A stretch of 64,000 nt of DNA from Bilabrum cf. latius. Its lineage: Eukaryota. The position numbers and the translations under genes are program-made. The stretch covers positions 186,001-250,000 of the forward strand of contig OZ237771.1 in assembly GCA_965178125.1 (NCBI GenBank). The letters are read 5' to 3'. Numbering within the stretch: position 1 is the stretch's first letter; every line of letters begins with the position of its first letter. A model generated the notes under the pieces. That model saw nothing but the letters and a program-made list of their open reading frames with translations, was not told the DNA's origin and did not search any database. Below, piece after piece: positions 1-64,000 of this stretch.

Positions 1-2657
1 GCTCCGACAGCCAGAGTGAGGTTGGGGCCAATCATGGACCCAAAGTCCAACATCGCAACACTGGAGCCAAAGCCGGTGTATGAATCTGTGAACGTTCGGA
101 AGTCCCCGATTGTGTCGTAGATATCTTGCTGCGCCGTAACCCAGCCGCTAGAGTTCAGGTGCAGGATCCAAACCGCCCCGTTTGGATACTAGCTGGACAC
201 TCTAAGTCTGCCACCAACAGCCACAGAAACTGCAGCACCTGGGTGTAACCGACCAAGTGGAGCGATGGAGGTTCCAAATTTTTCTAATCTCAAGCCTTGA
301 GTGATCATGCCGCCGTGAATCCCCGAGATGTTCTGAATGACATCATGTTCGAGGGCTCCGTTAATCGCTAGGATCCAGACAACCCCCTCTGTGAAAAGCA
401 TCTCACTAGGCCGGGCATTGGGTGCACCTATTGCGATCCAAAGAGCGCCTTCAATGCTGCCTAGAAGAGCAACAGATGAGCCAAAAGCCGGGAACCGATT
501 TGAAATTCCAGAATCCTACGCAGGCTCAACAATTCTGACGGATTTCTGCACCGACATGTCCTCTCCCAACGAAATGACGTACACCACACCCTGGCTATTT
601 CGGTCAGCACCGTTTTCCTGAGGTGCTCCTACTGCTATGGTCAAGTTGCTAGCCGGGTCGAGCTGCCCAAGCGAAGCCACAGAGGCCCCAAATCCTAGAG
701 AAGAGCCAAAAGACACTTGGTGATCAGCATGCGAACTCGATATATCCGACCAGTTACTCAAGCTGCCATTTGCGTGAAGATGCAAGAAAAATACACCTCC
801 CCATCTCCCATATCGACTTGCACCAACGGCAAGCGATACAGCCCCTGGTGTGTCTGGGTGCAGCTGGCCAAGCGAGACTAGTGCACAACCAAAATCTTCG
901 GCCGGACGGATCAGAGGCAGCCCGTCTTGACCACCAAGTATGCTGTGATATCTAGCTACTGTACCGTTGGAATGCAGATACAGGAGCCACACAGCATTGC
1001 TGCGCGAAGCCCCGACAGCTACTGCTTGCGCATGGTCATCACCAAGCTTGCCAAGCACCGCGACAGCCGATCCAAAGTCACCTGTTAGTGCTCCATCACC
1101 GTCGAATCCGCGCAGGGAGCTCCCAATGCGAACAGCATCAGGGACGAGTTCCGGCTCGGTTTCAATCTGCTCGATATCGATCCGCCAGAAGGCGCCCATC
1201 TCTACTACCGCCTCGCCGATTGAGTCCTCTGGACTGCCCACCAATAGGGTGTAGTTGCGACCAGACCCTGGGAAGACGGAGAGGGCGTGGCCAAACATGT
1301 TCGAATCACCGATCGCTGGGAAGTAGTTGAAACGGGGTGCGACGAGCTTGGTGCTGCTCATCACGCTCATGTCCGGCCTGAGGCTGAGAAGCCAAACTGC
1401 TCCGGTACCACCAGTCACATCGTTGGGTGGCTAGCCCCCTACGGCAATGTTTAGCGCAGCTCCCGGATCGACTCGCCCAAGATACAATACAGATGTCCCA
1501 AAGTGGTCGAATGCGGAGGAGTCAAGACTGGCTTGCTCAAAGTCAACCATCGGGCCTGTGATAATTGACGATCCGTAGAAAGATAGGTCATGCCGTAAGT
1601 GCACCAAGTGAACTCGCCCGGAAGACCCATGGGATGCATCACCAGGGGCCCCCACTCCGAGGGTCAGTGAAACGTCCAGGCTAACTCGGCTCATGGTCTC
1701 TATGGTCGGGTCAGGAGGTGGAAACGAAGCCAAAGAGGCGCCAAACAACATGCTGTGTTCGATCGAAATGCCGGTCGCTCTCGACAGCAACTCGCTACGA
1801 CGCACAAATCCATTGGATTGCAAGTGAATCAGCCACACAGCACCGTAAAAAATGAGTCGAGCTTTTTCGTGGAAAGGCTCCCCGACCGCGATACTGGCAG
1901 CGACATTTTCATCCGCCGCAATTTGCCCTAGGGACGCAACGGAAGCCCCGAACTGGCCAACTCGCTCCGCACCAAAACGGCCATCCCAACCATCAATTGA
2001 TGTGTGTGAGTTGACCTTTCCTGATGTGCGGATATTCACAATCCAAACCTGGCCACCCCTGTGGCCTGGCGCACCCACTGCGATCATGTTCTCTGCAAAA
2101 TCGCGGAGCCGGCCAATGTGGGCGATCGATGATCCAAAGCGGCTGTTCTCATGCAGAACACCAGTGAATCCCCCATCAGTAGCTCTAACATTTTGGTATG
2201 CACCCACTGAACCGCTGGACTTATTGTGAAATAGAACCCAGAGAGTGCCCTCGTTCGGTTGCCCTTCGCCATCCGCACCGGGAGCTCCGACAACGATTGC
2301 ATCCAAGTCCGGATAAGCCACTGTTTCCGACGCAGAAGGAGTAAATTGGCCCAAGGCAAGAACAGATGCGCCAAAATGGTCCATATCATCAATGTCTGGG
2401 TGGAACTACGTGCCTGTGACTGGTCCAACTTTGGTAGCGCGAGCAGCGAGTTCCAACATATCCACGCACAAGTTTCGGTCGGCCAGGCGCCGGCTCCTGG
2501 CAGATGTGAAATTCACAAAATCATCGTCTCGTTCACTGATGCTGGTAGCGTTTCTAGAAATGGATCCATCTCCATCGAGGTTGACGAGCTAACCATCCAG
2601 TTTGTGTGCAGTGGCTAGGCTACACAGAAAGGTTAAAGTGACAGCAGTGGCCTTCAT
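1..2657 (-). CDS. Secreted FG-GAP (integrin-alpha beta-propeller-like) repeat protein; 3' end runs off the window; needs TAG read as sense
   Basis: ORF-track pieces 1431-2384, 516-1418 and 189-401 share one frame, interrupted only by TAG (2589, 2406, 1431, 516, 189). ATG 2657 gives a signal-peptide-like MKATAVTLTFLCSLATA (alternative ATG 2666); the frame is closed upstream by TGA at 2784-2786. Repeated FG.SVA.LG...AVGAP...G.VW(I/L)L motifs throughout; at least 885 codons. Confidence 0.8.
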
Positions 2658-4219
2658 GGTAAACATGTTGCACTCTTCTGTTCTGTTCTTTGCCGAAATA
2701 TACCTCTGCGAAACATTGTAAATCGAGAGTGCGACTGTTCCTTTTTTGGGGTAGACCGCAGCTTCCACCCCACAACTCCTTAATCAAGACAAAAACCTTG
2801 AATTGAGATACGTTTAAACATCGTAACAATCCACTAGAGTACGACAGACTGTCAAATTTTACCATTGTGGCCTCTGTATACCTGTTCAGACCTACAGTAC
2901 GCAAAGTGCATGCTTTGGTCTCACCAGCTTAACACAATTATGGGGTCGCACAATCCTAAACAAGATAGTCGTAAGCACCTAATACTTATGACTTTATGAC
3001 TTTAGTGGTCTGCAAACGATTTTAACGGCCCAGGGTGTATCCTGGACTACTGACCGGCCTAGATCTGCGACGCCCCGCAATTCTTCCGATAAGTACACAC
3101 AACAAACATTAAAAACCATTATTCTGGTATTCATGGTTGGGGGTTTATTTACGGACATTTCATCGTGTGACCGAAGCGAACGAGAGCATTGATTGGGAAG
3201 AGACTCCGACAGGGAGTGAGCGGGGCTCCAGGGTAGGAACAGATAGGCGCAGGAATTGTATCATTGTGGATCGCGAGGCCAGTTTAAAGAAGATGGTTCA
3301 TTCTGTCCAGCGGCAGCATTTGGAATGGGGGTTGCTAGAATAATGGAGGCTCGTAACACCCACGGATGCCGTCCTCCCAAAGCGATGACTAGATTCGCGC
3401 AGGTAGAGAGGGCGGGATTTCAGGGATTGAAGGGATTGTGGGGGTAATTCGCTTTGACCACCTTTCTTGTCACATGCAAGGTCTAGGTCTTGATATGTGT
3501 GATTGAATTCAATTTAGTTGTACACAGACACGTGGTTAATTCATCCAGCAAATTAGGATCTCCACAGGTTACCGTTGGGATCGCTTCAAGTTGTCGAGGA
3601 GGATTGGCAGCGATTGGCAGGAGGGGTCTGCTTTGCGGTCCGCGCATGCCACGATTGTGGTCCGCTACGGCTGGTCCGTCGACCTCGGAGCACTCGGTGT
3701 TCGGATCGGAAACGTGGACAAGTAGTGCTCCGGTTGGCAGGCATCGCAAGAAGAGGCAGAAGGACCAAACATAGCAGGCTCTGGCGCCCAATGCATCTAT
3801 CGATAGGCTATAGGATCAGAATGCTTGAGCGTGTCGCAATTGTCGCGACATGTATACCTGCTATTCATTATTCACACCGTTGGCATCCTTCCGGCTTGCA
3901 CCTCTTAGGCTGAGGTCGCGCGCTGGGCACAGCGCTCGGGCGAGTCGGCAAGGCGGGTGGTGTGGTGGAGGCGAAGGAAAAAGGGGGTGAGTGCAATGGA
4001 GGACAGGTGGACAAGGTGGAGGGGGTGGATGAAGCGGGAGGCACAGACAGGGCAGGAATGTGGGAAGGGGCGAGTGGGGCCCGGAGGAGTTCCGGGTTAG
4101 ACCTGGTCTCAAAATAATAAACGTGGCGTATGCACCAGAGTGCAAGCAACCCATGCCTGCAAATCACTCGTCCCGTGCACACTGTAGCACGGGGGAGGCA
4201 CATCACTTCACTCCCACGC

Positions 4220-4705
4220 TCATGCACTCTTCTGCGCTGCCGCCTTCATCTCCGCTTCCTCCTCGGCGGCACGATGCCTCTGCCCGGTCCAGGCAGTGCC
4301 CCACAGCGTGGCCCAGCCCAGCGCCAGCAGCACAGCGCACGTGTACAGGTACGCATCAGTGTCCGTTGAGCTCCTGTACGCCTCGAACATGGCCCACCAG
4401 AAGAGTCCAACGAACAGGTACAGGATCAGGAAGAGCACCGTGATGATCAGGAGGTCCGCCGCAGAGTTGCCGCAGCACAGGATCTCGTAGCCTTCGATCT
4501 CCTGGGTCCAGCCAGTCCGCTTGTACTAGTTCTCCGGCTTCTGCTTCTCGGGGAGGATCTGCTGCTCGTACAGCTCGGTGAAGCGCTCGTCCTCGGACCG
4601 CATCAGGGCGGCGTGCTCAGCTGCCTTTCGGCTGGCGTCGGCCTTGGCCTGCTCCGCCTCCTCGTGCTTGGCAGCGGCGGCATCCGCGGAGCTCTTGCCG
4701 GTCAT
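4220..4705 (-). CDS. Small membrane protein (161 aa, two hydrophobic helices, charged N- and C-termini), function unknown
   Basis: ATG 4705 (MTGKSSADAAAAKHEEAEQ...), one in-frame TAG at 4526, then LLIITVLFLILYLFVGLFWWAMF and YLYTCAVLLALGWATLWGTAW, ending at TGA 4220-4222. GC-rich third codon positions. Confidence 0.65.
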
Positions 4706-5885
4706 CTCAACCTCTACCTGCTGCTGGTCGGCTACCTGCGAGTATCGATGTGACGAGTGAGGATGGTGCGTGCGTGTGTGTGTGCGCGAGCGGGCAAGGC
4801 AGGGGGTGGCTGGCGGGGGGTTGCGGGGACATGTCCAAGAGCAAGACACTTGGCTTTGATCATCCGCGCGCGATATACGCAACCGTGGGTCTGCTTTACA
4901 AACGCGACATGGGTTTATTGAAAGCGCCTCGGGGTAATCGGTAGTGTTGTGAGCATGCCGCGTGCGGGTCTCCTGCCACGGAAAGGCAGCACCAATCAGC
5001 CCAGGGCAAAGCACTCATGCGTAAGAAACGCTTTCCTATAGTCGATACCCTGTTTTTGCACCATTTTGGTACGACGCAGTGCGTAATGCCAACAATTGCG
5101 CCAAACAGGCGCCAAGCACGAAACGGCACGCAGCTCCCGTCACGCCGCAAACGCATTCGCGGGATCTATCTCTGGCACACAGACAAGCAGTACATCCAAG
5201 TAACCAATTACTAGAAAACCCACAAGACATCCCAAAAGCAATACAACCAGCGAAACAACAGAGTGCCAAGGGCAGCCATAAAGCATCGCGAACAGCAACG
5301 AGACGTCTGTGATTCTGTGAATCATGAAGTCCTATCTTACCGATGCAGCCTGCGACACGTTGAAACAAATAATCAGATGGTATTCGAGTGGATGCCCTTG
5401 TTGAAGGTGATGCAGGCAAACATAGAGGGGTGCGGTGCACCGCGCTGACCGTTCGGCTCATACAGTACATTGTAAACCCATTCAGCGGCACGGCAAGTCC
5501 CTATAATTAAGCGATCACATTATGATATACAGCAATAAGTCCATATCTTACCATTTTGGTTTACTTTAAGTGCCCGATGCGGCTAAAAGACCGAGCAAGA
5601 CGCTGCGCGTCTTTTTATAACGAGCAATTATACCATCGTAGTCTGTATTTTGGCAATGGCACCATTGTTTGGAACAATCCGACACCGCTCGATTATTTTC
5701 TGATCGGAACAACTGGTCACTGATAAATCATTCAGGAATTTTATAATATCAGTTGATCCAAGATCGGCTTGAGTTGGTGGAAATCTGGTAGTCGGTCCAT
5801 CAGTTGGATTGCAACCTTGGTAGTTGTCGTATTCCCCCTGTTTTGAAGTCTATCAGCGGCAGCAGCTACCTGATTTAATCCAAGT

Positions 5886-8800
5886 ATGAGTGGGCGTCGG
5901 AAACCAATGAAACCTACTCGTAGTGCATCCAATGAGGCGTCAGATGCAGGCACTAAAATCGATGCTCGGGAGATACCTGGCCTGTAGCAGCTGCAGCAGA
6001 AGTATTCAGACTTAGTTAGACAGAAGAAGACAAAGGAAGCAAGTAAGCTTAAGCGAGAACTTTCTTAGATGCTGGAACACCTAGACAAGGGTACACAGGC
6101 GCAGTCGCCTCGTTCAGGTGAATCCGAACGACAGGCTTCCTCATCGTCTGCAGCAACCAGCAGGCAGCAGGGCCTCTCCGGCGCGGATTCGGCCCATTTT
6201 GCATCCAATGGACACGCGATGACGCAGGACGCCCGCGCCCTCGGCCTGCGATCGAGTGACCGGCCTTTCGCGCTGACCGAGCACGAGCACGCGAGGTGGG
6301 AAGCCATCCACGCCTTTGGACCGGCCGCCACCGCGCACCTCCAGCGGGACGGCTGGTGTGTGACGAGCATTGCGTCGGAAGTGCTCGACGCGCTGGGCTG
6401 GGTGTAGAGGCAGGAGGTGGCACGACGCGGTCCCCTGCTGCACGTGCTGTTCCGGTTATTCGCAAGGGCCACGGTGGAGGTCGCGGCGGGCTGGGGCGGC
6501 GGGTTTATTTCGAGCCCGGACGGCTCGCCAGGGCAGGCATCGCACCAGTTACACTCATCACACGGAAATAGGGTAATCGATCTGGACGATGACGGCGAGC
6601 AGCAGCAGCAGCAGCAGCAGAATCAGAGTAGTCAGCAAGACAGCGAATCAGCTAGGCGCCGCGAATTGCGGAACTTACGAACACGACAAGGTGCCGCTGC
6701 AGCGGCCGGAGCGCTGGTCCGTCGTGTGGCCCCCTTATTTCACTCGTCACACCCACGGGAGTGCCTGCTGCTGGCGGGTGTCCTGGGGGCCAAGCCCGCG
6801 GCCGTGGGCGCCATGCTCCGCCGGGTGGACGGTCTTTTTGATTCCGGATTAACGGCCGCGTCGGCGCTGGAAGGCCTGCGAAAGCTTTAGGCTCCGAATC
6901 CTCGCGCGGCCGGGCAGGGCTTGTGGGGCGGGGTGTCGGGCGACGTCGTTGCAGGTGGGTACGTGCCTGACGCTGTGCGGCTGGGTGTAGGCGCGATGCG
7001 GATGCAGGCCCTTGGGGAACAATCTTCTTGGTTCGACCAGCAGCAGCTGAACACGATGGGGGTCGGCGGGCAGCAGATGTTGGCGGCTTCGCTGCGGTCA
7101 CTCCCTGCCTCGTCCAGGCGAGCAGCGGTATTGGCTAAAGTGGCGGGATTGGCCACCCGCCCCGACAGGTTCACCGTGGAGGAACAGGGGCAGGCGGAAC
7201 GGATCCACTCGTCACATGGGGGTTCGACTCAGCACTCATCACAGGGGGGATACGGGAGGCTAGAGAGCGGCCTGGGTCCGCTGGCTCAGTCCACTGTCGA
7301 TCTCATCGGGGCCGCCGAGAAGGACGGTCCCGGTTCCGCGGACCCACCCTAGTTGAATATGTCCGTTGAGGTCGTTGGTAGCGTTGCGTTAGAGCGAGAC
7401 ACGCCCCCAGCCGCGGCTGTGCGCCTGTGGCAGATGGCAGGCGTGCTGCCCTCCGCTCGTGGGACGGTCCCGTGTGACGAGTGGGACCCTTCCGGGGACC
7501 GAGACGGGCGGGAGCTGGAGGGCGTCGTGGCGGCGCTGGCCGGTCGGATCGTGGTTCCGCTGTCGCGCGGCGCCGCCGCGGGATTCCGCAGGCACTTGCG
7601 TATGCGCGGGTGCACGGCACTGCAGCAGCTGCTGGAAGGAGGCGCCGTTTGCCTCGCCGTTGGACCATCGATCCAGGGAACCATATAGGACGCTGTTCCC
7701 TGGGAACGGGGCTTCTACGGGGTTGGAACCTGGGCTGGGGACTTGTCGGTGCCGCGCCCCATGTCCCCGCTTCCCCCAGGGGAATACCCCCGGTTCGCCC
7801 TCCCCGGGGTTCCCGGAACAGAGCGAAGGTTCCTTGGGGTGGATTCCCTCAGCCCACCCCCCGTCCTCCTTTGGGGAACAACGGCATCTCTGTTCCTGCA
7901 CGCGTCCGGGGGGTGGTTCGATGGCTCCCACAAGCGCATCCGCAGGGAGCGGCAGCGGCTGCACGCCATCAAGCAAGACAGCAGACAGGGGCATGGCCAT
8001 GGGCATGGGCATGGACAGTCAAGCGGTGCGATGGCTGCGGGTCAAGCTCAGTCCAAGAAGATGATTCCGCGCCCAGTGAAGATGATTCCGCACTGGGCGC
8101 CAAAACACCTCCCGCTGCCCATCGACGGTGGCGGGCCCACCGCACTCGTCACAGCGGCTTGCTCGTCAACTGACGCAATCGTCACACCGTAGGAGGCGTT
8201 GGATTTTTATAAAGAGGCGGCTCCACTGATGCCACCAGTGCGCTCCCCGCATGCTGTGTTCTCGGAAGCCATGGATCGGGAGGCTGTCAGATACCACGAT
8301 GTGCAGAGGGAAATGAGCAGGGTGTAGGGGGGGAATAGAGGCAGGGGAGAAGGAGGGGGGCGGGGAAGTGGAGGGGATGCCGACTCCCAGTCTGGTAGCC
8401 AAGAGCCGATTCCGCCGATCGAACTCAACAAACACATATCGACCGCCATCAGCAAGATGTTCAGCCTGACGATAAAACAGGCAGACGGTGCCGGCTTAGA
8501 GGCGCTGAGGGTCGTTCGGAAGCAAGCATTGTCGGGTCGTTTCGCGAAATCCATGAGCTCCGGTGCGGGATACGTCGAGCCGGGGAACAGGCACGATCTA
8601 GCACTCCGGAACCACTCGTCACACCGAATGCAGCTGGTACTGGGTGTTGCGGCAGCGGTACGACAGGAGCTGGGATGGATCGGGCTCGCACTGGCCGTGG
8701 ATCACGTGCACTGCGCGAGGCTTCTGGCGCCGCGCACTGGCAGCGGAACCAAGGCGGGGCATGGGGAGGGTGCAGCGAGCGCCGAGGGTGCTCACTCGTC

Positions 8801-11576
8801 ACCCATTGTGGGGCAGAAAAGGCGCCGCGCACCGGAGGTAGGGGGTTCCGCTGCGAAGCCCGTGGGTGAGCAGGTGTCCGTTCGGCTGCCATCGGCGGTG
8901 TCATTTGTGGCCGGACGGGCGGCGCCGCGAGTCGAATCCACGGGTGGAGTAACCACTACAGGAGGTGGTCAAAGCGGCGGTGCTACCGGCCGATCGTTTC
9001 CGGAGAGTGGCGGTCCTACGTTCGTGTCGAGCAGCGTGTCGCCCGCGGGAGTGATCCTGGCAGGTGGGACGGCCCAGGGCTCGATCCACCTCTGGAAGCG
9101 GCCTCCCTCCCACCACGGTGCCGGTTTGGAGAATGACTCCGCCGGGTGGCGCGTGGACGGCTCCCAACCCGACGGCACTGTGCATGCGGAGGTGCCTGCC
9201 CACCCGGGTGCAGTGACCCACCTGGTGTGGTGCACACCCGACGCCCACATGTGGAGGGTGGTAGACGTCCAGAGGCCGGAATCGGGGCGTGAGAGCTGGA
9301 GCGGTGTGACGAGTAGTGCGTATGACGAGCAGGTGGGGGCCACCCACGAGGGAACACACCTGCTCAGCGGGGGAACAGACGGATCCGTGGCTCTCTGGGG
9401 ACTCCTGACGAGCGTGCCAGTGCCGCAGTGGGATGCACCTACCGGTGAGGGGCATAGCTCCTCTTCGGCCGCAGCGGGTGCGGGCGGCAAATCCAAGGCT
9501 AATTCAGGCACGGGATCAGGAGGTCCGCACCGGCTGCTCCTCCGGCCGCAGTGCGTGGCCCGATACGGCACCTTGCCCGGCGGATTCGGTTCCGGTTTCG
9601 GACCCGTGTGTTCCCTGGCCGCACACCCGTTGCTTCCATCGGTGTTTGCGTCGTCCGGAACGGACGGGGCGGTGAGGGTCTGGGACACGTCGGTTGCAAC
9701 CGGTCCCGGCCGTCTGCTGGTAGGCCACACAGGCGCTGTGAGGAGCCTGTGCTTCCATCCTCAGGGGGGGCTGCTGGCGACGGGCGGGGGCGCCGGTGAC
9801 GGGGCGGTGAGGATCTGGAGGCTGGAGGACGGCAGGTGCGTCAGGTCGCTGGTGGGTGGTCATACCGGCGGGGTCACTTCGGTGGAGTGGTCTCCCGGGG
9901 GTCGGTTTGTGGCCTCTGGGGATGACGAGGGCGGCGTGAGGCTGTGGGACGTGGCCAGAGGCGTGTGCCTGCCTTATTTGAGCAAGCCTGTGACGAGTGC
10001 GAGCGGGGGTGGTCAAAGCGGGGGGCACCGGTGGGCCGCGGCGGTGTCGCTGGCGTTCAGCCCCTGCGGCCAGGTGCTGGCAGCGGGGTACTCTGGCGGC
10101 ATGGTCGCGATGTTCTCCGTCAAAGCCCACGTGAGTGCCGGCACGGGCTAGGCCCTGCTCACCCCCGGGGAAAACCCCCTGGGGATATCACCCCCCGTGC
10201 AGGGGCGACCCCCCCACGCCAAGGCGGGTCAGCAGGGCGGCGCCGCTCAGTCTCCGGCGCCGCGCGATTCCGGTTCCGCCGTCTACGAGCCCCTGACGAT
10301 CCCGCAGGAGCCGCTGGAGGAAGGCCTGGAGGGCGATCGCGGTGTGACGAGTGACACCGGGATTGCAGCGTGGCGCGAATCGGCGGCAGACTCTGTGGGA
10401 CACGGGAGGCGGAACCGAAGGCCCGACGAGCTGATACGGGCCGGGGCGGGGAAAGGCCGCCCCGTGCTGGCGGGGCATGGGGGTGACCCCAGGGTGGAGC
10501 CGGGGGTGGAGGCAAACCCGGGGTTTCCCGCGGCGGGGGCATTGCGCGGCGCCGCTGCGGTTCCGCAGTCGCTCTCTCAGGCCGCCGCGGCCGCGGCCGA
10601 AAACGCGGAACGCGTGCGCAGGAGTCAGCTGGTCCATGTCAGCGCTTTGAAGAGATCGCAATAGGACAGCACCCGGTTCAACGAGGCCAGCAGCCGTAAG
10701 GCGCAGCTGATGAACTCGTCGAGCCACGGGGGTGGGCAGATGTCAGACGAGGAGGCAAGACGAATCACCGACTACAGCCGCATCCACGAAATGCAGAAAA
10801 AGTCGGTGGCTCTGGAACAGCGCCTTTGGAAGGGTGATTACGAAGGGTGGCCGTGCCTGGAGCGCCTGAAAGCTCCGAGGATGCCCAGCCTGCTGCGGCC
10901 GCAGGGCGGTGTGACGAGTGCGGCGCCGCTGATGCCGCCTTCGGTGGGCGGTCCCAGGCTAGGAGGCGCGCACGGTTCCGGTTTTCCAGCGACGCTCGAC
11001 GCCGCGGCGGGACTGCCCGGCAGCGGAACCGAAAGTTCCGCAGACGGCGCCGCGCACCATGGCATGGGGAGGTTCGGCGCGGGCGTCGGAACTGTGCCCA
11101 ACCAGGGGGCGGGGGCTAGTGCCGCCCTCGGCGCGCACATTCGTCACACTCTCATGGGCACGGAGTGCGTCGATCTCGGGGCCATGCGTGGGATCGTGTG
11201 GGCCACTGAGACCCCCGCAGGGGGAAGGGGGCCCGGGGGAAATCCCCTGAGCCCGTGGGGTCCGAGCGTGCTGGCCGTGACCAGGGTGCGGAATTGTTCC
11301 CTGAGGAACCTTCGCTTCACCACGCGCGGGGTTTTGCTTGTGGACGGAGTGCCGACGTCGCGGCCGGCCCCGGCGGCCCCTGCGTGGGGCGCAGATGCAT
11401 CGCACGGTAGTGCTAGTCCAGCTGGCGCGGATTGCGATCCGCGCGACCTCCCTCGCGCGCTGGGTGATGCGGATCCGCTTGCTGTCAGGGCGAGGGCGGT
11501 GGATGAGCTGGCGCAGAAAGCCGTGGTGTCTTCCTTGTCGCATGCATTTGCGACCAGGCTGGGACTGGCCAGCTGA
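5886..11576 (+). CDS. TAF5: TAF5/TAF5L-like WD40 repeat protein (TFIID/SAGA subunit-like), 1,896 aa with long low-complexity insertions; needs TAG read as sense
   Basis: Eight ORF-track pieces (6069...11576) are all in one frame. Ten in-frame TAGs (5985, 6066, 6405, 6888, 7350, 7686, 8190, 8325, 10149, 10662), ATG 5886, TGA 11574-11576. WD40 blades (LLSGGTDGSVALWGL; GHTGAVRSLCFHPQGGLLATG; CVRSLVGGHTGGVTSVEWSPGGRFVASGDDEGGVRLWDV), an upstream LPSAVSF segment and a C-terminal LRNLRFTTRGVLLVDG segment recall TAF5 motif order. The symbol is from motif recall, not a search. Confidence 0.7.
6600..6620 (+). repeat. (CAG)7 microsatellite encoding poly-Gln in the TAF5-like gene
   Basis: cagcagcagcagcagcagcag read directly, in frame. 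Confidence 0.9.
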
Positions 11577-11781
11577 TCGCCTGTGTGATTTCACCAACAT
11601 ATAAATAGCAGGAAATGAAGGCTCAATGGCGCGACGGCATAGCCTCATGCAGGTTGGGGATTGCCCGCAGTCCGGTTGTTGCACAAATACGACATTGCAG
11701 GGAGCTTTCCTGAGGCATCAGTGCATCTGATCGGATCCCAGGGAAAGCTCCGGAACAGCTTGTCAAAATCAATCGATTGAG

Positions 11782-13941
11782 ATGCGTGTTATCCCGACAT
11801 GCACCTTTTTTGCCATTGCGTGTTGGCTTACATTTGCGGATGAGCCGTATGGATCCATTCCGTGGCCTCAGCCAGGGCACGATGCGTAGCACACGCACGT
11901 CTCGGCGGCAAGCGGTCCTTCGGCCAAACAACCCATCTTCATCTGGTGCGAGCCAACGCAAAGCGAGCAATACCCGTTTATGAAAACAGAGAGTGTTACT
12001 GGCTCGGATGGAACGGTGGCTGTTACTGGCCAGAGTTCGCTCGTCGTTCGCGATGGGAACAGCGGTGCCCAGCTATACACCGTCCCATTCGGGGACGAAT
12101 TCGACCCACTGTCTTCGCCTACAACGATCGGCTCTGGACTGTATATTGTCACGAACGGGTTTATGGCCAAGCAGCAGCCAATTGGAGGAATGTTTGACGC
12201 CAAATCCGGCGATCTTCTGTATAGCTTCAAGGACTTTTCCTCCAGCCCACTGCAGATTGGATTTTCCCCAGCCTTTGATCACAGCAGCGGAAAAGTTGCA
12301 TTTGCAGCGGATGCCGGAGGGGCCGGTGGGACCGCACCAAACCTTGCGGTGTACCACGCGGCCAGCGGGGAGCAAATTGCAGGCACGCGGATCTCTGTGA
12401 ATCCGTAGTGCCGGCCCTCTTGCGGCAGCGGCTGCACATCGCTGTATACGGGCAGGGGCGCGATGTTCCTGTTTGATGCGACGACTGGTGCTGTCACAAA
12501 GTTTCCGAAGAATGGCTACTTTCAGAACATGATTACCTGTGTTAGCGTGGCAGCGGGTGGCAGTGGCGGCAACGATACGTCATTCGTCGCGGCCACCGTC
12601 AAACCGAGCGACTGCATCGCATTGCGGCATGAGCTGGAAGGCGCGGCCGAATCCTCCGGTGACGATGCCGGGCGCGGACGCGCCGGCAGCGTCATCTGCG
12701 GCGAGCTTCACTCGTCACACTACGATTCCCCCGACGCCGACGTTCCCATCCTCCTGGCCGTGGACAGCCCCGCCGGTGCCATCTCACCGAACGTTCGCTG
12801 GCAGTCGGGGCTGTCCCCCGTGCACCTGCCCAGGGGGGAGTACGAGGGCCCCGATACGGTGCTTGGCGCCCCCGCCATCGTGCAATGCACTCAGCCGGGG
12901 CCGGGCCAGGACCCGCTGGCCGGGACTGTCGTGCTCGTCACATCGGGGCACGCGGTGTCTGCGTTCAGCGCGTCCACCGGTGGATTCGAATGGATCGTGG
13001 CGCTGGACGACTGGGCCATCGGCTCCAGCGTCGGTTCCGACGGCGTTGCGTTTGTCAGCACCAACACCACGCTGCAGGCGATCGACGCCTGCAATGGAGG
13101 TAAGCAGGTCTGGAAGATGGACAACGCGGCAATCCGATCCTCAATCCAGCGATGGACTGGGGGTGGACTCGCAGTCGACGGGGTGAAGATCCATTCACTC
13201 CCCACCATCGGTCGCAACGAGTCGCTGTACCTGCAGATGCACTACAGGAAGGATGATCAGGGTGACGACGACGTCAGTGTGACGAGTGGTATGGTCGATG
13301 GGTGGGTGGGTGACGAGGAGCAGGATACTCCTCACACCGGCGGTCTGGAGCTCGGCACGTACCTCCTGTGTGCCCTGAGCTCCCAGCTCCTACCCCCCAG
13401 CCCGTCGCCCACACCCTCCACCAGCCCCACCCCATCGGCCTCCCCGAGTTTTGGGAGCTCCCCTTCGCCCTCCCCCACTCCCAGCATCCCTGCAACCCCC
13501 ACCCCTACCCCTGGGGGCAACCCCGGGGGTAGTCCAACGGTGTTCGACCTAAAACGGGTGATTCTCCTAGCCGCCGGGGTCGTGGTCGTGATAGGCTGCT
13601 GCGTGGGGTTCTGCTGCTACCAGGGAACAAGGGGGCGGGGGTAGCCAGGGGGAACAGCGGGGGACGGGGCACCCTTGCTAGTTGGGGGGGCGGGGGATGG
13701 TCGTGTTGTGGGGGGTGTACCCCGGGGGTCCATGGGGGCAGGGCAGGGGTACCCTGCGATTCCGACAGCATAGGTGATTGCAACAGGTCAAGTGGCTGGC
13801 ACCACAGGACCGCTGGGCTAGTCTCATGCCAGCGGGCAGGCGGGTAGCATTCAGGGCGGGCGGCAGCACCCCTACCCTGGTATGCAGGGTGGTGTCTATG
13901 CTGGAGCTCCCAACGATTACTACTCAACTGCTGGGCGGTGA
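11782..13941 (+). CDS. Type I membrane protein with PQQ-like/BamB-like beta-propeller ectodomain, Pro/Ser/Thr stalk, one TM helix and Gly/Gln-rich tail (719 aa); needs TAG read as sense
   Basis: ATG 11782 gives signal peptide MRVIPTCTFFAIACWLTFA. Then WPQPGHDA*HT (resembles the WP.xGHDAQHT start motif of PQQ-type propellers), blades such as VSAFSASTGGFEW and LQAIDACNGGKQVW, stalk PSPSPTPSTSPTPS, TM VILLAAGVVVVIGCCVGFCCY. TAGs at 11887, 12406, 13642, 13771, 13819; TGA 13939-13941. Confidence 0.8.
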
Positions 13942-14191
13942 GGTCGGCGACAATGGGTAATGATTGCCTCTGCTGCAGGTAGTTCGTTGCTGCGTGTTTT
14001 CTGAGACCCGTGAAAAGGCGTGTTCTCACAAGCGACCGCCACTGGCTGCAGCCCACCACGCTTCTGTCAGTGAAGGTGGACCCGTGATGTAGAGCATGCA
14101 TGGGCTGCCTTGTAGTGGTCTGAATGTCAGGAACTCATCCAAAGTATGGCCTCGTGGTCGGCAGGAAGGCCCCATCGCCGTGTTCTGGTTC

Positions 14192-14378
14192 CGGTTGCAA
14201 CCTATAGAACCGGTCGCTCGTTCGTCTAGTAGCGATGCTGCTGTGAAAATGATGAAATGGAATTTATCTTCATACAGATCGCGATAATCCGTGATTTTTC
14301 GTGTGTTTGCAGTCCATTTCGGCCGGCTGACATGCAATCCCCAGCTGGTTGCAACCTGGCAGTGAGACTTGCGACCAA
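14192..14378. promoter_or_regulatory. Putative conserved upstream elements of the receptor gene: two GGTTGCAACC palindromes with fixed-distance partner motifs
   Basis: GGTTGCAACC at 14193 and 14347. The same pair with flanking motifs recurs upstream of copy B (49663, 49817) and of the diverged third paralogue (53722, 53887). Confidence 0.45.
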
Positions 14379-14752
14379 GCTGGACCGCGTGAAAGCCATG
14401 GAAACGATCGGCAGCCACACTTGAACACAGGCATTCACCCTTCGTAGGCAAGGCTATCCTCTACATACTTGATTCAATCAACCTAATAATCTCATGAACG
14501 TATGTAAGCTTCGTTATTGAGGGCACATTTGTGAAACTTCGATGACATTCCAATATTCCGATACCACTCTGGTTTCGACCCGTGATCACGTGTTGATGAT
14601 ATTAGATCATTGAAATGATTATAAATATACGTCTTCAGAGATTTGACCAGCGCGATGACCTGATTTGGTATTGAATACCGCGTATATTAGGCCGAGATCG
14701 TAGTTGTTGCTAAAAGTGTCGGCCCAGACTGCTGTAGTTCTACGAATTCTGT

Positions 14753-17700
14753 TTGAACCTCGCAGGCGCTAGATTGTTAGTAGTTGTAGTTGTGCCCAAT
14801 CTGATAGTAGAAGCGGCGGAGTTTGCTGATCAAGCTGATGACCGTAGTGGTGAGGACGTGGATTTGCGAACTCGTGCGGGCATAGCACGATGGGCTACTC
14901 TAGCTTACAACTGCCACCTTGTAGTAATATTGATATGCATTAAGAATAACCAGTACTTCCTAGCGAACCAAAGCCTGCATATCCTAGTCTGTACCAATGA
15001 GGCCGCAGGTTTTTGTTCCACTTGTGTACATCCTGTCGGAACTGCGGGCAACAGCCAGGTCGACGGCACCGATGCTTTTGGACCAAGCAAACTTGCATCA
15101 TCTAGTGAAGATAGGAGCCAAAATATGCCCTCACTGAGATATCCAGTCACGCGAACGCTAAGGAGCGACCGCTCGCTTCAGGCATCCCCGTCTCCGCTGC
15201 CATACGAGGAGCCGCTGGTGGATGGTGTGATAATGGTTGGCAATGGCCAAGGTGGCTTTAACGCAAGCCTGACGGATCCCACGGATAGGTTTGGCTTCGC
15301 TGTGACGAGCATCTACGACATCGACGGGAACGGCGCCCCTGACCTAGCGGTGGGTGCGCCGGATGACGACAGCGCCGCTGGAGAAGGTACGGGGGCCATA
15401 TGGGTAATCCGGATGCAGCAAGGTGGCATGGCTCTGGGCGTAACGAAGCTTTCAAGCTACGAAGATGGGATTCCGACCAACAGGTCTCCGTATGATTTCC
15501 TTGGTACATGGCTCTCCGCTCTGCTGCAGCCAATGGGGGACCAGCCTGAAATGGTGCGTCTGCTGGTGGGCTGTCCGAATTGCGATGGGGTGGCGATTTA
15601 GAACAGAGGTATGGTGATGATACTACGATTGCGTCCAAACGGCACAGTAGCCAACAGCACGGTCATTGGGGACGGTCAAGGCGGCATTCCATCCGGGACA
15701 TTGCCTCCCAAGGCAAACTTCGGGGACCCGATTAGCCCGATCGGCGACTTGGACCTTGATGGATATGTTGACGTTGTGGTCAGAGCCTACAACCTCATGC
15801 ATGGCGGCTCTGGTTATGGTGCTATCTTCATCCTGTTCATGCTTGGCGATGATACCGTCAAGAGCTTCACCCGCCTGAGCCAGGCTGTTGGTGAGGGGTT
15901 CGATTCTGCAACAATTGCCGGGTTACCACTCCATAACTTGTTTGGCGTCGGGATAGCCGCAATACCCCTGCAAGGCTACGATTAGCCCACTGGTCTGTTA
16001 GTTCACTTGCACCTAGATGGTATCAACGGGTTGGCGCTCGTGCAAATAAGCAGTAGTGGTTTAGTACCTGATCCGGATCAAGCAGTCGCCATTCTCGATG
16101 GCTAGGGCGGTATACCAAGCGGTTTGATCGAATCTGATTCATCATTTGGCGAATTTATAGTCTCGCCTGGAGATCTTAATCTTGACGGTGTTGCGGATGC
16201 CATCGTGTCAGCGACGATCGCGGATGCCGGTGGGATAGACTCGGGTGCATTATTCGTGCTGTACATGAACTACGGCTCGAGGACAGAGCCGGTGAAAGAT
16301 GCAGTCAAGCTGACCGTGCTGTCGCCTGGACTCAGTGGAATTGTCCCACCACATTAGTTCATGGTCGCCAAGGATGTCGTGCGAGGGTTGTCCCACCCCA
16401 ATCGTACCAGCATCGTCGTTGCATTTCTTGCAAATCCTAACACAGAGTCGATCGCCTTCCTGCAGCTGATTCCCCCTGAGCCCAAGCTCCCGCCTAGGTC
16501 GAGCATGGGTCTGAACCTCGAAGCGCATAACATTCTTGGGAATGGGTCGACGGCAATGCGGCCTGCTGCCACACAGGAGCAGTTTGGGCAGTCTGTGGCC
16601 GTGATCCGGTACGGTGGCAAGACAGCACTAGTTGCAACCGAGCACTGGGAGGACGACTCTGGACCAGCTGACAACGATTTCTTCCCCGAGCCTATCGGCA
16701 TCCCTGATTTTCTTGAGCGGCCCGGCGGTGTGGTACGCAGGCTTACCGAATATGGCCGTGATCCTATACAGCAGGACCGAGGCCAGCTGAGTTCAGATGA
16801 TGTCTTAAGTGCAGGCCAACAAGGTGCTCGCCGATTAAATGGCCCTCCGATCTCCATCAGGAGCCGCGTGTACATCACCCCAATTGATTCCAACACGAGC
16901 CTGCCTTCAGGACCGACACAGGTCTTCGAACCCGGTGTGACGAGTGGACTTACCAGCCCCGGCCATGTTCCAGAGAACAGCATGTTTGGGCATGTGGTGG
17001 TTGGACTTGGGCCCGGTGTTGAGAGGCCTGGGTTCCCCGGCATGCACATGCACTGCGCCGATCTCGCTCTGGGCACACCGCTGGCAGAGGACTGGTCCTT
17101 TGGGTATTCCAGGGCAGGTGGGTTCACAGTCATGCGGTTGTGTGAGCAAACTGCAGATGGACCACTGTATGTTGAGTCCGCTGAATCATACGATGCGACT
17201 CATGTGCGGAATACTGGCTTGGCCATCGGCAGCGATAACGCGTACATCGGGGTAGCCCTAGCATTTTGGGAGGGATGGGGCACTCTGTACGTGGGTGTCC
17301 CGGGAGCTGACAGCGATGACGGGGCGATTGTGGCCTATGAAGTGAACCCTCTTGCTCCTATCTTAGAGGCTGTTGCTCCTCAAATAGTGCTTCGCGGGCT
17401 TCCAACTGCAGGCATGAGGTACGGATCGCTGATGGCTCCCTCCGTGGGCGAGAGAATCGATCCCGTGCATGGAGACACGCGGGTCCTTCTTGCCTTCACA
17501 GCTATGGACCATTCTTCCAAGATGCAGCCGTTCCTCGCCGAGCTGGGAGGGGCCGCTGGCCTGAGCGTTGACACCCTGCACGAGGCATTGAACGACATAA
17601 TAGGTGAAGAGATCGAGGATAGCTTCAATAGTACTGGACGAGAGTGCTACAGGGGTCTAGAGATGGCAGACCTGACTGGTGATGGGTAGAAGGAGCTGAT

Positions 17701-20700
17701 CATTGGGTGTGAGGGTCATTTCTTTGTTGCTGTGGAGCTCAACCACGACGAGATTGAAATACCTCTCGCTCGGCAAGTGCTCCATCCACCGGTAGATCAG
17801 ACAATTACGACGGGTGACCAAGTGGCAATCAACTACACTGCATCTCATCAGTTCGGGAGGGGACCTGCTGTGTATCACCAGGTCGTAAACCAGCCATTGG
17901 GCATGATCGACACGTTCATTGCGGTGCCGAGGCCTCTGTTCGAAGAAGTAGGCATCCTTCGCATTCGTGGGCCATTGCCGTCGGCTAGCCCCAGCCCCTC
18001 GCCTGCACCAGTCGGCGCTGTAGTTTCCATGGTCAAGATCACCAGCGGGCAGACAGGACTGCCGGTGGGATTTCCGCGGTCAGGCGACAGGTTTGGCCGC
18101 CACGCTGTCTCACTCGGAGACATGAACGGTGACTCCGTCGAAGACATGGGCATATCATTGTTCCAAGCCGGCGGTGGAGGCACCGGCGCGGGCTCGTTTG
18201 CAATCCTTAACATGAACGCCGACAGGACCGTGGACAGCTACACTGAGTACCACCTGGGCTCTGCTGGAAATATATATGCGTCTGGATTCGGGCCAAGGAC
18301 AGGATCACAGTTCGGGTCTGGTCTGTCTCGCTTCGACCAGCCCAACGGATAGGACGGTGCAAACCCGCGGGTGGTCGCGGGCCAGCCATTCCTCGACGTT
18401 GACGGCTAGTGGCTCATTGGGAGGGCATACATCCTCCGCATGGACGCAAGCGGCGCGGTGATCAACACGGTGGTGCTTCAGGACGGGCTCAACGGCATTC
18501 CCACAGGTACACTTCCAGTTGAAGGCAGGTACGGTCAGGCGTCCTGTGACCTCGGTGACTTGGACGGTGATGGTATGACCGATATCGCCATCACCTCGCC
18601 CGCTGTCACTAGTGGGCCCGATGCAGGTGGCGTCATCTTCATCCACTTCATGAACGGAGACGACACCGTTACCTCCACCACCAAGATCTCCCAGTCAACT
18701 GGCCTGAGTTCCATCCAGCCACAAGTGCTGCTCGTTGGGTTTTCAATTGCAACCATACAGCCCCGATCTCCACATCATTCCATTGACCTGGTGGCAGGTG
18801 CAATGGAAAGCGACGCAGTTGTCTACTTCGGCATTCAGTCCAACGGGACTGTCATGCCTGGATCCGTGAGGGTGATCAGGGATGGGCAGGCAGGGGTACC
18901 AGCTGGGAGCATTCAAGCAATGTCTGGCTTTGGGTCTAGGGTAGCCAATGTTGGTGACATGAACGGCGACGGCATCACGGACATTGCTGTGGGAGCGTGG
19001 GAGGATGATACGGGCGGTCACATCACGGGCAAGAGCTTCATTTTTTACCTCAGCTGCACGTCGCCTACCACCGTAAATCTCGTACAAGGCGTCACGGTGC
19101 TGGACATCAACACGCAAGGCATCAGCGGCGTGCTGAGTACAGGTACAAAGTGGGGCGTATCAGGTTCATTCAATGATCTCAATGGTGACGGCCGTGTGGA
19201 ACTCATATTCGGCGCCGATCAAGACCAGACAGGCGGGCATCAGGCAGGAGCAGTCTACATAGCATCCGTTGGTGGTCCACCGGCCGGGCCTATCACATCA
19301 GCATGCCCTTCTGTCTCACCATCGGTTACGCCTACCGTCAGCATCTCGCCAACTACAAGTGTCACCAGCAGCCCCAGCACCTCGCCCACGCCGAGTGTAT
19401 CCAGCAGCCCCAGCACCTCGCCCACGCCGAGTGTATCCAGCAGCCCCAGCACCTCGCCCACGCCGAGTGTATCCAGCAGTCCAAGCACCTCGCCAACGCC
19501 GAGTGTCACCAGCAGCCCCAGCACCTCGCCCACGCCGAGTGTATCCAGCAGCCCCAGCACCTCGCCCACGCCGAGTGTATCCAACAGCCCCAGCAACTCG
19601 CCTGCGTCGAGTGTCACCAGCAGTCCCAGCACCTCGCCCACGCCGAGTGTATCCAGCACTAGCACTCCGACCACGACAAGCACTGCCTCAGCCTCGCCAA
19701 CTCCATCCATGACTTCCCCTCCAACATCAACAGCCACACCAACTACGAGCATTGCGCCTGGCTCCCTTGCCGTTGTGGCTGCGTCCGTGGAGACCGGGAT
19801 CTACCTACTGGACTACTGCGATTCCAGCTTGGATGTGTCTTCGTCTGGGTCGGCAATTGTATCTGGTGGGAGCGGGATGGGGTTGCGGTTTGATTGGAAC
19901 ATCTTAGTGGAAGCGATCGGAGACTTTGATGGCTCGGTGGGCGAGGGTGGGTTTGATGGCTCCGGCTCTGTCGGCGGGCCTGGACAGTCAGCTGAGTTTG
20001 ACGAAGCGATAGCCAGTCTGCGGCTGGCACTGCAAGCGATAGCTGAAGACGCGGCTGGATCTAGGCTAAGAACCGTTCAGTTCCAACTGCAGCACGCCTC
20101 CAAGGCGATTACAAACAATGCACAGGCTAGGACCTCTGCGAGTCCGACTGGCCTGACCGTGCCGCTGCCTGCCATGGGCACTGTGGTTGATGTGACGATT
20201 CGTGTCAGGGCCAGGGACGGGGCGATCGACTTAAATAACTTGCAATAGTCATGGGATGATACAAGCAACCACGTGGCGTCAGTCAAGGTCACCATCGTGG
20301 GGGCACCGAGGCCCGTGCTGACACCGGGGAATCGGACTGCGATCGTCGCATCCAGAACGCAAGCGATTGAGCTCGGGCCCAGAGCCAGGCTGTGCGGTGT
20401 TACATCCGGTGTTCTGCCAAGTGGCGTCCAAGTAGCCATCGGATTCGAGTGGGTGCAGCTCGCTGCAGTGCGAGACCTCCAGCTCAGCTTGAGCCCGGAG
20501 CGCCTGGTGCAGGCAGCCCAAGCCGGTCTGGTATCCCGAGCGGGTATTGTTGCTAGTACAGACGCGCTGGATTTCCTTATGTACAGCCAAGACGTTGGTC
20601 TAGATCGACGGCTCGTCGTTGATTCGGAGTCTACTATGGGGCGTGAAGATCTCCGTCGCAGGCTCACTGGGGCCACCACTGGTCCACCGTACGGGGACTA

Positions 20701-23700
20701 TGACTGGGAGAAAGGTATGCTTGCCATCCGTGATGTGGGTGGTGGGGCAATGCAGCATGACATGTCCGATGCGGGGTGGTTTCGATCGCTGTCGTGGTCC
20801 ATGGCAAGGACAGGCAGAGCCCAGCTGCGAGTCCCAGCCACTGCGCTCAGGGTGGGGCACGCCTATGTGTTCGGAGTCAGGGCGGTGCCCGTGCTGAGGC
20901 AGCTCGATGGGAGCATTGAGCCGATGCTTACGGGCCTAAATACCGTGCTGGCGCAGTCGTTTGGAATCGTCGGGGTGGGAGTCCGGCGATCTCAACTGCG
21001 GCTTGGTGTGACGGGCGGTTCACGCACCGTGTCTGCCGAGCTTGGGTTCAGCATAGGGGCAAGTGCTGGACGAGGTGCCCAAACCGGCATAGATCCTGAC
21101 TTTGACCAGTCCGGGGTGTCAATTGATCCCGGGTATGACGATGGTCAGCATGCTCCCCTGCAGCTGTATCGCTGGTCCTGCACGGCGAGAACTGGCAGCG
21201 GGACGGCGACCACTTCATGCCTTGACATCGTGCCGGGCAGCGGCGAGCTTACGACCATTGCCAACACCAATGTGGGTCCACAACAGACGGCGTCATACGT
21301 TGGGCAAGTGCTAACGGTGTCCGTGAATGTGTCATCCGGAATCACAAGTCTCAACGGCGCGCCACCCGGCGGCAACATGACGGCAGGCAGGAACAGCACA
21401 GCCCAAGCACCGTCCAACAGTACATCCATCTCCAGCCGCTTGCTACAGGCATCACCGCCCACGATGCTGGCAGGCACGGTTGCAACTGGTACCGCATCTG
21501 CACTCGTCACAGTGGCCCTCCCAGGACTCCCTTCGGTCGAGGCAACCGCACTGCGGACCAGGCTGGCTCGGATGGGCGCAGATGGGGGCTCCGTCGTGGT
21601 ATCAGCGTCTATCAAGACTGTCATTGACGCGGTGATTGATGACATTGCCCCGCAGAACGCGCGATCTCGGCTGATTGATGATGGCTTGCGGCTGCAGTGG
21701 ACTCAGGTGTCTGGCCCAGCCGTCGTCGGACTGGACGCCCCTGCCACAGCACCCGGGGTGCAGTCCGCGCTGCTGACTGCTAGGAGCGCAAGGTCGCTGG
21801 TTCTGAGGGAAGGTTCGCTGATACCCGGGGAACAATACGTGTTCCGCGCCTCTGTATCCCTGGCATCGGCAAGTCAAGCAGTGCTGGCCACAGGCCGCGC
21901 CACGGTCAGCGCCGATGTGTCAGTCACCGTCAACGAGCCGCCGAGGCCGGGCGATGTGCTGATGCAGCTGCCAGGTGACTCGAATCGGACGGAGCCTCGC
22001 GCGCTGATTGACACTGTTCGGCTGTCTACCGGCGGATGGCAGGATGACCCGACGGATTTCCCGCTCCGATTCGCCTTTTTCATCGACACCCGCGGGACTG
22101 TGCCTGACACTGGCTCCGGGTCTCCTGCCCCCGACTCACAGGCGATCGCATCCGCACTGGCACAGCAAGGCGTGGTTCCGCTGCGCGGCGCCAGCTTGGA
22201 GCCTGAGCTCAGTACCGTCCTTCCCGCCGGCAGCACTGAAGCAGGCAAGCCCCCTGTGACGATGACCCTGATCGTCACAGCGACAGACCCCGCAGGCGCG
22301 CGAGGCATGGCAGCAACGCGAATTCTGGTGGCACCGGCACTTGATGAATCGGAGCTGCAGGACACCACCATCGTGACGAGTGCTGCCTCCGATCGACTGG
22401 ACGAGGCACTCAGCAGCGCAGTGTCAAGTGATCCAAGCCAGGCCCTCGTACTGGCGGGCGCATCCGCTGGTCTGCTCAACTCCATCAACGACCAAGGGGA
22501 CTCGGCAGCAACGAACCGCACCAACGATCAGGACGAACAAGCGACTCGCATCCGGGAACAGGTTCTGGAGCTGGTTGCAACCGTGGCTGAGACCGTGGAG
22601 GTCACGGGCGAGAACATGCAGCTCGCTGCCGAGACCACCTCGTCTGCTCTCGGCTCTGCCAACTCCACCACGGCAGGGCAGCTGGGGGCAGCGCTGAATG
22701 CCACGGAGCTGATTCTGTCGAGACGATTGCTAGAAGGAGACCCAGGCGAGCCTCTAGAGGACGGTCCGGCCGCGTCACTGCTGCAGACACTGCGGGTGGC
22801 TTCGAACGCCGGGAGTGCATTGAACGGTGGTGCAGGCATTCAGGGGAGCGATCGGGTGTCCAACACATCGGGTCTGCTTGGAAGGGCACTGCTCCGGGGA
22901 TCAATACCCGGTGAAGAGCCGAGGGTGCTTCGGAGCCAGGGCAGCGATGGAGTCGGCCTTGAGATGGTGGCAGGTCGAATGGACGTGCTGGGTGGCGGTG
23001 CAGCTGGGAACGGAACTGCTGGCTCAGCATCTGTGCTCGGGCTCGTGGCGCTTGGGAATGGGTCCAGCTCGTCTGTCCTGTCAATCGCACAGCGGTACTG
23101 CAGCGGTGAGGCGGGTGCGCTGCAAGGCAATGCAGCTAGCGGGGCATCTGCGTCTGGAGCTGCCGCGTCTTTCGGGGTTGCACTGATAGACGCTGGCACT
23201 GGTACGGCGGCAGGGAGTGTGGCAAGGCTTCTGCAGAGCTCGAATGGCGGCGATCTGCTGGGCGGTGTGGACGCCACTGCAATGCAATGGAACACTCGAT
23301 CCACCGGAGTGCTGTCGCCGCATCCTACCGGCGGTGTGGGTCTGTCAGACACGCACGGGATAGGCGGCACAGACTCGAATGACACGGTCGGAGCCGAGGT
23401 AAACCAGACCGGGTCATCGTTCGTCGAGGCCAATCGGACGTCCACTTTGTCCACCCAGTCTGTCGCCGGCAGCATCGGATCTACAGTGTCGGTGAAGCTG
23501 TCGGCCGCTACATCGGGTTCTGCCGTGGAATTCTCCACCGGTGGATTGGAGGTCTGCTTGTTCGTCCCCAAGGCACCAGCCCCTGCCGTGCCTGCAGACC
23601 TATCGAGATCGGACGTAACTGAGACTGTTGTGGCACTATCGGGAGAGATCGGAGCCGAGCCTGCCTTCCCCAACCCACGGGTGGATGAGTCATTGATTGT

Positions 23701-26700
23701 GCTCGACCTCCCCCAGACCTGCGGAGAGACACTAGCATCCAACCAAACCGAGCAGATCTTTGAGACACAGCAAGCACTGACTGCAGCAGCGTGTATCTAC
23801 TGGGACGTCAGAACTGCAACGTGGCGGTCGGACGGGTGTCAGGCAGTGGCTCTGCTGGAGGGAGGCACGGTGTGTCGATGCACTCACCTGACGGACTTTG
23901 CATCCCGTGTGGAGGTGCTGCTGCAGTCCAACCGGGAGGTGTTCAGAGTGGGCTCTCGGCCTATCACGCCGGGGCAGGTGCTGGCGAACCCCGAGACATT
24001 CATTGCGGTCGGCGCCATGACGCTTGGAATCATCCTGGCGGCGGTGGGCACGCTGTGGATCGAGCAGCGCGACCAGCTGAGATTCTCGAGGAGTCTGGTG
24101 CAAGATCCAGAGGTGGCAATAGTGCGCAACATGGCTAGACTGGAGGGTGTTGCCGAGTTGCTCACCACTTCGTCACTGAAGTGGCAGCAGCGCACCAAGG
24201 ACGCAACTGCAACCGATTCGACTGCTTCATCATCCAGTGCCCCTGAGCTCAAGCAAGCGCTGCACATAACTCTTAAGGCTCTATCAACGATGAGCAATGC
24301 AGCCGGCGGCAACTTGCATCGCACTTCAAAGCGCGGCAAAAGGCAAGCATCGTCGCAATCGAAGCTGGCAGTGTTCGAATTCGACCTGCCAGGCACGCGA
24401 GTTTTCGTGGAGCAGGAGCTGATGGCTCGCAGTGCTGACAAAGTGGAGAGGCAGCACCAGGACGGGTGCTGCTACTGCTGCTACAAGTGGTGCTGCAGCG
24501 TGAGAGTTGAACCCGAGTCGGTCGCAGGAGGGCAGCAGAGATCGGTTGCAACCGGTAACCTCGCGGCAGCTGGTCGCAACATCCGGGGCATGTACGCAGG
24601 AGTGGTCAACGAGAAGCCGGAGCAGCAGGTCGGATCCAACCTGGTCAAACACGGATCAGGGATACAACCCCGCGCAACTTCAGATATCCTACAGGCAGGC
24701 ACCGGACACACGGCCTCCCAGCTCGCGGCGATGAGCGCATGCTATCGGGCCTGGGTCCTGCGGTGCGACTTGCTTCGCCTGTGGTGCGCGCGACTGCCGT
24801 TCGAGCACATCTTCCTGGCGGCCTTCTTCCGGTTTAACTACCAGCAGGATCGGATCATGCGGCTGGGCCAGCTGCTGGCTGTGATTTTTGTGGCCATGTT
24901 TGCCACGGCGTTCTTCTACAGCATCACAGGGGCGGACTACTCTGGGATTGATGATGACTGCGATGGCGTTGACGACTTCGTTCCACTGGCGCTATGGGAG
25001 CGGGGGGTCTTTGCTGTGCTTGCTTCCGTGATGCAGTTCCCGGCCGATGCGATCATGACCGCTTTGTTCAGCAAGGCAGGTGACGCGTGCTTCCAGCGGC
25101 GATACTTCCCCATCTGGCGCGAGCTGGAGCTTAGGTCAGTGGCCGAGGTGCACCTGGGCTCCAAGGTGGGTGATTTGAGGAGGAAGTTGCAGGTGCTGCA
25201 GACCGTGCTGACGAACCGGATCGAGTCAGGCCAGGGCACAATCGGGACTAGTGACATTGACCAGCTCCGCATGGTTGGCGAGTTGCTTGGAGACGAGAAC
25301 ACGGAGGCTTTGATAGACAACGCCATCGATGCGCGCAATGCCTCGTGCTATGAAAGGCTGTCTGAGGTAAGCAGCAGCCTAGCAGCGCGATATGACCGGG
25401 GGAGTGTGGTGGCAGCGACACCTGAACAGGGCAGTAGCGAAGCCGCTGCAGCTCAGTTCCGTTCTCCCCCCGAGGCCCAGCACTCATCACGCCATACCCC
25501 TGGTGCCTCTGCTGTAGCCAAACGCCTGCAGCACAATGCAGTGCGCCTGAGTCTGATCCGAGCCCTCCGCGAATACGGCGATTTCCTTGCCACGGGCGCG
25601 CGCTGCAAGTACGCTTGCATGGGTGCCGCGTGCTCCTGTCGTTGGTGCGAGGCTCGTTGCTGCATGACCCGGGGCAGGATCGATGGTGGGGTGCAGCATC
25701 TGAGGAACATCGCCCGTCTATCCGCGCAGCTGGTGCTGTCATCGCCACCTGGAGTCAGTGAAGAGTCCGATGTACCCCGGCGCATCGCAGATCGAGCCCT
25801 GCGTGAAGCTAGCTCTAAAGACTCCGAGTCATCCCCCAATGTGTTTTGGTTCCTGCCTGTGGATGACTTGCCAGACGTGTACAATCCCATATCGCTGGGG
25901 TGGTCAGACCCGCCGACCTGCTGCGTCTGCTGCTGCCCGTGCCTCGTGTGGTGCATGCAGCGCACCCCGTCCCAGAAGCCTTTGTTCCTTGTGCGCGAGA
26001 TGGCAGCGGAGGGCAGGCACTACGGCTGCTGCTACTGCGCGCGGGATATTCGGACGGATCCCACGCGGGAATGGGTGCAGACAGTCCAGTCGCATGAAGA
26101 ATCCACAGGTGAAGGAAAGCAAGCAACTCCAAGGAGCGCAGGCCAGCGTGGAGATCGCATGGAATCCGACCATCGGAGGTACTGCGCGTGCTGTGACTGC
26201 TGCAAGTGGGGTCCTCTTGACGCGCTGAGGTGCGTGTGCTCCGTGGAGCAGTCCCAGCTGCGGGGCATTGCTGACCTGGTGCTTGATTAGGAAGATGGTG
26301 TGATGATGGAACTCATGGAGCAGCTGAAGGGTGCTTTCACTGGGTCAATTGGTCAAGGGGGCAGCGAACCTGTCGACAGCGACTCGGACGACTCGGGCGT
26401 CCACGCGGATCACGTGCTGTATGACGACTGCGATTGGCACACTCCTGATTCTAGCCAAGCCAGGGGACGTGCTCGGCTTGGACTCATGGAAGATACCCAT
26501 GGCACAGGGATTGACACTAGCCCGATCCACGATGATCGTCATGCACACGGCTAGGCCGCATTGCCCGGCTCTGTCAATTCACCTTCCTATGGGGCAGTAT
26601 TGGCGACACCGCGAGTGCCATCAGCACATGCTCCTGCATCGTACACGTAGGGCAGTGGTACGTCTAGCTCAGATGCCCCGTCCACTGTAGACTCACTCGT

Positions 26701-28168
26701 GGCCACTGGACCATCAGTCCATCGCTCAGCCAAGGACGCAAGTGGTCTCACCAAGACGCCATCGAGGTCGGGCACTCAGCAGCAGCAGCAGAGCCACAGG
26801 CTCAACTCGAGTGATCGATCGGATGACTCGGAGCGCGAGATGCAGCTCGCGAGACAGCTGGTTCTTTCTGCGCTATCCTCGGGGTCCAGGAGCGCGCAAA
26901 GGTCCCGACGGGCTGCCCACCGGCGGTTCTCGCTCGCATCCAGCACGCTGCACTCAATCGACGGTCAAGAGCATGCCTCGGATCCCATCGACCAGCACGG
27001 CCCGACCGAGCTGCAGGTGATCATGCAAGAGACTCTCTCCGATGACAAGATGCGGGCCGTCGTGAGGGGCACGCTGCTGCGGGAGGGCAGCACCAAGAGC
27101 TCTGCGATCGTGTACTCGGCGGTGTCATTCGTGCTGCTGGGGGCGATCTTGTCGTTTGTGCTGTGGTTCATCATCGCATTTGGGCTGACGAGAGGCAGGC
27201 AGGTGATCAGCGAGTTCATGCTGACGTTCTGGGCCTCGCAGGGAATCACCTTCTTGGTGACCCAGCCGCTGATCGTGTTTGCAGGGATCGCGTGGGCCAC
27301 CACCTTCGGCCCCGAGGCGCAGCAGCTGTGCTCATGGATGCCCCTGTGCGGGGGCACTGATGACTCGCAGAAGCTGGCGGGGTCGCACGTGCTGTCTGGT
27401 CGGGTTGGCAATGTCGCGATGCTGCATGCAGTGGGGGCGACGGCGGGTCTGTCAGCGCAAGACAGCCTGCTGGTGTTCTCGCTCACCTCTGCACTTTCGG
27501 CTGCATTTGTGTCTGGTTTTGAGGATACTGGTGCAAGGCAGTCCTTGGGGTCTCAACAGGCGGACGATGGGCCTGGATCGTCAGTCTCCAACTCAACCGG
27601 GCAGGACTAGTCACGGGAGGCATCTTATTCTAGCCCGGCGGCGTCAGTGGCACGAAGGAGAGTGCTATTCGCCCGGATGGAGCGGCGCCTGCACGACAGC
27701 CTGACTCGAGAATTTGCTCGGTTCAGGTTTTAGAATGCGGTGTAGTCGATCCGCGCAGCGATCCAGAGAATCGTGGTGACCCTGGGGCGATCGGGCAGCA
27801 GCAGCTCTCGCCCGTTTGACACGATCGACCGAGAACCTGTTCAGAAGGTTCTCGACTTCGGTGAGGACCAGGATAGTGTCCACAGTCGATCCATCAAGTA
27901 TGCGAGCAACGAAACACCTGGATCTGTTATTGAAGATGTAGACCAAGATGTCATACGAGCCCCTGGCGAGGCCTTGTAGGGCAAGATAGGGACCCAACTG
28001 GAGACTGGGCCAATGGTGCTGCAACTCGAGACCGACAGGGAGGATCCTGCTCTAGCTGTGTGGCTCCAAAAGAGTTGCGAGCAAGTGCTGACTTTGCTGG
28101 ATGCTGCCGTGGAGAGCCAAAGGGAACGTTTGCGGCCCGAGGTGCGCGGAGCTGTGGGATTGGACTGA
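14753..28168 (+). CDS. Giant polycystin-1/PKDREJ-like adhesion receptor, copy A (~4,470 aa): FG-GAP repeats, S/T/P stalk, REJ, GAIN/GPS, ~5 TM helices; needs TAG read as sense; true start uncertain
   Basis: Ten ORF-track pieces in one frame, separated only by 15 TAGs (15599, 15983, 16103, 16355, 17687, 18350, 18407, 20246, 26288, 26552, 26648, 27608, 27731, 27743, 27977); ends at TGA 28166-28168. FG-GAP Ca-binding loops (DIDGNGAPDLAVGAP, DMNGDGITDIAVGA). REJ-like motifs (LQWTQVSGP, VTVNEPPRPG, GWQDDPTDFPLRFAF). GPS motif CIYWD...W...GC...CRCTHL/TDF at 23792-23899. TM segments follow, including FLVTQPL. First in-frame ATG is 15125; a short 5' exon/intron upstream of ccgcag (~15008) is possible. 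Confidence 0.85.
19361..19655 (+). repeat. Coding 36-bp tandem repeat (8 units; VSSSPSTSPTPS), mucin-like stalk of copy A
   Basis: Unit ccagcagccccagcacctcgcccacgccgagtgtat seen directly. Confidence 0.9.
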
Positions 28169-31100
28169 TATTCAGTGCCCTTGTTTGCAAGAGACTGCTT
28201 GGAGAGCGCGCAAATTCTTACGTTGGCCCGAAATTGCTTTGCTTGCTATAGTTTATTAAATTGCCAAATTTCGGAGGTTTGAACCTTATTTGAATACGTA
28301 TCCGTGGAATAGTAACGTGTCCTAAGCATATCCGGATAGTCTATCAAGACTGCTAGCGAGCAAAATAATTAATTTCTCTCAATGCTAATAAGATAAAAAT
28401 TACAGCGGCCTGCATTGGCTAACGCAACCTAGTGGTCGTGAATACTTCTCGGCTCAAACTGGACCAACAGCCCCCCGCACCTCGGGCCGTAGCCGTTGCC
28501 GTTGGCTCTCCACGGCAGCGTCCAGTAAAGTGAGCAGTCTCTGGCAACTTTTGCGGAGCCACCCAGCTAGGGCAGCATCCCCCATGACAATCTCGAGCTG
28601 CGGCACAATCGGCCCAACTTCCAGAAGTGGAGTTCCAGCCTTGACTTGGCCAACCTTGCCACACCCTCGGTGGAGACCTTGGGCTGGATGCCCGGTAGAT
28701 GCTCCCTTTTCCAACCGCTGTTGAGTAGGATGAATGACAACGCTTCTACTCTTCACAGGCCTGCTATCGGCATGCACGTCATCATCCTCCTCACAATTAA
28801 AATCAAGAGCCCTTCGTACAGGTTTTCGGCCAATCTCGTCATCATAGTCCAACATGCGAGAGCTGCTGCTGCCTGATCGCCCCAGGGTCACCACGATTCT
28901 CTGGATCGCTGCGCGGATCGACTACACCGCATTCTAAAACCTGAACCGAGCAAATTCTCGAGTCAGGCTGTCGTGCAGGCGCCGCTCCATCCGGGCGAAT
29001 AGCACTCTCCTTCGTGCCGCTGACGCCGCCGGGCTAGAATCAGATGCCTCCCGTGACTAGTCCTGCCCGGTTGAGTTGGAGAATGACGATCCAGGCCCAT
29101 CGTCCGCCTGTTGAGACCCCAAGGATCGCCTTGCACCAGTATCCTCAAAACCAGACACAAATGCAGCCGAAAGTGCAGAGGTGAGTGAGAACACCAGTAG
29201 GCTGTCTTGCGCTGACAGACCCGCCGTCGCCCCCACTGCATGCAGCATCGCGACATTGCCAACCCGACCAGACAGCACCTGCGACCCCGCCAGCTTCTGC
29301 GAGTCATCAGTGCCCCCGCACAGGGGCATCCATGAGCACAGCTGCTGCGCCTCGGGGCCGAAGGTGGTGGCCCACGCGATCCCTGCAAACACGATCAGCG
29401 GCTGGGTCACCAAGAAGGTGATTCCCTGCGAGGCCCAGAACGTCAGCATGAACTCGCTGATCACCTGCCTGCCTCTCGTCAGCCCAAATGCGATGATGAA
29501 CCACAGCACAAACGACAAGATCGCCCCCAGCAGCACGAATGACACCGCCGAGTACACGATCGCAGAGCTCTCGGTGCTGCCCTCCCGCAGCAGGGTGCCC
29601 CTCACGACGGCCCGCATCTTGTCATCGGACAGAGTCTCTTGCATGATCACCTGCAGCTCGGTCGGGCCGTGCTGGTCGATGGGATCCGAGGCATGCTCTT
29701 GACCGTCGATTGAGTGCAGCGTGCTGGATGCGAGCGAGAACCGCCGGTGGGCAGCCCGTCGGGACCTTCGCGCGCTCCTGGACCCCGAGGATAGCGCAGA
29801 AAGAACCAGCTGTCTCGCGAGCTGCATCTCGCGCTCCAAGTCATCCGATCGACCACTCGAGTTGAGCCTGTGGCTCTGCTGCTGCTGCTGAGTGCCCGAC
29901 CTCGATGGCGTCTTGGTGAGACCACTTGCGTCCTTGGCTGAGCGATGGACTGATGGTCCCGTGGCCACAAGTGAGTCTGCAGTGGACGGGGCATCTGAGC
30001 TAGACGTACCACTGCCCTGCGAATATGACGCAGGATCGTGTGCTGATGGCACTCGCGGTGTCGCCAATACTGCCCCATAGGAAGGTGAATTGACAGAGCC
30101 GGGCAATGCGGCCTAGCCATGAGCGTGGCAATCATTTTGGATCGGGCTAGTGTCAATCCCTGTGCCATGGGTATCTTCCATGAGTCCAAGCCGAGCACGC
30201 CCCCTGGCTTGGCTAGCATCCGGGGTGTGCCAATCGCAGTCATCATACACCACGTGATCCGCATGGACACCCGAGTCGTCCGAGTCGTCCGAGTCGCTGT
30301 CGATAGGTTCGCTGCCCCCTTGACCAATTGACCCAGTGAAAGCACCTTTCAGCTGCTCCATGAGCTCCATCATCACACCATCTTCCTAATCAAGCACCAG
30401 GTCAGCAATGCCCCGCAGCTGGGACTGCTCCACTGAGCACACGCACCTCAGCGCGTCAAGAGGACCCCACTCGCAGCAGTCGCAGCACGCGCAGTACCTC
30501 CGATGGTCGGATTCCATGCGATCTCCACGCTGGCCTGTGCTCCTTGGAGTTGCTTGCTCTACTTCACCTGTGGATTCTTCATGCGACTGGACTGTCTGCA
30601 CCCATTCCCGGGTGGGATCCGTCCGAATATCCCGCGCGCAGTAGCAGCAGCCGTAGTGCCTGCCCTCCGCTGCCATCTCGCGCACAAGGAACAAAGGCTT
30701 CTGGGACGGGGTGCGCTGCATGCACCACACGAGGCACGGGCAGCAGCAGACGCAGCAGGTCGGCGGGTCTGACCACCCCAGCGATATGGGATTGTACACG
30801 TCTGGCAAGTCATCCACAGGCAGGAACCAAAACACATTGGGGGATGACTCGGAGTCTTTAGAGCTAGCTTCACGCAGGGCTCGATCTGCGATGCGCCGGG
30901 GTACATCGGACTCTTCACTGACTCCAGGTGGCGATGACAGCACCAGCTGCGCGGATAGACGGGCGATGTTCCTCAGATGCTGCACCCCACCATCGATCCT
31001 GCCCCGGGTCATGCAGCAACGAGCCTCGCACCAACGACAGGAGCACGCGGCACCAATGCAAGCGTACTTGCAGCGCGCGCCCGTGGCAAGGAAATCGCCG

Positions 31101-32280
31101 TATTCGCGGAGGGCTCGGATCAGACTCAGGCGCACTGCATTGTGCTGCAGGCGTTTGGCTGCAGCAGAGGCACCAGGGGTATGGTGTGATGAGTGCTGGG
31201 CCTCGGGGGGAGAACGGAACTGAGCTGCAGCCGCTTCGCTACTGCCCTGTTCAGGCGTCGCTGCCACCACACTCTCCCGGTCCTGTCGCGCTGCTAGGCT
31301 GCTGCTTACCTCAGACAGCCTTTCATAGCACGAGGCATTGCGCGCATCGATGGCGTTGTCTATCAGAGCCTCCGTGTTCTCGTCTCCGAGCAACTCGCCA
31401 ACCATGCGGAGCTGGTCAATGTCACTAGTCCCGATTGTGCCCTGGCCTGACTCGATCCGGTTCGTCAGCACGGTCTGTAGGACCTGCAGCTTCCTCCTCA
31501 AATCACCCACCTTGGAGCCCAGGTGCACCTCGGCCACTGACCTAAGCTCCAGCTCGCGCCAGATGGGGAAGTACCGCCGCTGGAAGCACGCGTCACCTGC
31601 CTTGCTGAACAAAGCGGTCATGATTGCATCGGCCGGGAACTGCATCACGGAAGCAAGCACAGCGAAGACCCCGCGCTCCCATAGCGCCAGTGGAACGAAG
31701 TCATCAACGCCATCGCAGTCATCATCAATCCCAGAGTAGTCCGCTCCCGTGATGCTGTAGAAGAACGCCGTGGCAAACATAGCCACGAAAATCACAGCCA
31801 GCAGCTGGCCCAGCCGCATGATCCGATCCTGCTGGTAGTTAAACCGGAAGAAGGCCGCCAGGAAGATGTGCTCGAACGGCAGTCGGGCGCACCACAGGCG
31901 AAGCAAGTCGCACCGCAGGACCCAGGCCCGATAGCATGCGCTCATCGCCGCGAGCTGGGAGGCCGTGTGTCCGGTGCCTGCCTGTAGGATATCTGAAGTT
32001 GCGCGAGGTTGTATCCCTGATCCGTGTTTGACCAGGTTGGATCCGACCTGCTGCTCCGGTTTCTCGTTGACCACTCCTGCGTACATGCCCCGTATGTTGC
32101 GACCAGCTGCCGCGAGGTTACCGGTTGCAACCGATCTCTGCTGCCCTCCTGCGACCGACTCGGGTTCAACTCTCACGCTGCAGCACCACTTGTAGCAGCA
32201 GTAGCAGCACCCGTCCTGGTGCTGCCTCTCCACTTTGTCAGCACTGCGAGCCATCAGCTCCTGCTCCACGAACACTCGCG

Positions 32281-32433
32281 AAACTGACATTGATTTGTAC
32301 GTTACATCGAATCAGTTCTAGAACCTCCGGTTAGGGTTGCTAGAAAATGCGAGGGCGTGCTGGGCCCCGGCTCCTCGGGCGGTTGACCACCCGTGGCGCC
32401 ACAAGGGGACCCGGCTGCTGGTGCAGCCTGCGC
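32281..32433. repeat. Split direct repeat B2 (153 bp), element terminus
   Basis: Matches 33161-33313 (aaactgacattg...gtgcagcctgcgc). Confidence 0.9.
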
Positions 32434-32988
32434 GCCTGACGCGGGTAAGCAAAGTGCCTACCCACCGGAGGTATCATTCAATCATACAATGTAAGCAGAT
32501 GCGCTCGAAGATCTAAACACCCAGCCAGTGGCTGGGAAAAGTCACCCGAGCTCGGTGCCGCCCTCTCAGTGAGGTGACGACCCCTACATCCAAATCCCTC
32601 AGAGTGTCTGCATGGCCTGGACTATAAAGACCGAAAATGTTCCGGAAGAAAACTATCCATGCCTGGGTGCCGCCCTCTCGTTGAGATGACGACCCCGTCT
32701 TCTGCTGACTGTCCCGCGGTGTGATTTGTTGGCTGAGGATGCCGACAAACTCACGCGCGATCCTGGGTGCCGCCCTTCGGTGTCCGGTGGCGACCCCTGT
32801 ACCTCTGGGTGTTGAGTCATGATCCCTGCCCTGCAAGATATGCGCTATCGTTGCGCCAAATCGCAGGCCCTGGGCTGTCCTCGCGCTCCAAATTGCTGTG
32901 GTACGCGTGGGCTCTTTGCCCCATCATTCAGGGACTTGAGTCATGACACTCCTCTCTGCACTTCCTCTACACTTTGCGGGTGGGCGGG

Positions 32989-33313
32989 AAAACTTTTGCA
33001 AGCTGACTCAGAACTACACTACATTGTAGTACGTGTCTTCTTGAGCACTGCCGAGATCAGTATCTTCGGCGTACCCTCGGGAAGATGAGTCGGCCTTCAC
33101 GCAAATCAATCCCAGTTTCTACAGTTCCGGTCTTACTGATTGTAACCCCAGACCTGCTAAAAACTGACATTGATTTGTACGTTACATCGAATCAGTTCTA
33201 GAACCTCCGGTTAGGGTTGCTAGAAAATGCGAGGGCGTGCTGGGCCCCGGCTCCTCGGGCGGTTGACCACCCGTGGCGCCACAAGGGGACCCGGCTGCTG
33301 GTGCAGCCTGCGC
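32989..33313. repeat. Adjacent internal repeats A2 (32989-33160, 172 bp) and B1 (33161-33313, 153 bp), reproducing the end-to-end circle junction
   Basis: 32989-33160 matches 39110-39281; 33161-33313 matches 32281-32433; junction gacctgctaa|aaactgacat. Confidence 0.9.
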
Positions 33314-33800
33314 CGTACTGACCCGCAGATTTGGCCACCTGTGGCCACTGCGGCTTGCCGCCCTACGCATACTGACCTGTGGGTCACATTAATCCGCTCC
33401 TTGGATATAGTCGCCACGATGGCTGCTGTCCGCTTTGCTTGCCACTAGTGGTAGTCATCTGTCGGTGGTGACCACCGTGGAGCCACTTGCATCGACTGTT
33501 GTGTTGAACTGTCAGGTTATGGTGGCTGATCTGCAGCATTCACCGTACCACCGATGAGCCTAGTCGTTGATCGCAACCAGAGATGTCAATTATATACGAA
33601 ATCCTCGCCGAGCTTAATACTGGTGCCTAAGATGCATTCAAGTACACAGGTTGCTGCGGGAGTGATCATCGCTTTCGTCGTTGTTAGTGCTATCCATTCG
33701 ACAGGACCTCCCAGTCTAGCTTACAAATGGTGCATATGGTGCTGCTCATTTTGTCCTGTCGTTGCTAGTGCTGTTCATCCGGAACTTACAAAACTCTGTT

Positions 33801-34405
33801 GTCGAGCTGCGTCCCTGCAAATGGTGCAATTGCTCACACAGGCTGCCTTGGGGATGGGCATCTCCTCCTTGGCAGCTAGTGCTGTTACTATGACAAGACC
33901 TCCTGGTCGAGCTGTTCAATGGTGTACATGGTGCAATTGCTCACACAGGCTGCCTTGGGGGTGGTCATCTCCTCCTTGGCAGCTAGTGCTGTCGCTATGA
34001 CAAGACCTCCTGGTCGAGCTGTTCAATGGTGTACATGGTGCAATTGCTCACACAGGCTGCCTTGGGGGTTGTCATCTCCTCCTTGGCAGCTAGTGCTGTC
34101 GCTATGACAAGACCTTCTGGTCGAGCTGTTCAATGGTGTACATGGTGCAATTGCTCACACAGGCTGCATTGGGGATGGTCATCTCCTCCTTGGCAGCTAG
34201 TGCTGTCGCTATGACAAGACATCCTGGTCGAGCTGTCCAATGGTGCACATGGTGCAATTGCTCACACAGGCTGCCTTGGGGGTGGTCATCTCCTCCTTGG
34301 CGGCTAGTGCTGTCGCTATGACAAGACCTTCTGGTCGAGCTGTTTCATGGTGCACATGGTGCAATTGCTCACACAGGCTGCCTTGGGGGTGGTCATCTCC
34401 TCCTT
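33801..34405. repeat. 107-bp tandem repeat array, block 1 (~5.5 units)
   Basis: Unit ...atggtgcaattgctcacacaggctgccttgggggtggtcatctcctccttggcagctagtgctgtcgctatgacaagac...; equivalent ATGs at 33919, 34026, 34133, 34240, 34347 (107-bp spacing). Confidence 0.9.
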
Positions 34406-35223
34406 TGCATGTGGTCGTAGTCCCGAGAAATCCACGACGATCCTGGCCTATTCACTTGGTACTATGCGTCGCTGCATGCCCACGCCGGGGCTGAGCTTCC
34501 AAGCGTACTTCCGGACCAGCAAGGCTCTCGGCATATCTGATGTTGCTGGTTTCGATGTAACTCGAATGAATCCTGCCTCAACCTGCTTGCGAATCTCAGT
34601 AAACAGGGCTGATTGCGTTGAGGTACCTTCGTGCCAGTCGGCGTCCCCACCGTCTCGTGGAGCCTTGATCGCTGCGTCAGGCTCGAGGTACCAGTGGAAA
34701 GGCGCGCCATACTTGCGTAAGACGTGCAACACCTCCGCCACCGGACAACACTGCGTGGTGCAGATTGAGAATGTAGCTGGATGCATCCAATACAGTTTGT
34801 CCCCACTGTGCACTTGCATGCTCCTCAGTGCGCTGCTCTGCGAGTTCATGCCGCTACGTTGCTCCACAATAGCCCTCTCGGTGTGCTCTGCTCTGGCTCC
34901 CTGACGGGCTACGAGAGTTCGCTCCTGGGTGGCCTGCTTTACAGCGGACGACTAATTCCTCGAAGCCTCCTCCCGGGTCCCCCCAAGGCTAACTCTAGCA
35001 TCAAGGGATGGTCCCGTGGATTTGACAGGCAGTATGAGTCCCCCTTCGCCGTGACCTAGTCGGACCTCTCCTTCTAGTGCGAACGTCGGAGGCACTCTGC
35101 CGCCTTGCTGCTGCTACGTCGGTGCTGATGTTCGTGCTGCTTCCTACTACCGCGGCTGCCCTGTGACCTGGCCCTTCTGCGCCTCGCGCTGGGGGTGCTG
35201 TCGTCGCGCCGCTAGTAGATGTT
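34406..35223 (-). pseudogene. Remnant of the N-terminal part of a DIRS/Ngaro-type reverse transcriptase ORF
   Basis: VLHVLRKYGAPFHW...ALFTEIRKQVEAGFIR...PRALLVRK, then, across a TAG at 34448, ARIVVDFSGL (RT motif R.vvDfs.l). The frame stays open upstream with only TAGs (34952, 35114, 35144, 35147). Truncated by the 107-bp array before the catalytic YxDD. Confidence 0.6.
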
Positions 35224-35676
35224 CTCCTCCTTGGCCGCCAGTGCTATCGCTATGACAAGACCTTCTGGTCGAGCTGTTTCATGGTGCATATGGTGCAATT
35301 GCTCACACAGGCTGCATTGGGGATGGTCATCTCCTCCTTGGCAGCTAGTGCTGTCGCTATGACAAGACATCCTGGTCGAGCTGTCCAATGGTGCACATGG
35401 TGCAATTGCTCACACAGGCTGCCTTGGGGGTGGTCATCGCCTCCTTGGCAGCTAGTGCTGTCGCTATGACAAGACATCCTGGTCGAGCTGTTTCATGGTG
35501 CATATGGTGCAATTGCTCATACAGGCTGCCTTGGGGGTGGTCATCTCCTCCTTGGCAGCTAGTGCTGTCGCTATGACAAGACCTTCTGGTCGAGCTGTTT
35601 CATGGTGCATATGGTGCAATTGCTCACACAGGCTGCCTTGGGGGTGGTCATCTCCTCCTTGGCGGCTAGTGATGTC
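35224..35676. repeat. 107-bp tandem repeat array, block 2 (~4 units)
   Basis: Same unit as block 1; equivalent ATGs at 35281, 35388, 35495, 35602. Confidence 0.9.
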
Positions 35677-35710
35677 GCGGTTGAGCATCGTAACACAACC
35701 TTAAGTTATC

Positions 35711-38700
35711 CAATGGACGACTCGCAGCAACCCACCCAGGCTCGCCAAGCTGCCCACAGCAGCAAAGGCGGCCAGTGGCAGGCGCATCAAGGCGCCATCA
35801 CAGACAAAGGCAAGCGGACGTCAAATGGACGACGCGCAGCAACCCACCCAGGCTCGCCAAGCTGCCCACAGCAGCAAAGGCGGCCAGTGGCAGGCGCATC
35901 AAGGCGCCATCACAGACAAAGGCTAGCGGACGTCAAATGGACGACGCGCAGCAACCCACCCAGGCTCGCCAAGCTGCCCACAGCAGCAAAGGCGGCCAGT
36001 GGCAGGCGCATCAAGGCGCCATCACAGACAAAAGCAAGCGGACGTCAAATGGACGACGCGCAGCAACCCACCCAGGCTCGCCAAGCTGCCCACAGCAGCG
36101 AAGGCGTCCAGTGGCAGGCGCATCAAGGCGCCATCACAGACAAAGGCTAGCGGACGTCAAATGGACGACGCGCAGCAACCCACCCAGGCTCGCCAAGCTG
36201 CGCACAGCAGCAAAGGCGTCCAGTGGCAGGCGCATCAAGGCGCCATCACAGACAAAGCAAGCGGACGTCAAATGGACGACGCGCAGCAACCCACCCAGGC
36301 TCGCCAAGCTGCCCACAGCAGCAAAGGCGGCCAGTGGCAGGCACATCAAGGCGTCATCACAGACAAAAGCAAGCGGACGTCAAATGGACGACGCGCAGCA
36401 ACCCACCCAGGCTCGCCAAGCTGCGCACAGCAGCAAAGGCGGCCAGTGGCAGGCGCATCAAGGCGCCATCACAGACAAAGGCAAGCGGACGTCAAATGGA
36501 CGACGCGCAGCAACCCACCCAGGCTCGCCAAGCTGCCCACAGCAGCGAAGGCGTCCAGTGGCAGGCGCATCAAGGCGCCATCACAGACAAAGGCAAGCGG
36601 ACGTCAAATGGACGACGCGCAGCAACCCACCCAGGCTCACCAAGCTGCGCACAGCAGCAAAGGCGGCCAGTGGCAGGCGCAGTCAGGCGCCATCACAGAC
36701 AAAGGCAAGCGGACGTCAAATGGACGACGCGCAGCAACCCACCCAGGCTCGCCAAGCTGCGCACAGCAGCGAAGGCGTCCAGTGGCAGGCGCATCAAGGC
36801 GCCATCACAGACAAAGGCAAGCGGACGTCAAATGGACGACGCGCAGCAACCCACCCAGGCTCGCCAAGCTGCCCACAGCAGCAAGGTGGCCAGTGGCAGG
36901 CGCAGTCAGGCGCCATCACAGACAAAGGCAAGCGGACGTCATATGGACGACGCGCAGCAACCCACCCAGGCTCGCCAAGCTGCGCACAGCAGCAAGGTGG
37001 CCAATGGCAGACGCTTCAAGGAGCCATCACAGACAAAGGCAAGCGGACGTCAAATGGACGACGCGCAGCAACCCACCCAGGCTCGCCAAGCTGCCCACAG
37101 CAGCAAAGGCGGCCAGTGGCAGGCGCAGTCAGGCGCCATCACAGACAAAGGCAAGCGGACGTCAAATGGACGACGCGCAGCAACCCACCCAGGCTCGCCA
37201 AGCTGCGCACAGCAGCGAAGGCGTCCAGTGGCAGGCGCATTCAGGCGCCATCACAGACAAAGGCAAGCGGACGTCAAATGGACGATGCGCAGCAACCCAC
37301 CCAGGCTCGCCAAGCTGCCCACAGCAGCAAAGGTGGCCAGTGGCAGGCGCATCAAGGCGCCATCACAGACAAAGGCAAGCGGACGTCATATGGACGACGC
37401 GCAGCAACCCACCCAGGCTCGCCAAGCTGCGCACAGCAGCAAGGTGGCCAATGGCAGACGCTTCAAGGCGCCATCACAGACAAAGGCAAGCGGACGTCAA
37501 ATGGACGACGCGCAGCAACCCACCCAGGCTCGCCAAGCTGCCCACAGCAGCAAAGGCGGCCAGTGGCAGGCGCATCAAGGCGCCATCATAGACAAAGGCA
37601 AGCGGACGCCAAATGGACGACGCGCAGCAACCCACCCAGGCTCGCCAAGCTGCCCACAGCAGCAAAGGCGGCCAGTGGCAGGCGCATCAAGGCGCCATCA
37701 CAGACAAAGGCAAGCGGACGTCAAATGGACGACGCGCAGCAACCCACCCAGGCTCGCCAAGCTGCCCACAGCAGCAAAGGCGTCCAGTGGCAGGCACAGT
37801 CAGGCGCCATCCCAAACTAAGGCAAGCGGACGTCAAATGGACGACGCGCAGCAACCCACCCAGGCTCGCCAAGCTGCCCACAGCAGCAAAGGCGGCCAGT
37901 GGCAGGCGCATCAAGGCGCCATCAAAGACAAAGGCAAGCGGACGTCAAATGGACGACACGCAGCAACCCACCCAGGCTCGCCAAGCTGCCCACAGCAGCA
38001 AGGCGGCCAGCGGCAGGCGCATCAAGGCGCCATCACAGACAAAGGCAAGCGGACGTCAAATGGACAACGCGCAGCAACCCACCCAGGCTCGCCAAGCTGC
38101 CCACAGCAGCAAAGGCGGCCAGTGGCAGGCGCATCAAGGCGCCATCACAGACAAAGGCAAGCGGACGTCAAATGGACGACGCGCAGCAACCCACCCAGGC
38201 TCGCCAAGCTGCCCACAGCAGCAAAGGTGGCCAGTGGCAGGCGCATCAAGGCGCCATCACAGACAAAGGCAAGCGGACGTCAAATGGACGACGCGCAGCA
38301 ACCCACCCAGGCTCGCCAAGCTGCGCACAGCAGCAAGGTGGCCAGTGGCAGGCGCATCAAGGCGCCATCACAGACAAAGGCAAGCGGACGTCAAGTGGAC
38401 GACGCGCAGCAACCCACCCAGGCTCGCCAAGCTGCCCACAGCAGCAAAGGCGGCCAGTGGCAGGCGCAGTCAGGCGCCATCACAGACAAAAGCAAGCGGA
38501 CGTCAAATGGACGACGCGCAGCAACCCACCCAGGCTCGCCAAGCTGCCCACAGCAGCAAGGCGGCCAGCGGCAGGCGCATCAAGGCGCCATCACAGACAA
38601 AAGCAAGCGGACGTCAAATGGACAACGCGCAGCAACCCACCCAGGCTCGCCAAGCTGCCCACAGCAGCAAGGTGGCCAGTGGCAGGCGCATCAAGGCGCC

Positions 38701-38798
38701 ATCACAGACAAAGGCAAGCGGACGTCAAGTGGACGACGCGCAGCAACCCACCCAGGCTCGCCAAGCTGCCCACAGCAGCAAGGTGGCCAGTGGCAGGC
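35711..38798. repeat. 111-112-bp tandem satellite (~28 units, ~3.1 kb) inside the retroelement
   Basis: Unit aatggacgacgcgcagcaacccacccaggctcgccaagctgcccacagcagcaaaggcggccagtggcaggcgcatcaaggcgccatcacagacaaaggcaagcggacgtca repeated head-to-tail with few variants. Confidence 0.95.
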
Positions 38799-39109
38799 CC
38801 CGTTTGCGACACAATGTTAATGATAATCTTGATTTACGATTCACTAGCGGCCTTGCTATGGTTTATGGGATGCAATACAAGCATAAGTCGAGTTGCGCAG
38901 TGTTGTGCCTTGACGTGCCGTGTGCGTTATGAAGCAGCGCCGGGTGAAATGCACTCGCAGCAGACCTTTGGCAGCAACTATGCAATAAGTGCATATACCA
39001 GCGTGCGTTTGACATGGGTTATGTTTACTTTTTCCTTATAGGGATCAACCTGAGACGAACACATCCCGATTGCCCTTGGAGCCAGCCGATAGGCCTCTCG
39101 AAAACTTTT

Positions 39110-39281
39110 AAAACTTTTGCAAGCTGACTCAGAACTACACTACATTGTAGTACGTGTCTTCTTGAGCACTGCCGAGATCAGTATCTTCGGCGTACCCTCG
39201 GGAAGATGAGTCGGCCTTCACGCAAATCAATCCCAGTTTCTACAGTTCCGGTCTTACTGATTGTAACCCCAGACCTGCTAA
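39110..39281. repeat. Split direct repeat A1 (172 bp), element terminus
   Basis: Matches 32989-33160 (aaaacttttgcaagc...gacctgctaa). Confidence 0.9.
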
Positions 39282-42200
39282 TGCCTGGCAGGTCGAATTC
39301 GAACACTGCCAGCTTCGATTGCGACGATGCTTGCCGTTTGCCGCGCTTTGAAGTGCGATGCAAGTTGCCGCCGGCTGCATTGCTCATCGTTGATAGAGCC
39401 TTAAGGCTTATGCGCAGCGCTTGCTTGAGCTCAGGGGCACTGGATGATGAAGCAGTCGAATCGGTTGCAGTTGCGTCCTTGGTGCGCTGCTGCCACTTCA
39501 GTGACGAAGTGGTGAGCAACTCGGCAACACCCTCCAGTCTAGCCATGTTGCGCACTATTGCCACCTCTGGATCTTGCACTAGACGCCTTGAGAATCTCAG
39601 TTGGTCGCGCTGCTCGATCCACAGCGTGCCCACCGCCGCCAGGATGATTCCAAGCGTCATGGCACCGACCGCAATGAATGTCTCGGGGTTCGCCAGCACC
39701 TGCCCCGGCGTGATAGGCCGAGAGCCCACTCTGAACACCTCCCGGTTGGACTGCAGCAGCACCTCCACACGGGATGCAAAGTCCGTCAGGTGAGTGCATC
39801 GACACACCGTGCCTCCCTCCAGCAGAGCCACTGCCTGACACCCGTCCGACCGCCACGTTGCGGTTCTGACGTCCCAGTAGATGCACGCTGCTGCAGTCAG
39901 TGCTTGCTGTGTCTCGAATACCTGCTCGGTTTGGTTGGATGCTAGTGTCTCTCCGCAGGTCTGGGGGAGGTCGAGCACAATCGATGACTCATCCACCCGT
40001 GGGTTGGGGAAGGCAGGCTCGGCTCCGATCTCTCCCGATAATGCCACAACAGTCTCAGTTACGTCCGATCTCGATAGGTCTGCAGGCACGGCGGGGGCTG
40101 GTGCTTTCGGGACGAACAAGCAGACCTCCAATCCACCGGTGGAGAATTCCACTGCAGAACCCGATGCAGCGGCCGAAAGCTTGACCGACACTGTAGATCC
40201 GATGCTGCCGGCGATAGACTGGGTGGACAAAGTGGACGTCCGATTGGCCTCGACGAACGATGACCCGGTCTGGTTTACCTCGGCTCCGACCGTGGCATTC
40301 GAGTCTGTGCCGCCTATCCCGTGCGTGTCTGACAGACCCACACCGCCGGTAGGATGTGGCGACAGCACTCCGGTGGATCGAGTGTTCCATTGCATTGCAG
40401 TGGCGTCCACACCGCCCAGTAGATCGCCGCCATTCGAGCTCTGCAGAAGCCTTGCCACACTCCCTGCCGCCGTACCAGTGCCAGCGTCTATCAGTGCAAC
40501 CCCGAAAGACGCGGCAGCTCCAGACGCAGATGCCCCGCTAGCTGCATTGCCTTGCAGCGCGCCAGCCTCACCGCTGCAATACCGCTGTGCGATTGACAGG
40601 ACAGACGTGCTGGACCCATTCCCAAGCGCCACCAGCCCTAGCACAGTAGCTGAGCCAGCAGTTCCGTTCCCAGCTGCACCGCCACCCAGCACGTCCATTC
40701 GACCTGCCACCATCTCCAGGCCGACTCCATCGCTGCCCTGGCTCCGAAGCACCCTCGGCTCTTCACCGGGTATTGATCCCCGGAGCAGTGCCCTTCCAAG
40801 CAGACCCGATGTGTTGGACACCCGATCGCTCCCCTGAATGCCTGCACCACCGTTCAATGCACTCCCGGCATTCGAAGCCACCCGCAGTGTCTGCAGCAGT
40901 GACGCGGCCGGCCCGTCCTCTAGAGGCTCGTCTGGGTCTCCTTCCAGCAATCGTCTCGACAGAATCAGCTCCGTGGCATTCAGCGCAGCCCCCAGCTGCC
41001 CTGCCGTGGTGGAGTTGGCAGAGCCGAGAGCAGACGAGGTGGTCTCGGCAGCGAGCTGCATGTTCTCGCCCGTGACCTCCACGGTCTCAGCCACGGTTGC
41101 AACCAGCTCCAGAACCTGTTCCCGGATGCGAGTCGCTTGTTCGTCTTGATTGTTGGTGCGGTTCGTTGCTGCCGAGTCCCCTTGGTCGTCGATGGAGTTG
41201 AGCAGACCAGCGGATGCGCCCGCCAGCACCAGGGCCTGGCTTGGCTCACTCGACACTGCGCTGCTGAGTGCCTCGTCCAGTCTATCTGAAGCAGCACTCG
41301 TCACGATGGTAGTGTCCTGCAGCTCCGATTCATCAAGTGCTGGTGCTACCAGGATTCGCGCCGCCGCCATGCCTCGCGCGCCTGAGGGGTCTGTCGCTGT
41401 GACGATCAGGGTCATCGTCACAGGGGGCTTGCCCGCTTCCGTGCTGCCGGCGGGGAGGACGGTGTTGAGCTCGGATTCCAAGCTGGCGCCGCGCAGCGGA
41501 ACCACGCCTTGCTGTGCCAGTGCGGATGCGATCGCCTGTGAGTCGGGGGCAGGAGACCCGGAGCCCGTGTCAGGCACAGTCCCGCGGGTGTCGATGAAGA
41601 AGGCGAATCGGAGCGGGAAATCCGTCGGATCATCCTGCCATCCGTCGGTGGACAGCCGAACAGTGTCAATCAGCGCGCGAGGCTCCGTTCGATTCGAGTC
41701 ACCTGGCAGCTGCATCAGCACATCGCCCGGCCTAGGCGGCTCGTTGACGGTGACTGACACGTCGGCGCTGACCGTGGCACGGCCCGTGGCCAGCACTGCT
41801 TGACTTGCCGATGCCAGGGATACAGAGGCGCGGAACACGTATTGTTCCCCAGGTATCAGCGAACCTTCCCTCAGAACCAGCGACCTTGCGCTCCTAGCAG
41901 TCAGCAGCGCGGACTGCATCCCGGGTGCTGTGGCAGGGGCGCCCAGTCCGATGACGGCTGGGCCGGACACCTGCGTCCACTGCAGCCGCAAGCCGTCATC
42001 AATCAGCCGAGATCGCGCGTTCTGCGGGGCAATTGCATCAATCACCGCGTCTATGACAGTCTTGACAGACGCTGATACCACTACGGAGCCCCCATCTGCA
42101 CCCATCCGAGCCAGCCTGGTCCGCAGTGCGGTTGCCTCGACCGAAGGGAGTCCTGGGAGGGCCACTGTGACGAGTGCAGACGCGGTACCAGATACAACTG

Positions 42201-44018
42201 TGCCTGCCAGCATCGTGGGTGGTGAAGCCTGCAGCAAGCGGCTGGAGATGGACGTGCCGTTGGACGGTGCTTGGGTTGTGCTGTTCCTGCCTGCCGTCAT
42301 GTTGCCGCCGGGTGGCGCGCCATTGAGACTTGTGATTCCGGATGACACATTCACGGACACCGTTAGCACTTGCCCAACGAATGACGCCGTCTGTTGTGGA
42401 CCCACATTGGTGTTGGCAATGGTCGTAAGCTCGCCGCTGCCCGGCACGATGTCAAGGCATGAAGTGCTCGCGGTCCCGCTGCCAGTTCTCGCCGTGCAGG
42501 ACCAGCGATACAGCTGCAGGGGAGCATGCTGGCTATCGTCATACCCGGGATCAATTGAAACCCCAGACTGGTCAAAGTCAGGATCTATGCCGGTTTGGGC
42601 ACCTCGTCCTGCACTTGCCCCTATGCTGAACCCAAGCTCGGCAGACACAGTGCGTGAACCGCCCGTCACACCAAGCCGCAGTTGAGATCGCCTGACTCCC
42701 ACCCCGACGATTCCAAACGACTGCGCCAGCACGGTGTGTAGGCCCGTAAGCATCGGCTCAATGCTCCCATCGGGCTGCCTCAGCACGGGCACCGCCCTGA
42801 CCCCGAACACATAGGCGTGCCCCACCCTGAGCGCAGTGGCTGGGACTCGCAGCTGGGCTCTGCCTGTCCTTGCCATGGACCACGACAGCGATTTAAACCA
42901 CCCCGCATCGGACACATCGTGCTGCATTGCCCCACCGCCCACATCACGGATGGCAAGCGTGCCTTTCTCCCAGTCATAGTCCCCGTATGGTGGACCAGTG
43001 GTGGCCCCAGTGAGCCTGCGACGGAGATATTCACGCCCCATAGTAGACTCCGAATCAACGACGAGCCGTCGATCTAGACCAATGTATTGGCTGTACATAA
43101 GGAAATCCAGCGCGTCTGTACTAGCAACAATACCAGCTCGGGATACCAGGCCGGCTTGGGCTGCCTGCACCAGGCGCTCCGGGCTCAAGCTGAGCTGGAG
43201 GTCTTGCACTGCAGTGAGCTGCACCCACTCGAATCCGATGGCTGCTTGGACGCCACTTGGCAGAACACCGGATGTACCACCGCACAGCCTGGGTCTGGGC
43301 CCGAGCTCAACCGCTTGCGTTCTAGATGCGACGATCGCAGTCCGATTCCCCGGTGTCAGCACGGGCCTTGGTGCCCCCACGATGGTGACCTTGACTGACG
43401 CCACGCGGTCGCTTGTATCATCCCATGACTATTGCACGTTGTTTAAGTCGATTGCCCCGTCCCTGGCCCTGACACGGATCGTCACACCAACCACAGTGCC
43501 CATGGCAGGCAGCGGCACGGTCAGGCCAGTCGGACTCGCAGAGGTCCTAGCGCGTGCATTGTTTGTAATCGCCTTGGAGGCGTGCTGCAGTTGGAACTGA
43601 ACGGTACTTAGCCTAGATCCAGCCGCGTCTTCAGCTATCGCTTCCAGTGCCAGCCGCAGACTGGCTATCGCTTCGTCAAACTCAGCTGACTGTCCAGGCA
43701 CCCCGACAGAGCCGGAGCCATCAAACCCACCCTCGCCTACCGAGCCATCAAAGTCTCCGATCGCTTCCACTAAGATGTCCCACTCAAACCGCAACCCCAC
43801 ACCGCTCCCACCAGATACAATTGCCGACCCAGACGAAGACACATCCAAGCTGGAATCGCAGTAGTCCAGTAGGTAGATCCCGGTCTCCACGGACGCAGCC
43901 ACAACGGCAAGGGAGCCAGGCGCAATGCTTGTAGTTGGTGTGGCTGTTGATGTTGGAGGGGAAGTCATGGATGGAGTTGGCGAGGCTGAGGCAGTGTTTG
44001 TCGGGGTCGGAGTGCTAG

Positions 44019-44657
44019 TGCTGGATACACTCGACGTGGGCGAGGTGCTGGGACTGCTGGTGATGCTCGGCGTGGGCGAGGTGCTGGGACTGCTGGATAC
44101 ACTCGACGTGGGCGAGGTGCTGGGGCTGCTGGATACACTCGGCGTGGGCGAGGTGCTGGGGCTGCTGGATACACTCGGCGTGGGCGAGGTGCTGGGGCTG
44201 CTGGATACACTCGGCGTGGGCGAGGTGCTGGGGCTGCTGGATACACTCGGCGTGGGCGAGGTGCTGGGACTGCTGGTGATGCTCGGCGTGGGCGAGGTGC
44301 TGGGGCTGCTGGATACACTCGGCGTGGGCGAGGTGCTGGGGCTGCTGGATACACTCGACGTGGGCGAGGTGCTGGGGCTGCTGGATACACTCGGCGTGGG
44401 CGAGGTGCTGGGGCTGCTGGATACACTCGGCGTGGGCGAGGTGCTGGGGCTGCTGGATACACTCGGCGTGGGCGAGGTGCTGGGGCTGCTGGATACACTC
44501 GGCGTGGGCGAGGTGCTGGGGCTGCTGGATACACTCGACGTGGGCGAGGTGCTGGGGCTGCTGGATACACTCGGCGTGGGCGAGGTGCTGGGGCTGCTGG
44601 ATACACTCGGCGTGGGCGAGGTGCTGGGGCTGCTGGATACACTCGGCGTGGGCGAGA
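44019..44657 (-). repeat. Coding 36-bp tandem repeat (17 units) in the stalk of copy B
   Basis: Same unit as 19361-19655; 108 codons (9 units) longer. Confidence 0.9.
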
Positions 44658-47600
44658 TGCTGACTGTAGGCGTAGCCGATGGTGAGACAGAAGGGCATGC
44701 TGATGTGATAGGCCCGGCCGGTGGACCCCCAACGGATGCTATGTAGACTGCTCCTGCCTGTGGACCACCTGTTTCGTCTTGGTCGGCGCCGAATATGAGT
44801 TCCACACGACCGTCGCCATCGAGATCATTGATTGAACCTGATACACCCCACATTGTACCTGTGCTCAGCACGCCATTGATGCCTTGCGTGTTGATGTCCA
44901 GCACCGTGACGCCTTGTACGAGATTTACGGTGGTAGGCGAGGTGCAGCTGAGGTAGAAGATGAAGTTCTTGCCTGTGTCCTGACCACCCGTGTCGTCCGA
45001 GGGAGCACCCACAGCGATGTCCGTGATACCATCGCCGTTCATGTCACCAACATTGGCTACCCGAGACCCAAATTCAGACATTGCTTGAATGCTCCCAGCT
45101 GGTACCCCTTCCTGCCCATCCCTGATCACCCTCACGGATCCAGGCATGACAGTCCCGTTGGACTGAATGCCGAAGTAGACAACTGCGTCGCTCCCCCTCG
45201 CGCCTGCAACCAGGTCAATTGAATGAAGGGGGGATCGGGGCAGGATGGTTGCAATTGAAAACCCAAGGAGCCGCACCTGTGGCTGGATGGAACTCAGGCC
45301 AGTGGACTGGGAGATCTTGGTGGTGGAAGCCACGGTGTCATCACCGTTCATGATGTGGATGAAGATAACACCACCATCTTCGTCACCTCCAGAAGCAGCG
45401 GATGCAGTGACAGCGATATCAGTCATACCATCACCGTCCAAGTCACCGAGGTTACTGGAAGCCTGCCCGTACCTGCCTCCAACTGGCAGTGTACCTGTAG
45501 GAATGCCATTGAGTCCATTATGCAGCACCACCGTGTTGGTGACCGTGCCGCTTGCGTCCAGGCGGAAAATGTAGGCCCTCCCAGTGAGCGACTAGCCGTT
45601 CACATTGAGGAATGGCTGGCCCGCGACCACCCGCGGGTTTGCTCCGTCCTATCCGTTGGGCTGGTCGTAGCGACACAGACCAGACCCGAACTGTGATCCT
45701 GTCCTTGGCCCGTATCCAGACGCATATATATTTCCACCAGAACCCAGGTGGTACTCAGTGTAGCTGTCCACGGTCTTGTCGGCGTTCATCATTAGAATCG
45801 CGAAGGAGCCTGCGCCGGTGCCTCCCCCGCTGGCTTGGAACAGCGTGACGCCCATGTCCTCGACGGAGTCTCCGTTCATGTCTCCGAGTGATACAGCGTG
45901 GCGGCCAAACCAGTCGCCTGACCGCGGAAATCCCACCGGCAGTCCTGTCTGCCCGCTGGTGATCTTGACCATGGATACTACAGCGCCGACTGGTGCAGGC
46001 GAGGGGCTGGGGCTAGCCAACGGCAATGGCCCACGAATGCGAAGCATGCCTACTTCTTCGAACAGTGGCCTCGGCACCGCAATGAACGTGTCGATCATGC
46101 CCAGTGGCTGGTTTACGACCTGGTGATACACAGCAGGTCCCCTCCCAAACTGATGAGATGTAGTGTAGTTGATTGCCACTTGGTCACCCGTCGTAATTGT
46201 CTGATCCAGCGGTGGATGGAGCACTTGCCGAGCGAGAGGTATTTCGATCTCGTCGTGGTTGAGCTCCACAGCGACAAAGAAATGACCCTCACACCCAATG
46301 ATCAGCTCCTTCTACCCATCACCAGTCAGGTCTGCCATCTCAAGTCCCCTGTAGCACTCTCGCCCAGTACTATTGAAGCTATCCTCGATCTCTTCGCCTA
46401 TTATGTCGTTCAATGCCTCGTGCAGGGTGTCAATGCTCAGGCCAGCGGCCCCTCCCAGCTCGGCGAGGAACGGCTGCATCTTAGAAGACTGGTCCATAGC
46501 CGTGAAGGCAAGAAGGACCCGCGTGTCTCCATGCACGGGATCGATCCTCTCGCCCACGGAGGGAGCCATCAGCGATCCGTACCTCATGCCTGCACTTGGA
46601 AGCCCGCGAAGCACTATTTGAGGAGCAACAGCCTCTAAGATAGGAGCAAGAGGGTTCACTTCATAGGCCATAATCGCCCCGTCATCACTGTCAGCTCCCG
46701 GGACACCCACGTACAGCGTGCCCCATCCCTCCCAAAATGCTAGGGCTACCCCGATGTACGCGTTGTCGCGGTCGATGACCAAGCCAGAATTCCGCACAAC
46801 CGATGCACCGTATGATTCAGCAGACTCGACATACAACGGTCCATTTTCCGTTTGCTCACACAACCGCATTACTGTGAACCCACCTGCCCTGGAATAGGCC
46901 TACCCAAAGGACCAGTCCTCCGCCAGCGGTGTGCCCAGAGCGAGATCGGCGCAGTGCATGTGCATGCCGGGGAACCCGGGCCTCTCAACACCGGGCCCCA
47001 GTCCAACCACCACATGCCCAAACATGCTGTTCTCTGGAACGTGGCCGGGGCTGGTAAGTCCAATCGTCACACCGGGTTCGAAGACCTGTGTCGGTCCTGA
47101 AGGCAGGCTCGTGTTGGAATCAATGGGGGTGATGTATACTCGGCTCCTGATGGAGATCGGAGGGCCATTTAATCGGCGAGCAACTTGTTGGCTTGCACTT
47201 AAGACATCATCTGAACTCGGCTGGCCTCGGTCATGCTGTATAGGATCACGGCCGTATTCGGTAAGCCTGCGTACCACACCGCCGGGCCGCTCCAGGAAAT
47301 CAGGGATGCCGATTGGCTCAGGGAAGAAGTCGTTGTCTGCTGGCCCAGAGTCGTCCTCCCAGTGCTCGGTTGCAACCAGTGCTGTCTTGCCCCCGTACCG
47401 GATCACAGCCACAGAGTGCCCAAACTGCTCCTGTGTGGCAGCAGGTCGCATTGCCGTCGACGCGTTCCTAAGAATGGCATGCGCTTCGAGGTTCAGACCC
47501 ATGCTCGACCTAGGCGGGAGCTTGGGCTCAGGGGGAATCAGCTGCAGGAAGGCGATCGACTCTGTGTTAGGATTTGCAACAAATGCAACAACGATGCTGG

Positions 47601-49640
47601 TACGATTGGGGTGGGACACCCCTCGCACGACATCCTGGGCGACCATGTGCATTTGTGTTGGGACAATCCCGTTGAGCCCAGGAGATAGGACAGTCAGCTT
47701 GACTGCATCTTTCACCGGTTCAGCCCTCGAGCCGTCGCTCATGTACAGTACGAACAATGCACCCGAGTCTATCCCACCGGCATTTGAGATCGGCGCTGAC
47801 ACGATGGCATCCGCAACACCGTCAAGATTAAGATCTCCAGGCGAGACTATAAATTCGCCAAATGATGAATCAGATTCGATCAAACCGCTTGGTATACCGC
47901 CCTAGCCATCGAGAATGGCGACTGCTTGATCCGGATCAGGTACTAAACCACTACTAGTTATTTGCACGAGCGCCAACCCGTTGATACCATCTAGGTGCAA
48001 GTGGACTAACAGACCAGTGGGCTAATCGTAGCCTTGCAGCGGTATTGCGGCTATTCCGAAACCAAACAAGTTATGGAGTGGTAACCCGGCAATTGATGCA
48101 GAATCGAACCCCTCACCAACAGCCTGGCTCAGGCGGGTGAAGCTCTTGACGGTATCATCGCCAAGCATGAACAGGATGAAGATGGCACCCGATCCAGAGC
48201 CGCCATGCATGAGGTTGTAGGCTCTCACCACAACGTCAACATATCCATCAAGGTCCAAGTCGCCGATCGGGCTGATCGGGTCCCCGAAGTTTGCATACGG
48301 AGGCAAGGTGCCGGATGGCAGCCCGCCTTGACCGTCCCCAATGACCGTGCTGTTAGCTACTGTGCCGTTTGGACGCAGTCGTAGTATCACCACCATACCT
48401 CTGCCCTAAATCGCCACCTCATCGCAATTCGGACAGCCCACCAGCAGACGCACCATTCCAGGCTGGTCCCCCATTGGCTGCAGCAGAGCGGAGAGCCATG
48501 TACCAAGGAAATTATGCGGAGACCGGTTGATTGGAATCCCATCTTCGTTGCTTGAAAGCTTTGTTACGCCCAGAGCCGTGCCACCTTGCTGCATCCGGAT
48601 CACCCAGATCGCCCCCGTGTCTTCTCCAGCGGCGCTGTCGTCATCCGGTGCACCCACCGCAAGGTCAGGGGTGCCGTTCCCGTCGATGTCGTAGATGCTC
48701 GTCACTGCGAAGCCAAACCTATCCGTGGGATCCGTCAGGCTTGCGTTAAAGCCACCTTGGCCATTGCCAACCATGATCATACCATCCACCAGCGGCTCCT
48801 CGAGGGGCAGCGGAGACGGGGATGCCTGAAGCGAACGGTCGCTCCTTAGCGTTCGCGTGATTGGAAATCCCAGTGAGGGCATATTTTGGCTCCTATCTTC
48901 ACTAGATGATGCAAGTTTGCTTGCTCCAAAAGCATCGGTGCCGTCGGCCTGGCTGTTGCCCGCAGTTCCGACAGGATGTACACAAGTGGAACAAAAACCT
49001 GCGGCCTCATTGGTACAGACTAGGATATGCAGGCTTTGGTTCGCTAGCAAATACTGGTTATTCTTAATACATATCAATATTACTACAAGGTGGCAGTTGT
49101 AAGCTAGAGTAGCCCATCGTGCTATACCCGCAAGAGTTCGCAAATCCACGTCCTCACCACTACGGTCATCAGCTTGCTCAGCAAACTCCGCCGCTTCTAC
49201 TATCAGATTGGGCACAACTACAACAACAACTACAACTACTAACAATCTAGCGACTGCGAGGTTCAAACAGAATTCGTAGAACTACAGCTGTCTGGGCCGA
49301 CACTTTTAGCAACAACTACGATCTCGGCCTAATATACGCGGTATTCAATACCAGATCAGGTCATCGTGCTGGTCAAATCTCTGAAGACATATATTTATAA
49401 TCATTTCAACGATCTAATACCATCAACACGTGATCATGGGTTGAAACCAGAGTGGTATCGGAATATTGGAATGTCGTCGAAGTTTCACAAATGTACCCTC
49501 AATAACGAAGCTTACATACGTTCATGAGATTGTTAGGTTGATTGAATCAAGTATGTAGAGGATAGCCTTGCCTACGAAGAGTGAATGCCTGTGTTCAAGT
49601 GTGGCTGCCGATCGTTTCCATGGCTTTCACGCGGTCCAGC

Positions 49641-49827
49641 TTGGTCGCAAGTCTCACTGCCAGGTTGCAACCAGCTGGGGATTGCATGTCAGCCGGCCGA
49701 TATGGACTGCAAACACACAAAAAATCATGGATTATCGCGATCTGTATGAAGATAAATTCCATTTCATCATTTTCACAGCAGCATCGCTACTAGACGAACG
49801 AGCGACCGGTTCCATAGGTTGCAACCG
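49641..49827. promoter_or_regulatory. Copy-B version of the paired GGTTGCAACC upstream elements
   Basis: ttggtcgcaa-N10-caggttgcaacca at 49641-49673 and agcgaccgg-N6-aggttgcaaccg at 49801-49827. Confidence 0.45.
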
Positions 49828-50099
49828 GAACCAGAACACGGCGATGGGGCCTTCCTGCCGACTACGAGGCCATAGTTTGGATGAGTTCCTGACATTCAGA
49901 CCACTACAAGGGAACAAAGGTCATGCGCCATGCATGCTCTACATCGCGGGGAGCACCTTCACTGAAAGAAGCATGGTGGGCAGCAGCCAGTGGCGGTCGC
50001 TTGTGAGAGCAGCAGGGACAAGGCCTTTCACGGATCTCTGAAAACACGCAGCAACGAACTAACTGCAGCAGAGGCAATCATCACCCATTGTCGCCGACC

Positions 50100-51431
50100 T
50101 CACTGCCCAGCGGTTGAGTAGTAATCGTTGGGAGCTTCAGCATAGACACCACCCTGCATACCAGGGTATTGGTGCTGCTGCCCGCCCTGAATGCTCCCCG
50201 CCTGCCCACTGGCATGAGACTGGCCCAGCGGTCCTGTGGTGCCAGCCACTTGTCCCGTTGCAATCACCTGTGCTGTCGGAATCGCAGGGTACCCCTGCCC
50301 TGCCCCCATGGACCCCCGGGGTACACCCCCCACAACACGACCATCCCCCGCCCCCCCCAACTAGCAAGGGTGCCCCATCCCCCGCTGATCCCCCTGGCTA
50401 CCCCCGCCCCCTTGTTCCCTGGTAGCAGCAGAACCCCACGTAGCAGCCTATCACGACCACGACTCCGGCCGCCAGGAGAATCACCCGTTTTAGGTCGAAC
50501 ACCGTTGGACTACCCCCGGGGTTGCCCCCAGGTGTGGGGGTGGGGGTGGCAGGGATGCTGGGAGTGGGGGAGGGCGAAGGGGAGCTCCCGAAACTTGGGG
50601 AGGCCGATGGGGTGGGGCTGGTGGAGGGGGTGGTCGACGGGCTGGGGGGTAGGAGCTGGGAGCTCAGGGCACACAGGAGATACGTGCCGAGCTCCAGACC
50701 CCCGGTGGGAGGAGTATCCTGCTCCTCGTCACCCACCCACCCATCGACCATACCACTCGTCACACTGACGTCGTCGTCACCCTGATCATCCTTCCTGTAG
50801 TGCATCTGCAGGTACAGCGACTAGTTGCGACCGATGGTGGGAAGAGAATGGATCTTCACCCCGTCGAGAGCGAGTCCACCCCCAGTCCATCGCTGGATTG
50901 AGGATCGGATTGCCGCGTTGTCCATCTTCCATACCTGCTTATCCCCATTGTAGGCGTCGATCGCCTGCACCGTGGTGTTGGTGCTGACGAACGCAACGCC
51001 GTCGGAACCAACGCTGGAGCCGATGACCCCGATGTGACGAGCACGACAGTCCCGGCCAGCGGGTCCTGCCCCGGTCCCGGATGGGTGCATTGCACGATGG
51101 CGGGGGCGCCAAGCACCGTATCGGGGCCCTCGTACTCCCCCCTGGGCAGGTGCACGGGGGAAAAGCTGTGCTGTCCACTGCCAGGAGGATCAAAACGTCG
51201 GCGTCGGGAGAATCGAAGTGTGACGAGTGAAGCTCGCCGCAGAGGACGCTGCCGGCGCGTCTGCGCCCGGTATCGTTACCGGAGGATTCGACCGCGCCTT
51301 CCAGCTCGCGCTGCAGTGCGATGCAGTGGCTCAGCTTGACGGTGGCAGCTACGAATTGCGTGTCATTACGGCCACTACCGCCTGCTCCCCCCGCTGCCAA
51401 GCTAACACAGGTAATCATGTTCTGAATGTAG
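50100..51431 (-). pseudogene. 5'-truncated, frameshifted duplicate of the PQQ-like propeller gene (11782-13941)
   Basis: Homologous to 12516-13941 but lacks the signal peptide and first third. It has internal deletions, and the homologous peptides fall in different frames (ORF pieces ending 51448, 51155, 51090/50805, 50360). Confidence 0.85.
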
Positions 51432-51464
51432 ATCGAAAAACCATCCAATCGACTAGAGATTATC

Positions 51465-53150
51465 TTACTTGCATCTCGGAAGCCAGTTGAAGGTGTTCGG
51501 AGCCGCCTCTCCTACAATGTTTTCGTTCCCCAGGAGGCAATGCGCTGTGAGGTTCGGATCCATGCTCGGGCTTGTCGGGTCCTATGGCTCTTGGGGTGCC
51601 AGCTGCAGGAACGCGATCGACTCTGTGTTTCGCTCTGCAAGGAACCCAACCACAATGCTGGTACGATTAGGGTGGGCGGTCCCATGCAACACATCCACAG
51701 CGATCATGTACTATTGTGCAGGCATGAGCCCGAAGAGTCCAGGCGACAGCACGGTCAGCTTTACTGCATCTTTCACCGGCTCCGTCATTGAGCCATCGTT
51801 CATGTAAAGCAGGAACAATGCGCCAGAATCCAACCCACCGACATTCGAAAACGGCGCTGATACAATAGCGTCAGCGATTCCGTCAAAGTCAAGATCTCCA
51901 GCTGGGATAATGAATTCGCCAAAGGCTGAGTTGGGTTCTACTTGTCCGGAGGGTACCCCGCCCACGCCGTCGTAAATGGCGACCGGTCCCACTAGCGAGA
52001 TGCCTTCGCTTGAAAGTTGGACTAGCCCGACACCATTGATACCATCTAGGTGCAAATGCAGAAGCAATCCAGTCGAATGGTCGTAGCCCTACAGAGGCAA
52101 ACTGGCAATTCCACCCCCGACCAAGTCTTGTAATGCCGCTGCTTGAAAAGTGGGACTGTCGAATCCCTCGCCTGCCGCCTGGCTCAGTCGGATTGTGTTC
52201 CTGACAGTGTCGTCACCGCGCATGAAGAGGATGAAAATAGCCCCTCGACCAGGGCCTAAGGGCGCGAGCTATGGGGCTCGCACTGCAACATCTTCAAATC
52301 CATCAAGGTCAAGGTCGCTGGTGGTGCATATTGATCCACCGAACTCTCCAGACCGGCCCAGCGTGCCTGATGGCAGCCCGCCTTGACCGTCCCCAATGAT
52401 CGTGCTGTTGGCTACTGTGCCGTTTGGACGCAGACGAAGGATCATCACCACACCTCTGTACTCTATACCAAACCTATCGCAATTCGGACAGCCCACCAGC
52501 AGACGCACCATTCCAGGCTGGTCTCCCATTGGCTGCAGCAGAGCGGAGAGCGACGTACCAAGGGCATCATAGGGAGACCGGTTGATTGGAATCCCATCTT
52601 CGTTGCTTGAAAGCTTTGTTACGCCCAGAGCCGTGCCACCTTGCTGCATCCGGATCACCCAGATCGCCCCCGTGTCTTCTCCAGCGGCGCTGTCGTCACC
52701 CGGCGCACCCACCGCTAGGTCAGGGGCGCCGTTCCCGTCGATGTCGTAGATGCTCGTCGCAGCAAAACCAAAAGTGTCCGTTGCGCTGATTGAGCTAGTA
52801 TCTAAATTTCCTTGGCCGGCACCAAGCATCGCCACTGCATCTATTGGCGGCTTCCCACTAGGCCGGGGAGCTGGCGGTGCCTGTAGCTCGCGATTGTTCC
52901 GGTCCGTCCGCGGATCCAATGATTCCAATGGAAACTTGATTGTCGCCAGTGTGTCTTGATTAATATTTCTTTCGGAATACGCTTGCTCTTTCTTTTCTAG
53001 GAAGGCGGTATAGTCTACTTGGCTTGTACGTAACAGCTCTACATGATGTACACATGTTGGATGGAAGCCTGCGGACAACTTGAAGCACAAAGAATCAAAT
53101 GGTAGCCAATTCATGCCGAGATTTATCACTTCATTGTAATTATAAATCAT
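51465..53150 (-). pseudogene. Third, more diverged and 3'-truncated paralogue of the receptor N-terminus (FG-GAP repeats only, ~560 codons)
   Basis: One frame with TAGs at 52269, 52089, 51711, 51582. Aligns to copy A ~15008-16550; similarity fades at ~51520 and the frame ends at TAA 51465-51467, next to the duplication breakpoint. Could be a short expressed gene. Confidence 0.7.
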
Positions 53151-53699
53151 AGCCGTACTTGGTACTCATGCTGTACAATTGAAAAGCGAGATATGCACGG
53201 TAGCATTAATCGCATACATCCGCGTCCTCACCCTGACAAGCATCGCCACTGCCACCGTGTCTTCCAGCGTGTGCACACAGTAAATTACTGGATAAATACA
53301 TGCTAAGACCCACTACTGCAATGTCATGGAGTATATCAAACAATGCGCAGCATAGCGTTTCGGCGCCTTTCTCAGTATTGTCGCACTGCCATCTCCGAGG
53401 GCCGCATTTTCACGTCGTCATATTCGTAGTCAATACAATAATTATTATAAATGAATCAATGAGCCATGGAACCGGGCATTTAATCTGGGCGCCGCATAGT
53501 CTAGAGCTTCTTGCACCTTGAGCGCACTTCGCGATGTGAAGCTGGTCAATAGTTCCCTTGACTGTTGGTCTCACACACGGCAATGCCCCTATCGAACATG
53601 GTTTGTTATCTTTGCCAGTTATTTTGCAAGACCCTTAGATTTATACCTCTGGGTGAAGTGGGGAAGCGGGACGTTTCGATTGGTTCCGACCGGCCTGTG

Positions 53700-53897
53700 T
53701 TGGTCGCAATTTGAAGCATCAGGTTGCAACCACTTCGACTCCATCGGCCAATGTCGAATTCTGGTACGATCTGGATATGAATCGAACAAATTATCATTAA
53801 ATTGCGAGGAAAATTTAAGTTATGAGTGCGTTCTTGCAATATCTATAGTTTGTTCGCGTCGAATGCAACAAGCGACCGGCTCAACAGGTTGCAACCG
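53700..53897. promoter_or_regulatory. Paired GGTTGCAACC elements upstream of the third paralogue
   Basis: ttggtcgcaa-N10-caggttgcaacca at 53700-53732 and agcgaccgg-N6-aggttgcaaccg at 53871-53897, conserved within otherwise dissimilar intergenic DNA. Confidence 0.5.
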
Positions 53898-54294
53898 AAC
53901 AGCGCCCTGCTCGTTTTCAGCATCCGGCATCTCGATCTTGCAGGTTTAGTTATGTCTATCTGCCACAAGACCATGGTACTCGATTTAATGTTTACACTTG
54001 TGCCTTGCGTGCTTTGAATCTGAGAGTGCATCCAACCACTCCAGGCTTCCAGTGGCGGTCGCTCGTGACGGCAACAGATGGGCTATTTCAATTCACTATT
54101 ATGCATCATTCAATGAGATGAAAGGAGGCAAGGAAACGGAAATCATCACATTCCATCGGAGGGCCTGTCCCAGCCCCGTCAAAACAAGTAGCCAACGGCG
54201 TTGTCTTGTCAGACCAGACGCCGCCAGAGGCTGCCGCGAAAGCCGGGACAGTAACCCAACGGTAGGGGGCCCCGTCGCTTGCCTCCACCCCCCT

Positions 54295-57200
54295 TCACGG
54301 CAGCGGGCCCCGTCGCTTGCCCCCACCCTCCTGTGCCCCCATCGTGTCTGCAAGCGTCGGCCGCAGCCAGGGATGGGCCCTCGCCTGTTCCGCACTGAGC
54401 CTCCTCAAAGGGTCCCGCTGCAGCAGACCGCCGATCAGATCGATGGCATCGGGGCTCACACCGTCCCAGGCCTCCGGCTCGAAGAGCACGTCTCTCGAGA
54501 GGCAGCGGCTGGCGGGCTCGAACGGGAGGAAGCCCGCAAGCAACTCGAATAGAATCACGCCCAGGGCCCAGCAGTCCACGGCAGTGCCGTACGGTTTCTG
54601 AGCCAGCACCTCGGGAGCGATGTAGCCCTGGGTCCCAGTCATGGCCTCGAAAGGAACAAGCCCTACGTCCCCAGTCACCTTGTAGTACCGGGCGTCCCGC
54701 GACCGCCTGGCATGGCCAAAGTCGCACAGTTTGACCACGTCGTACACGCCCAGGAGCCCCGCGCCCCGCTTGCCCAGACGCTCCACGGACAGCAGCACGT
54801 TCTCTGGCTTGAGATCGCCGTGGAGAACCTTCTTCTCGCCGTGGAGGTAAGCCAGTGCCTCGAGCAGCTGGTCGGCGACTCGCTTGGCCTGCCTCTCGCT
54901 CAGGAAGCCCTGGCGAGTGCGGCCCGGCATGGCGGGCATGGGGTAGCCATACCCGCTCGACAGAGCGGTGGATACCGAAGCAGTGCTAGCCCCAACCCCT
55001 CCTGACGCGCTCCGCATCGGGCTGATGTTTGACCCGGGGATAGAGGGGCTCTCAGCGCCCAACGCGGATACTCCACCGGTAGCTGCAGGCTGTGCCGCGG
55101 CACTCTGTTTCTTTTTCTGCTGCGCTTTGGCCGCCTCTCTCTCCCTAGCTGCCTGCCTGTACTGCCGCCTCAACTTGCCCTGTCGGATCCCCTCCTCCCT
55201 CATGTACGCCTGGAGGGTGCCGCCTGTGACGCACTCCATGACTAGGAAAAGATACTCTGAATTCTCAAAGGCGTCCCAGCAGCGGACGATATGCCTATGT
55301 CTCATGGCCCTTGACAGCTGCACTTCCCTGGCTACGCAGGCGCGATCCTCGGCAGTCTGCAGGTAGGCTTTCCGGATGCACTTGACCGCAACCTGCTGCT
55401 GGTGTCCCCCTCGATGGCCGTGGTGGCTGTGGTGGTGGTGTGCGGCAGCAGATGGCCTCGTTTTTCCGCCGGCGTGGCTCGAACCGGAGATCGACCTGCC
55501 CTTGCGACCAGCAGACGCATACGACTGGGATTTCCTGGTCCCAACCTGCACCTTGGCGTAACCTCCGTCACCGAGTGTCTTGCCCAGCTCGAAATAGTCT
55601 TCCAGCTTCCTCCTGCCTGCCCCATCGCTCGTGTCAGGCAGAGCCTTCCATTCAGTGGAGGATGACGAGGAGCTGTTTTTCTTGGGCTGCCGCGTCGCTT
55701 TTGGGACTGATGCCGACCGTTCCTGTCCATCGTCAGCACCGGAACCAGCTGCACCATCGTGCCGTGCACCGTCAGCTGCAGACAAGTTCCTGGCCGCAAA
55801 TTCCTGCCACTCCTTGCCGAGGAGGGAGGGGGCGGTATGGCGCGGAGGCGGCTCGCTTTCGATTCCGAATCCAAGGTGAGGCGGCGGGTCGGTGCCCTGG
55901 GTACCGCGAGCCGCTACCCGCTTCACGGGCGAGTCTGGAATCCCGTGCACATCGCGGCCGGCAACGCCGCCATCGAATCTCCCAGGGATGTACAGGCCGG
56001 TGACAGCCGTCGAGGAACTTTCGACCGAGGCACCACGCTGCATTTCGGTAAGCTCCGATACATCAGGAGAAGCATCGTGCTGTTCCGGCGGCTGGTTCCG
56101 TCGGTGCCCTGCTCCGATCGTTGTGAGGCTGCCGAATGTAGATGCCTCACCCCGTGCACCACCCACAGAATCGCCGCGATCTGGCGGCCGGTCGAGGCTT
56201 GAGTCGGGCCGTGCGATACGTTGGCCTGCACGTTCTTGAAGTCCACTGGAATACTTGCCGTCGTCATCGCCGAAGGGCCCTTCCCCAGCGCTGCCAATGC
56301 CCGCCCCTACGTCGCTGCCACCTGCCCGCATCGCACGCCCAATGAGGTATGGCCTTGGGGTCTCCATCCCTCCTCTATCCCCAGTGGCAGAGCCCTCCTC
56401 CACACCCATCCATAGAGCCGTTGAGCCAGAGGCAGCCGTGGCACCATCGTCGCCCGACCCGGGTCCGGTGCTCTGTCCGCTCCGCTGACCGGGCCGTCGG
56501 ATCCTCATCCGATCATCGATCCGATCATCGATCCGATCATTGATCCGATCCTTGGAGGAGGCCCTGCCCCGGGCGAACGCCATCAGCTCGCCCACAGGTG
56601 ACCCTGGGGAAGCGCTCCTGCGCCCATCGCTGGCGAGCTCGCCTCTGGGCGTGGGCGGGTGCACGTCGAAGTGACCATCGTCATCGTCGTCGTCGTCATC
56701 ATCGTTGTCGTCTTCAATATCGTCATCATCGACATCTTCATCCCTTCCTCCCTCGGGGCCTGAGCCATCGCTGGCGCTGCTTGCACTGGCATATCGGTCT
56801 GCCTTCTTGGTCCTGCGCCAGGCGCTGCTCCCCGCCCTTGAGGAACCGTGATACTCGCTAGCCTCGGCTGAATCCACCGATGGATTGGTTCCTACCCGGT
56901 CGCGACCCGACCCCGGAGTCTGACCATGCCCGGCCAATCTGTCACCGGCCCTGCGATCAGACCCGCGAGGGAGGTCCAGAGCCAATCCACCTTCCAAATC
57001 ATGCCGTTCTCGCGGGTCCATCCCGCGCTGGACATCGCGACTTTCAGCATCAGTCGTCCCACCGCCGGCTTGTTGCTCTTCCATGTCCAGCCCGCTGCTG
57101 TAGTGGTTCGGTTCCGTCTCCGTTTCGTCTTCCTCTGTCTCACCCGTTGGACCTAGGCTAGCCCCGTGCGGAACACGCCAGCGACCCGCCCTTCCGCCGC

Positions 57201-60200
57201 GCCCCTCGGGCACGATTGAGATTGAGATGTCGGCCTCATCGGAGGCGACTGGACGGCCATCGGCTGGCACTAGTGCAGGTCCCGGCCCCTGCCGGTCGTC
57301 GATACCGGCCTGAATCTGAAGGACACCGCCCCTTCCACCGTGCCTTCCGGTCTTGCGTGTCACGTTGCGGCCTCCTCTGACGCCTGCACGCGCGTGAGCT
57401 TGGCCTGCACTGCTGGTGTCTGAAGAGGCCGAGGGCGACATGCCGCCGCTCTCCGTCGTGTCATCCAGTCCAGAGGGCGATTCAGATGCCCCGGCATGAC
57501 GAACAGAGTGCGGGTGCTGTGAGCCCTTGACCAGCATCGACGGTTCTTTAGTACCCTAGGCACCCTCTGTGCCCTCCCCTTGCTGTAGTGGCGGTGCTTG
57601 GTCCCGGTCCAGCGGCATCCCTTCCTCGTCGACCAGCACCCAATCGGGGCGCTGCTGATGATGCACTGCATGGTGGTGGTGGTGCACTGCATGGTGGTGA
57701 TGCCCGGCAGCTGCCAGCCTGGTGCCAGGGCTGGGCCGCACCTGCCAGCTGGGCGATAGCTCGGTGTCACGCAGCACGGAGGGAGTGTGATCCACGTCAG
57801 CCGGGTCACCATGAAGCGGCCCTGTGTTGACAGGCTCAGATGATTCGGCAGGGGCCTCTGTTCCAGCAACACGAGCCTCTGACCCTGTAGGGGAGGGGTT
57901 GAGCATCAGTTCGGGCATCGAAGCTGATTGCGGCTAGCCATGTCTTGATGTCGCTGACACCGATGTTGACAGTTCCAGGGCAGCAGATGGGGCAGATGGG
58001 TCATGGTCGTGGGTGCTCCCAGCTCGATTCCGTGGCAGGCTCCCTGTGAGTGTGGGTGCCAGCATGGGGGAGACTGTGGGCAGATTGCCGCGGCTCCTGA
58101 CCTCCGGCGCGGTGGCATCGGCGAGTCCAGTCGAGACAGGTGCATTGCCTTGCATTGCACCATCTGCAGGTATTCGCTCTGCGGATGCACTCTGGGTCGT
58201 GTTATCGTTCTGGACTTCCACGCGTCCATCAGGCGCATCTTTAGCAGCAGGCGGTGCGGCGTGGGTGAAGCCCCCTTCAGCTTGGGAGCTCGCTGACGCC
58301 TGCTCACCGGTGGGGTCCCGACTAGCCTATGCCTGGTCGGTGTGACGAGTGATCCGGTCACGCCTAGGTCCCATGGTCGGGGACTCGTCTTGCCCCTTGC
58401 CAGTGCCGTGACGAGTGCGATCGGACGGTGGGGGGCGAGTGTCAGACCCGATCGAGTGCATCCTGGTGCGACGAGACCGGCTGCGGCTGCCGCTGTGACC
58501 GCTGTGACGAGTGCTAGACCTCCGTCCGGAGCCGCTGCGGCTGGGCGAGTGGTGCTGCCCGTGGCTCTTCACGCGCCGGTGCGCCTCTGTCCGGCCGCCG
58601 TGGTGCTGGTGCCTCGAGCGACCTCCCCTTGATCTGTGGTGCGCACCATCGTGCGATGCACCACGAGTGACTCCTGGGTCTTGCCTAGTACCCTTATTCT
58701 TGCCTTTGATCGTCTGGCGCTTGTGACTGCTGCTATGCCCCCCGTCCATCAGGAAAGCCGGCCTGTCCACGGCATGCTTCATCTTCCCGTCCACCTTGCT
58801 GTACCGCCCCTCGCCCGTCGGTCCACCAGCCCCTGCAGCGCCTGGCGACCTACCCGTACCATCGGCCCCGGCGTTGAGATACATCACGGCTCTGAATCGC
58901 TCGCTGCCTCCACCGGCGCCGTAGTAAATGTACTGCTGCTTGGGTGCCGGCCTGCGACTCCGCTGCGTGCGGGAAGTACTGACACCTTGGTGCGCCTGGG
59001 AGGGAGGGTCCATTGGTGCTGACGGGAACCGTGCGGCGTCCATGCCTTGGGGCCACTACTAGTGTGACGAGTAGAATCCTGCGGGCCCTCCCATCGCGCT
59101 GCCGATGTGTTCTCCTGGCACGACGCCGAGTGCACTCGCTGCTCCATGCACTGTTGATGGACCGTCGCCAGGACTGGCTGGCAGCGTAAGTCCGTGAGCA
59201 GTCCGGTCGTTCTCCGGGTCTAGATCCAGTCCAGCGGTAGGCCAGTGTGACGAGTGCTGCCATGGAAACAGCCTGGTCTTCGAGTGTCTCTGTTCGATGA
59301 GATCCGCGATGTCGCGCGATGAATCAGTAGAACCCGGGGCAATGCCGCTGTAGCCGTCCAAACCAGCCAAAGCGGTGGACCCCGGCAACATGCCGCCGCT
59401 AGATCCGGCTTCGATTCCAACGGATATGACCGGATCGCTGCCTAGCATGCTGCTCTGCATGCCTGCGCTATCCCACCCAACTCCGCCTGGGAGCAGCCTG
59501 GAGCCATGGGAGTCGCTTGGCGCATGTTCCGCAAACATGCGCGGCGCCGATGCGAGGGCACTCGTAGTGGGCGGCACCATCCCGTGGAGACTTCCGGGAT
59601 AGCCAGCCGTTGCGGGGTCAGTCGATGCATCTCCTAATCCACCGGTGGATTGCTGGGTCATTGTCCTCATGGGGACACTCCCTGCAGAGCCGCTCGGGCC
59701 ACCGTGCGGCACACCTTGGCCGGGCATATCGCCTGTGAGCTGCGGCGAGGCAGGGCCGTGAGGGGGACTGAGGGTTTGGCCATTCACTCGATCCGCTGGC
59801 TGACGGGTTTGGCCACCCCCACTCATGACGCCCCACTGCATGGCCATGGGTAGCAGCCTCGGATGCTTGGTTCTGATCCTCTGCATCAGGGATCCAATTC
59901 TGGACTGCGTGAATGCGTGGGGGACGCCGGCCAGCTCGGCTGCCCGAAGAGCCTCAAGCTGCTGAAGCAGCTGCCTCTCCCTGTGACTCAACCGATAGTT
60001 CTTGCTAGAGACGCTCCCTGATCTCTTGCGATGCGCACCGGCATTCGGTACGCTGTGCAGGTCTCCAGCCCCTGTGGTTCTCGCCCTTGCCATTGCAGGG
60101 GATTCTGTGCCCCCAAGCGCGGCGCCAGAATCAGCAGCATGCAAGCCCCCGGCGGCAGAAGCACCTGTTCTACCATAAGTGTCGCGACTACCAGATTGTT

Positions 60201-63200
60201 GTCCGCTGGACAATATCTTGCTCCCAAGTGCGCTCCGATCGGATGCCTCACGCCTGCTAGCCAGGGTGGAAAGGACGGTATCAGAAGCGGACTTGGGAAT
60301 CATCCCGCGGCTAGTTACCAGGGGCTAGGGTCTATCCCCGGCGATGTGAGCCACCCTGATTGCGGTTGGATCTGGCAGCGGCCCGGGGTCTTCGGAGGCT
60401 GTCATCGCCGTCTAGGCGGCTGCAGCCTGCGGCGCGCTGCTGCCATCAGTAGACCGTGCACCGCTATTGGCAGGGGCTTGCGGGAGGCCCAGAGTCAGGT
60501 TCATTGGACTGCCAGGGGGCAGAATCACCTGGTGACGCAGTAGTTGCGCGGCGCCTCCTCCGTATCTCCTGGTTCCGTAACCGGTCGAACCTGCAAGGCT
60601 GCCGCTGGTCGACTTGCCGATCGCACTGGTCACACCCGAAACGCCTGGGGCGATCCAGCTGGCAGCCCCAGAAGCGGATACCGTGTGAATGGCTGCCATT
60701 CCGCGTTGCAGACTGCCGTCAGGTACCGGCTGCAGAGAGCCTTGAACATCCCCTGGCGGCAGCTTAGGGCCCCCTTCCAATACGGACGAATGCTGCGCGC
60801 TGCTTCCGTGCGGATCATTGACCATGGCTTGCGTTGATAGTCCGAGGGGTGCGATGTCCAGACCGGAACTAGATGCAGCCCCAGATGTGGCTGACCTTCC
60901 ACGGTACCAGCCGGCCCTTCCGGTGGCCCTTGCCACTGCATCAGTTCCATGCTGGACTTTGGACTCCTCGTCTTGGATGGGAACAGCAGCAGGATACAAA
61001 AAGCCCTGGAGACGCTGCTCTGTCGGTTGCAACCCCTTGCCTAAGCTCACTACAACTGTAGAGAAAGCCAGGGGTGGACGGGGTGGCCGGGCTTCATTCC
61101 AATGCGGAGACGCTGCCATCGCGGCCGATGAGCTCGCGCTTGAATGCATTCCACGGTACTAGGCCTTCGATTCCGAGTCATCCCCTCCCGCTTCAGACGA
61201 AACCGACAGTATCCGCAAATCGGAGAACCTTGTCGCTCGAGAGCCGACTTGTGTCCAGACCTGAAGCGGGCGGACTGGGTCGCTGCCGGTCGCCCTCTTC
61301 TCGCGCCGAGTGGTACCAGCGTGCGCGCGCTCACTACCGCCAGCCACACCCCGCCCACCACGGCGCCGCGGTTGGGTGAAAGAGTCTTCTCCGCCCCGTG
61401 CTGTGCGTGACCCCGCCGTGAACTGGCTCCGGCCGCGATGTCGCCTCCTGCGATGCCGCCTCGATCTCGACCGACTCCGCTCTTCAAGACGAGTCTCGCC
61501 TTCCGAGCCGCTGTCTCCGCTCTTGCGGTGATCAGGCGACCCACGTGATGATGACCGGTCAACATGTGACCCACGAGTGGATTGTCGCTGGCTCGATCGA
61601 TCGTCCGGTGCACCTCCACCACCGCCCCTGTGTTCATCAACTCGGCCACCGTGGTCACCGTGGCGAGCGCGATAGGCGGCAAGAGCACTCTTGCGCCCAT
61701 ACCCACCGGTCGGTGGCACTAATGGCGAGATTGGCGAGTCGATATCTTGCTGCACGTTCTTAGCGTCTTGTGGGTTACCATCGGAATTGGCAGCTGCTGC
61801 AGCCGGAGCGGAGTAGCTTGGCACCGTTGGCCTCCTGTCGTCACCCACAGCACCGGTGGATTCCGGTGAAATGAATTCCCACCTTGACCTGGTCGTGGGG
61901 CGCGGGCTGTTCTAAGCGTCTGTTTGTTTCATACGTGCTTGGCCACCTCCGACGCCGTCGCTACTGCCGCTGCTTTGCCCACCCTCCTCGTCTTCGTCGT
62001 CCTCGTCGCCGTGTGCTTCAATCGCTGCCAGCAGCACATCCGGCGAGCTCATGCTGTTCAGCAAAGGTGCACCACCATGCAATGCACCCGTCGAGGAGAG
62101 ATCTCTGGGAGCCAGATGTGACCTGCCCGTCGATGAGGATGCGTTCGCGCCCGGTCTAGCTGCTCCTGATTTAGATGGCGAAGAGAGCCGGCCGGATGCA
62201 TTCCAGACTATGGCGTTCACGCTGCTTGGGCTGCCCATGGTGGAACCGCGCCGGCGCCGCGCAATACCAGGCGAGCCACCTAGTTCCGCAAGGGGAGATT
62301 GCACCTACCCGACTGGAGCGGTCATGCGGCGGGTTCCGCGGGGACCAGCGAACGTTCCCTGTCGGACACGCCCCCACGGGCTTGTGATCGCAGGAAGTTG
62401 CATGCTGGTGGTATCCCGTGCACCGCCGTGCAGTGCATCAGGCTTCGGTAACGTGCCATCGCTTCCGTTGCCATCCGAGCCGCTGCCTCCGGAAACGCCT
62501 GGGGAATCCCGCGTAGTCCCCGATACGGTGTCAGCGCCAGCCCTAGCTAGAGGTGCTACCGGCCGGGACAGCAGCTGCTGGGTGATGTCAGCTTGCTCCG
62601 CGGAAGGGGGAATCCTGCTCATGCTCATGGCCCTGCGAGACAGCATTCCGACCCGCACGATTCCGGACCTGGACGCCGGCGACCACAGCGAAGGGGACCC
62701 ATCAACGGGTATTGAACCCCGGAGGCCCGGAGAACCAGGATGCAAAACGGACTGGGGTCGGGATGCGTCTAGCTGCAGCGCAGGCGTCGAGCCAGCACGC
62801 AGAAATGGCGAATCCACCCGTGGAGTTCGCACTATCGCAGCCTGGTTCGGCGTGGTCTCGCCCGCGCTGCTCCCGCTCCCAGGGCCACTATCCCTGGAAA
62901 GAGCTGGTGCAAGTGCACCAGTGACTCGATCGAATTTCGAGGCATGCGCAAAAGCAATGGGAGTCGCAGCATCGCTGCCATCGGTGGTGCTTGAAGCGTC
63001 GGAGACCGAGTCCAGAGCTGCTTGTTTCTCTTCATCATCATTGTTCCCGTTAATTGGTATGGTCTTTCCCTGCTCCCTCCCTTGTCGTCCTGCATTAAAG
63101 CGACTCACGTGACCCTCTGGAGAACTGGGCTCGCCGCTCCCTGATTTGGCGTCATCACTGCCTGCACTTGCACTTGCACTTGCACTTGCATTCAATTGGG

Positions 63201-64000
63201 CTATCCCTCGGCGGCCGTGCGTCAATGATCCCGAAGCTGGTATCCTGCCCTTGCCTTGCTGATGCCTGTTGCTGGCGTGCCTAGTAGGACTCAGCCCGTG
63301 GCGTTCGCTGCTGCCGGCTTCTTGGTGCCTGAGTGCCTGCCTTCTATTACCCTTCCCGCTACCTCCGCTGCGAGTAATCATCCCAGCACCACTGGTGGCC
63401 TGTCGGTCCCGTCCAGGGTAAGGGGAAGGCTCGGAGGAGGACTCGGAGTCGGAAAGCGAGCCGTCGGTGTCGTCTGGTTCTCTGGCGTACAGAGGGGTTG
63501 GGGGTGCACCGCCATGCATTGCACCCCGTCCCTGCGAGTTGGCTCGTCGGGAGATGCCGCGGCTATGGCCACCCTAGTTCCTCATCGTGCCCTTGCCCTT
63601 GCCCCTGCCTTCGTCCCTGCCCCTGCCCCTGCCCCTGCTGCTTCTGCTTCTGCGTGTCTTCGATGCCCACACGTCCGCATCTAGCCCTCTCTTCAGATCC
63701 ACAGGCAGCGGCCTGGATGATAGGTGGTGAAGGGAGGAATACAGCCCAGGGCTCGTGTGGAAGTTGCCGGTGTGCGGGTTATGGCGGATGGCTCTCGCGC
63801 GCCAGTACTCCACCGAGCTCATCACCTAGCCGCGGAAGAACCGCCAGTGCGCAGAACCGTCCGGTGGGGCGTGGTGAAAGGTGCCGATCAGTCCGTTGCG
63901 GCAATTGAGAAACTGCGATGGTGGGCAAAGCGGGAGGTGGGCAAGCCGACAGGAGTGGCGCATTGGGAATCCATAGATGTGCTCCACTATGGGAAGATGC
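54295..64000 (-). CDS. Very large (>3,230 aa) mostly low-complexity protein with C-terminal CAMK-group-like Ser/Thr kinase domain; 5' end lies beyond the window; needs TAG read as sense
   Basis: Ten ORF-track pieces in one frame, separated only by 12 TAGs (63826, 63574, 62305, 61912, 61159, 60412, 60325, 59059, 59056, 58327, 57934, 57556); TGA 54295-54297. Kinase motifs LGDGGYAKV, VAVK, REV, LVMECVTGGTL, HGDLKPEN, DFG, GTQGYIAPE, DCWALGV at ~54360-55600. Confidence 0.85.

What the first reader, a model, noticed from the sequence alone, without database searches (positions are those of the whole stretch)
1..64000. Non-standard nuclear genetic code: TAG is a sense codon (most likely Gln) in every gene of the window
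Seen: six unrelated genes plus paralogues (FG-GAP, small TM, TAF5-like, PQQ-like, PKD1-like, kinase) each collapse into one long frame of up to 13.4 kb when TAG is read through. By hand count there are about 65 in-frame TAGs, no internal TAA/TGA and no frameshifts in the intact genes. 12 TAG positions are retained in both receptor copies, copy B gained an in-frame TAG-GCC insertion (46897-46902), and the kinase gene has a tandem TAG-TAG (59056-59061, YSSH**WPQG). Domains continue across TAGs (DLTGDG*KELIIG at 17687; signal peptides lie upstream of TAGs). Known: UAG=Gln with UAA/UGA stops corresponds to NCBI table 15 and is reported for the fornicate Iotanema spirale. Inference: this GC-rich protist has its own reassignment, which may be undescribed for its lineage.
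Basis: partly seen in the sequence, partly recalled or inferred. Interest (0 to 1): 0.96.

Follow-up and report, generated by a model that had tools for sequence, protein, structure and literature searches.

The report
TAG read as an amino acid
In this GC-rich protist chromosome piece every gene carries in-frame TAG codons while TAA and TGA occur only at gene ends, so the organism almost certainly reads TAG as an amino acid (probably glutamine), a rare kind of nuclear genetic-code change.

Summary
Ten reading frames (16,733 codons) carry 67 in-frame TAG. They have no internal TAA (about 52 expected from off-frame rates) and no internal TGA (about 352 expected). All nine frame ends seen are TGA (8) or TAA (1). 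RNA-like contigs from two further studies are colinear with the DNA and keep the TAGs. They also show two GT..AG introns whose removal creates a signal peptide. A Cafeteria-like protein of 1,816 residues matches both ends of the 9.7-kb kinase frame, which spans 12 TAGs. TAG is therefore a sense codon. TAA and TGA behave as stops.

The amino acid is not settled. Paralogue comparisons put Gln and Glu ahead and speak against Leu, Tyr and Trp. Ser fails only on the paralogue evidence. Gln is my best guess, at about 0.6.

The nearest named relative of the kinase is the stramenopile Cafeteria, at 40% identity. Nine text searches found no nuclear UAG reassignment reported for stramenopiles. No tRNA or eRF1 gene lies in the window, and no genome was held. 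This is a new member of a known kind, the UAG-only codes.

The parts
3..2666 (-). FG-GAP-like repeat protein gene. ATG at 2666-2664, signal-peptide-like start; the 3' end runs off the window. 5 in-frame TAG, with first bases at 2591, 2408, 1433, 518 and 191.
   Evidence: Homologue alignments continue in frame across the TAGs. No RNA-like cover in runs X5-X7.
4220..4705 (-). Small transmembrane protein gene of 161 codons, ending in TGA. 1 in-frame TAG at 4528-4526.
   Evidence: RNA-like contigs of X5, X6 and X7 cover the TAG with 0 other letters, at depths 76-317.
5886..11576 (+). WD40-repeat protein gene of 1896 codons, ending in TGA. 10 in-frame TAG at 5985, 6066, 6405, 6888, 7350, 7686, 8190, 8325, 10149 and 10662.
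   Evidence: Pfam WD40, residues 1238-1418. X5 contigs 5685-8298 and 8384-11619 are colinear with 0 differences and cover 9 of the 10 TAGs.
11782..13941 (+). PQQ-like beta-propeller membrane protein gene with a signal peptide, ending in TGA. 5 in-frame TAG at 11887, 12406, 13642, 13771 and 13819.
   Evidence: Pfam PQQ_2. RNA-like contigs of X5, X6 and X7 cover 11887 and 12406; X6 and X7 cover 13819; X6 covers 13771.
14494..28168 (+). Giant receptor gene, copy A, with FG-GAP repeats, Ser/Pro/Thr-rich 36-bp repeats, a GPS motif and transmembrane segments. ATG at 14494; introns at 14504-14765 and about 14850-15008. 15 coding TAG; ends in TGA.
   Evidence: Pfam FG-GAP and GPS. Spliced GT..AG joints in X5 and X7. 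The spliced frame gives MNVCARLLVVVVVPNLIVEA.... TAG list.
39178..49525 (-). Receptor copy B, N-terminal part, in inverted orientation; 94% amino-acid identity to A. Mirrored ATG at 49525 and the same two introns. 8 coding TAG, including the TAG-GCC insertion at 46902-46897.
28454..32311 (-). Receptor copy B, C-terminal part; 93% identity to the end of A. 5 in-frame TAG, all shared with A. A's TAG at 26648 is CAG here.
32312..39177 (.). 6.9-kb repeat-rich insert that splits receptor copy B. It holds a 112-bp satellite of 27.6 copies (35712-38798) and 107-bp repeats (33821-34409, 35223-35678). No protein family was found.
50137..51189 (-). Fragment paralogous to the 3' part of the PQQ-like gene. 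2 in-frame TAG (50823, 50400). One is shared; the other is GAG in the full gene.
51465..53165 (-). Truncated third paralogue (C) of the receptor N-terminus; 66% identity to A. 4 in-frame TAG (52271, 52091, 51713, 51584); ends in TAA.
   Evidence: Pfam FG-GAP.
54295..63963 (-). Ser/Thr kinase gene of about 3222 codons, with a conserved N-terminal domain, a long disordered middle and a C-terminal CAMK-like kinase domain. 12 in-frame TAG including the tandem pair at 59061-59056; ends in TGA.
   Evidence: Pfam Pkinase. P0216 (1816 aa) matches both the N-terminal domain (E 1e-18) and the kinase domain (E 3e-88)..

Best explanation
The window comes from the nuclear genome of a GC-rich, intron-poor protist. 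Its nearest named relative for one gene is the stramenopile Cafeteria. In this organism UAG has been reassigned from stop to sense, while UAA and UGA still terminate. This is a UAG-only code of the NCBI table 15 type.

Shown:
- TAG is frequent inside long coding frames (0.4% of codons), and TAA and TGA are absent from them.
- Homology continues across TAGs.
- RNA-like contigs keep the TAGs unedited and unspliced.

Inferred from what is established for other reassigned codes (Panek et al. 2017):
- UAG is decoded by a dedicated tRNA with anticodon CUA. Its C34 cannot pair with UAA, which explains why UAA stays a stop.
- eRF1 has lost efficient UAG recognition.

The inserted amino acid is most likely glutamine. 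My odds for Gln are about 0.6. My odds that TAG is sense at all are about 0.93.
For: 1; 67 in-frame TAG in 16,733 codons of ten frames, against 0 internal TAA (about 52 expected) and 0 internal TGA (about 352 expected). Ends are 8 TGA and 1 TAA.
2; only TAG read-through lengthens the frames. Codons in frames of 900 or more rise from 4,515 to 17,396, against 5,633 for TAA and 7,600 for TGA. The maximum stays 2013 for TAA and TGA.
3; a Cafeteria-like protein without stops (P0216) aligns to residues 22-94 (48% identity, E 1e-18) and to residues 2797-3212 (41% identity) of the same kinase frame. It brackets 11 of the 12 TAGs, and TAG58 lies inside the N-terminal match.
4. FG-GAP homologues align on both sides of TAGs in one frame.
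5; run X1 has uniform depth of about 52 (DNA). X5, X6 and X7 have gene-wise uneven depth (0 over 1-3170; 15-319 elsewhere). X5 and X7 carry spliced GT..AG joints that X1 lacks. X5 contigs cover 9 of the 10 TAGs of the WD40 gene with 0 differences.
6; removing the two introns gives an in-frame ATG and a signal peptide.
7; 12 TAG are conserved between receptor copies.
8. For Gln: TAG pairs with CAG once and CAA once among 9 well-aligned paralogue mismatches. All 4 single-base partners are first-position changes (CAG, GAG twice, AAG). None is TCG, TTG, TAY or TGG.
9. In the internal motif DGxGG[IL]P, x is Gln in 3 of the 4 other repeats of copy A (the fourth is Leu). The TAG sits at x in the third repeat.
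10. BLOSUM62 sums: Q 13, E 11, K 5, S -3, L -15, Y -10, W -23.
11. If C-to-T damage had made TAG from CAG, TAA from the 201 CAA codons would be expected too. None is seen.
Against: - No tRNA gene lies in the window, no eRF1 gene is present, and no genome was available. The mechanism is therefore untested.
- The RNA nature of X5-X7 is the tool's guess. It calls X5 'probably DNA'. I infer RNA from the depth profile and the spliced joints.
- Gln is not separated from Glu. The difference is 2 half-bits on paralogues. When the 7 nearest outside homologues are added, the sums are E 14, Q 12 and S 8.
- In those homologues TAG faces Ser 3 times, and Glu, Asp, Leu and Thr once each. It never faces Gln.
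- The orthologous site of the DGxGG motif in paralogue C is Val.
- None of the TAGs lies in a strongly conserved domain column. There are none in the kinase or WD40 Pfam matches.
- Nine terminators are too few to show that TAG never terminates.
Confidence: 0.6

Rival explanations
1. TAG is a sense codon but stands for another amino acid. Glutamate comes first. Serine (as reported for Scotinosphaera), lysine, histidine or asparagine are less likely.
For:: Glu is within 2 half-bits of Gln on the paralogue evidence, and ahead of it (14 against 12) when the 7 nearest outside homologues are added. TAG pairs with GAG twice among the 9 paralogue mismatches. TAG faces Ser in P0216 and twice in P0364, and Glu in P0345. 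The empirical column likelihood over 16 sites ties H, R, E, Q, Y, N, S and P. UAG=Glu and UAG=Ser have precedents (passages of PMC11687900).
Against: TAG pairs with CAG or CAA in 2 well-aligned cases, plus 1 poorly aligned case. No TCG, AGY or TCN partner was seen among the 9. Gln is the consensus at the one repeat-motif site. Ser scores -3 on paralogues. By the literature read, Gln is the commonest meaning of reassigned UAG.
Confidence: 0.3
2. TAG has two meanings. It is sense inside genes but still terminates in some contexts, such as near 3' ends, as in the context-dependent codes of some ciliates and Blastocrithidia.
For: The PQQ-like gene has a TAG (13642) right after its transmembrane segment. 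It is followed by a low-complexity Gly/Pro/Gln tail of about 100 codons with two more TAGs. The paralogue fragment keeps that TAG but is frameshifted after it. From the off-frame rates, I calculate by hand that a stop-free tail of that length has a chance of about 0.25. Only 9 terminators were seen.
Against: 0 of the 9 frame ends seen is TAG. Up to 15 TAG lie inside one gene, far from its end. A tandem TAG-TAG lies mid-gene.
Confidence: 0.06
3. There is no recoding. On this view the TAGs are assembly or sequencing errors, DNA damage, pseudogene lesions, sites of U-to-C RNA editing, or lie in introns.
For: One TAG (14735, with its copy at 49284) does lie in an intron. Copy B and the fragments at 50137-53165 look like damaged paralogues.
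Against: Errors or decay would also give TAA, TGA and frameshifts. None is seen in 16,733 codons. The same TAGs occur in contigs of four laid runs from three studies. RNA-like contigs are colinear and keep T at 9 of the 10 WD40 TAGs, and at the small-TM and PQQ TAGs. Twelve TAGs are conserved between diverged copies.
Confidence: 0.03

Closest known systems
Iotanema spirale (Fornicata) nuclear code: UAG = Gln, with UAA and UGA as stops (Panek et al. 2017, PMC5304391; abstract and passages read)
   Same: Only UAG is reassigned; UAA and UGA terminate. Gln is the favoured meaning here too. The predicted mechanism (tRNA with anticodon CUA plus altered eRF1) is the one I infer.
   Different: The best named match of the one gene with a named relative is a stramenopile, not a fornicate. 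Gln is not demonstrated here. Neither eRF1 nor a tRNA could be inspected. The Iotanema evidence was transcriptomic, whereas this is genomic DNA with introns.
Rhizarian exLh nuclear code: UAG = Leu (PMC5304391)
   Same: UAG-only reassignment with UAA and UGA as stops.
   Different: Leu is disfavoured here: -15 against +13 half-bits on paralogues and -11.3 against -3.5 in the column likelihood. No TAG pairs with TTG or CTN among the 9 mismatches.
UAG-only reassignments in phyllopharyngean ciliates and Protocruzia (Gln, Leu), and Scotinosphaera (UAG = Ser) (McGowan et al. 2024, PMC11687900; passages read)
   Same: UAG is uncoupled from UAA. These are independent origins of the same kind of change.
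   Different: Judging from general knowledge of ciliate genomes rather than from any call, this 60% GC, 64-kb contiguous locus with giant genes does not look like a gene-sized ciliate chromosome. Ser is not supported by the paralogue evidence but is not excluded.
UAR = Gln codes (NCBI table 6 type: many ciliates, ulvophyte algae, hexamitid diplomonads, Streblomastix, Amoeboaphelidium; list from the PMC11687900 passage)
   Same: A stop is reassigned, probably to Gln.
   Different: Here TAA is excluded from frames: 0 seen against about 52 expected from off-frame rates, or about 28 if TAA/CAA matched TAG/CAG (the ratio figure is my arithmetic). One frame ends in TAA.
Code 15 in crAss-like and Lak phages (TAG = Gln; PMC9523058 abstract seen in the listing)
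   Same: Same codon, and the same meaning is proposed.
   Different: Those are bacteriophage genomes. This locus has spliceosomal introns, a GPS-motif receptor and a eukaryotic kinase orthologue.

Membership tests
UAG-only nuclear code (UAG sense; UAA and UGA stop) | In-frame UAG inside bona fide coding sequences, far above chance and specific to UAG | tested here: met
   67 TAG against 0 TAA and 0 TGA in 16,733 codons. Specificity control. Homology across TAGs.
UAG-only nuclear code (UAG sense; UAA and UGA stop) | UAG is present in the mature mRNA, neither edited nor spliced out | tested here: met
   Colinear RNA-like contigs with 0 differences cover 9 of the 10 WD40 TAGs, the small-TM TAG and PQQ TAGs. 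The same runs show spliced introns elsewhere. Caveat: that these runs are RNA is inferred, not on record.
UAG-only nuclear code (UAG sense; UAA and UGA stop) | UAA and UGA keep working as terminators | tested here: met
   No internal TAA or TGA. Frame ends are 8 TGA and 1 TAA. The one TAA end belongs to a truncated paralogue.
UAG-only nuclear code (UAG sense; UAA and UGA stop) | UAG is no longer used as a terminator | tested here: inconclusive
   0 of 9 ends is TAG, which is too few. The TAG at 13642 could be a stop.
NCBI table 15 type (UAG = Gln) | UAG positions correspond to Gln in homologues | tested here: inconclusive
   Paralogues: Q 13, E 11 half-bits. With the nearest outside homologues: E 14, Q 12, S 8. 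Motif site consensus is Gln. No TAG lies in a strongly conserved column.
NCBI table 15 type (UAG = Gln) | A tRNA-Gln with anticodon CUA | not testable with these tools
   No tRNA gene in the window, no Rfam match, no genome held.
NCBI table 15 type (UAG = Gln) | eRF1 domain 1 altered at the GTS, NIKS, YxCxxxF, E55, S70 or L69 positions | not testable with these tools
   No eRF1 gene in the window and no genome held. The motif list comes from the PMC5304391 passage.
UAG = Leu code (rhizarian exLh type) | UAG positions correspond to Leu or other hydrophobic residues | tested here: not met
   L scores -15 on paralogues. L, I, V, F and W are disfavoured in the column likelihood.
UAG = Ser code (Scotinosphaera type) | UAG positions correspond to Ser | tested here: inconclusive
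   No Ser-codon partner among the 9 paralogue mismatches (S = -3). However, TAG faces Ser in 3 of the 7 nearest outside homologue sites.
Stramenopile (Bigyra/bicosoecid-related) nuclear genome | Orthologues closest to stramenopile proteins; an rRNA or multi-gene phylogeny | tested here: inconclusive
   For one gene only, the best named hit is Cafeteria roenbergensis: 40% identity over 95% of the kinase query, with shared inserts. A Cafeteria-like metagenome protein shares the N-terminal domain. The window holds no rRNA, and the other genes gave no eukaryotic orthologue.

The most novel reading that the evidence does not exclude
This may be an independent UAG-only stop-to-sense reassignment in the nuclear genome of a stramenopile (Bigyra-like) flagellate. 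That would be the first nuclear genetic-code change reported for stramenopiles. It would also be a GC-rich, culturable-looking system, with DNA and RNA data from several studies, in which the uncoupling of UAG from UAA can be studied. The inserted residue might turn out not to be glutamine.
Probability: 0.4. Interest if true: 0.8.

Novelty: new member of a known kind. Interest (0 to 1): 0.7.

Why it matters
Nuclear code changes are rare. Changes in which UAG and UAA part ways are rarer still. The passages I read name only these lineages: a rhizarian, Iotanema, Scotinosphaera, Protocruzia and some phyllopharyngean ciliates.

A further independent case in a different supergroup would add a data point on why UAG can be captured alone. 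It comes from a GC-rich genome where TAG is easily made from CAG, and both DNA and RNA-like data are already public. It would give a system for finding the tRNA(CUA) and the eRF1 change responsible.

There is also a practical point. Any standard-code annotation of this organism will cut its genes at every TAG. The protein collections searched here seem to hold only fragments of this gene family. One example is the 204-residue P0275.

Tried and rejected
- Whole genome: none is held. No Codetta-type analysis, tRNA search or eRF1 check was therefore possible.
- tRNA and Rfam scans of the window found nothing.
- Sequencing runs: no holder is listed as RNA on record. X5-X7 are 'RNA?' guesses.
- A joint at 11312>11426 (113 nt, X6 only, depth 4) has no GT..AG at any allowed offset. 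I did not accept it as an intron.
- FG-GAP homologues are mostly planctomycete-like bacterial proteins at 30-40% identity. TAG sites fall in variable loops. The column likelihood only separates polar from hydrophobic residues, and the nearest-homologue residues are scattered.
- The WD40 gene found only WD40-domain hits and no orthologue across TAG sites.
- The metagenome scan with P0361 returned 52 distant FG-GAP loci, the best at 38% identity in its best segment. It did not return P0361's own contig, so I did not use the loci.
- A neighbour-residue context likelihood is dominated by noise, with E, R and G on top. I discarded it.
- The Atlas search of the kinase domain gave generic kinase clusters without useful taxa.
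- Cluster look-ups gave names only for Cafeteria and planctomycete proteins.
- The insert in copy B was searched for a transposon protein that might carry TAG in a conserved domain. It holds only satellite-like repeats.
- BLAST of the other window proteins against all held proteins found only the P0216 N-terminal match.
- Literature: nine searches (plus the passages in 21) found no report of a nuclear UAG reassignment in stramenopiles or bicosoecids. The library lacks most subscription journals, and supplements were not consulted.

Full report
**What is there**

The window is 59.6% G+C, with no tRNA gene and no Rfam match. Under the standard code the longest stop-free frames are 2013, 1416 and 1086 codons. 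When TAG alone is read through they become 4484, 3375, 3234, 1900, 1285 and 927 codons. The maximum stayed at 2013. Codons in frames of 900 or more rose only from 4,515 to 5,633 (TAA) or 7,600 (TGA), against 17,396 for TAG.

I trimmed ten frames to their likely coding parts, 16,733 codons in all. They hold 67 TAG, no internal TAA and no internal TGA. Off-frame trinucleotide rates in the same DNA predict about 52 TAA and about 352 TGA. Nine frame ends are visible, 8 TGA and 1 TAA. This cannot be chance, decay or random error.

C-to-T damage of CAG would also have turned some of the 201 CAA codons into TAA, and none is seen. Several shorter TAG-read-through frames on antisense or non-coding DNA are chance products of GC-rich sequence. 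Examples are 3540-4760, 23884-25452 and 34286-35278. I do not count them as genes.

**The genes**

| Gene | Coordinates (strand) | In-frame TAG |
|---|---|---|
| FG-GAP-like protein | 3-2666 (-) | 5 |
| Small membrane protein | 4220-4705 (-) | 1 |
| WD40 protein | 5886-11576 (+) | 10 |
| PQQ-like propeller membrane protein | 11782-13941 (+) | 5 |
| Receptor copy A (FG-GAP repeats, GPS motif) | 14494-28168 (+) | 15 |
| Receptor copy B, inverted, in two parts | 39178-49525 and 28454-32311 (-) | 8 + 5 |
| Paralogue fragments | 50137-51189 and 51465-53165 (-) | 2 + 4 |
| Kinase gene | 54295-63963 (-) | 12 |

- 12 TAG positions shared by the receptor copies
- the TAG-GCC insertion at 46897-46902
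- the tandem TAG-TAG at 59056-59061
- DLTGDG*KELIIG at 17687

**Evidence that the frames are real single genes**

A metagenome protein of 1,816 residues without stops (P0216) sits in a 90% cluster with P0070, which is identical to its C-terminal 746 residues. Its kinase domain is like that of Cafeteria proteins. It aligns to residues 22-94 of the kinase frame (48% identity, E 1e-18) and to residues 2797-3212 (41% identity, E 3e-88). Its two matches thus lie at the two ends of the frame. Eleven of the 12 TAGs lie between them, and TAG58 lies inside the N-terminal match. FG-GAP homologues also align on both sides of TAGs without a change of frame.

**RNA evidence**

Nine public runs were listed for 5800-14000, eight of which hold part of it. 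None is on record as RNA. I laid four of them on 1-19000.
- X1 has an even depth of about 52 and behaves as DNA.
- X5, X6 and X7 come from two other studies. They have depth 0 over 1-3170 and gene-wise steps elsewhere: about 15 over the WD40 gene, about 100 over the PQQ-like gene, and up to 319 around the small membrane-protein gene (bins 3805-5706).
- X5 and X7 hold joints 14503>14766 and 14848>15008 with GT..AG ends. X1 lacks them.

Removing these two introns joins an ATG at 14494 in frame to the receptor and creates the signal peptide MNVCARLLVVVVVPNLIVEA. I therefore read X5-X7 as cDNA-derived, although the tool itself marks X5 'probably DNA'.

Their contigs are colinear with the genome and keep the TAGs:
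- X5 pieces 5685-8298 and 8384-11619 have 0 other letters and cover 9 of the 10 WD40 TAGs. The tenth, at 8325, falls between the listed pieces.
- Pieces of all three runs cover the TAG at 4526-4528, and those at 11887 and 12406, with 0 other letters.

The output lists only the best rows; 105 differences and 312 pieces were not shown. On the evidence available, U-to-C editing and removal by splicing are excluded for these sites. One TAG (14735, copy at 49284) is intronic and not coding.

**Which amino acid**

No TAG lies in a strongly conserved domain column, and none falls within the kinase or WD40 Pfam matches. The window therefore gives only weak evidence.

- **Paralogues.** Codon alignments of the paralogues give 9 well-aligned mismatches. 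TAG faces CAG, CAA, GAG (twice), AAG, CAT, AAC, GTG and ATG. Two poorly aligned ones face CAA and TGG.
- **Single-base partners.** All four change the first codon position, to Gln, Glu (twice) and Lys. There is no TCG, TTG, TAY or TGG partner. Such partners would be synonymous, and so common, if TAG meant Ser, Leu, Tyr or Trp.
- **Repeat motif.** In the motif DGxGG[IL]P, x is Gln in 3 of the 4 other repeats of copy A, and Leu in the fourth. The TAG sits at x in the third repeat, where paralogue C has Val.
- **BLOSUM62 sums over the 9 mismatches.** Q 13, E 11, K 5, S -3, Y -10, L -15, W -23 half-bits.
- **Outside homologues are less kind to Gln.** TAG58 of the kinase faces Ser in P0216. In the nearest receptor-like proteins TAG faces Ser (twice), Asp, Glu, Leu and Thr. 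Adding these gives E 14, Q 12, S 8.
- **Column likelihood.** An empirical likelihood over 16 sites against 212 homologues only shows that hydrophobic residues, Asp, Gly and Lys fit badly. It ties H, R, E, Q, Y, N, S and P.

I conclude that the residue is polar. Leu, Tyr and Trp are unlikely, and Gln and Glu are level on the data. Gln is the commonest outcome of UAG reassignment in the passages I read. On that basis I put Gln at about 0.6, Glu at about 0.2 and Ser and the rest at about 0.15.

**Which organism**

Spliceosomal introns, a GPS-motif receptor and a CAMK-like kinase make it a eukaryote. The kinase domain's best named match is Cafeteria roenbergensis, at 40% identity over 95% of the query with the same insert positions. 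The next named hits are animal kinases at 35-38% over 43%.

Cafeteria has about 70% G+C, 1.7-1.9 introns per gene, and a non-standard code reported only for its mitochondrion (passages of PMC6972860). The organism here is at best a distant relative. The other genes gave no eukaryotic orthologue. 'Stramenopile, Bigyra-like' is a lead from one gene and not a placement.

**Mechanism**

Shown: UAG is inside translated frames and is kept in RNA-like contigs, while UAA and UGA are excluded from frames and close them.

Inferred from established knowledge summarised by Panek et al. 2017 (passages):
- A tRNA with anticodon CUA reads UAG but not UAA, because C34 mispairs with A.
- eRF1 domain 1 has lost efficient recognition of UAG. 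The precedents are T32G in the GTS motif of Iotanema and L69A in the rhizarian.

Neither gene is in the window, and no genome was held.

It stays open whether TAG still terminates anywhere. None of the 9 ends is TAG. However, the TAG at 13642 follows the membrane segment of the PQQ-like protein and precedes a low-complexity tail, so it could be a stop.

**Comparison and novelty**

UAG-only nuclear codes are known. The passages I read name:
- a rhizarian (Leu)
- Iotanema (Gln)
- Scotinosphaera (Ser)
- Protocruzia and some phyllopharyngean ciliates (Gln, Leu)

This locus is the same kind of change. It differs from UAR=Gln codes because TAA is not sense. It differs from the rhizarian code because Leu fits badly.

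Nine text searches found no nuclear UAG reassignment reported for stramenopiles or bicosoecids (with the passages in 21). The library lacks most subscription journals. The public runs date from 2025, so a description may exist that I could not see. I rate it a new member of a known kind, of real interest to people who study code evolution, with the residue and the taxon still to be fixed.

Noticed in passing
14494-28168 (+) versus 39178-49525 and 28454-32311 (-): The giant receptor gene is present as an inverted duplicate (93-94% amino-acid identity). Copy B is split by a 6.9-kb insert exactly where A reads ...DLPG|TRVFVEQ.... So B is either a disrupted gene or carries a huge intron.
   Followed up: partly
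32312-39177: The insert holds a 112-bp satellite of 27.6 copies (35712-38798; strong A-over-T skew, all three + frames open) flanked by 107-bp repeats (33821-34409, 35223-35678). About 100 codons of the B' junction sequence are repeated near 33007-33529. No protein family matched.
   Followed up: partly
14504-14765 and about 14850-15008 (mirrored at 49515-49254 and 49157-48999): Two canonical GT..AG introns sit at the very 5' end of the receptor genes. The start codon and 3 further coding bases lie in exon 1, and the signal peptide is assembled by splicing. Otherwise the genes in the stretch laid look intron-free.
   Followed up: yes
11312-11426: One low-depth contig of run X6 skips 113 nt near the 3' end of the WD40 gene, without GT..AG ends. 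X5 covers the stretch unspliced. It may be an assembly artefact or a deletion variant.
   Followed up: partly
all coding TAGs (list): In the non-redundant genes, 13 of 52 TAG codons (25%) follow a glycine codon. The figure is 8-15% for every ordinary residue. It could be a mutational context or a decoding-context preference; it is unexplained.
   Followed up: no
19339-19658 and 44019-44662: The 36-bp repeat coding SPSTSPTPSVSS-like units has 8.9 copies in receptor copy A and 17.9 in copy B. The Ser/Pro/Thr-rich stalk thus changes length quickly.
   Followed up: no
50137-53165 (-): This is a mosaic of truncated paralogues: the receptor N-terminus, then the 3' part of the PQQ-like gene. It still has no in-frame TAA or TGA but has 6 TAG. 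The PQQ fragment is frameshifted after its conserved TAG.
   Followed up: partly
4041-5350: The small membrane-protein gene region has the deepest RNA-like cover in the laid stretch (up to 319 in X5). The protein found no homologue among the proteins held, and it was not searched against the large collections.
   Followed up: no
63963-63720 (-), kinase residues 22-94: A short conserved N-terminal domain (no Pfam match) is shared with a Cafeteria-like metagenome protein (48% identity). It sits more than 2,700 residues upstream of the kinase domain.
   Followed up: partly
15125-19393 (+) and 3-2666 (-): The best matches of the FG-GAP regions are long planctomycete-type bacterial repeat proteins (30-40% identity), not eukaryotic integrins. 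A few short eukaryote-like fragments (P0275, P0361, P0364) are closer.
   Followed up: no

What the first reader, a model, noticed from the sequence alone, without database searches (positions are those of the whole stretch)
4220..54297. UAG and UAA are uncoupled: TAA never appears as sense and all visible intact genes end in TGA
Seen: termini at 4220, 11574, 13939, 28166, 28454 and 54295 are all TGA. CAA codons are common in these genes, yet no in-frame TAA was found over more than 11,000 codons, versus dozens of TAGs. The only TAA-ending frame is the truncated paralogue (51465). Known: in most eukaryotes with reassigned stops (ciliates, hexamitid diplomonads, some ulvophytes) UAA and UAG change together; codes separating them are rare. 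Inference: a CUA-anticodon-only suppressor tRNA plus an eRF1 that discriminates UAG from UAA. Caveat: high GC could keep a sense TAA rare.
Basis: partly seen in the sequence, partly recalled or inferred. Interest (0 to 1): 0.85.

Follow-up and report, generated by a model that had tools for sequence, protein, structure and literature searches.

The report
UAG-only stop-to-glutamine nuclear genetic code
This stretch of a GC-rich protist nuclear genome reads the stop codon TAG as an amino acid (most likely glutamine) while never using TAA inside genes and ending its genes with TGA, a rare but already described kind of genetic code.

Summary
In nine reading frames (16,517 codons) there are 65 in-frame TAG, 0 TAA and 0 TGA. 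The other five frames of the same DNA hold 34-66 TAA each. If TAA were synonymous with TAG, 16-34 in-frame TAA would be expected. P(0) is 1e-8 with near-duplicate genes removed.

The only TAA end (51465) closes a truncated copy at a rearrangement junction.

TAG most likely means Gln. A close relative's protein fragments have Q at 3 of 3 covered TAG sites, and paralogues show TAG/CAG exchanges. RNA-like contigs with GT..AG splice joints carry the TAGs unchanged.

The window cannot show three things:
- Whether TAA actually terminates: only five termini are independent, and 0 TAA among them has P 0.17-0.33.
- Whether a tRNA-Gln(CUA) exists.
- What the eRF1 looks like. There is no tRNA in the window and no genome is held.

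UAG-only reassignments have been in print since 2017 (Iotanema, a rhizarian, Scotinosphaera, several ciliates). This is therefore a new member of a known kind, possibly from a stramenopile-like lineage, and unusual in ending genes with TGA. Interest 0.6.

The parts
3..2768 (-). Gene A: FG-GAP-like repeat protein, 3' part runs off the window. 922 codons, 5 in-frame TAG, 0 TAA, 0 TGA.
4220..4702 (-). Gene S: small membrane protein of about 160 aa, highly covered in the RNA-like runs. 1 in-frame TAG. Terminator TGA at 4220-4222. Transcript contigs span about 4109-5350.
5886..11576 (+). Gene C: 1896-aa WD40 protein. 10 in-frame TAG. Terminator TGA at 11574-11576. RNA-like contigs run on to 11594-11619.
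11782..13941 (+). Gene D: 719-aa PQQ_2-type beta-propeller membrane protein. 5 in-frame TAG. Terminator TGA at 13939-13941. RNA-like contigs run on to about 14216.
14494..28168 (+). Gene E: giant FG-GAP / GPS-motif membrane protein. Exons 14494-14503, 14766-14849 and 15009-28168. GT..AG introns at 14504-14765 and 14850-15008. 15 in-frame TAG. Terminator TGA at 28166-28168.
28454..32290 (-). F: the 3' half of a paralogue of E (92% identical to E residues 3129-4383). 5 in-frame TAG. Terminator TGA at 28454-28456, homologous to E's terminator.
33821..38798 (.). Satellite DNA between G and F: 107-bp arrays at 33821-34409 and 35223-35678, and a 112-bp array of 27.6 copies at 35712-38798. All three frames are open by repetition, so it is not coding.
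39178..49266 (-). G: the 5' half of the same E paralogue (91-96% identical to E residues 1-3128). 8 in-frame TAG. The TGA at 39178 lies 35 codons past the end of homology (39283), so it may not be the natural terminator.
50103..51430 (-). D': degraded copy of the 3' part of gene D (94% nt identity, with indels of 9, 37, 67 and 1 nt). It gives TAG/CAG comparisons at D codons 663 and 679, a shared TAG at codon 620, and keeps the TGA terminator.
51465..53150 (-). H: truncated E-like paralogue (64% aa identity to E residues 1-511). 4 in-frame TAG. Ends in TAA at 51465-51467, at the junction with D' and inside a GTAAGA donor-like motif.
54295..63999 (-). Gene I: protein of more than 3234 aa, long disordered region plus a C-terminal Ser/Thr kinase domain. 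12 in-frame TAG. Terminator TGA at 54295-54297. The 5' end runs off the window.

Best explanation
The window is nuclear DNA of a GC-rich (about 60%), intron-poor protist that uses a variant genetic code. UAG is an ordinary sense codon, most likely glutamine, at about 4 per 1000 codons and roughly 9% of Gln codons. UGA terminates every intact gene seen. UAA is excluded from reading frames as strictly as UGA, so it is not a sense codon.

The likely mechanism is inferred, not shown. A tRNA-Gln with anticodon CUA, which pairs with UAG but cannot read UAA, supplies the amino acid. An eRF1 whose recognition of the third-position G after UA is weakened lets that tRNA win at UAG, while UGA (and probably UAA) are still released.

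This is the type of code described for Iotanema spirale and some ciliates (NCBI table 15-like). The difference here is that UGA rather than UAA is the working terminator, as expected in GC-rich DNA.
For: 1. TAG is sense. Reading TAG as sense turns fragmented frames into ORFs of 4471, 3362, 3230, 1896, 1278 and 719 codons. These ORFs carry WD40, PQQ_2, FG-GAP/GPS and Pkinase domains.

2. TAA is not sense. In frame there are 65 TAG, 0 TAA and 0 TGA in 16,517 codons, against 34-66 TAA in each of the other five frames. P(0 TAA) is at most 7e-7 if TAA tracked A-ending synonymous codons, and 1.3e-8 after removing the near-duplicates F and G.

3. Termini. Six of six intact termini are TGA.

4. No editing. 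The contigs of runs X5-X7 look like RNA: they have gene-wise depth, and X5 and X7 each have two GT..AG joints. Their listed pieces cover 15 of the 16 TAG codons of genes S, C and D with no differing letter (TAG coordinates worked out by hand from the codon indices).

5. TAG means Gln.
- Protein fragments of a close relative (84-88% identical: P0121/P0140 and P0122/P0141) have Q at all 3 TAG sites of gene C that they cover, codons 60, 173 and 600.
- Within-window paralogues pair TAG with CAG at E3965/F757, D663 and D679.
- In the internal repeat motif DG-x-GG-[IV]-P, the TAG aligns with Q in 4 of E's 5 other repeats.

6. TAG is not context-dependent near gene ends. Sense TAGs lie as close as 39-63 codons to the terminators, and none terminates a gene.

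7. Decoding logic. A CUA anticodon is the only one that reads UAG and not UAA. This follows the argument of PMC5304391, section 9 (read).
Against: No tRNA gene, no Rfam match and no eRF1 gene lie in the window, and no genome is held. The tRNA and eRF1 parts are therefore untested.

No intact gene ends in TAA, so the window does not show that UAA terminates.

The Gln assignment rests on few sites. CAG is also the nearest transition neighbour of TAG, so TAG/CAG exchanges are expected mutationally whatever TAG means. More distant homologues have A, S, R, A and R at five TAG alignments covering four TAG sites (variable columns). One paralogue pair shows TAG/ATG and one shows GAG/TAG.

That X5-X7 are RNA is the tool's guess. 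It marks X5 'probably DNA', and I infer RNA only from the splice joints and the depth pattern.

Only about 12,000 independent codons from one 64-kb locus were seen, and much of that is one gene family.
Confidence: 0.8

Rival explanations
1. UGA is the only terminator and UAA is an unassigned codon, neither decoded nor efficiently released. eRF1 would have lost both UAR codons, as in ciliates that stop only at UGA, while only a CUA-anticodon tRNA arose.
For: There are 0 TAA in frame and 0 TAA among the six intact termini. The one TAA end closes a truncated, rearranged copy.
Against: Zero TAA among 5-6 termini is expected 12-33% of the time even if TAA ends 20-30% of genes. In every described UAG-only nuclear code that I read about, UAA is kept as a stop (PMC5304391 abstract and section 9; PMC11687900 passages). 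An in-frame TAA follows F's TGA 18 codons downstream, which carries no weight either way.
Confidence: 0.13
2. This is an ordinary table 6-type code in which both UAA and UAG mean Gln, and TAA is merely rare because the genome is GC-rich.
For: GC3 is 0.53-0.73 in these genes, so A-ending codons are the minority.
Against: A-ending partners still make up 19.5-34% of the purine-ending pairs (CAA 204 against CAG 471). That predicts 16-34 TAA where 0 are seen, with P from 7e-7 to 2e-12, and 1.3e-8 after de-duplication. TAA is as absent in frame as TGA, although it occurs 34-66 times in each other frame.
Confidence: 0.02
3. UAG is sense but encodes an amino acid other than glutamine. Described alternatives are Leu in the rhizarian exLh and some ciliates, Ser in Scotinosphaera and Glu in one ciliate.
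For: Distant homologues show A, S or R at TAG columns. One internal repeat has L where another has TAG. TAG/CAG exchanges could be plain transitions.
Against: Close-relative fragments have Q at 3 of 3 sites. There are three TAG/CAG paralogue pairs, and no TAG/Leu-codon or TAG/Ser-codon pair appeared in any paralogue comparison. The contexts are hydrophilic and Q-rich, for example GL[TAG]QLQQ.
Confidence: 0.05
4. The code is ambiguous or context-dependent: UAG is read as sense inside genes but also terminates near mRNA 3' ends, as stop codons do in Condylostoma, karyorelicts or Amoebophrya sp. Kv.
For: This cannot be excluded from six termini.
Against: None of the six termini is TAG. Sense TAGs occur 39, 40 and 63 codons before the terminators and are spread over the whole gene length. 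There is no in-frame TGA or TAA, unlike the all-three-codon ambiguous codes.
Confidence: 0.03
5. The in-frame TAGs are not translated. They would be pseudogene lesions or assembly errors, or be removed by RNA editing or splicing.
For: The window does hold degraded copies (D', and H's truncation). A few introns exist.
Against: Frames of up to 4471 codons contain 65 TAG but not one TGA or TAA. Independent runs reproduce the sequence. RNA-like spliced contigs carry the TAGs unchanged, with 0 other letters in the listed pieces. Highly covered genes S and D contain TAG.
Confidence: 0.01

Closest known systems
Iotanema spirale (Fornicata) nuclear code: UAG = Gln, with UAA and UGA as stops (Panek et al. 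2017, PMC5304391; abstract and section 9 read)
   Same: UAG alone is reassigned, apparently to glutamine. UAA is kept out of reading frames. The same logic predicts a tRNA-Gln(CUA).
   Different: In I. spirale UAA is the primary terminator, whereas here all six intact termini are TGA and none is TAA. The lineage is different: the best named homologue here is from the stramenopile Cafeteria. The eRF1 GTS-to-GGS change reported for I. spirale could not be looked for.
Ciliates with UAG-only reassignment to Gln: Protocruzia tuzeti, Hartmannula sinica, Trochilia petrani; NCBI table 15-type (McGowan et al. 2024, PMC11687900; passages read)
   Same: UAG = Gln with UAA retained, and no dual use of UAG.
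   Different: In those ciliates 93.5-100% of C-terminal alignments end at UAA. Here a 64-kb GC-rich locus has giant genes that all end in TGA. I saw no sign of ciliate affinity: the best named hit of the one named-database search was Cafeteria. From recall, with no call made, those ciliate genomes are AT-rich.
Table 6-type codes with UAA and UAG both Gln: many ciliates, hexamitin diplomonads, Ulvophyceae, Streblomastix, Amoeboaphelidium (listed in PMC11687900 and PMC5304391)
   Same: Stop-to-glutamine reassignment of UAG, with UGA as terminator.
   Different: UAA is not sense here: 0 of 16,517 in-frame codons.
UAG-only reassignments to other amino acids: rhizarian exLh (Leu), phyllopharyngean MAGs (Leu), Scotinosphaera (Ser), Oligohymenophorea sp. 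PL0344 (UAG = Glu, UAA = Lys) (PMC5304391; PMC11687900 passage; PMC10553269 abstract only)
   Same: UAG and UAA are uncoupled.
   Different: The amino acid differs. Relatives and paralogues here point to Gln, not Leu, Ser or Glu.

Membership tests
UAG-only stop-to-Gln nuclear code (table 15-type; Iotanema, Protocruzia, some phyllopharyngeans) | UAG occurs in frame in genuine protein-coding genes | tested here: met
   There are 65 in-frame TAG in nine frames, four of which carry Pfam domains. The ORFs reach 4471 codons only if TAG is read as sense.
UAG-only stop-to-Gln nuclear code (table 15-type; Iotanema, Protocruzia, some phyllopharyngeans) | UAG positions correspond to glutamine in homologues | tested here: met
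   Close-relative fragments have Q at 3 of 3 covered sites, and there are three TAG/CAG paralogue pairs. The sample is small. Five alignments to distant homologues, covering four TAG sites, fall in variable columns (A, S, R, A, R).
UAG-only stop-to-Gln nuclear code (table 15-type; Iotanema, Protocruzia, some phyllopharyngeans) | UAA is absent from reading frames | tested here: met
   There are 0 TAA in 16,517 in-frame codons, against 34-66 in each other frame. P is at most 7e-7 under coupling.
UAG-only stop-to-Gln nuclear code (table 15-type; Iotanema, Protocruzia, some phyllopharyngeans) | UAA is used as a terminator | tested here: inconclusive
   None of the six intact termini is TAA. The only TAA end closes the truncated copy H at a rearrangement junction. 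With so few termini the absence is not significant.
UAG-only stop-to-Gln nuclear code (table 15-type; Iotanema, Protocruzia, some phyllopharyngeans) | UAG is not used as a terminator | tested here: met
   None of the six termini is TAG, and sense TAGs occur up to 39-63 codons before the stops. This covers the window only.
UAG-only stop-to-Gln nuclear code (table 15-type; Iotanema, Protocruzia, some phyllopharyngeans) | A tRNA-Gln with anticodon CUA exists and none with UUA | not testable with these tools
   There is no tRNA in the window, no Rfam match and no genome held.
UAG-only stop-to-Gln nuclear code (table 15-type; Iotanema, Protocruzia, some phyllopharyngeans) | eRF1 is altered in its stop-codon recognition motifs (for example GTS) | not testable with these tools
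Table 6-type code (UAA and UAG = Gln) | UAA is used as a sense codon alongside UAG | tested here: not met
   There are 0 in-frame TAA against 65 TAG.
Ambiguous stop/sense codes (Condylostoma, karyorelicts, Blastocrithidia, Amoebophrya sp. Kv) | The same codon serves as both sense and terminator, and UGA also occurs in frame | tested here: not met
   There are 0 in-frame TGA and 0 TAG terminators, and TGA ends all six genes.
UAG = Leu codes (rhizarian exLh; table 16-like) | UAG aligns to leucine in homologues | tested here: not met
   No TAG site aligned to Leu in close relatives or paralogues. One internal repeat has L at the motif position.

The most novel reading that the evidence does not exclude
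This lineage, possibly stramenopile (bicosoecid-like), evolved UAG = Gln independently and now runs on a single stop codon, UGA. UAA would be left unassigned, neither decoded nor used to terminate. That would be a three-way split of the stop codons (one stop, one sense, one unassigned) that, to my recollection and in the papers I read here, has not been described for a nuclear genome. It would also be the first nuclear code change reported in stramenopiles.
Probability: 0.12. Interest if true: 0.8.

Novelty: new member of a known kind. Interest (0 to 1): 0.6.

Why it matters
Codes that separate UAG from UAA were unknown until 2017 and are still known from only a handful of lineages. Each independent origin tests the idea that the coupling of the two codons is a habit of wobble-reading tRNAs and eRF1 rather than a hard constraint.

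This case differs from the described ones. The genome is GC-rich, and UGA rather than UAA is the working stop codon. It could therefore show whether eRF1 keeps reading UAA when it is hardly needed. The DNA is also present in several public runs, so the organism's tRNA set, eRF1 and proteome should be within reach.

There is a practical consequence as well. Gene calling on this organism with the standard code shatters its genes. Relatives' proteins in public collections look like such short fragments (P0121 and P0122, 172-185 aa, on contigs of 1.4-2.6 kb).

Tried and rejected
Closed or unavailable:
- Whole-genome tally: no genome is held.

No result in the window:
- tRNA scan and Rfam scan found nothing.

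Relatives' DNA:
- Two metagenome scans found no relative.
- So no codon-level comparison with another species was possible.

Protein searches for close relatives:
- Gene E gave only distant FG-GAP proteins (12 hits, 27-37% identity).
- Gene D gave one hit at 47% identity that covers no TAG site.

ESM Atlas: only generic kinase and PQQ clusters, with no lineage information.

Sequencing runs: no listed holder is on record as RNA. The RNA nature of X5-X7 is my inference.

Candidate intron near the end of gene C: one low-depth X6 contig skips 11313-11425 (113 nt). It has no GT..AG in any allowed register, and a deeper X5 contig is continuous there. I did not treat it as an intron.

ORF B (3591-4760, +): dropped as non-coding. 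Its coding score is -0.03, it lies antisense to gene S, and it has no convincing family.

Splicing H past its TAA: the GTAAGA donor at 51468 joined to the AG acceptor at 51422 gives a frame that hits TGA after two codons (read by eye). This gave no support for read-on.

Literature: five full-text searches gave no report of a nuclear code change in stramenopiles or bicosoecids. Supplementary tables of the code papers were not seen and might list further lineages.
Full report
**What the window is.**
The 64-kb window is 59.6% G+C. Under the standard code it shows only fragmented frames. Reading TAG as sense gives ORFs of 4471, 3362, 3230, 1896, 1278 and 719 codons. Allowing TAA as sense as well adds at most 13 codons, at 5' ends only.

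The products are eukaryotic in type:
- a WD40 protein (C);
- a PQQ_2 beta-propeller membrane protein (D);
- giant FG-GAP / GPS-motif membrane proteins (E, with paralogues G+F, H and A);
- a very long protein with a C-terminal Ser/Thr kinase domain (I).

The best named homologue of the kinase part is a Cafeteria roenbergensis protein: 41% identity, 85% coverage, 262 bits, against 130 bits for the next named hit. This is a weak hint of a stramenopile, bicosoecid-like affinity and nothing more. Two Atlas look-ups added no lineage information.

**Transcript evidence.**
Public runs hold the stretch 3400-15400 essentially letter for letter. Three of them (X5-X7) behave like RNA.
- Their depth follows genes: high over 4202-5404 and 11821-14226, and near zero in intergenic bins.
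- X5 and X7 each carry two GT..AG joints, 14503>14766 and 14848>15008.

The sequence confirms these as introns with GTAAGC and GTGAGG donors. Gene E therefore starts at an ATG at 14494 and has two small 5' introns. The genome is intron-poor, not intron-less.

The listed contig pieces of these runs cover 15 of the 16 TAG codons of genes S, C and D with no differing letter. I compared the piece coordinates with the TAG positions by hand. This argues against RNA editing of TAG. Caveat: the tool labels the RNA nature of these runs a guess and marks X5 'probably DNA'.

**The observation.**
With frames fixed (E counted from 15011), nine frames give 16,517 in-frame codons with 65 TAG, 0 TAA and 0 TGA. 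The other five frames of the same DNA carry 34-66 TAA, 101-156 TAG and 144-386 TGA each. TAA is thus excluded from reading frames exactly as TGA is, while TAG is tolerated.

It fails because A-ending codons are not rare:

| Pair | Counts |
|---|---|
| CAA / CAG | 204 / 471 |
| GAA / GAG | 229 / 443 |
| AAA / AAG | 72 / 194 |
| TTA / TTG | 40 / 165 |

Under coupling 16-34 TAA are expected, with P(0) from 7e-7 to 2e-12. After dropping F and G, which are 92-96% identical to E, 11,877 codons remain with 52 TAG and 0 TAA, and P = 1.3e-8.

**Termini.**
RNA-like contigs run past three of them, to about 4109, 11594-11619 and about 14216. E and F end at homologous positions, so five termini are independent. 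Zero TAA among five has P 0.17-0.33 if TAA ended 20-30% of genes. The TGA monopoly is therefore real in the window but not statistically meaningful.

The seventh TGA, at 39178 (G), lies 35 codons beyond the point where G stops matching E (39283). F picks up the match at 32281. G and F are therefore two halves of one E-paralogue separated by 6.9 kb that holds 107-bp and 112-bp satellites.

The only TAA end (H, 51465-51467) closes a truncated E-like copy. It sits exactly where that copy abuts a degraded copy of gene D (D', 50103-51430, with indels of 37, 67 and 1 nt) and lies inside a GTAAGA donor-like motif. It is not a native terminator.

**What TAG encodes.**
The one whole-library HMMER job, run with the first 1200 residues of C, found 7 proteins. 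Two are short fragments from a close relative, and each has a second cluster member (P0121/P0140 and P0122/P0141, 84-88% identical, from Logan contigs). They span three of C's ten TAG codons and have Q at all three.

More distant homologues (P0123-P0125, 37-56% identity over the aligned part; 36-54% in the HMMER listing) have A, S, R, A and R at five TAG alignments covering four sites. These columns are variable and carry little information.

Within the window:
- TAG pairs with CAG at E3965/F757, D663/D' and D679/D'.
- TAG pairs with CAA at E4408/F1214 (E against F) and at H353, opposite E406 and G410 (H against E and G).
- The odd pairs in the closest copies (E/G, D/D') are one ATG and one GAG.
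- In the more divergent pairs with H and A, TAG also pairs with GAG, AAC, CAT, GTG, AAG and others.
- In E's internal repeat motif DG-x-GG-[IV]-P, the TAG aligns with Q in four of the five other repeats and with L in one.

Gln is the best-supported meaning. The evidence is thin, and CAG is also TAG's nearest transition neighbour.

P0140 begins three codons after the position of C's TAG 488. P0121 and P0122 are 172-185-aa ORFs on contigs of 1.4-2.6 kb. This fits a relative whose genes are likewise broken by TAG under standard-code gene calling, but I have no DNA to show it.

**Mechanism (inferred).**
A tRNA that reads UAG but not UAA must carry anticodon CUA. Termination at UAG must also be weakened. 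This is the argument of Panek et al. 2017 (PMC5304391, section 9, read). They report a T32G change in the GTS motif of I. spirale eRF1. This is also cited in PMC9161772 (passages read).

Neither component can be examined here: there is no tRNA, no Rfam hit and no genome. Because no intact gene ends in TAA, an alternative stays open in which eRF1 reads only UGA and UAA is unassigned. I give it about 0.13.

**Comparison with what is known.**
UAG-only reassignments in print, as listed in the passages I read of PMC11687900 and in PMC5304391, are:
- a rhizarian (Leu);
- Iotanema spirale (Gln);
- Scotinosphaera (Ser);
- Protocruzia and several phyllopharyngean ciliates (Gln or Leu);
- a ciliate in which UAA and UAG encode different amino acids.

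In those cases UAA remains the dominant stop, at 93.5-100% in the ciliates. Here the working stop is UGA.

Five full-text searches returned no report of such a code in stramenopiles or in any GC-rich flagellate. Supplementary files were not seen.

I therefore file this as a new member of a known kind. Its mechanistic part remains to be tested on the whole genome.

Noticed in passing
window 14494-15010: Gene E has two small spliceosomal introns (14504-14765 and 14850-15008, GT..AG). They are seen as joints in the contigs of runs X5 and X7, and they place the start codon at 14494. The genome is intron-poor rather than intron-less.
   Followed up: yes
window 28454-49266 (-): G and F are the 5' and 3' halves of one paralogue of gene E, split by 6.9 kb that carries satellites (112 bp x 27.6 copies at 35712-38798; 107-bp arrays at 33821-34409 and 35223-35678). 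A GTAAGA donor at 39257 and a CAG acceptor at 32284 would join them in frame. So this may be one gene with a giant satellite-bearing intron, or a gene broken by an insertion.
   Followed up: partly
window 50103-53150 (-): This is a chimeric remnant. A truncated E-like 5' part (H, 64% aa identity to E) abuts a degraded copy of the 3' part of gene D (94% nt identity, with frame-breaking indels of 37, 67 and 1 nt). It looks like the product of unequal recombination in a D-E tandem array. D' still ends in TGA.
   Followed up: partly
window 11313-11425: One low-depth contig of run X6 skips 113 nt near the 3' end of gene C. There are no GT..AG ends, and 3 nt of microhomology flank the skip. A deeper X5 contig is continuous there. 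It is probably an assembly or deletion variant, not an intron.
   Followed up: partly
window 3400-15400: Letter-identical sequence is held by runs filed under three different coded organism labels (A, B, C) in three studies. The organism may travel as a co-cultured or associated microbe. I did not pursue identities.
   Followed up: no
proteins P0121, P0122, P0140, P0141, P0123 (relatives of gene C): The relatives' predicted proteins are short ORFs (172-195 aa) on longer contigs (0.9-2.6 kb). P0140 starts three codons after the position of C's TAG 488. This suggests that the 84-88% relative, and perhaps the 54% relative, also have in-frame TAG.
   Followed up: partly
all nine frames: The base after a sense TAG is G 27, T 19, C 10 and A 9. 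After CAG it is C 190, G 152, A 71 and T 58. Sense TAG is thus followed by T more often and by C less often than its presumed synonym. Significance was not tested.
   Followed up: no
window about 19240-20076 and 43601-44983: The Ser/Pro/Thr-rich tandem peptide repeat (SSPSTSPTPSV-like) differs in copy number between E and its paralogue G. The opposite strand there gives long spurious ORFs with a high coding score.
   Followed up: no

What the first reader, a model, noticed from the sequence alone, without database searches (positions are those of the whole stretch)
4749..59256. Frame-independent, highly over-represented 11-mer TGTGACGAGTG embedded in coding DNA
Seen: 19 exact copies (16 after removing those due to the duplication) plus at least 12 near copies. 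Uniform-base expectation on both strands is 2 x 64,000 / 4^11, about 0.03. It is translated in different frames and strands (HSSH at 6741, CDE at 7473, LVT at 8143, VTS at 9989, TRH at 58341), so the constraint is on DNA, not protein. Copies cluster at 4.7-13.3 kb and 58.3-59.3 kb, often in low-complexity protein regions, and none were seen in the retroelement. Known analogues of such coding-embedded words are bacterial uptake sequences, Chi and HIP1; the core TGACG is a bZIP/CRE half-site. Inference: binding site of an abundant chromatin, insulator, origin or recombination factor, possibly an undescribed system.
Basis: partly seen in the sequence, partly recalled or inferred. Interest (0 to 1): 0.8.

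Follow-up and report, generated by a model that had tools for sequence, protein, structure and literature searches.

The report
Over-represented 11-base word inside genes
A specific 11-base DNA word is scattered, in both directions, through the protein-coding genes of an unusual single-celled eukaryote and its uncultured relatives far more often than chance allows, in a pattern that recalls bacterial DNA uptake sequences, but what reads it is unknown.

Summary
TGTGACGAGTG occurs 19 times exactly (0.05 expected) and 32 times with at most one mismatch (1.26 expected). Three exact copies come from an inverted duplication, which leaves 16 independent copies.

Codon-aware nulls do not explain the excess. 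The ORFs hold 17 copies, against 0.01 after codon-order shuffling and 0.33 after synonymous-codon shuffling. Flanks are unrelated apart from a weak 5' c-G-G, so this is not a transposon, an adapter or a tandem repeat.

The "coding" context only makes sense once TAG is read as a sense codon. The word then lies in giant ORFs in both orientations and in all five stop-free frames. It is read mostly as (G)VTS or HSSH, in low-complexity segments outside Pfam domains.

A metagenome scan found other TAG-sense contigs with the same word, density and frames. The word is therefore a feature of a lineage, not of this window alone.

My best reading (about 0.35) is a recognition sequence for a DNA-binding or DNA-processing factor. 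Drive or selection on the DNA would maintain its excess, and protein constraints would filter where copies survive, as with bacterial uptake sequences. The factor and its role are untested.

The parts
4749..4759 (+). exact copy. It lies 44 nt upstream of the ATG of the small ORF 4220-4705 (-). It would read HSSH in the in-frame upstream extension of that ORF.
6741..6751 (-). exact copy in gene B, read HSSH
7206..7216 (-). exact copy in gene B, read HSSH
7473..7483 (+). exact copy in gene B, read CDEW
8143..8153 (-). exact copy in gene B, read LVT
8613..8623 (-). exact copy in gene B, read HSSH
9989..9999 (+). exact copy in gene B, read PVTS. It lies in a Gly/Ser-rich stretch inside the range matched by the WD40 models.
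10343..10353 (+). exact copy in gene B, read GVTS
10910..10920 (+). exact copy in gene B, read GVTS
12709..12719 (-). exact copy in gene C, read HSSH
13278..13288 (+). exact copy in gene C, read SVTS
16936..16946 (+). exact copy in gene D, read GVTS
21501..21511 (-). exact copy in gene D, read LVT
42166..42176 (+). exact copy; duplicate of 21501 in the other arm of the inverted duplication
50754..50764 (-). exact copy; duplicate of 13278
51219..51229 (+). exact copy; duplicate of 12709
58341..58351 (+). exact copy in gene H (- strand), read TRH
58503..58513 (+). exact copy in gene H, read TRH
59246..59256 (+). exact copy in gene H, read HSSH
6552..6562 (-). one-mismatch copy (C6>T, a CpG site), read HSSH
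7233..7243 (-). one-mismatch copy (C6>T), 27 nt from 7206, read HSSQ
8176..8186 (-). one-mismatch copy, 33 nt from 8143, read IVT
8793..8803 (-). one-mismatch copy, read HSSP
9305..9315 (+). one-mismatch copy, read GVTS
11138..11148 (-). one-mismatch copy, read IRH
22372..22382 (+). one-mismatch copy in gene D, read IVTS; its duplicate is at 41295
31185..31195 (+). one-mismatch copy in gene E (-), read HSSH; its partner in the other arm at 25481 has 2 mismatches
41295..41305 (-). one-mismatch copy; duplicate of 22372
47061..47071 (-). one-mismatch copy; the duplicate-arm partner of the exact copy at 16936 (G9>T), with identical flanks
58407..58417 (+). one-mismatch copy in gene H, read TRH
59063..59073 (+). 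one-mismatch copy in gene H, read YSSH
60624..60634 (-). one-mismatch copy in gene H, read GVTS
5886..11576 (+). host ORF B, 1896 aa. It has 10 in-frame TAG codons and ends in TGA. WD40 repeats match at residues 1234-1414. This is the densest carrier of the word.
54295..63963 (-). host ORF H, 3222 aa, with 12 in-frame TAG codons. The protein kinase domain matches at residues 2850-3200. The word copies lie at residues 1110-1871, outside that domain.

Best explanation
(G)(G)TGTGACGAGTG is a real double-stranded DNA word. It is characteristic of a GC-rich protist lineage that reads TAG as a sense codon.

Shown here:
- Its excess is 300-fold or more over every null model I ran.
- It is orientation-independent with respect to transcription.
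- It is embedded in transcribed, translated sequence.
- It occupies all five stop-free frames, but mainly those that give small or polar peptides (G-V-T-S, H-S-S-H).
- It lies outside recognisable protein domains.
- Its near copies look like mutational decay of the exact word.
- Uncultured TAG-sense relatives carry it at about the same density and in the same frames.

Inferred:
- The word is the recognition sequence of a sequence-specific DNA-binding or DNA-processing factor.
- Its copy number is kept high by a force acting on DNA. This could be selection for many sites per gene, or a copy-favouring drive such as biased repair or gene conversion.
- Purifying selection on proteins decides where, and in which frame, copies can persist.

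This is the population-genetic anatomy described for bacterial uptake sequences in coding DNA, here found in a eukaryote. I cannot say which cellular process reads the word (recombination or repair, chromatin organisation, self-marking).
For: - Enrichment: 19 copies against 0.05 expected; 32 against 1.26 at one mismatch or fewer; 17 in ORFs against 0.01 and 0.33 under codon-order and synonymous shuffles.
- Sharp recognition-site-like profile: 11 near-invariant positions, a weaker C/G/G at positions -3 to -1 (18, 13 and 17 of 26 sites), and nothing on the 3' side. The conserved block of 11-13 nt is not a multiple of 3 and does not start or end on codon boundaries.
- DNA, not peptide: GTGACGAGT encodes 7 of 19 VTS although AGT is 10% of Ser codons. 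All 6 HSSH use the word or a one-base variant of it.
- Both orientations relative to transcription. Of 26 independent sites at one mismatch or fewer inside ORFs, 9 are sense (8 VTS, 1 CDE) and 17 antisense (10 HSS, 3 LVT, 4 TRH).
- Location outside domains. One of 8 exact copies in gene B falls in the range matched by the WD40 models, in a Gly/Ser-rich stretch. None of the gene H copies is in the kinase domain. In relative L071, the two HSSH copies lie between the two stretches that align to ~290-aa esterases.
- Decay pattern: 19 exact, 13 one-mismatch and 20 two-mismatch sites (by my rough estimate the last is about background). The variants include CpG>TpG changes.
- Lineage-wide: 7 of the 118 metagenome loci fetched are TAG-sense by a strict ORF test. 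In 9 TAG-sense or probably TAG-sense contigs (35,724 bp) there are 8 further copy clusters beyond the pair used to find them, against 0.018 expected. Frames there are again GVTS (17 copies, one of them CVTS), HSSH (5), CDEC (1) and TTRH (1).
- Independent data: contigs of run X5, from a different study than X1, cover 9 exact copies with no differences. X6 and X7 cover some more.
- Parallel with uptake sequences: the abstract of PMC2817400 reports inflated tripeptides, reading-frame bias and a preference for poorly conserved genes and residues.
Against: - No binding factor, footprint, methylation or recombination data exist here. The functional step is pure inference.
- The whole genome was not available. 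The genome-wide claim rests on 64 kb plus about 36 kb of relatives that were ascertained through the word itself.
- Drive and selection cannot be told apart with these data. In the duplicated arms, the 4 exact copies of one arm (44 bases) show 1 change in their partners, against 3-7% divergence of the arms. That is not significant.
- Copies also show short local duplications: 27 and 33 nt apart in the window, and 15-41 nt periods in the relatives (though those were selected by the search pattern). Replication slippage or insertion would also produce these.
- A known mechanism for spreading such a word in a eukaryote is lacking.
Confidence: 0.35

Rival explanations
1. Short in-frame insertions. 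The word would be the constant part of a 12-18-nt unit put into genes in either orientation. Candidates are the scar of a site-specific recombinase, transposon or eliminated-sequence excision, or a templated patch added at break repair. Selection would keep only in-frame, tolerable insertions.
For: Random orientation and use of all five open frames. Location in lineage-specific low-complexity insertions. A few pairs share extra flank: 9 nt upstream at 8143 and 9989, with a 2-nt indel, and 7 nt downstream at 58407 and 60624. Short tandem duplications of word plus flank occur.
Against: The conserved block is 11-13 nt, with sharp edges that ignore codon boundaries and no conserved 3' flank. A fixed in-frame unit should be a multiple of 3. 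No target-site duplication or consistent flanking repeat is seen. No presence/absence difference appears between the duplicated arms. No indel is listed at any copy in the four runs laid (table 4), though coverage is incomplete. No recombinase or transposase was found in the window.
Confidence: 0.2
2. By-product of low-complexity coding DNA. A minisatellite-like coding unit (for example GVTSD) would arise by slippage and be spread among disordered regions by ectopic gene conversion. It would have no function of its own.
For: Copies lie in low-complexity, Gly/Ser-rich protein segments. Relatives show arrays such as (GVTSD)x4 and (GVTSDA)x3. Most of the other 108 metagenome loci are plain tandem repeats that contain the word.
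Against: In the window the copies are single, with unrelated flanks, and Tandem Repeats Finder reports no array at any of them. The same word is used in both orientations and gives unrelated peptides, which slippage of a coding unit does not predict. The arrays in relatives were selected by my two-copy search pattern, so they cannot be used as evidence of a tendency.
Confidence: 0.15
3. RNA-level signal. The word would be the target of a small RNA or of an RNA-binding protein in mRNAs.
For: Copies are in transcribed sequence. RNA-like contigs of X5 run through them unspliced.
Against: Sense and antisense copies are both common (9 and 17 of 26). The 51-nt contexts fold no better than controls (-14.2 against -13.5 +/- 4.8 kcal/mol). 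There is no Rfam family match in the window.
Confidence: 0.07
4. Ordinary transcription-factor site of the bZIP/CRE type (TGACG core), acting as an intragenic enhancer or promoter element.
For: The core TGACG is present. One copy (4749) lies 44 nt upstream of the start codon of a highly covered small gene.
Against: 18 of the 19 exact copies lie inside the long ORFs or their duplicated copies. All 11 positions are near-invariant, which is unlike a degenerate half-site. The palindrome TGACGTCA is not part of the word.
Confidence: 0.05
5. Artefact: adapter, primer or barcode remnants, or misassembly.
For: None, beyond the general suspicion raised by an exact short word.
Against: The word is in frame in long ORFs. 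It is identical in contigs of runs from other studies. It is also present in unrelated metagenome assemblies from TAG-sense organisms.
Confidence: 0.01

Closest known systems
Bacterial DNA uptake sequences (USS of Pasteurellaceae, DUS of Neisseriaceae)
   Same: A 9-12-nt word, hundreds-fold over-represented. It occurs in both orientations and often inside genes. Exact copies dominate and near copies look like decay. It inflates the tripeptides it encodes (here VTS 19 against 5.0 expected, HSS 15 against 3.6). It shows reading-frame bias and sits in poorly conserved protein segments. The abstract of PMC2817400 (read) reports the same for USS/DUS. The density of about 1 per 3-4 kb is, from recall, the same order as USS/DUS.
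   Different: The host is a eukaryote (GT..AG introns; eukaryotic kinase, REJ/GPS and FG-GAP genes). No transformation system is known or tested here, and the drive that spreads USS (biased uptake) has no known counterpart.
Chi (crossover hotspot instigator) of E. coli and relatives
   Same: A short over-represented word, tolerated in coding DNA and read by a recombination machine.
   Different: Chi is an 8-mer read by RecBCD in bacteria and is co-oriented with replication (recalled). Here the word has 11-13 nt, the host is a eukaryote, and no orientation skew is visible in 64 kb.
HIP1 (highly iterated palindrome) of cyanobacteria
   Same: A coding-embedded, highly iterated short word.
   Different: HIP1 is a palindromic octamer (recalled). 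This word is not a palindrome.
CRE/ATF bZIP sites, including the M26 recombination hotspot of fission yeast
   Same: It shares the TGACG core. M26-type sites act inside coding DNA (recalled).
   Different: Those sites are 7-8 nt, degenerate and not over-represented. Here 11 positions are near-invariant.
Rickettsia palindromic elements and other in-frame mini-insertions
   Same: Repeated DNA that is translated as part of host proteins.
   Different: Those are 100-150-nt elements with conserved internal sequence and structure (recalled). Here only 11-13 nt are shared and there is no fold.

Membership tests
DNA uptake sequences (USS/DUS) | Short word far above chance, in both orientations, including in coding DNA | tested here: met
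   Tested only for this window and about 36 kb of relatives; the whole genome is not held.
DNA uptake sequences (USS/DUS) | Coding copies inflate the encoded tripeptides, show reading-frame bias and sit in poorly conserved segments | tested here: met
   compared with the abstract of PMC2817400
DNA uptake sequences (USS/DUS) | Host is a naturally competent bacterium with a sequence-specific uptake receptor | tested here: not met
   The host is a eukaryote: GT..AG joints and eukaryotic domain architectures.
DNA uptake sequences (USS/DUS) | DNA carrying the word is preferentially taken up or recombined | not testable with these tools
   This needs an experiment.
Chi sites | 8-mer read by RecBCD/AddAB; orientation skew with replication direction | tested here: not met
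   The word has 11-13 nt. Orientations are mixed along the window and within single genes. The host is a eukaryote.
HIP1 | Palindromic octamer | tested here: not met
   The reverse complement CACTCGTCACA differs from the word (one search reports the two strands separately).
CRE/bZIP binding site | Palindromic TGACGTCA, or a degenerate TGACG half-site, in regulatory DNA | tested here: not met
   Only the half-site is present. 11 positions are near-invariant. 18 of 19 exact copies lie in long ORFs or their duplicates. Binding itself is not testable here.
Transposon / MITE / decayed dispersed repeat | Similarity extends beyond the word; terminal inverted repeats and target-site duplications | tested here: not met
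   Flanks carry 0.5 bit or less per position. The longest shared extension is 7 nt among 325 pairs.
Tandem repeat / minisatellite | Head-to-tail arrays | tested here: not met
   No TRF array at any copy in the window. Arrays in relatives were selected by the search pattern.
Splice signal or intron-borne element | Sits at intron ends and is removed from mRNA | tested here: not met
   Contigs of X5, which shows two GT..AG joints elsewhere, run through 9 copies unspliced. The two introns seen start GTAAGC and GTGAGG. The codon phase of GC content is constant across gene B. Caveat: the tool only guesses that X5-X7 are RNA.

The most novel reading that the evidence does not exclude
A eukaryotic counterpart of uptake- or Chi-type "self" words. 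Under this reading, a clade of TAG-recoded protists carries an 11-13-nt sequence about once every 3-4 kb of coding DNA. That would scale to thousands of copies per genome, but genome size is unknown. A dedicated DNA-reading system would spread and maintain the word, for example through motif-favouring gene conversion or repair, or by marking the organism's own genes against genome defence or DNA elimination. Proteomes would be visibly reshaped as a side effect, with GVTS and HSSH peptides inflated.
Probability: 0.2. Interest if true: 0.9.

Novelty: new variant of a known kind. Interest (0 to 1): 0.72.

Why it matters
Genome-wide over-represented words embedded in coding DNA are textbook features of a few bacterial groups. 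There they reveal a DNA-reading machine (uptake receptor, RecBCD) and a molecular drive strong enough to reshape proteomes.

I know of no described equivalent in a eukaryotic nuclear genome. Full-text searches for the word and its reverse complement returned only papers on unrelated topics (listings only; 18 and 15 papers). A general search for over-represented 11-mers in protist coding regions returned nothing.

If the word is read by a dedicated factor, it gives a direct handle for finding that factor, through oligonucleotide pull-down and footprints. It would also allow a test of whether biased gene conversion or self-marking operates in this lineage.

In addition, the word is a practical signature for recognising contigs of this TAG-recoded lineage in metagenomes. 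The recoding of TAG is itself a notable side finding.

Tried and rejected
- Whole genome: not held, so no genome-wide census was possible.
- Hairpin or RNA structure around copies: mean MFE -14.2 against -13.5 +/- 4.8 kcal/mol for controls. Rejected.
- Known RNA families: 0 Rfam matches in the window. tRNA genes: 0.
- Transposon or longer repeat: the flank profile and pairwise flank extension show nothing consistent.
- Splice-site idea: rejected.
- Motif-bounded introns (inverted pairs such as 7206/7473 and 12709/13278): contigs of X5, X6 and X7 run across them, and the lengths are not multiples of 3 while the frame is kept. Rejected.
- Conservation test in the duplicated arms: the 4 exact copies of one arm (44 bases) show 1 change in their partners, against 3-7% divergence. 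Not significant.
- Viral contigs: 7 loci, all low-GC or tandem-repeat contexts, and none becomes more open with TAG read as sense. Irrelevant.
- Homologues to test insertion against substitution: none found for the gene C piece or for the SMC-like N-terminus of L026. The kinase domain found only distant relatives, at most 57% identity over a third of the query; the best named hit is Cafeteria at 41%.
- No RNA holder is on record for the stretch. X5-X7 are labelled RNA only as a guess.
- "Joints" of X1 contigs that land 2-5 nt before copies at 10910, 13278 and 16936 have sides of only 20-25 letters. I read them as short cross-matches from other word-bearing loci, not as rearrangements.
- Organism identity: not established. 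I looked at Amoebophrya papers (passages of 10.1101/2024.09.05.611473; passages of PMC7789003). The strain with recoded stops uses all three stop codons as sense, unlike this window. Neither set of passages mentions such a word. Supplements were not seen.
- timed out and was rerun.
Full report
**Observation.** 100 dinucleotide-preserving shuffles give a mean of 0.05 and never more than 1. Allowing one mismatch gives 32 sites against 1.26 expected. The 20 two-mismatch sites are, by my rough estimate, about what chance gives.

A self-comparison shows a large inverted duplication, 12516-27834 against 51431-28834, at 93-97% identity. It is interrupted by 107-bp and 112-bp satellites at 33.8-38.8 kb. 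The duplication explains three exact copies (42166, 50754, 51219), so 16 are independent. The flanks of the copies are unrelated.

**The coding context needs a different genetic code.** Read with the standard or bacterial code, the word-rich region looks like a string of medium ORFs.
- The codon-phase profile of GC content is constant from about 6.1 to 11.4 kb.
- Every in-frame stop in that stretch is TAG (9 of 9), and the frame ends at TGA.
- With TAG read as sense the window resolves into giant ORFs of 1896, 4347, 3234 and more than 3222 codons.
- Eight ORFs hold 64 in-frame TAG codons and no in-frame TAA or TGA. Six end in TGA and one in TAA; the eighth runs off the window.
- Where the two arms of the duplication differ at a TAG, the partner codon is CAG in 3 of 3 cases. 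TAG therefore probably encodes Gln.

The organism is a eukaryote. Contigs of two public runs skip 262 and 159 nt with GT..AG ends. The genes encode a protein kinase, WD40, FG-GAP, REJ and GPS domains. Its proteins are very divergent: the best named relative of the kinase domain is Cafeteria at 41% identity, and two other queries found nothing. I did not establish its identity.

**The constraint is on DNA.**
- The listed ORFs hold 17 copies. Shuffling codon order within genes gives 0.01. Keeping every protein and shuffling only synonymous codons gives 0.33, with a maximum of 2 in 300 shuffles.
- Of 26 independent sites at one mismatch or fewer inside ORFs, 9 have the word in the sense strand and 17 in the antisense strand.
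- All five stop-free frames are used: VTS 8, CDE 1, HSS 10, LVT 3, TRH 4.
- The peptides VTS (19 observed, 5.0 expected from composition) and HSS (15 against 3.6) are inflated. The excess is carried by one spelling each. GTGACGAGT encodes 7 of 19 VTS although AGT accounts for only 10% of Ser codons. All six HSSH use the word or a one-base variant.

**Anatomy of the word.**
- Across 26 independent sites the 11 positions are near-invariant. Positions -3 to -1 show a weaker C, G, G (18, 13 and 17 of 26). There is no signal 3' of the word.
- In the relatives described below the GG is kept but the C is not.
- The conserved block is thus 11-13 nt. It is not a multiple of three, and its edges ignore codon boundaries.
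- One-mismatch variants are spread over positions 1, 6, 7, 9 and 11. They include C>T at the CpG, as expected for decay of exact copies.
- No consistent longer similarity, inverted repeat or target-site duplication flanks the copies.
- The 51-nt contexts fold no better than controls.
- No Rfam family or tRNA is present in the window.

**Position in proteins and transcripts.**
- Gene B (5886-11576) carries 8 exact and 6 near copies. Only one (9989) lies in the range matched by the WD40 models (residues 1234-1414), and it sits in a Gly/Ser-rich stretch.
- In gene H the copies are at residues 1110-1871, far from the kinase domain at residues 2850-3200.
- The one exact copy outside the listed ORFs that is not a duplicate (4749) lies 44 nt upstream of the start codon of a small, highly covered gene. 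It would read HSSH in the in-frame upstream extension of that ORF.
- A DNA contig of run X1 matches 4041-12843 without a difference.
- Contigs of X5, which comes from another study and shows the two GT..AG joints elsewhere, run unspliced and unchanged through nine exact copies. X6 and X7 cover further ones.
- The tool only guesses that X5-X7 are RNA, so "retained in mRNA" is a weak inference.

**Relatives.** The genome is not held, so I scanned metagenome contigs for two copies 5-35 nt apart.
Most are tandem repeats in unrelated organisms.
- Seven loci have their longest ORF lengthened 1.5- to 4.6-fold only when TAG is read as sense (L003, L026, L035, L046, L071, L074, L100). Three more are suggestive (L006, L050, L116).
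- None overlaps the window, and L035 and L100 overlap each other.
- In nine of these contigs (35,724 bp, GC 0.56) there are eight further copy clusters beyond the pair that selected them, against 0.018 expected from composition. That is about one per 4 kb, as in the window.
- Inside their long ORFs the word is read as GVTS-type (17 copies, one of them CVTS), HSSH (5), CDEC (1) and TTRH (1), again in low-complexity segments.
- In L071 the HSSH pair lies between the two stretches that align to ~290-residue esterases.

The word therefore belongs to a TAG-recoding lineage, not to this locus. How far these relatives are from the window's organism is unknown. The short arrays seen in them were favoured by my search pattern and say nothing about a tendency to duplicate.

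**Interpretation.** These features fit a recognition sequence read on double-stranded DNA:
- a sharp profile of 11-13 nt that does not respect codons;
- independence of orientation;
- dominance of exact copies, with decay-like variants;
- persistence across a lineage.

Survival of copies would be filtered by protein constraints. One frame contains TGA and is never used. The Cys-containing CDE(C/W) reading is rare. Small or polar readings in disordered segments dominate.

The abstract of Findlay and Redfield (PMC2817400) reports the same pattern for bacterial uptake sequences: inflated tripeptides, reading-frame bias, and a preference for poorly conserved genes and residues. I therefore put "recognition word maintained by drive or selection on DNA" first, at about 0.35. 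What reads it, and for what purpose, is not shown by anything here.

The rivals are set out below.

| Rival | Confidence | Main objection |
|---|---|---|
| In-frame micro-insertions or excision scars | 0.2 | The block length is not a multiple of 3. No target duplications are seen. No presence/absence differences appear. |
| Slippage-born coding unit spread by ectopic conversion | 0.15 | Single copies have unrelated flanks. The two orientations give unrelated peptides. |
| RNA-level signal | 0.07 | Both strands are used and there is no structure. |
| Ordinary bZIP site | 0.05 | All 11 positions are fixed, and 18 of 19 exact copies lie in long ORFs or their duplicates. |
| Artefact | 0.01 | The word is in frame, and independent assemblies carry it. 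|

**Comparison with known systems.** The word works like, but cannot be a member of, USS/DUS or Chi, because the host is a eukaryote and no orientation skew is seen. It is not HIP1, because it is not a palindrome. It is not a transposon or MITE, because only 11-13 nt are shared.

Full-text searches for the word and its reverse complement returned only papers on unrelated topics, judged from the listings. A general search for such words in protists returned nothing.

**Verdict.** The proposed functions are untested.

Noticed in passing
whole window; for example in-frame TAG at 6066, 6405, 6888, 7350, 7686, 8190, 8325, 10149, 10662 in ORF 5886-11576: TAG is used as a sense codon. Eight giant ORFs hold 64 in-frame TAG codons and no in-frame TAA or TGA; six end in TGA and one in TAA. 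Where the duplicated arms differ at a TAG, the partner codon is CAG (3 of 3), so TAG probably means Gln. Seven metagenome contigs (L003, L026, L035, L046, L071, L074, L100) show the same behaviour. A nuclear code with only TAG reassigned is rare (from the listing: a rhizarian and a fornicate, and some ciliates).
   Followed up: partly
window 12516-27834 and 28834-51431: A large inverted duplication at 93-97% identity. One arm carries an intact 4347-codon ORF (FG-GAP, REJ, GPS). In the other arm the copy is split by about 7 kb that contains satellites.
   Followed up: partly
window 33821-34409, 35223-35678 (107-bp unit) and 35712-38798 (112-bp unit, 27.6 copies): Two satellite arrays sit inside the break of the duplicated gene. 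The 112-bp array is open in several frames but has no Pfam match. It accounts for the most frequent k-mers of the window.
   Followed up: no
window 19339-19658 and 44019-44662: A 36-bp coding tandem repeat (Ser/Pro/Thr-rich, 8.9 and 17.9 copies) in the two copies of the duplicated gene. The copy number differs between the arms.
   Followed up: no
window 14504-14765 and 14849-15007: Two GT..AG introns, upstream of the long ORF starting at 15125, are supported by joints in contigs of X5 and X7. They start GTAAGC and GTGAGG. Introns appear rare in this window.
   Followed up: partly
window 11313-11425: One low-depth contig of X6 (depth 4) skips 113 nt with non-canonical ends (CG..GG) and a 3-nt direct repeat (CGC) at the borders. 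It could be a non-canonical intron of the kind described for Amoebophrya (passages of PMC7789003), a deletion allele or a library artefact.
   Followed up: no
window 4220-4705 (-): A small ORF (161 aa, with hydrophobic segments and no Pfam match) has much higher depth in X5 (317 against about 15 for the neighbouring gene). It is probably a highly expressed gene, and its contig extends to 5350.
   Followed up: no
whole window: I found no reverse transcriptase, integrase or transposase domain in any ORF scanned.
   Followed up: partly
L038 859-962 and L108 2100-2203: In two low-GC metagenome contigs from unrelated, non-TAG-sense organisms, the word forms near-perfect palindromes with its reverse complement 4 nt away. 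This is a different, hairpin-type repeat that happens to share the word.
   Followed up: no
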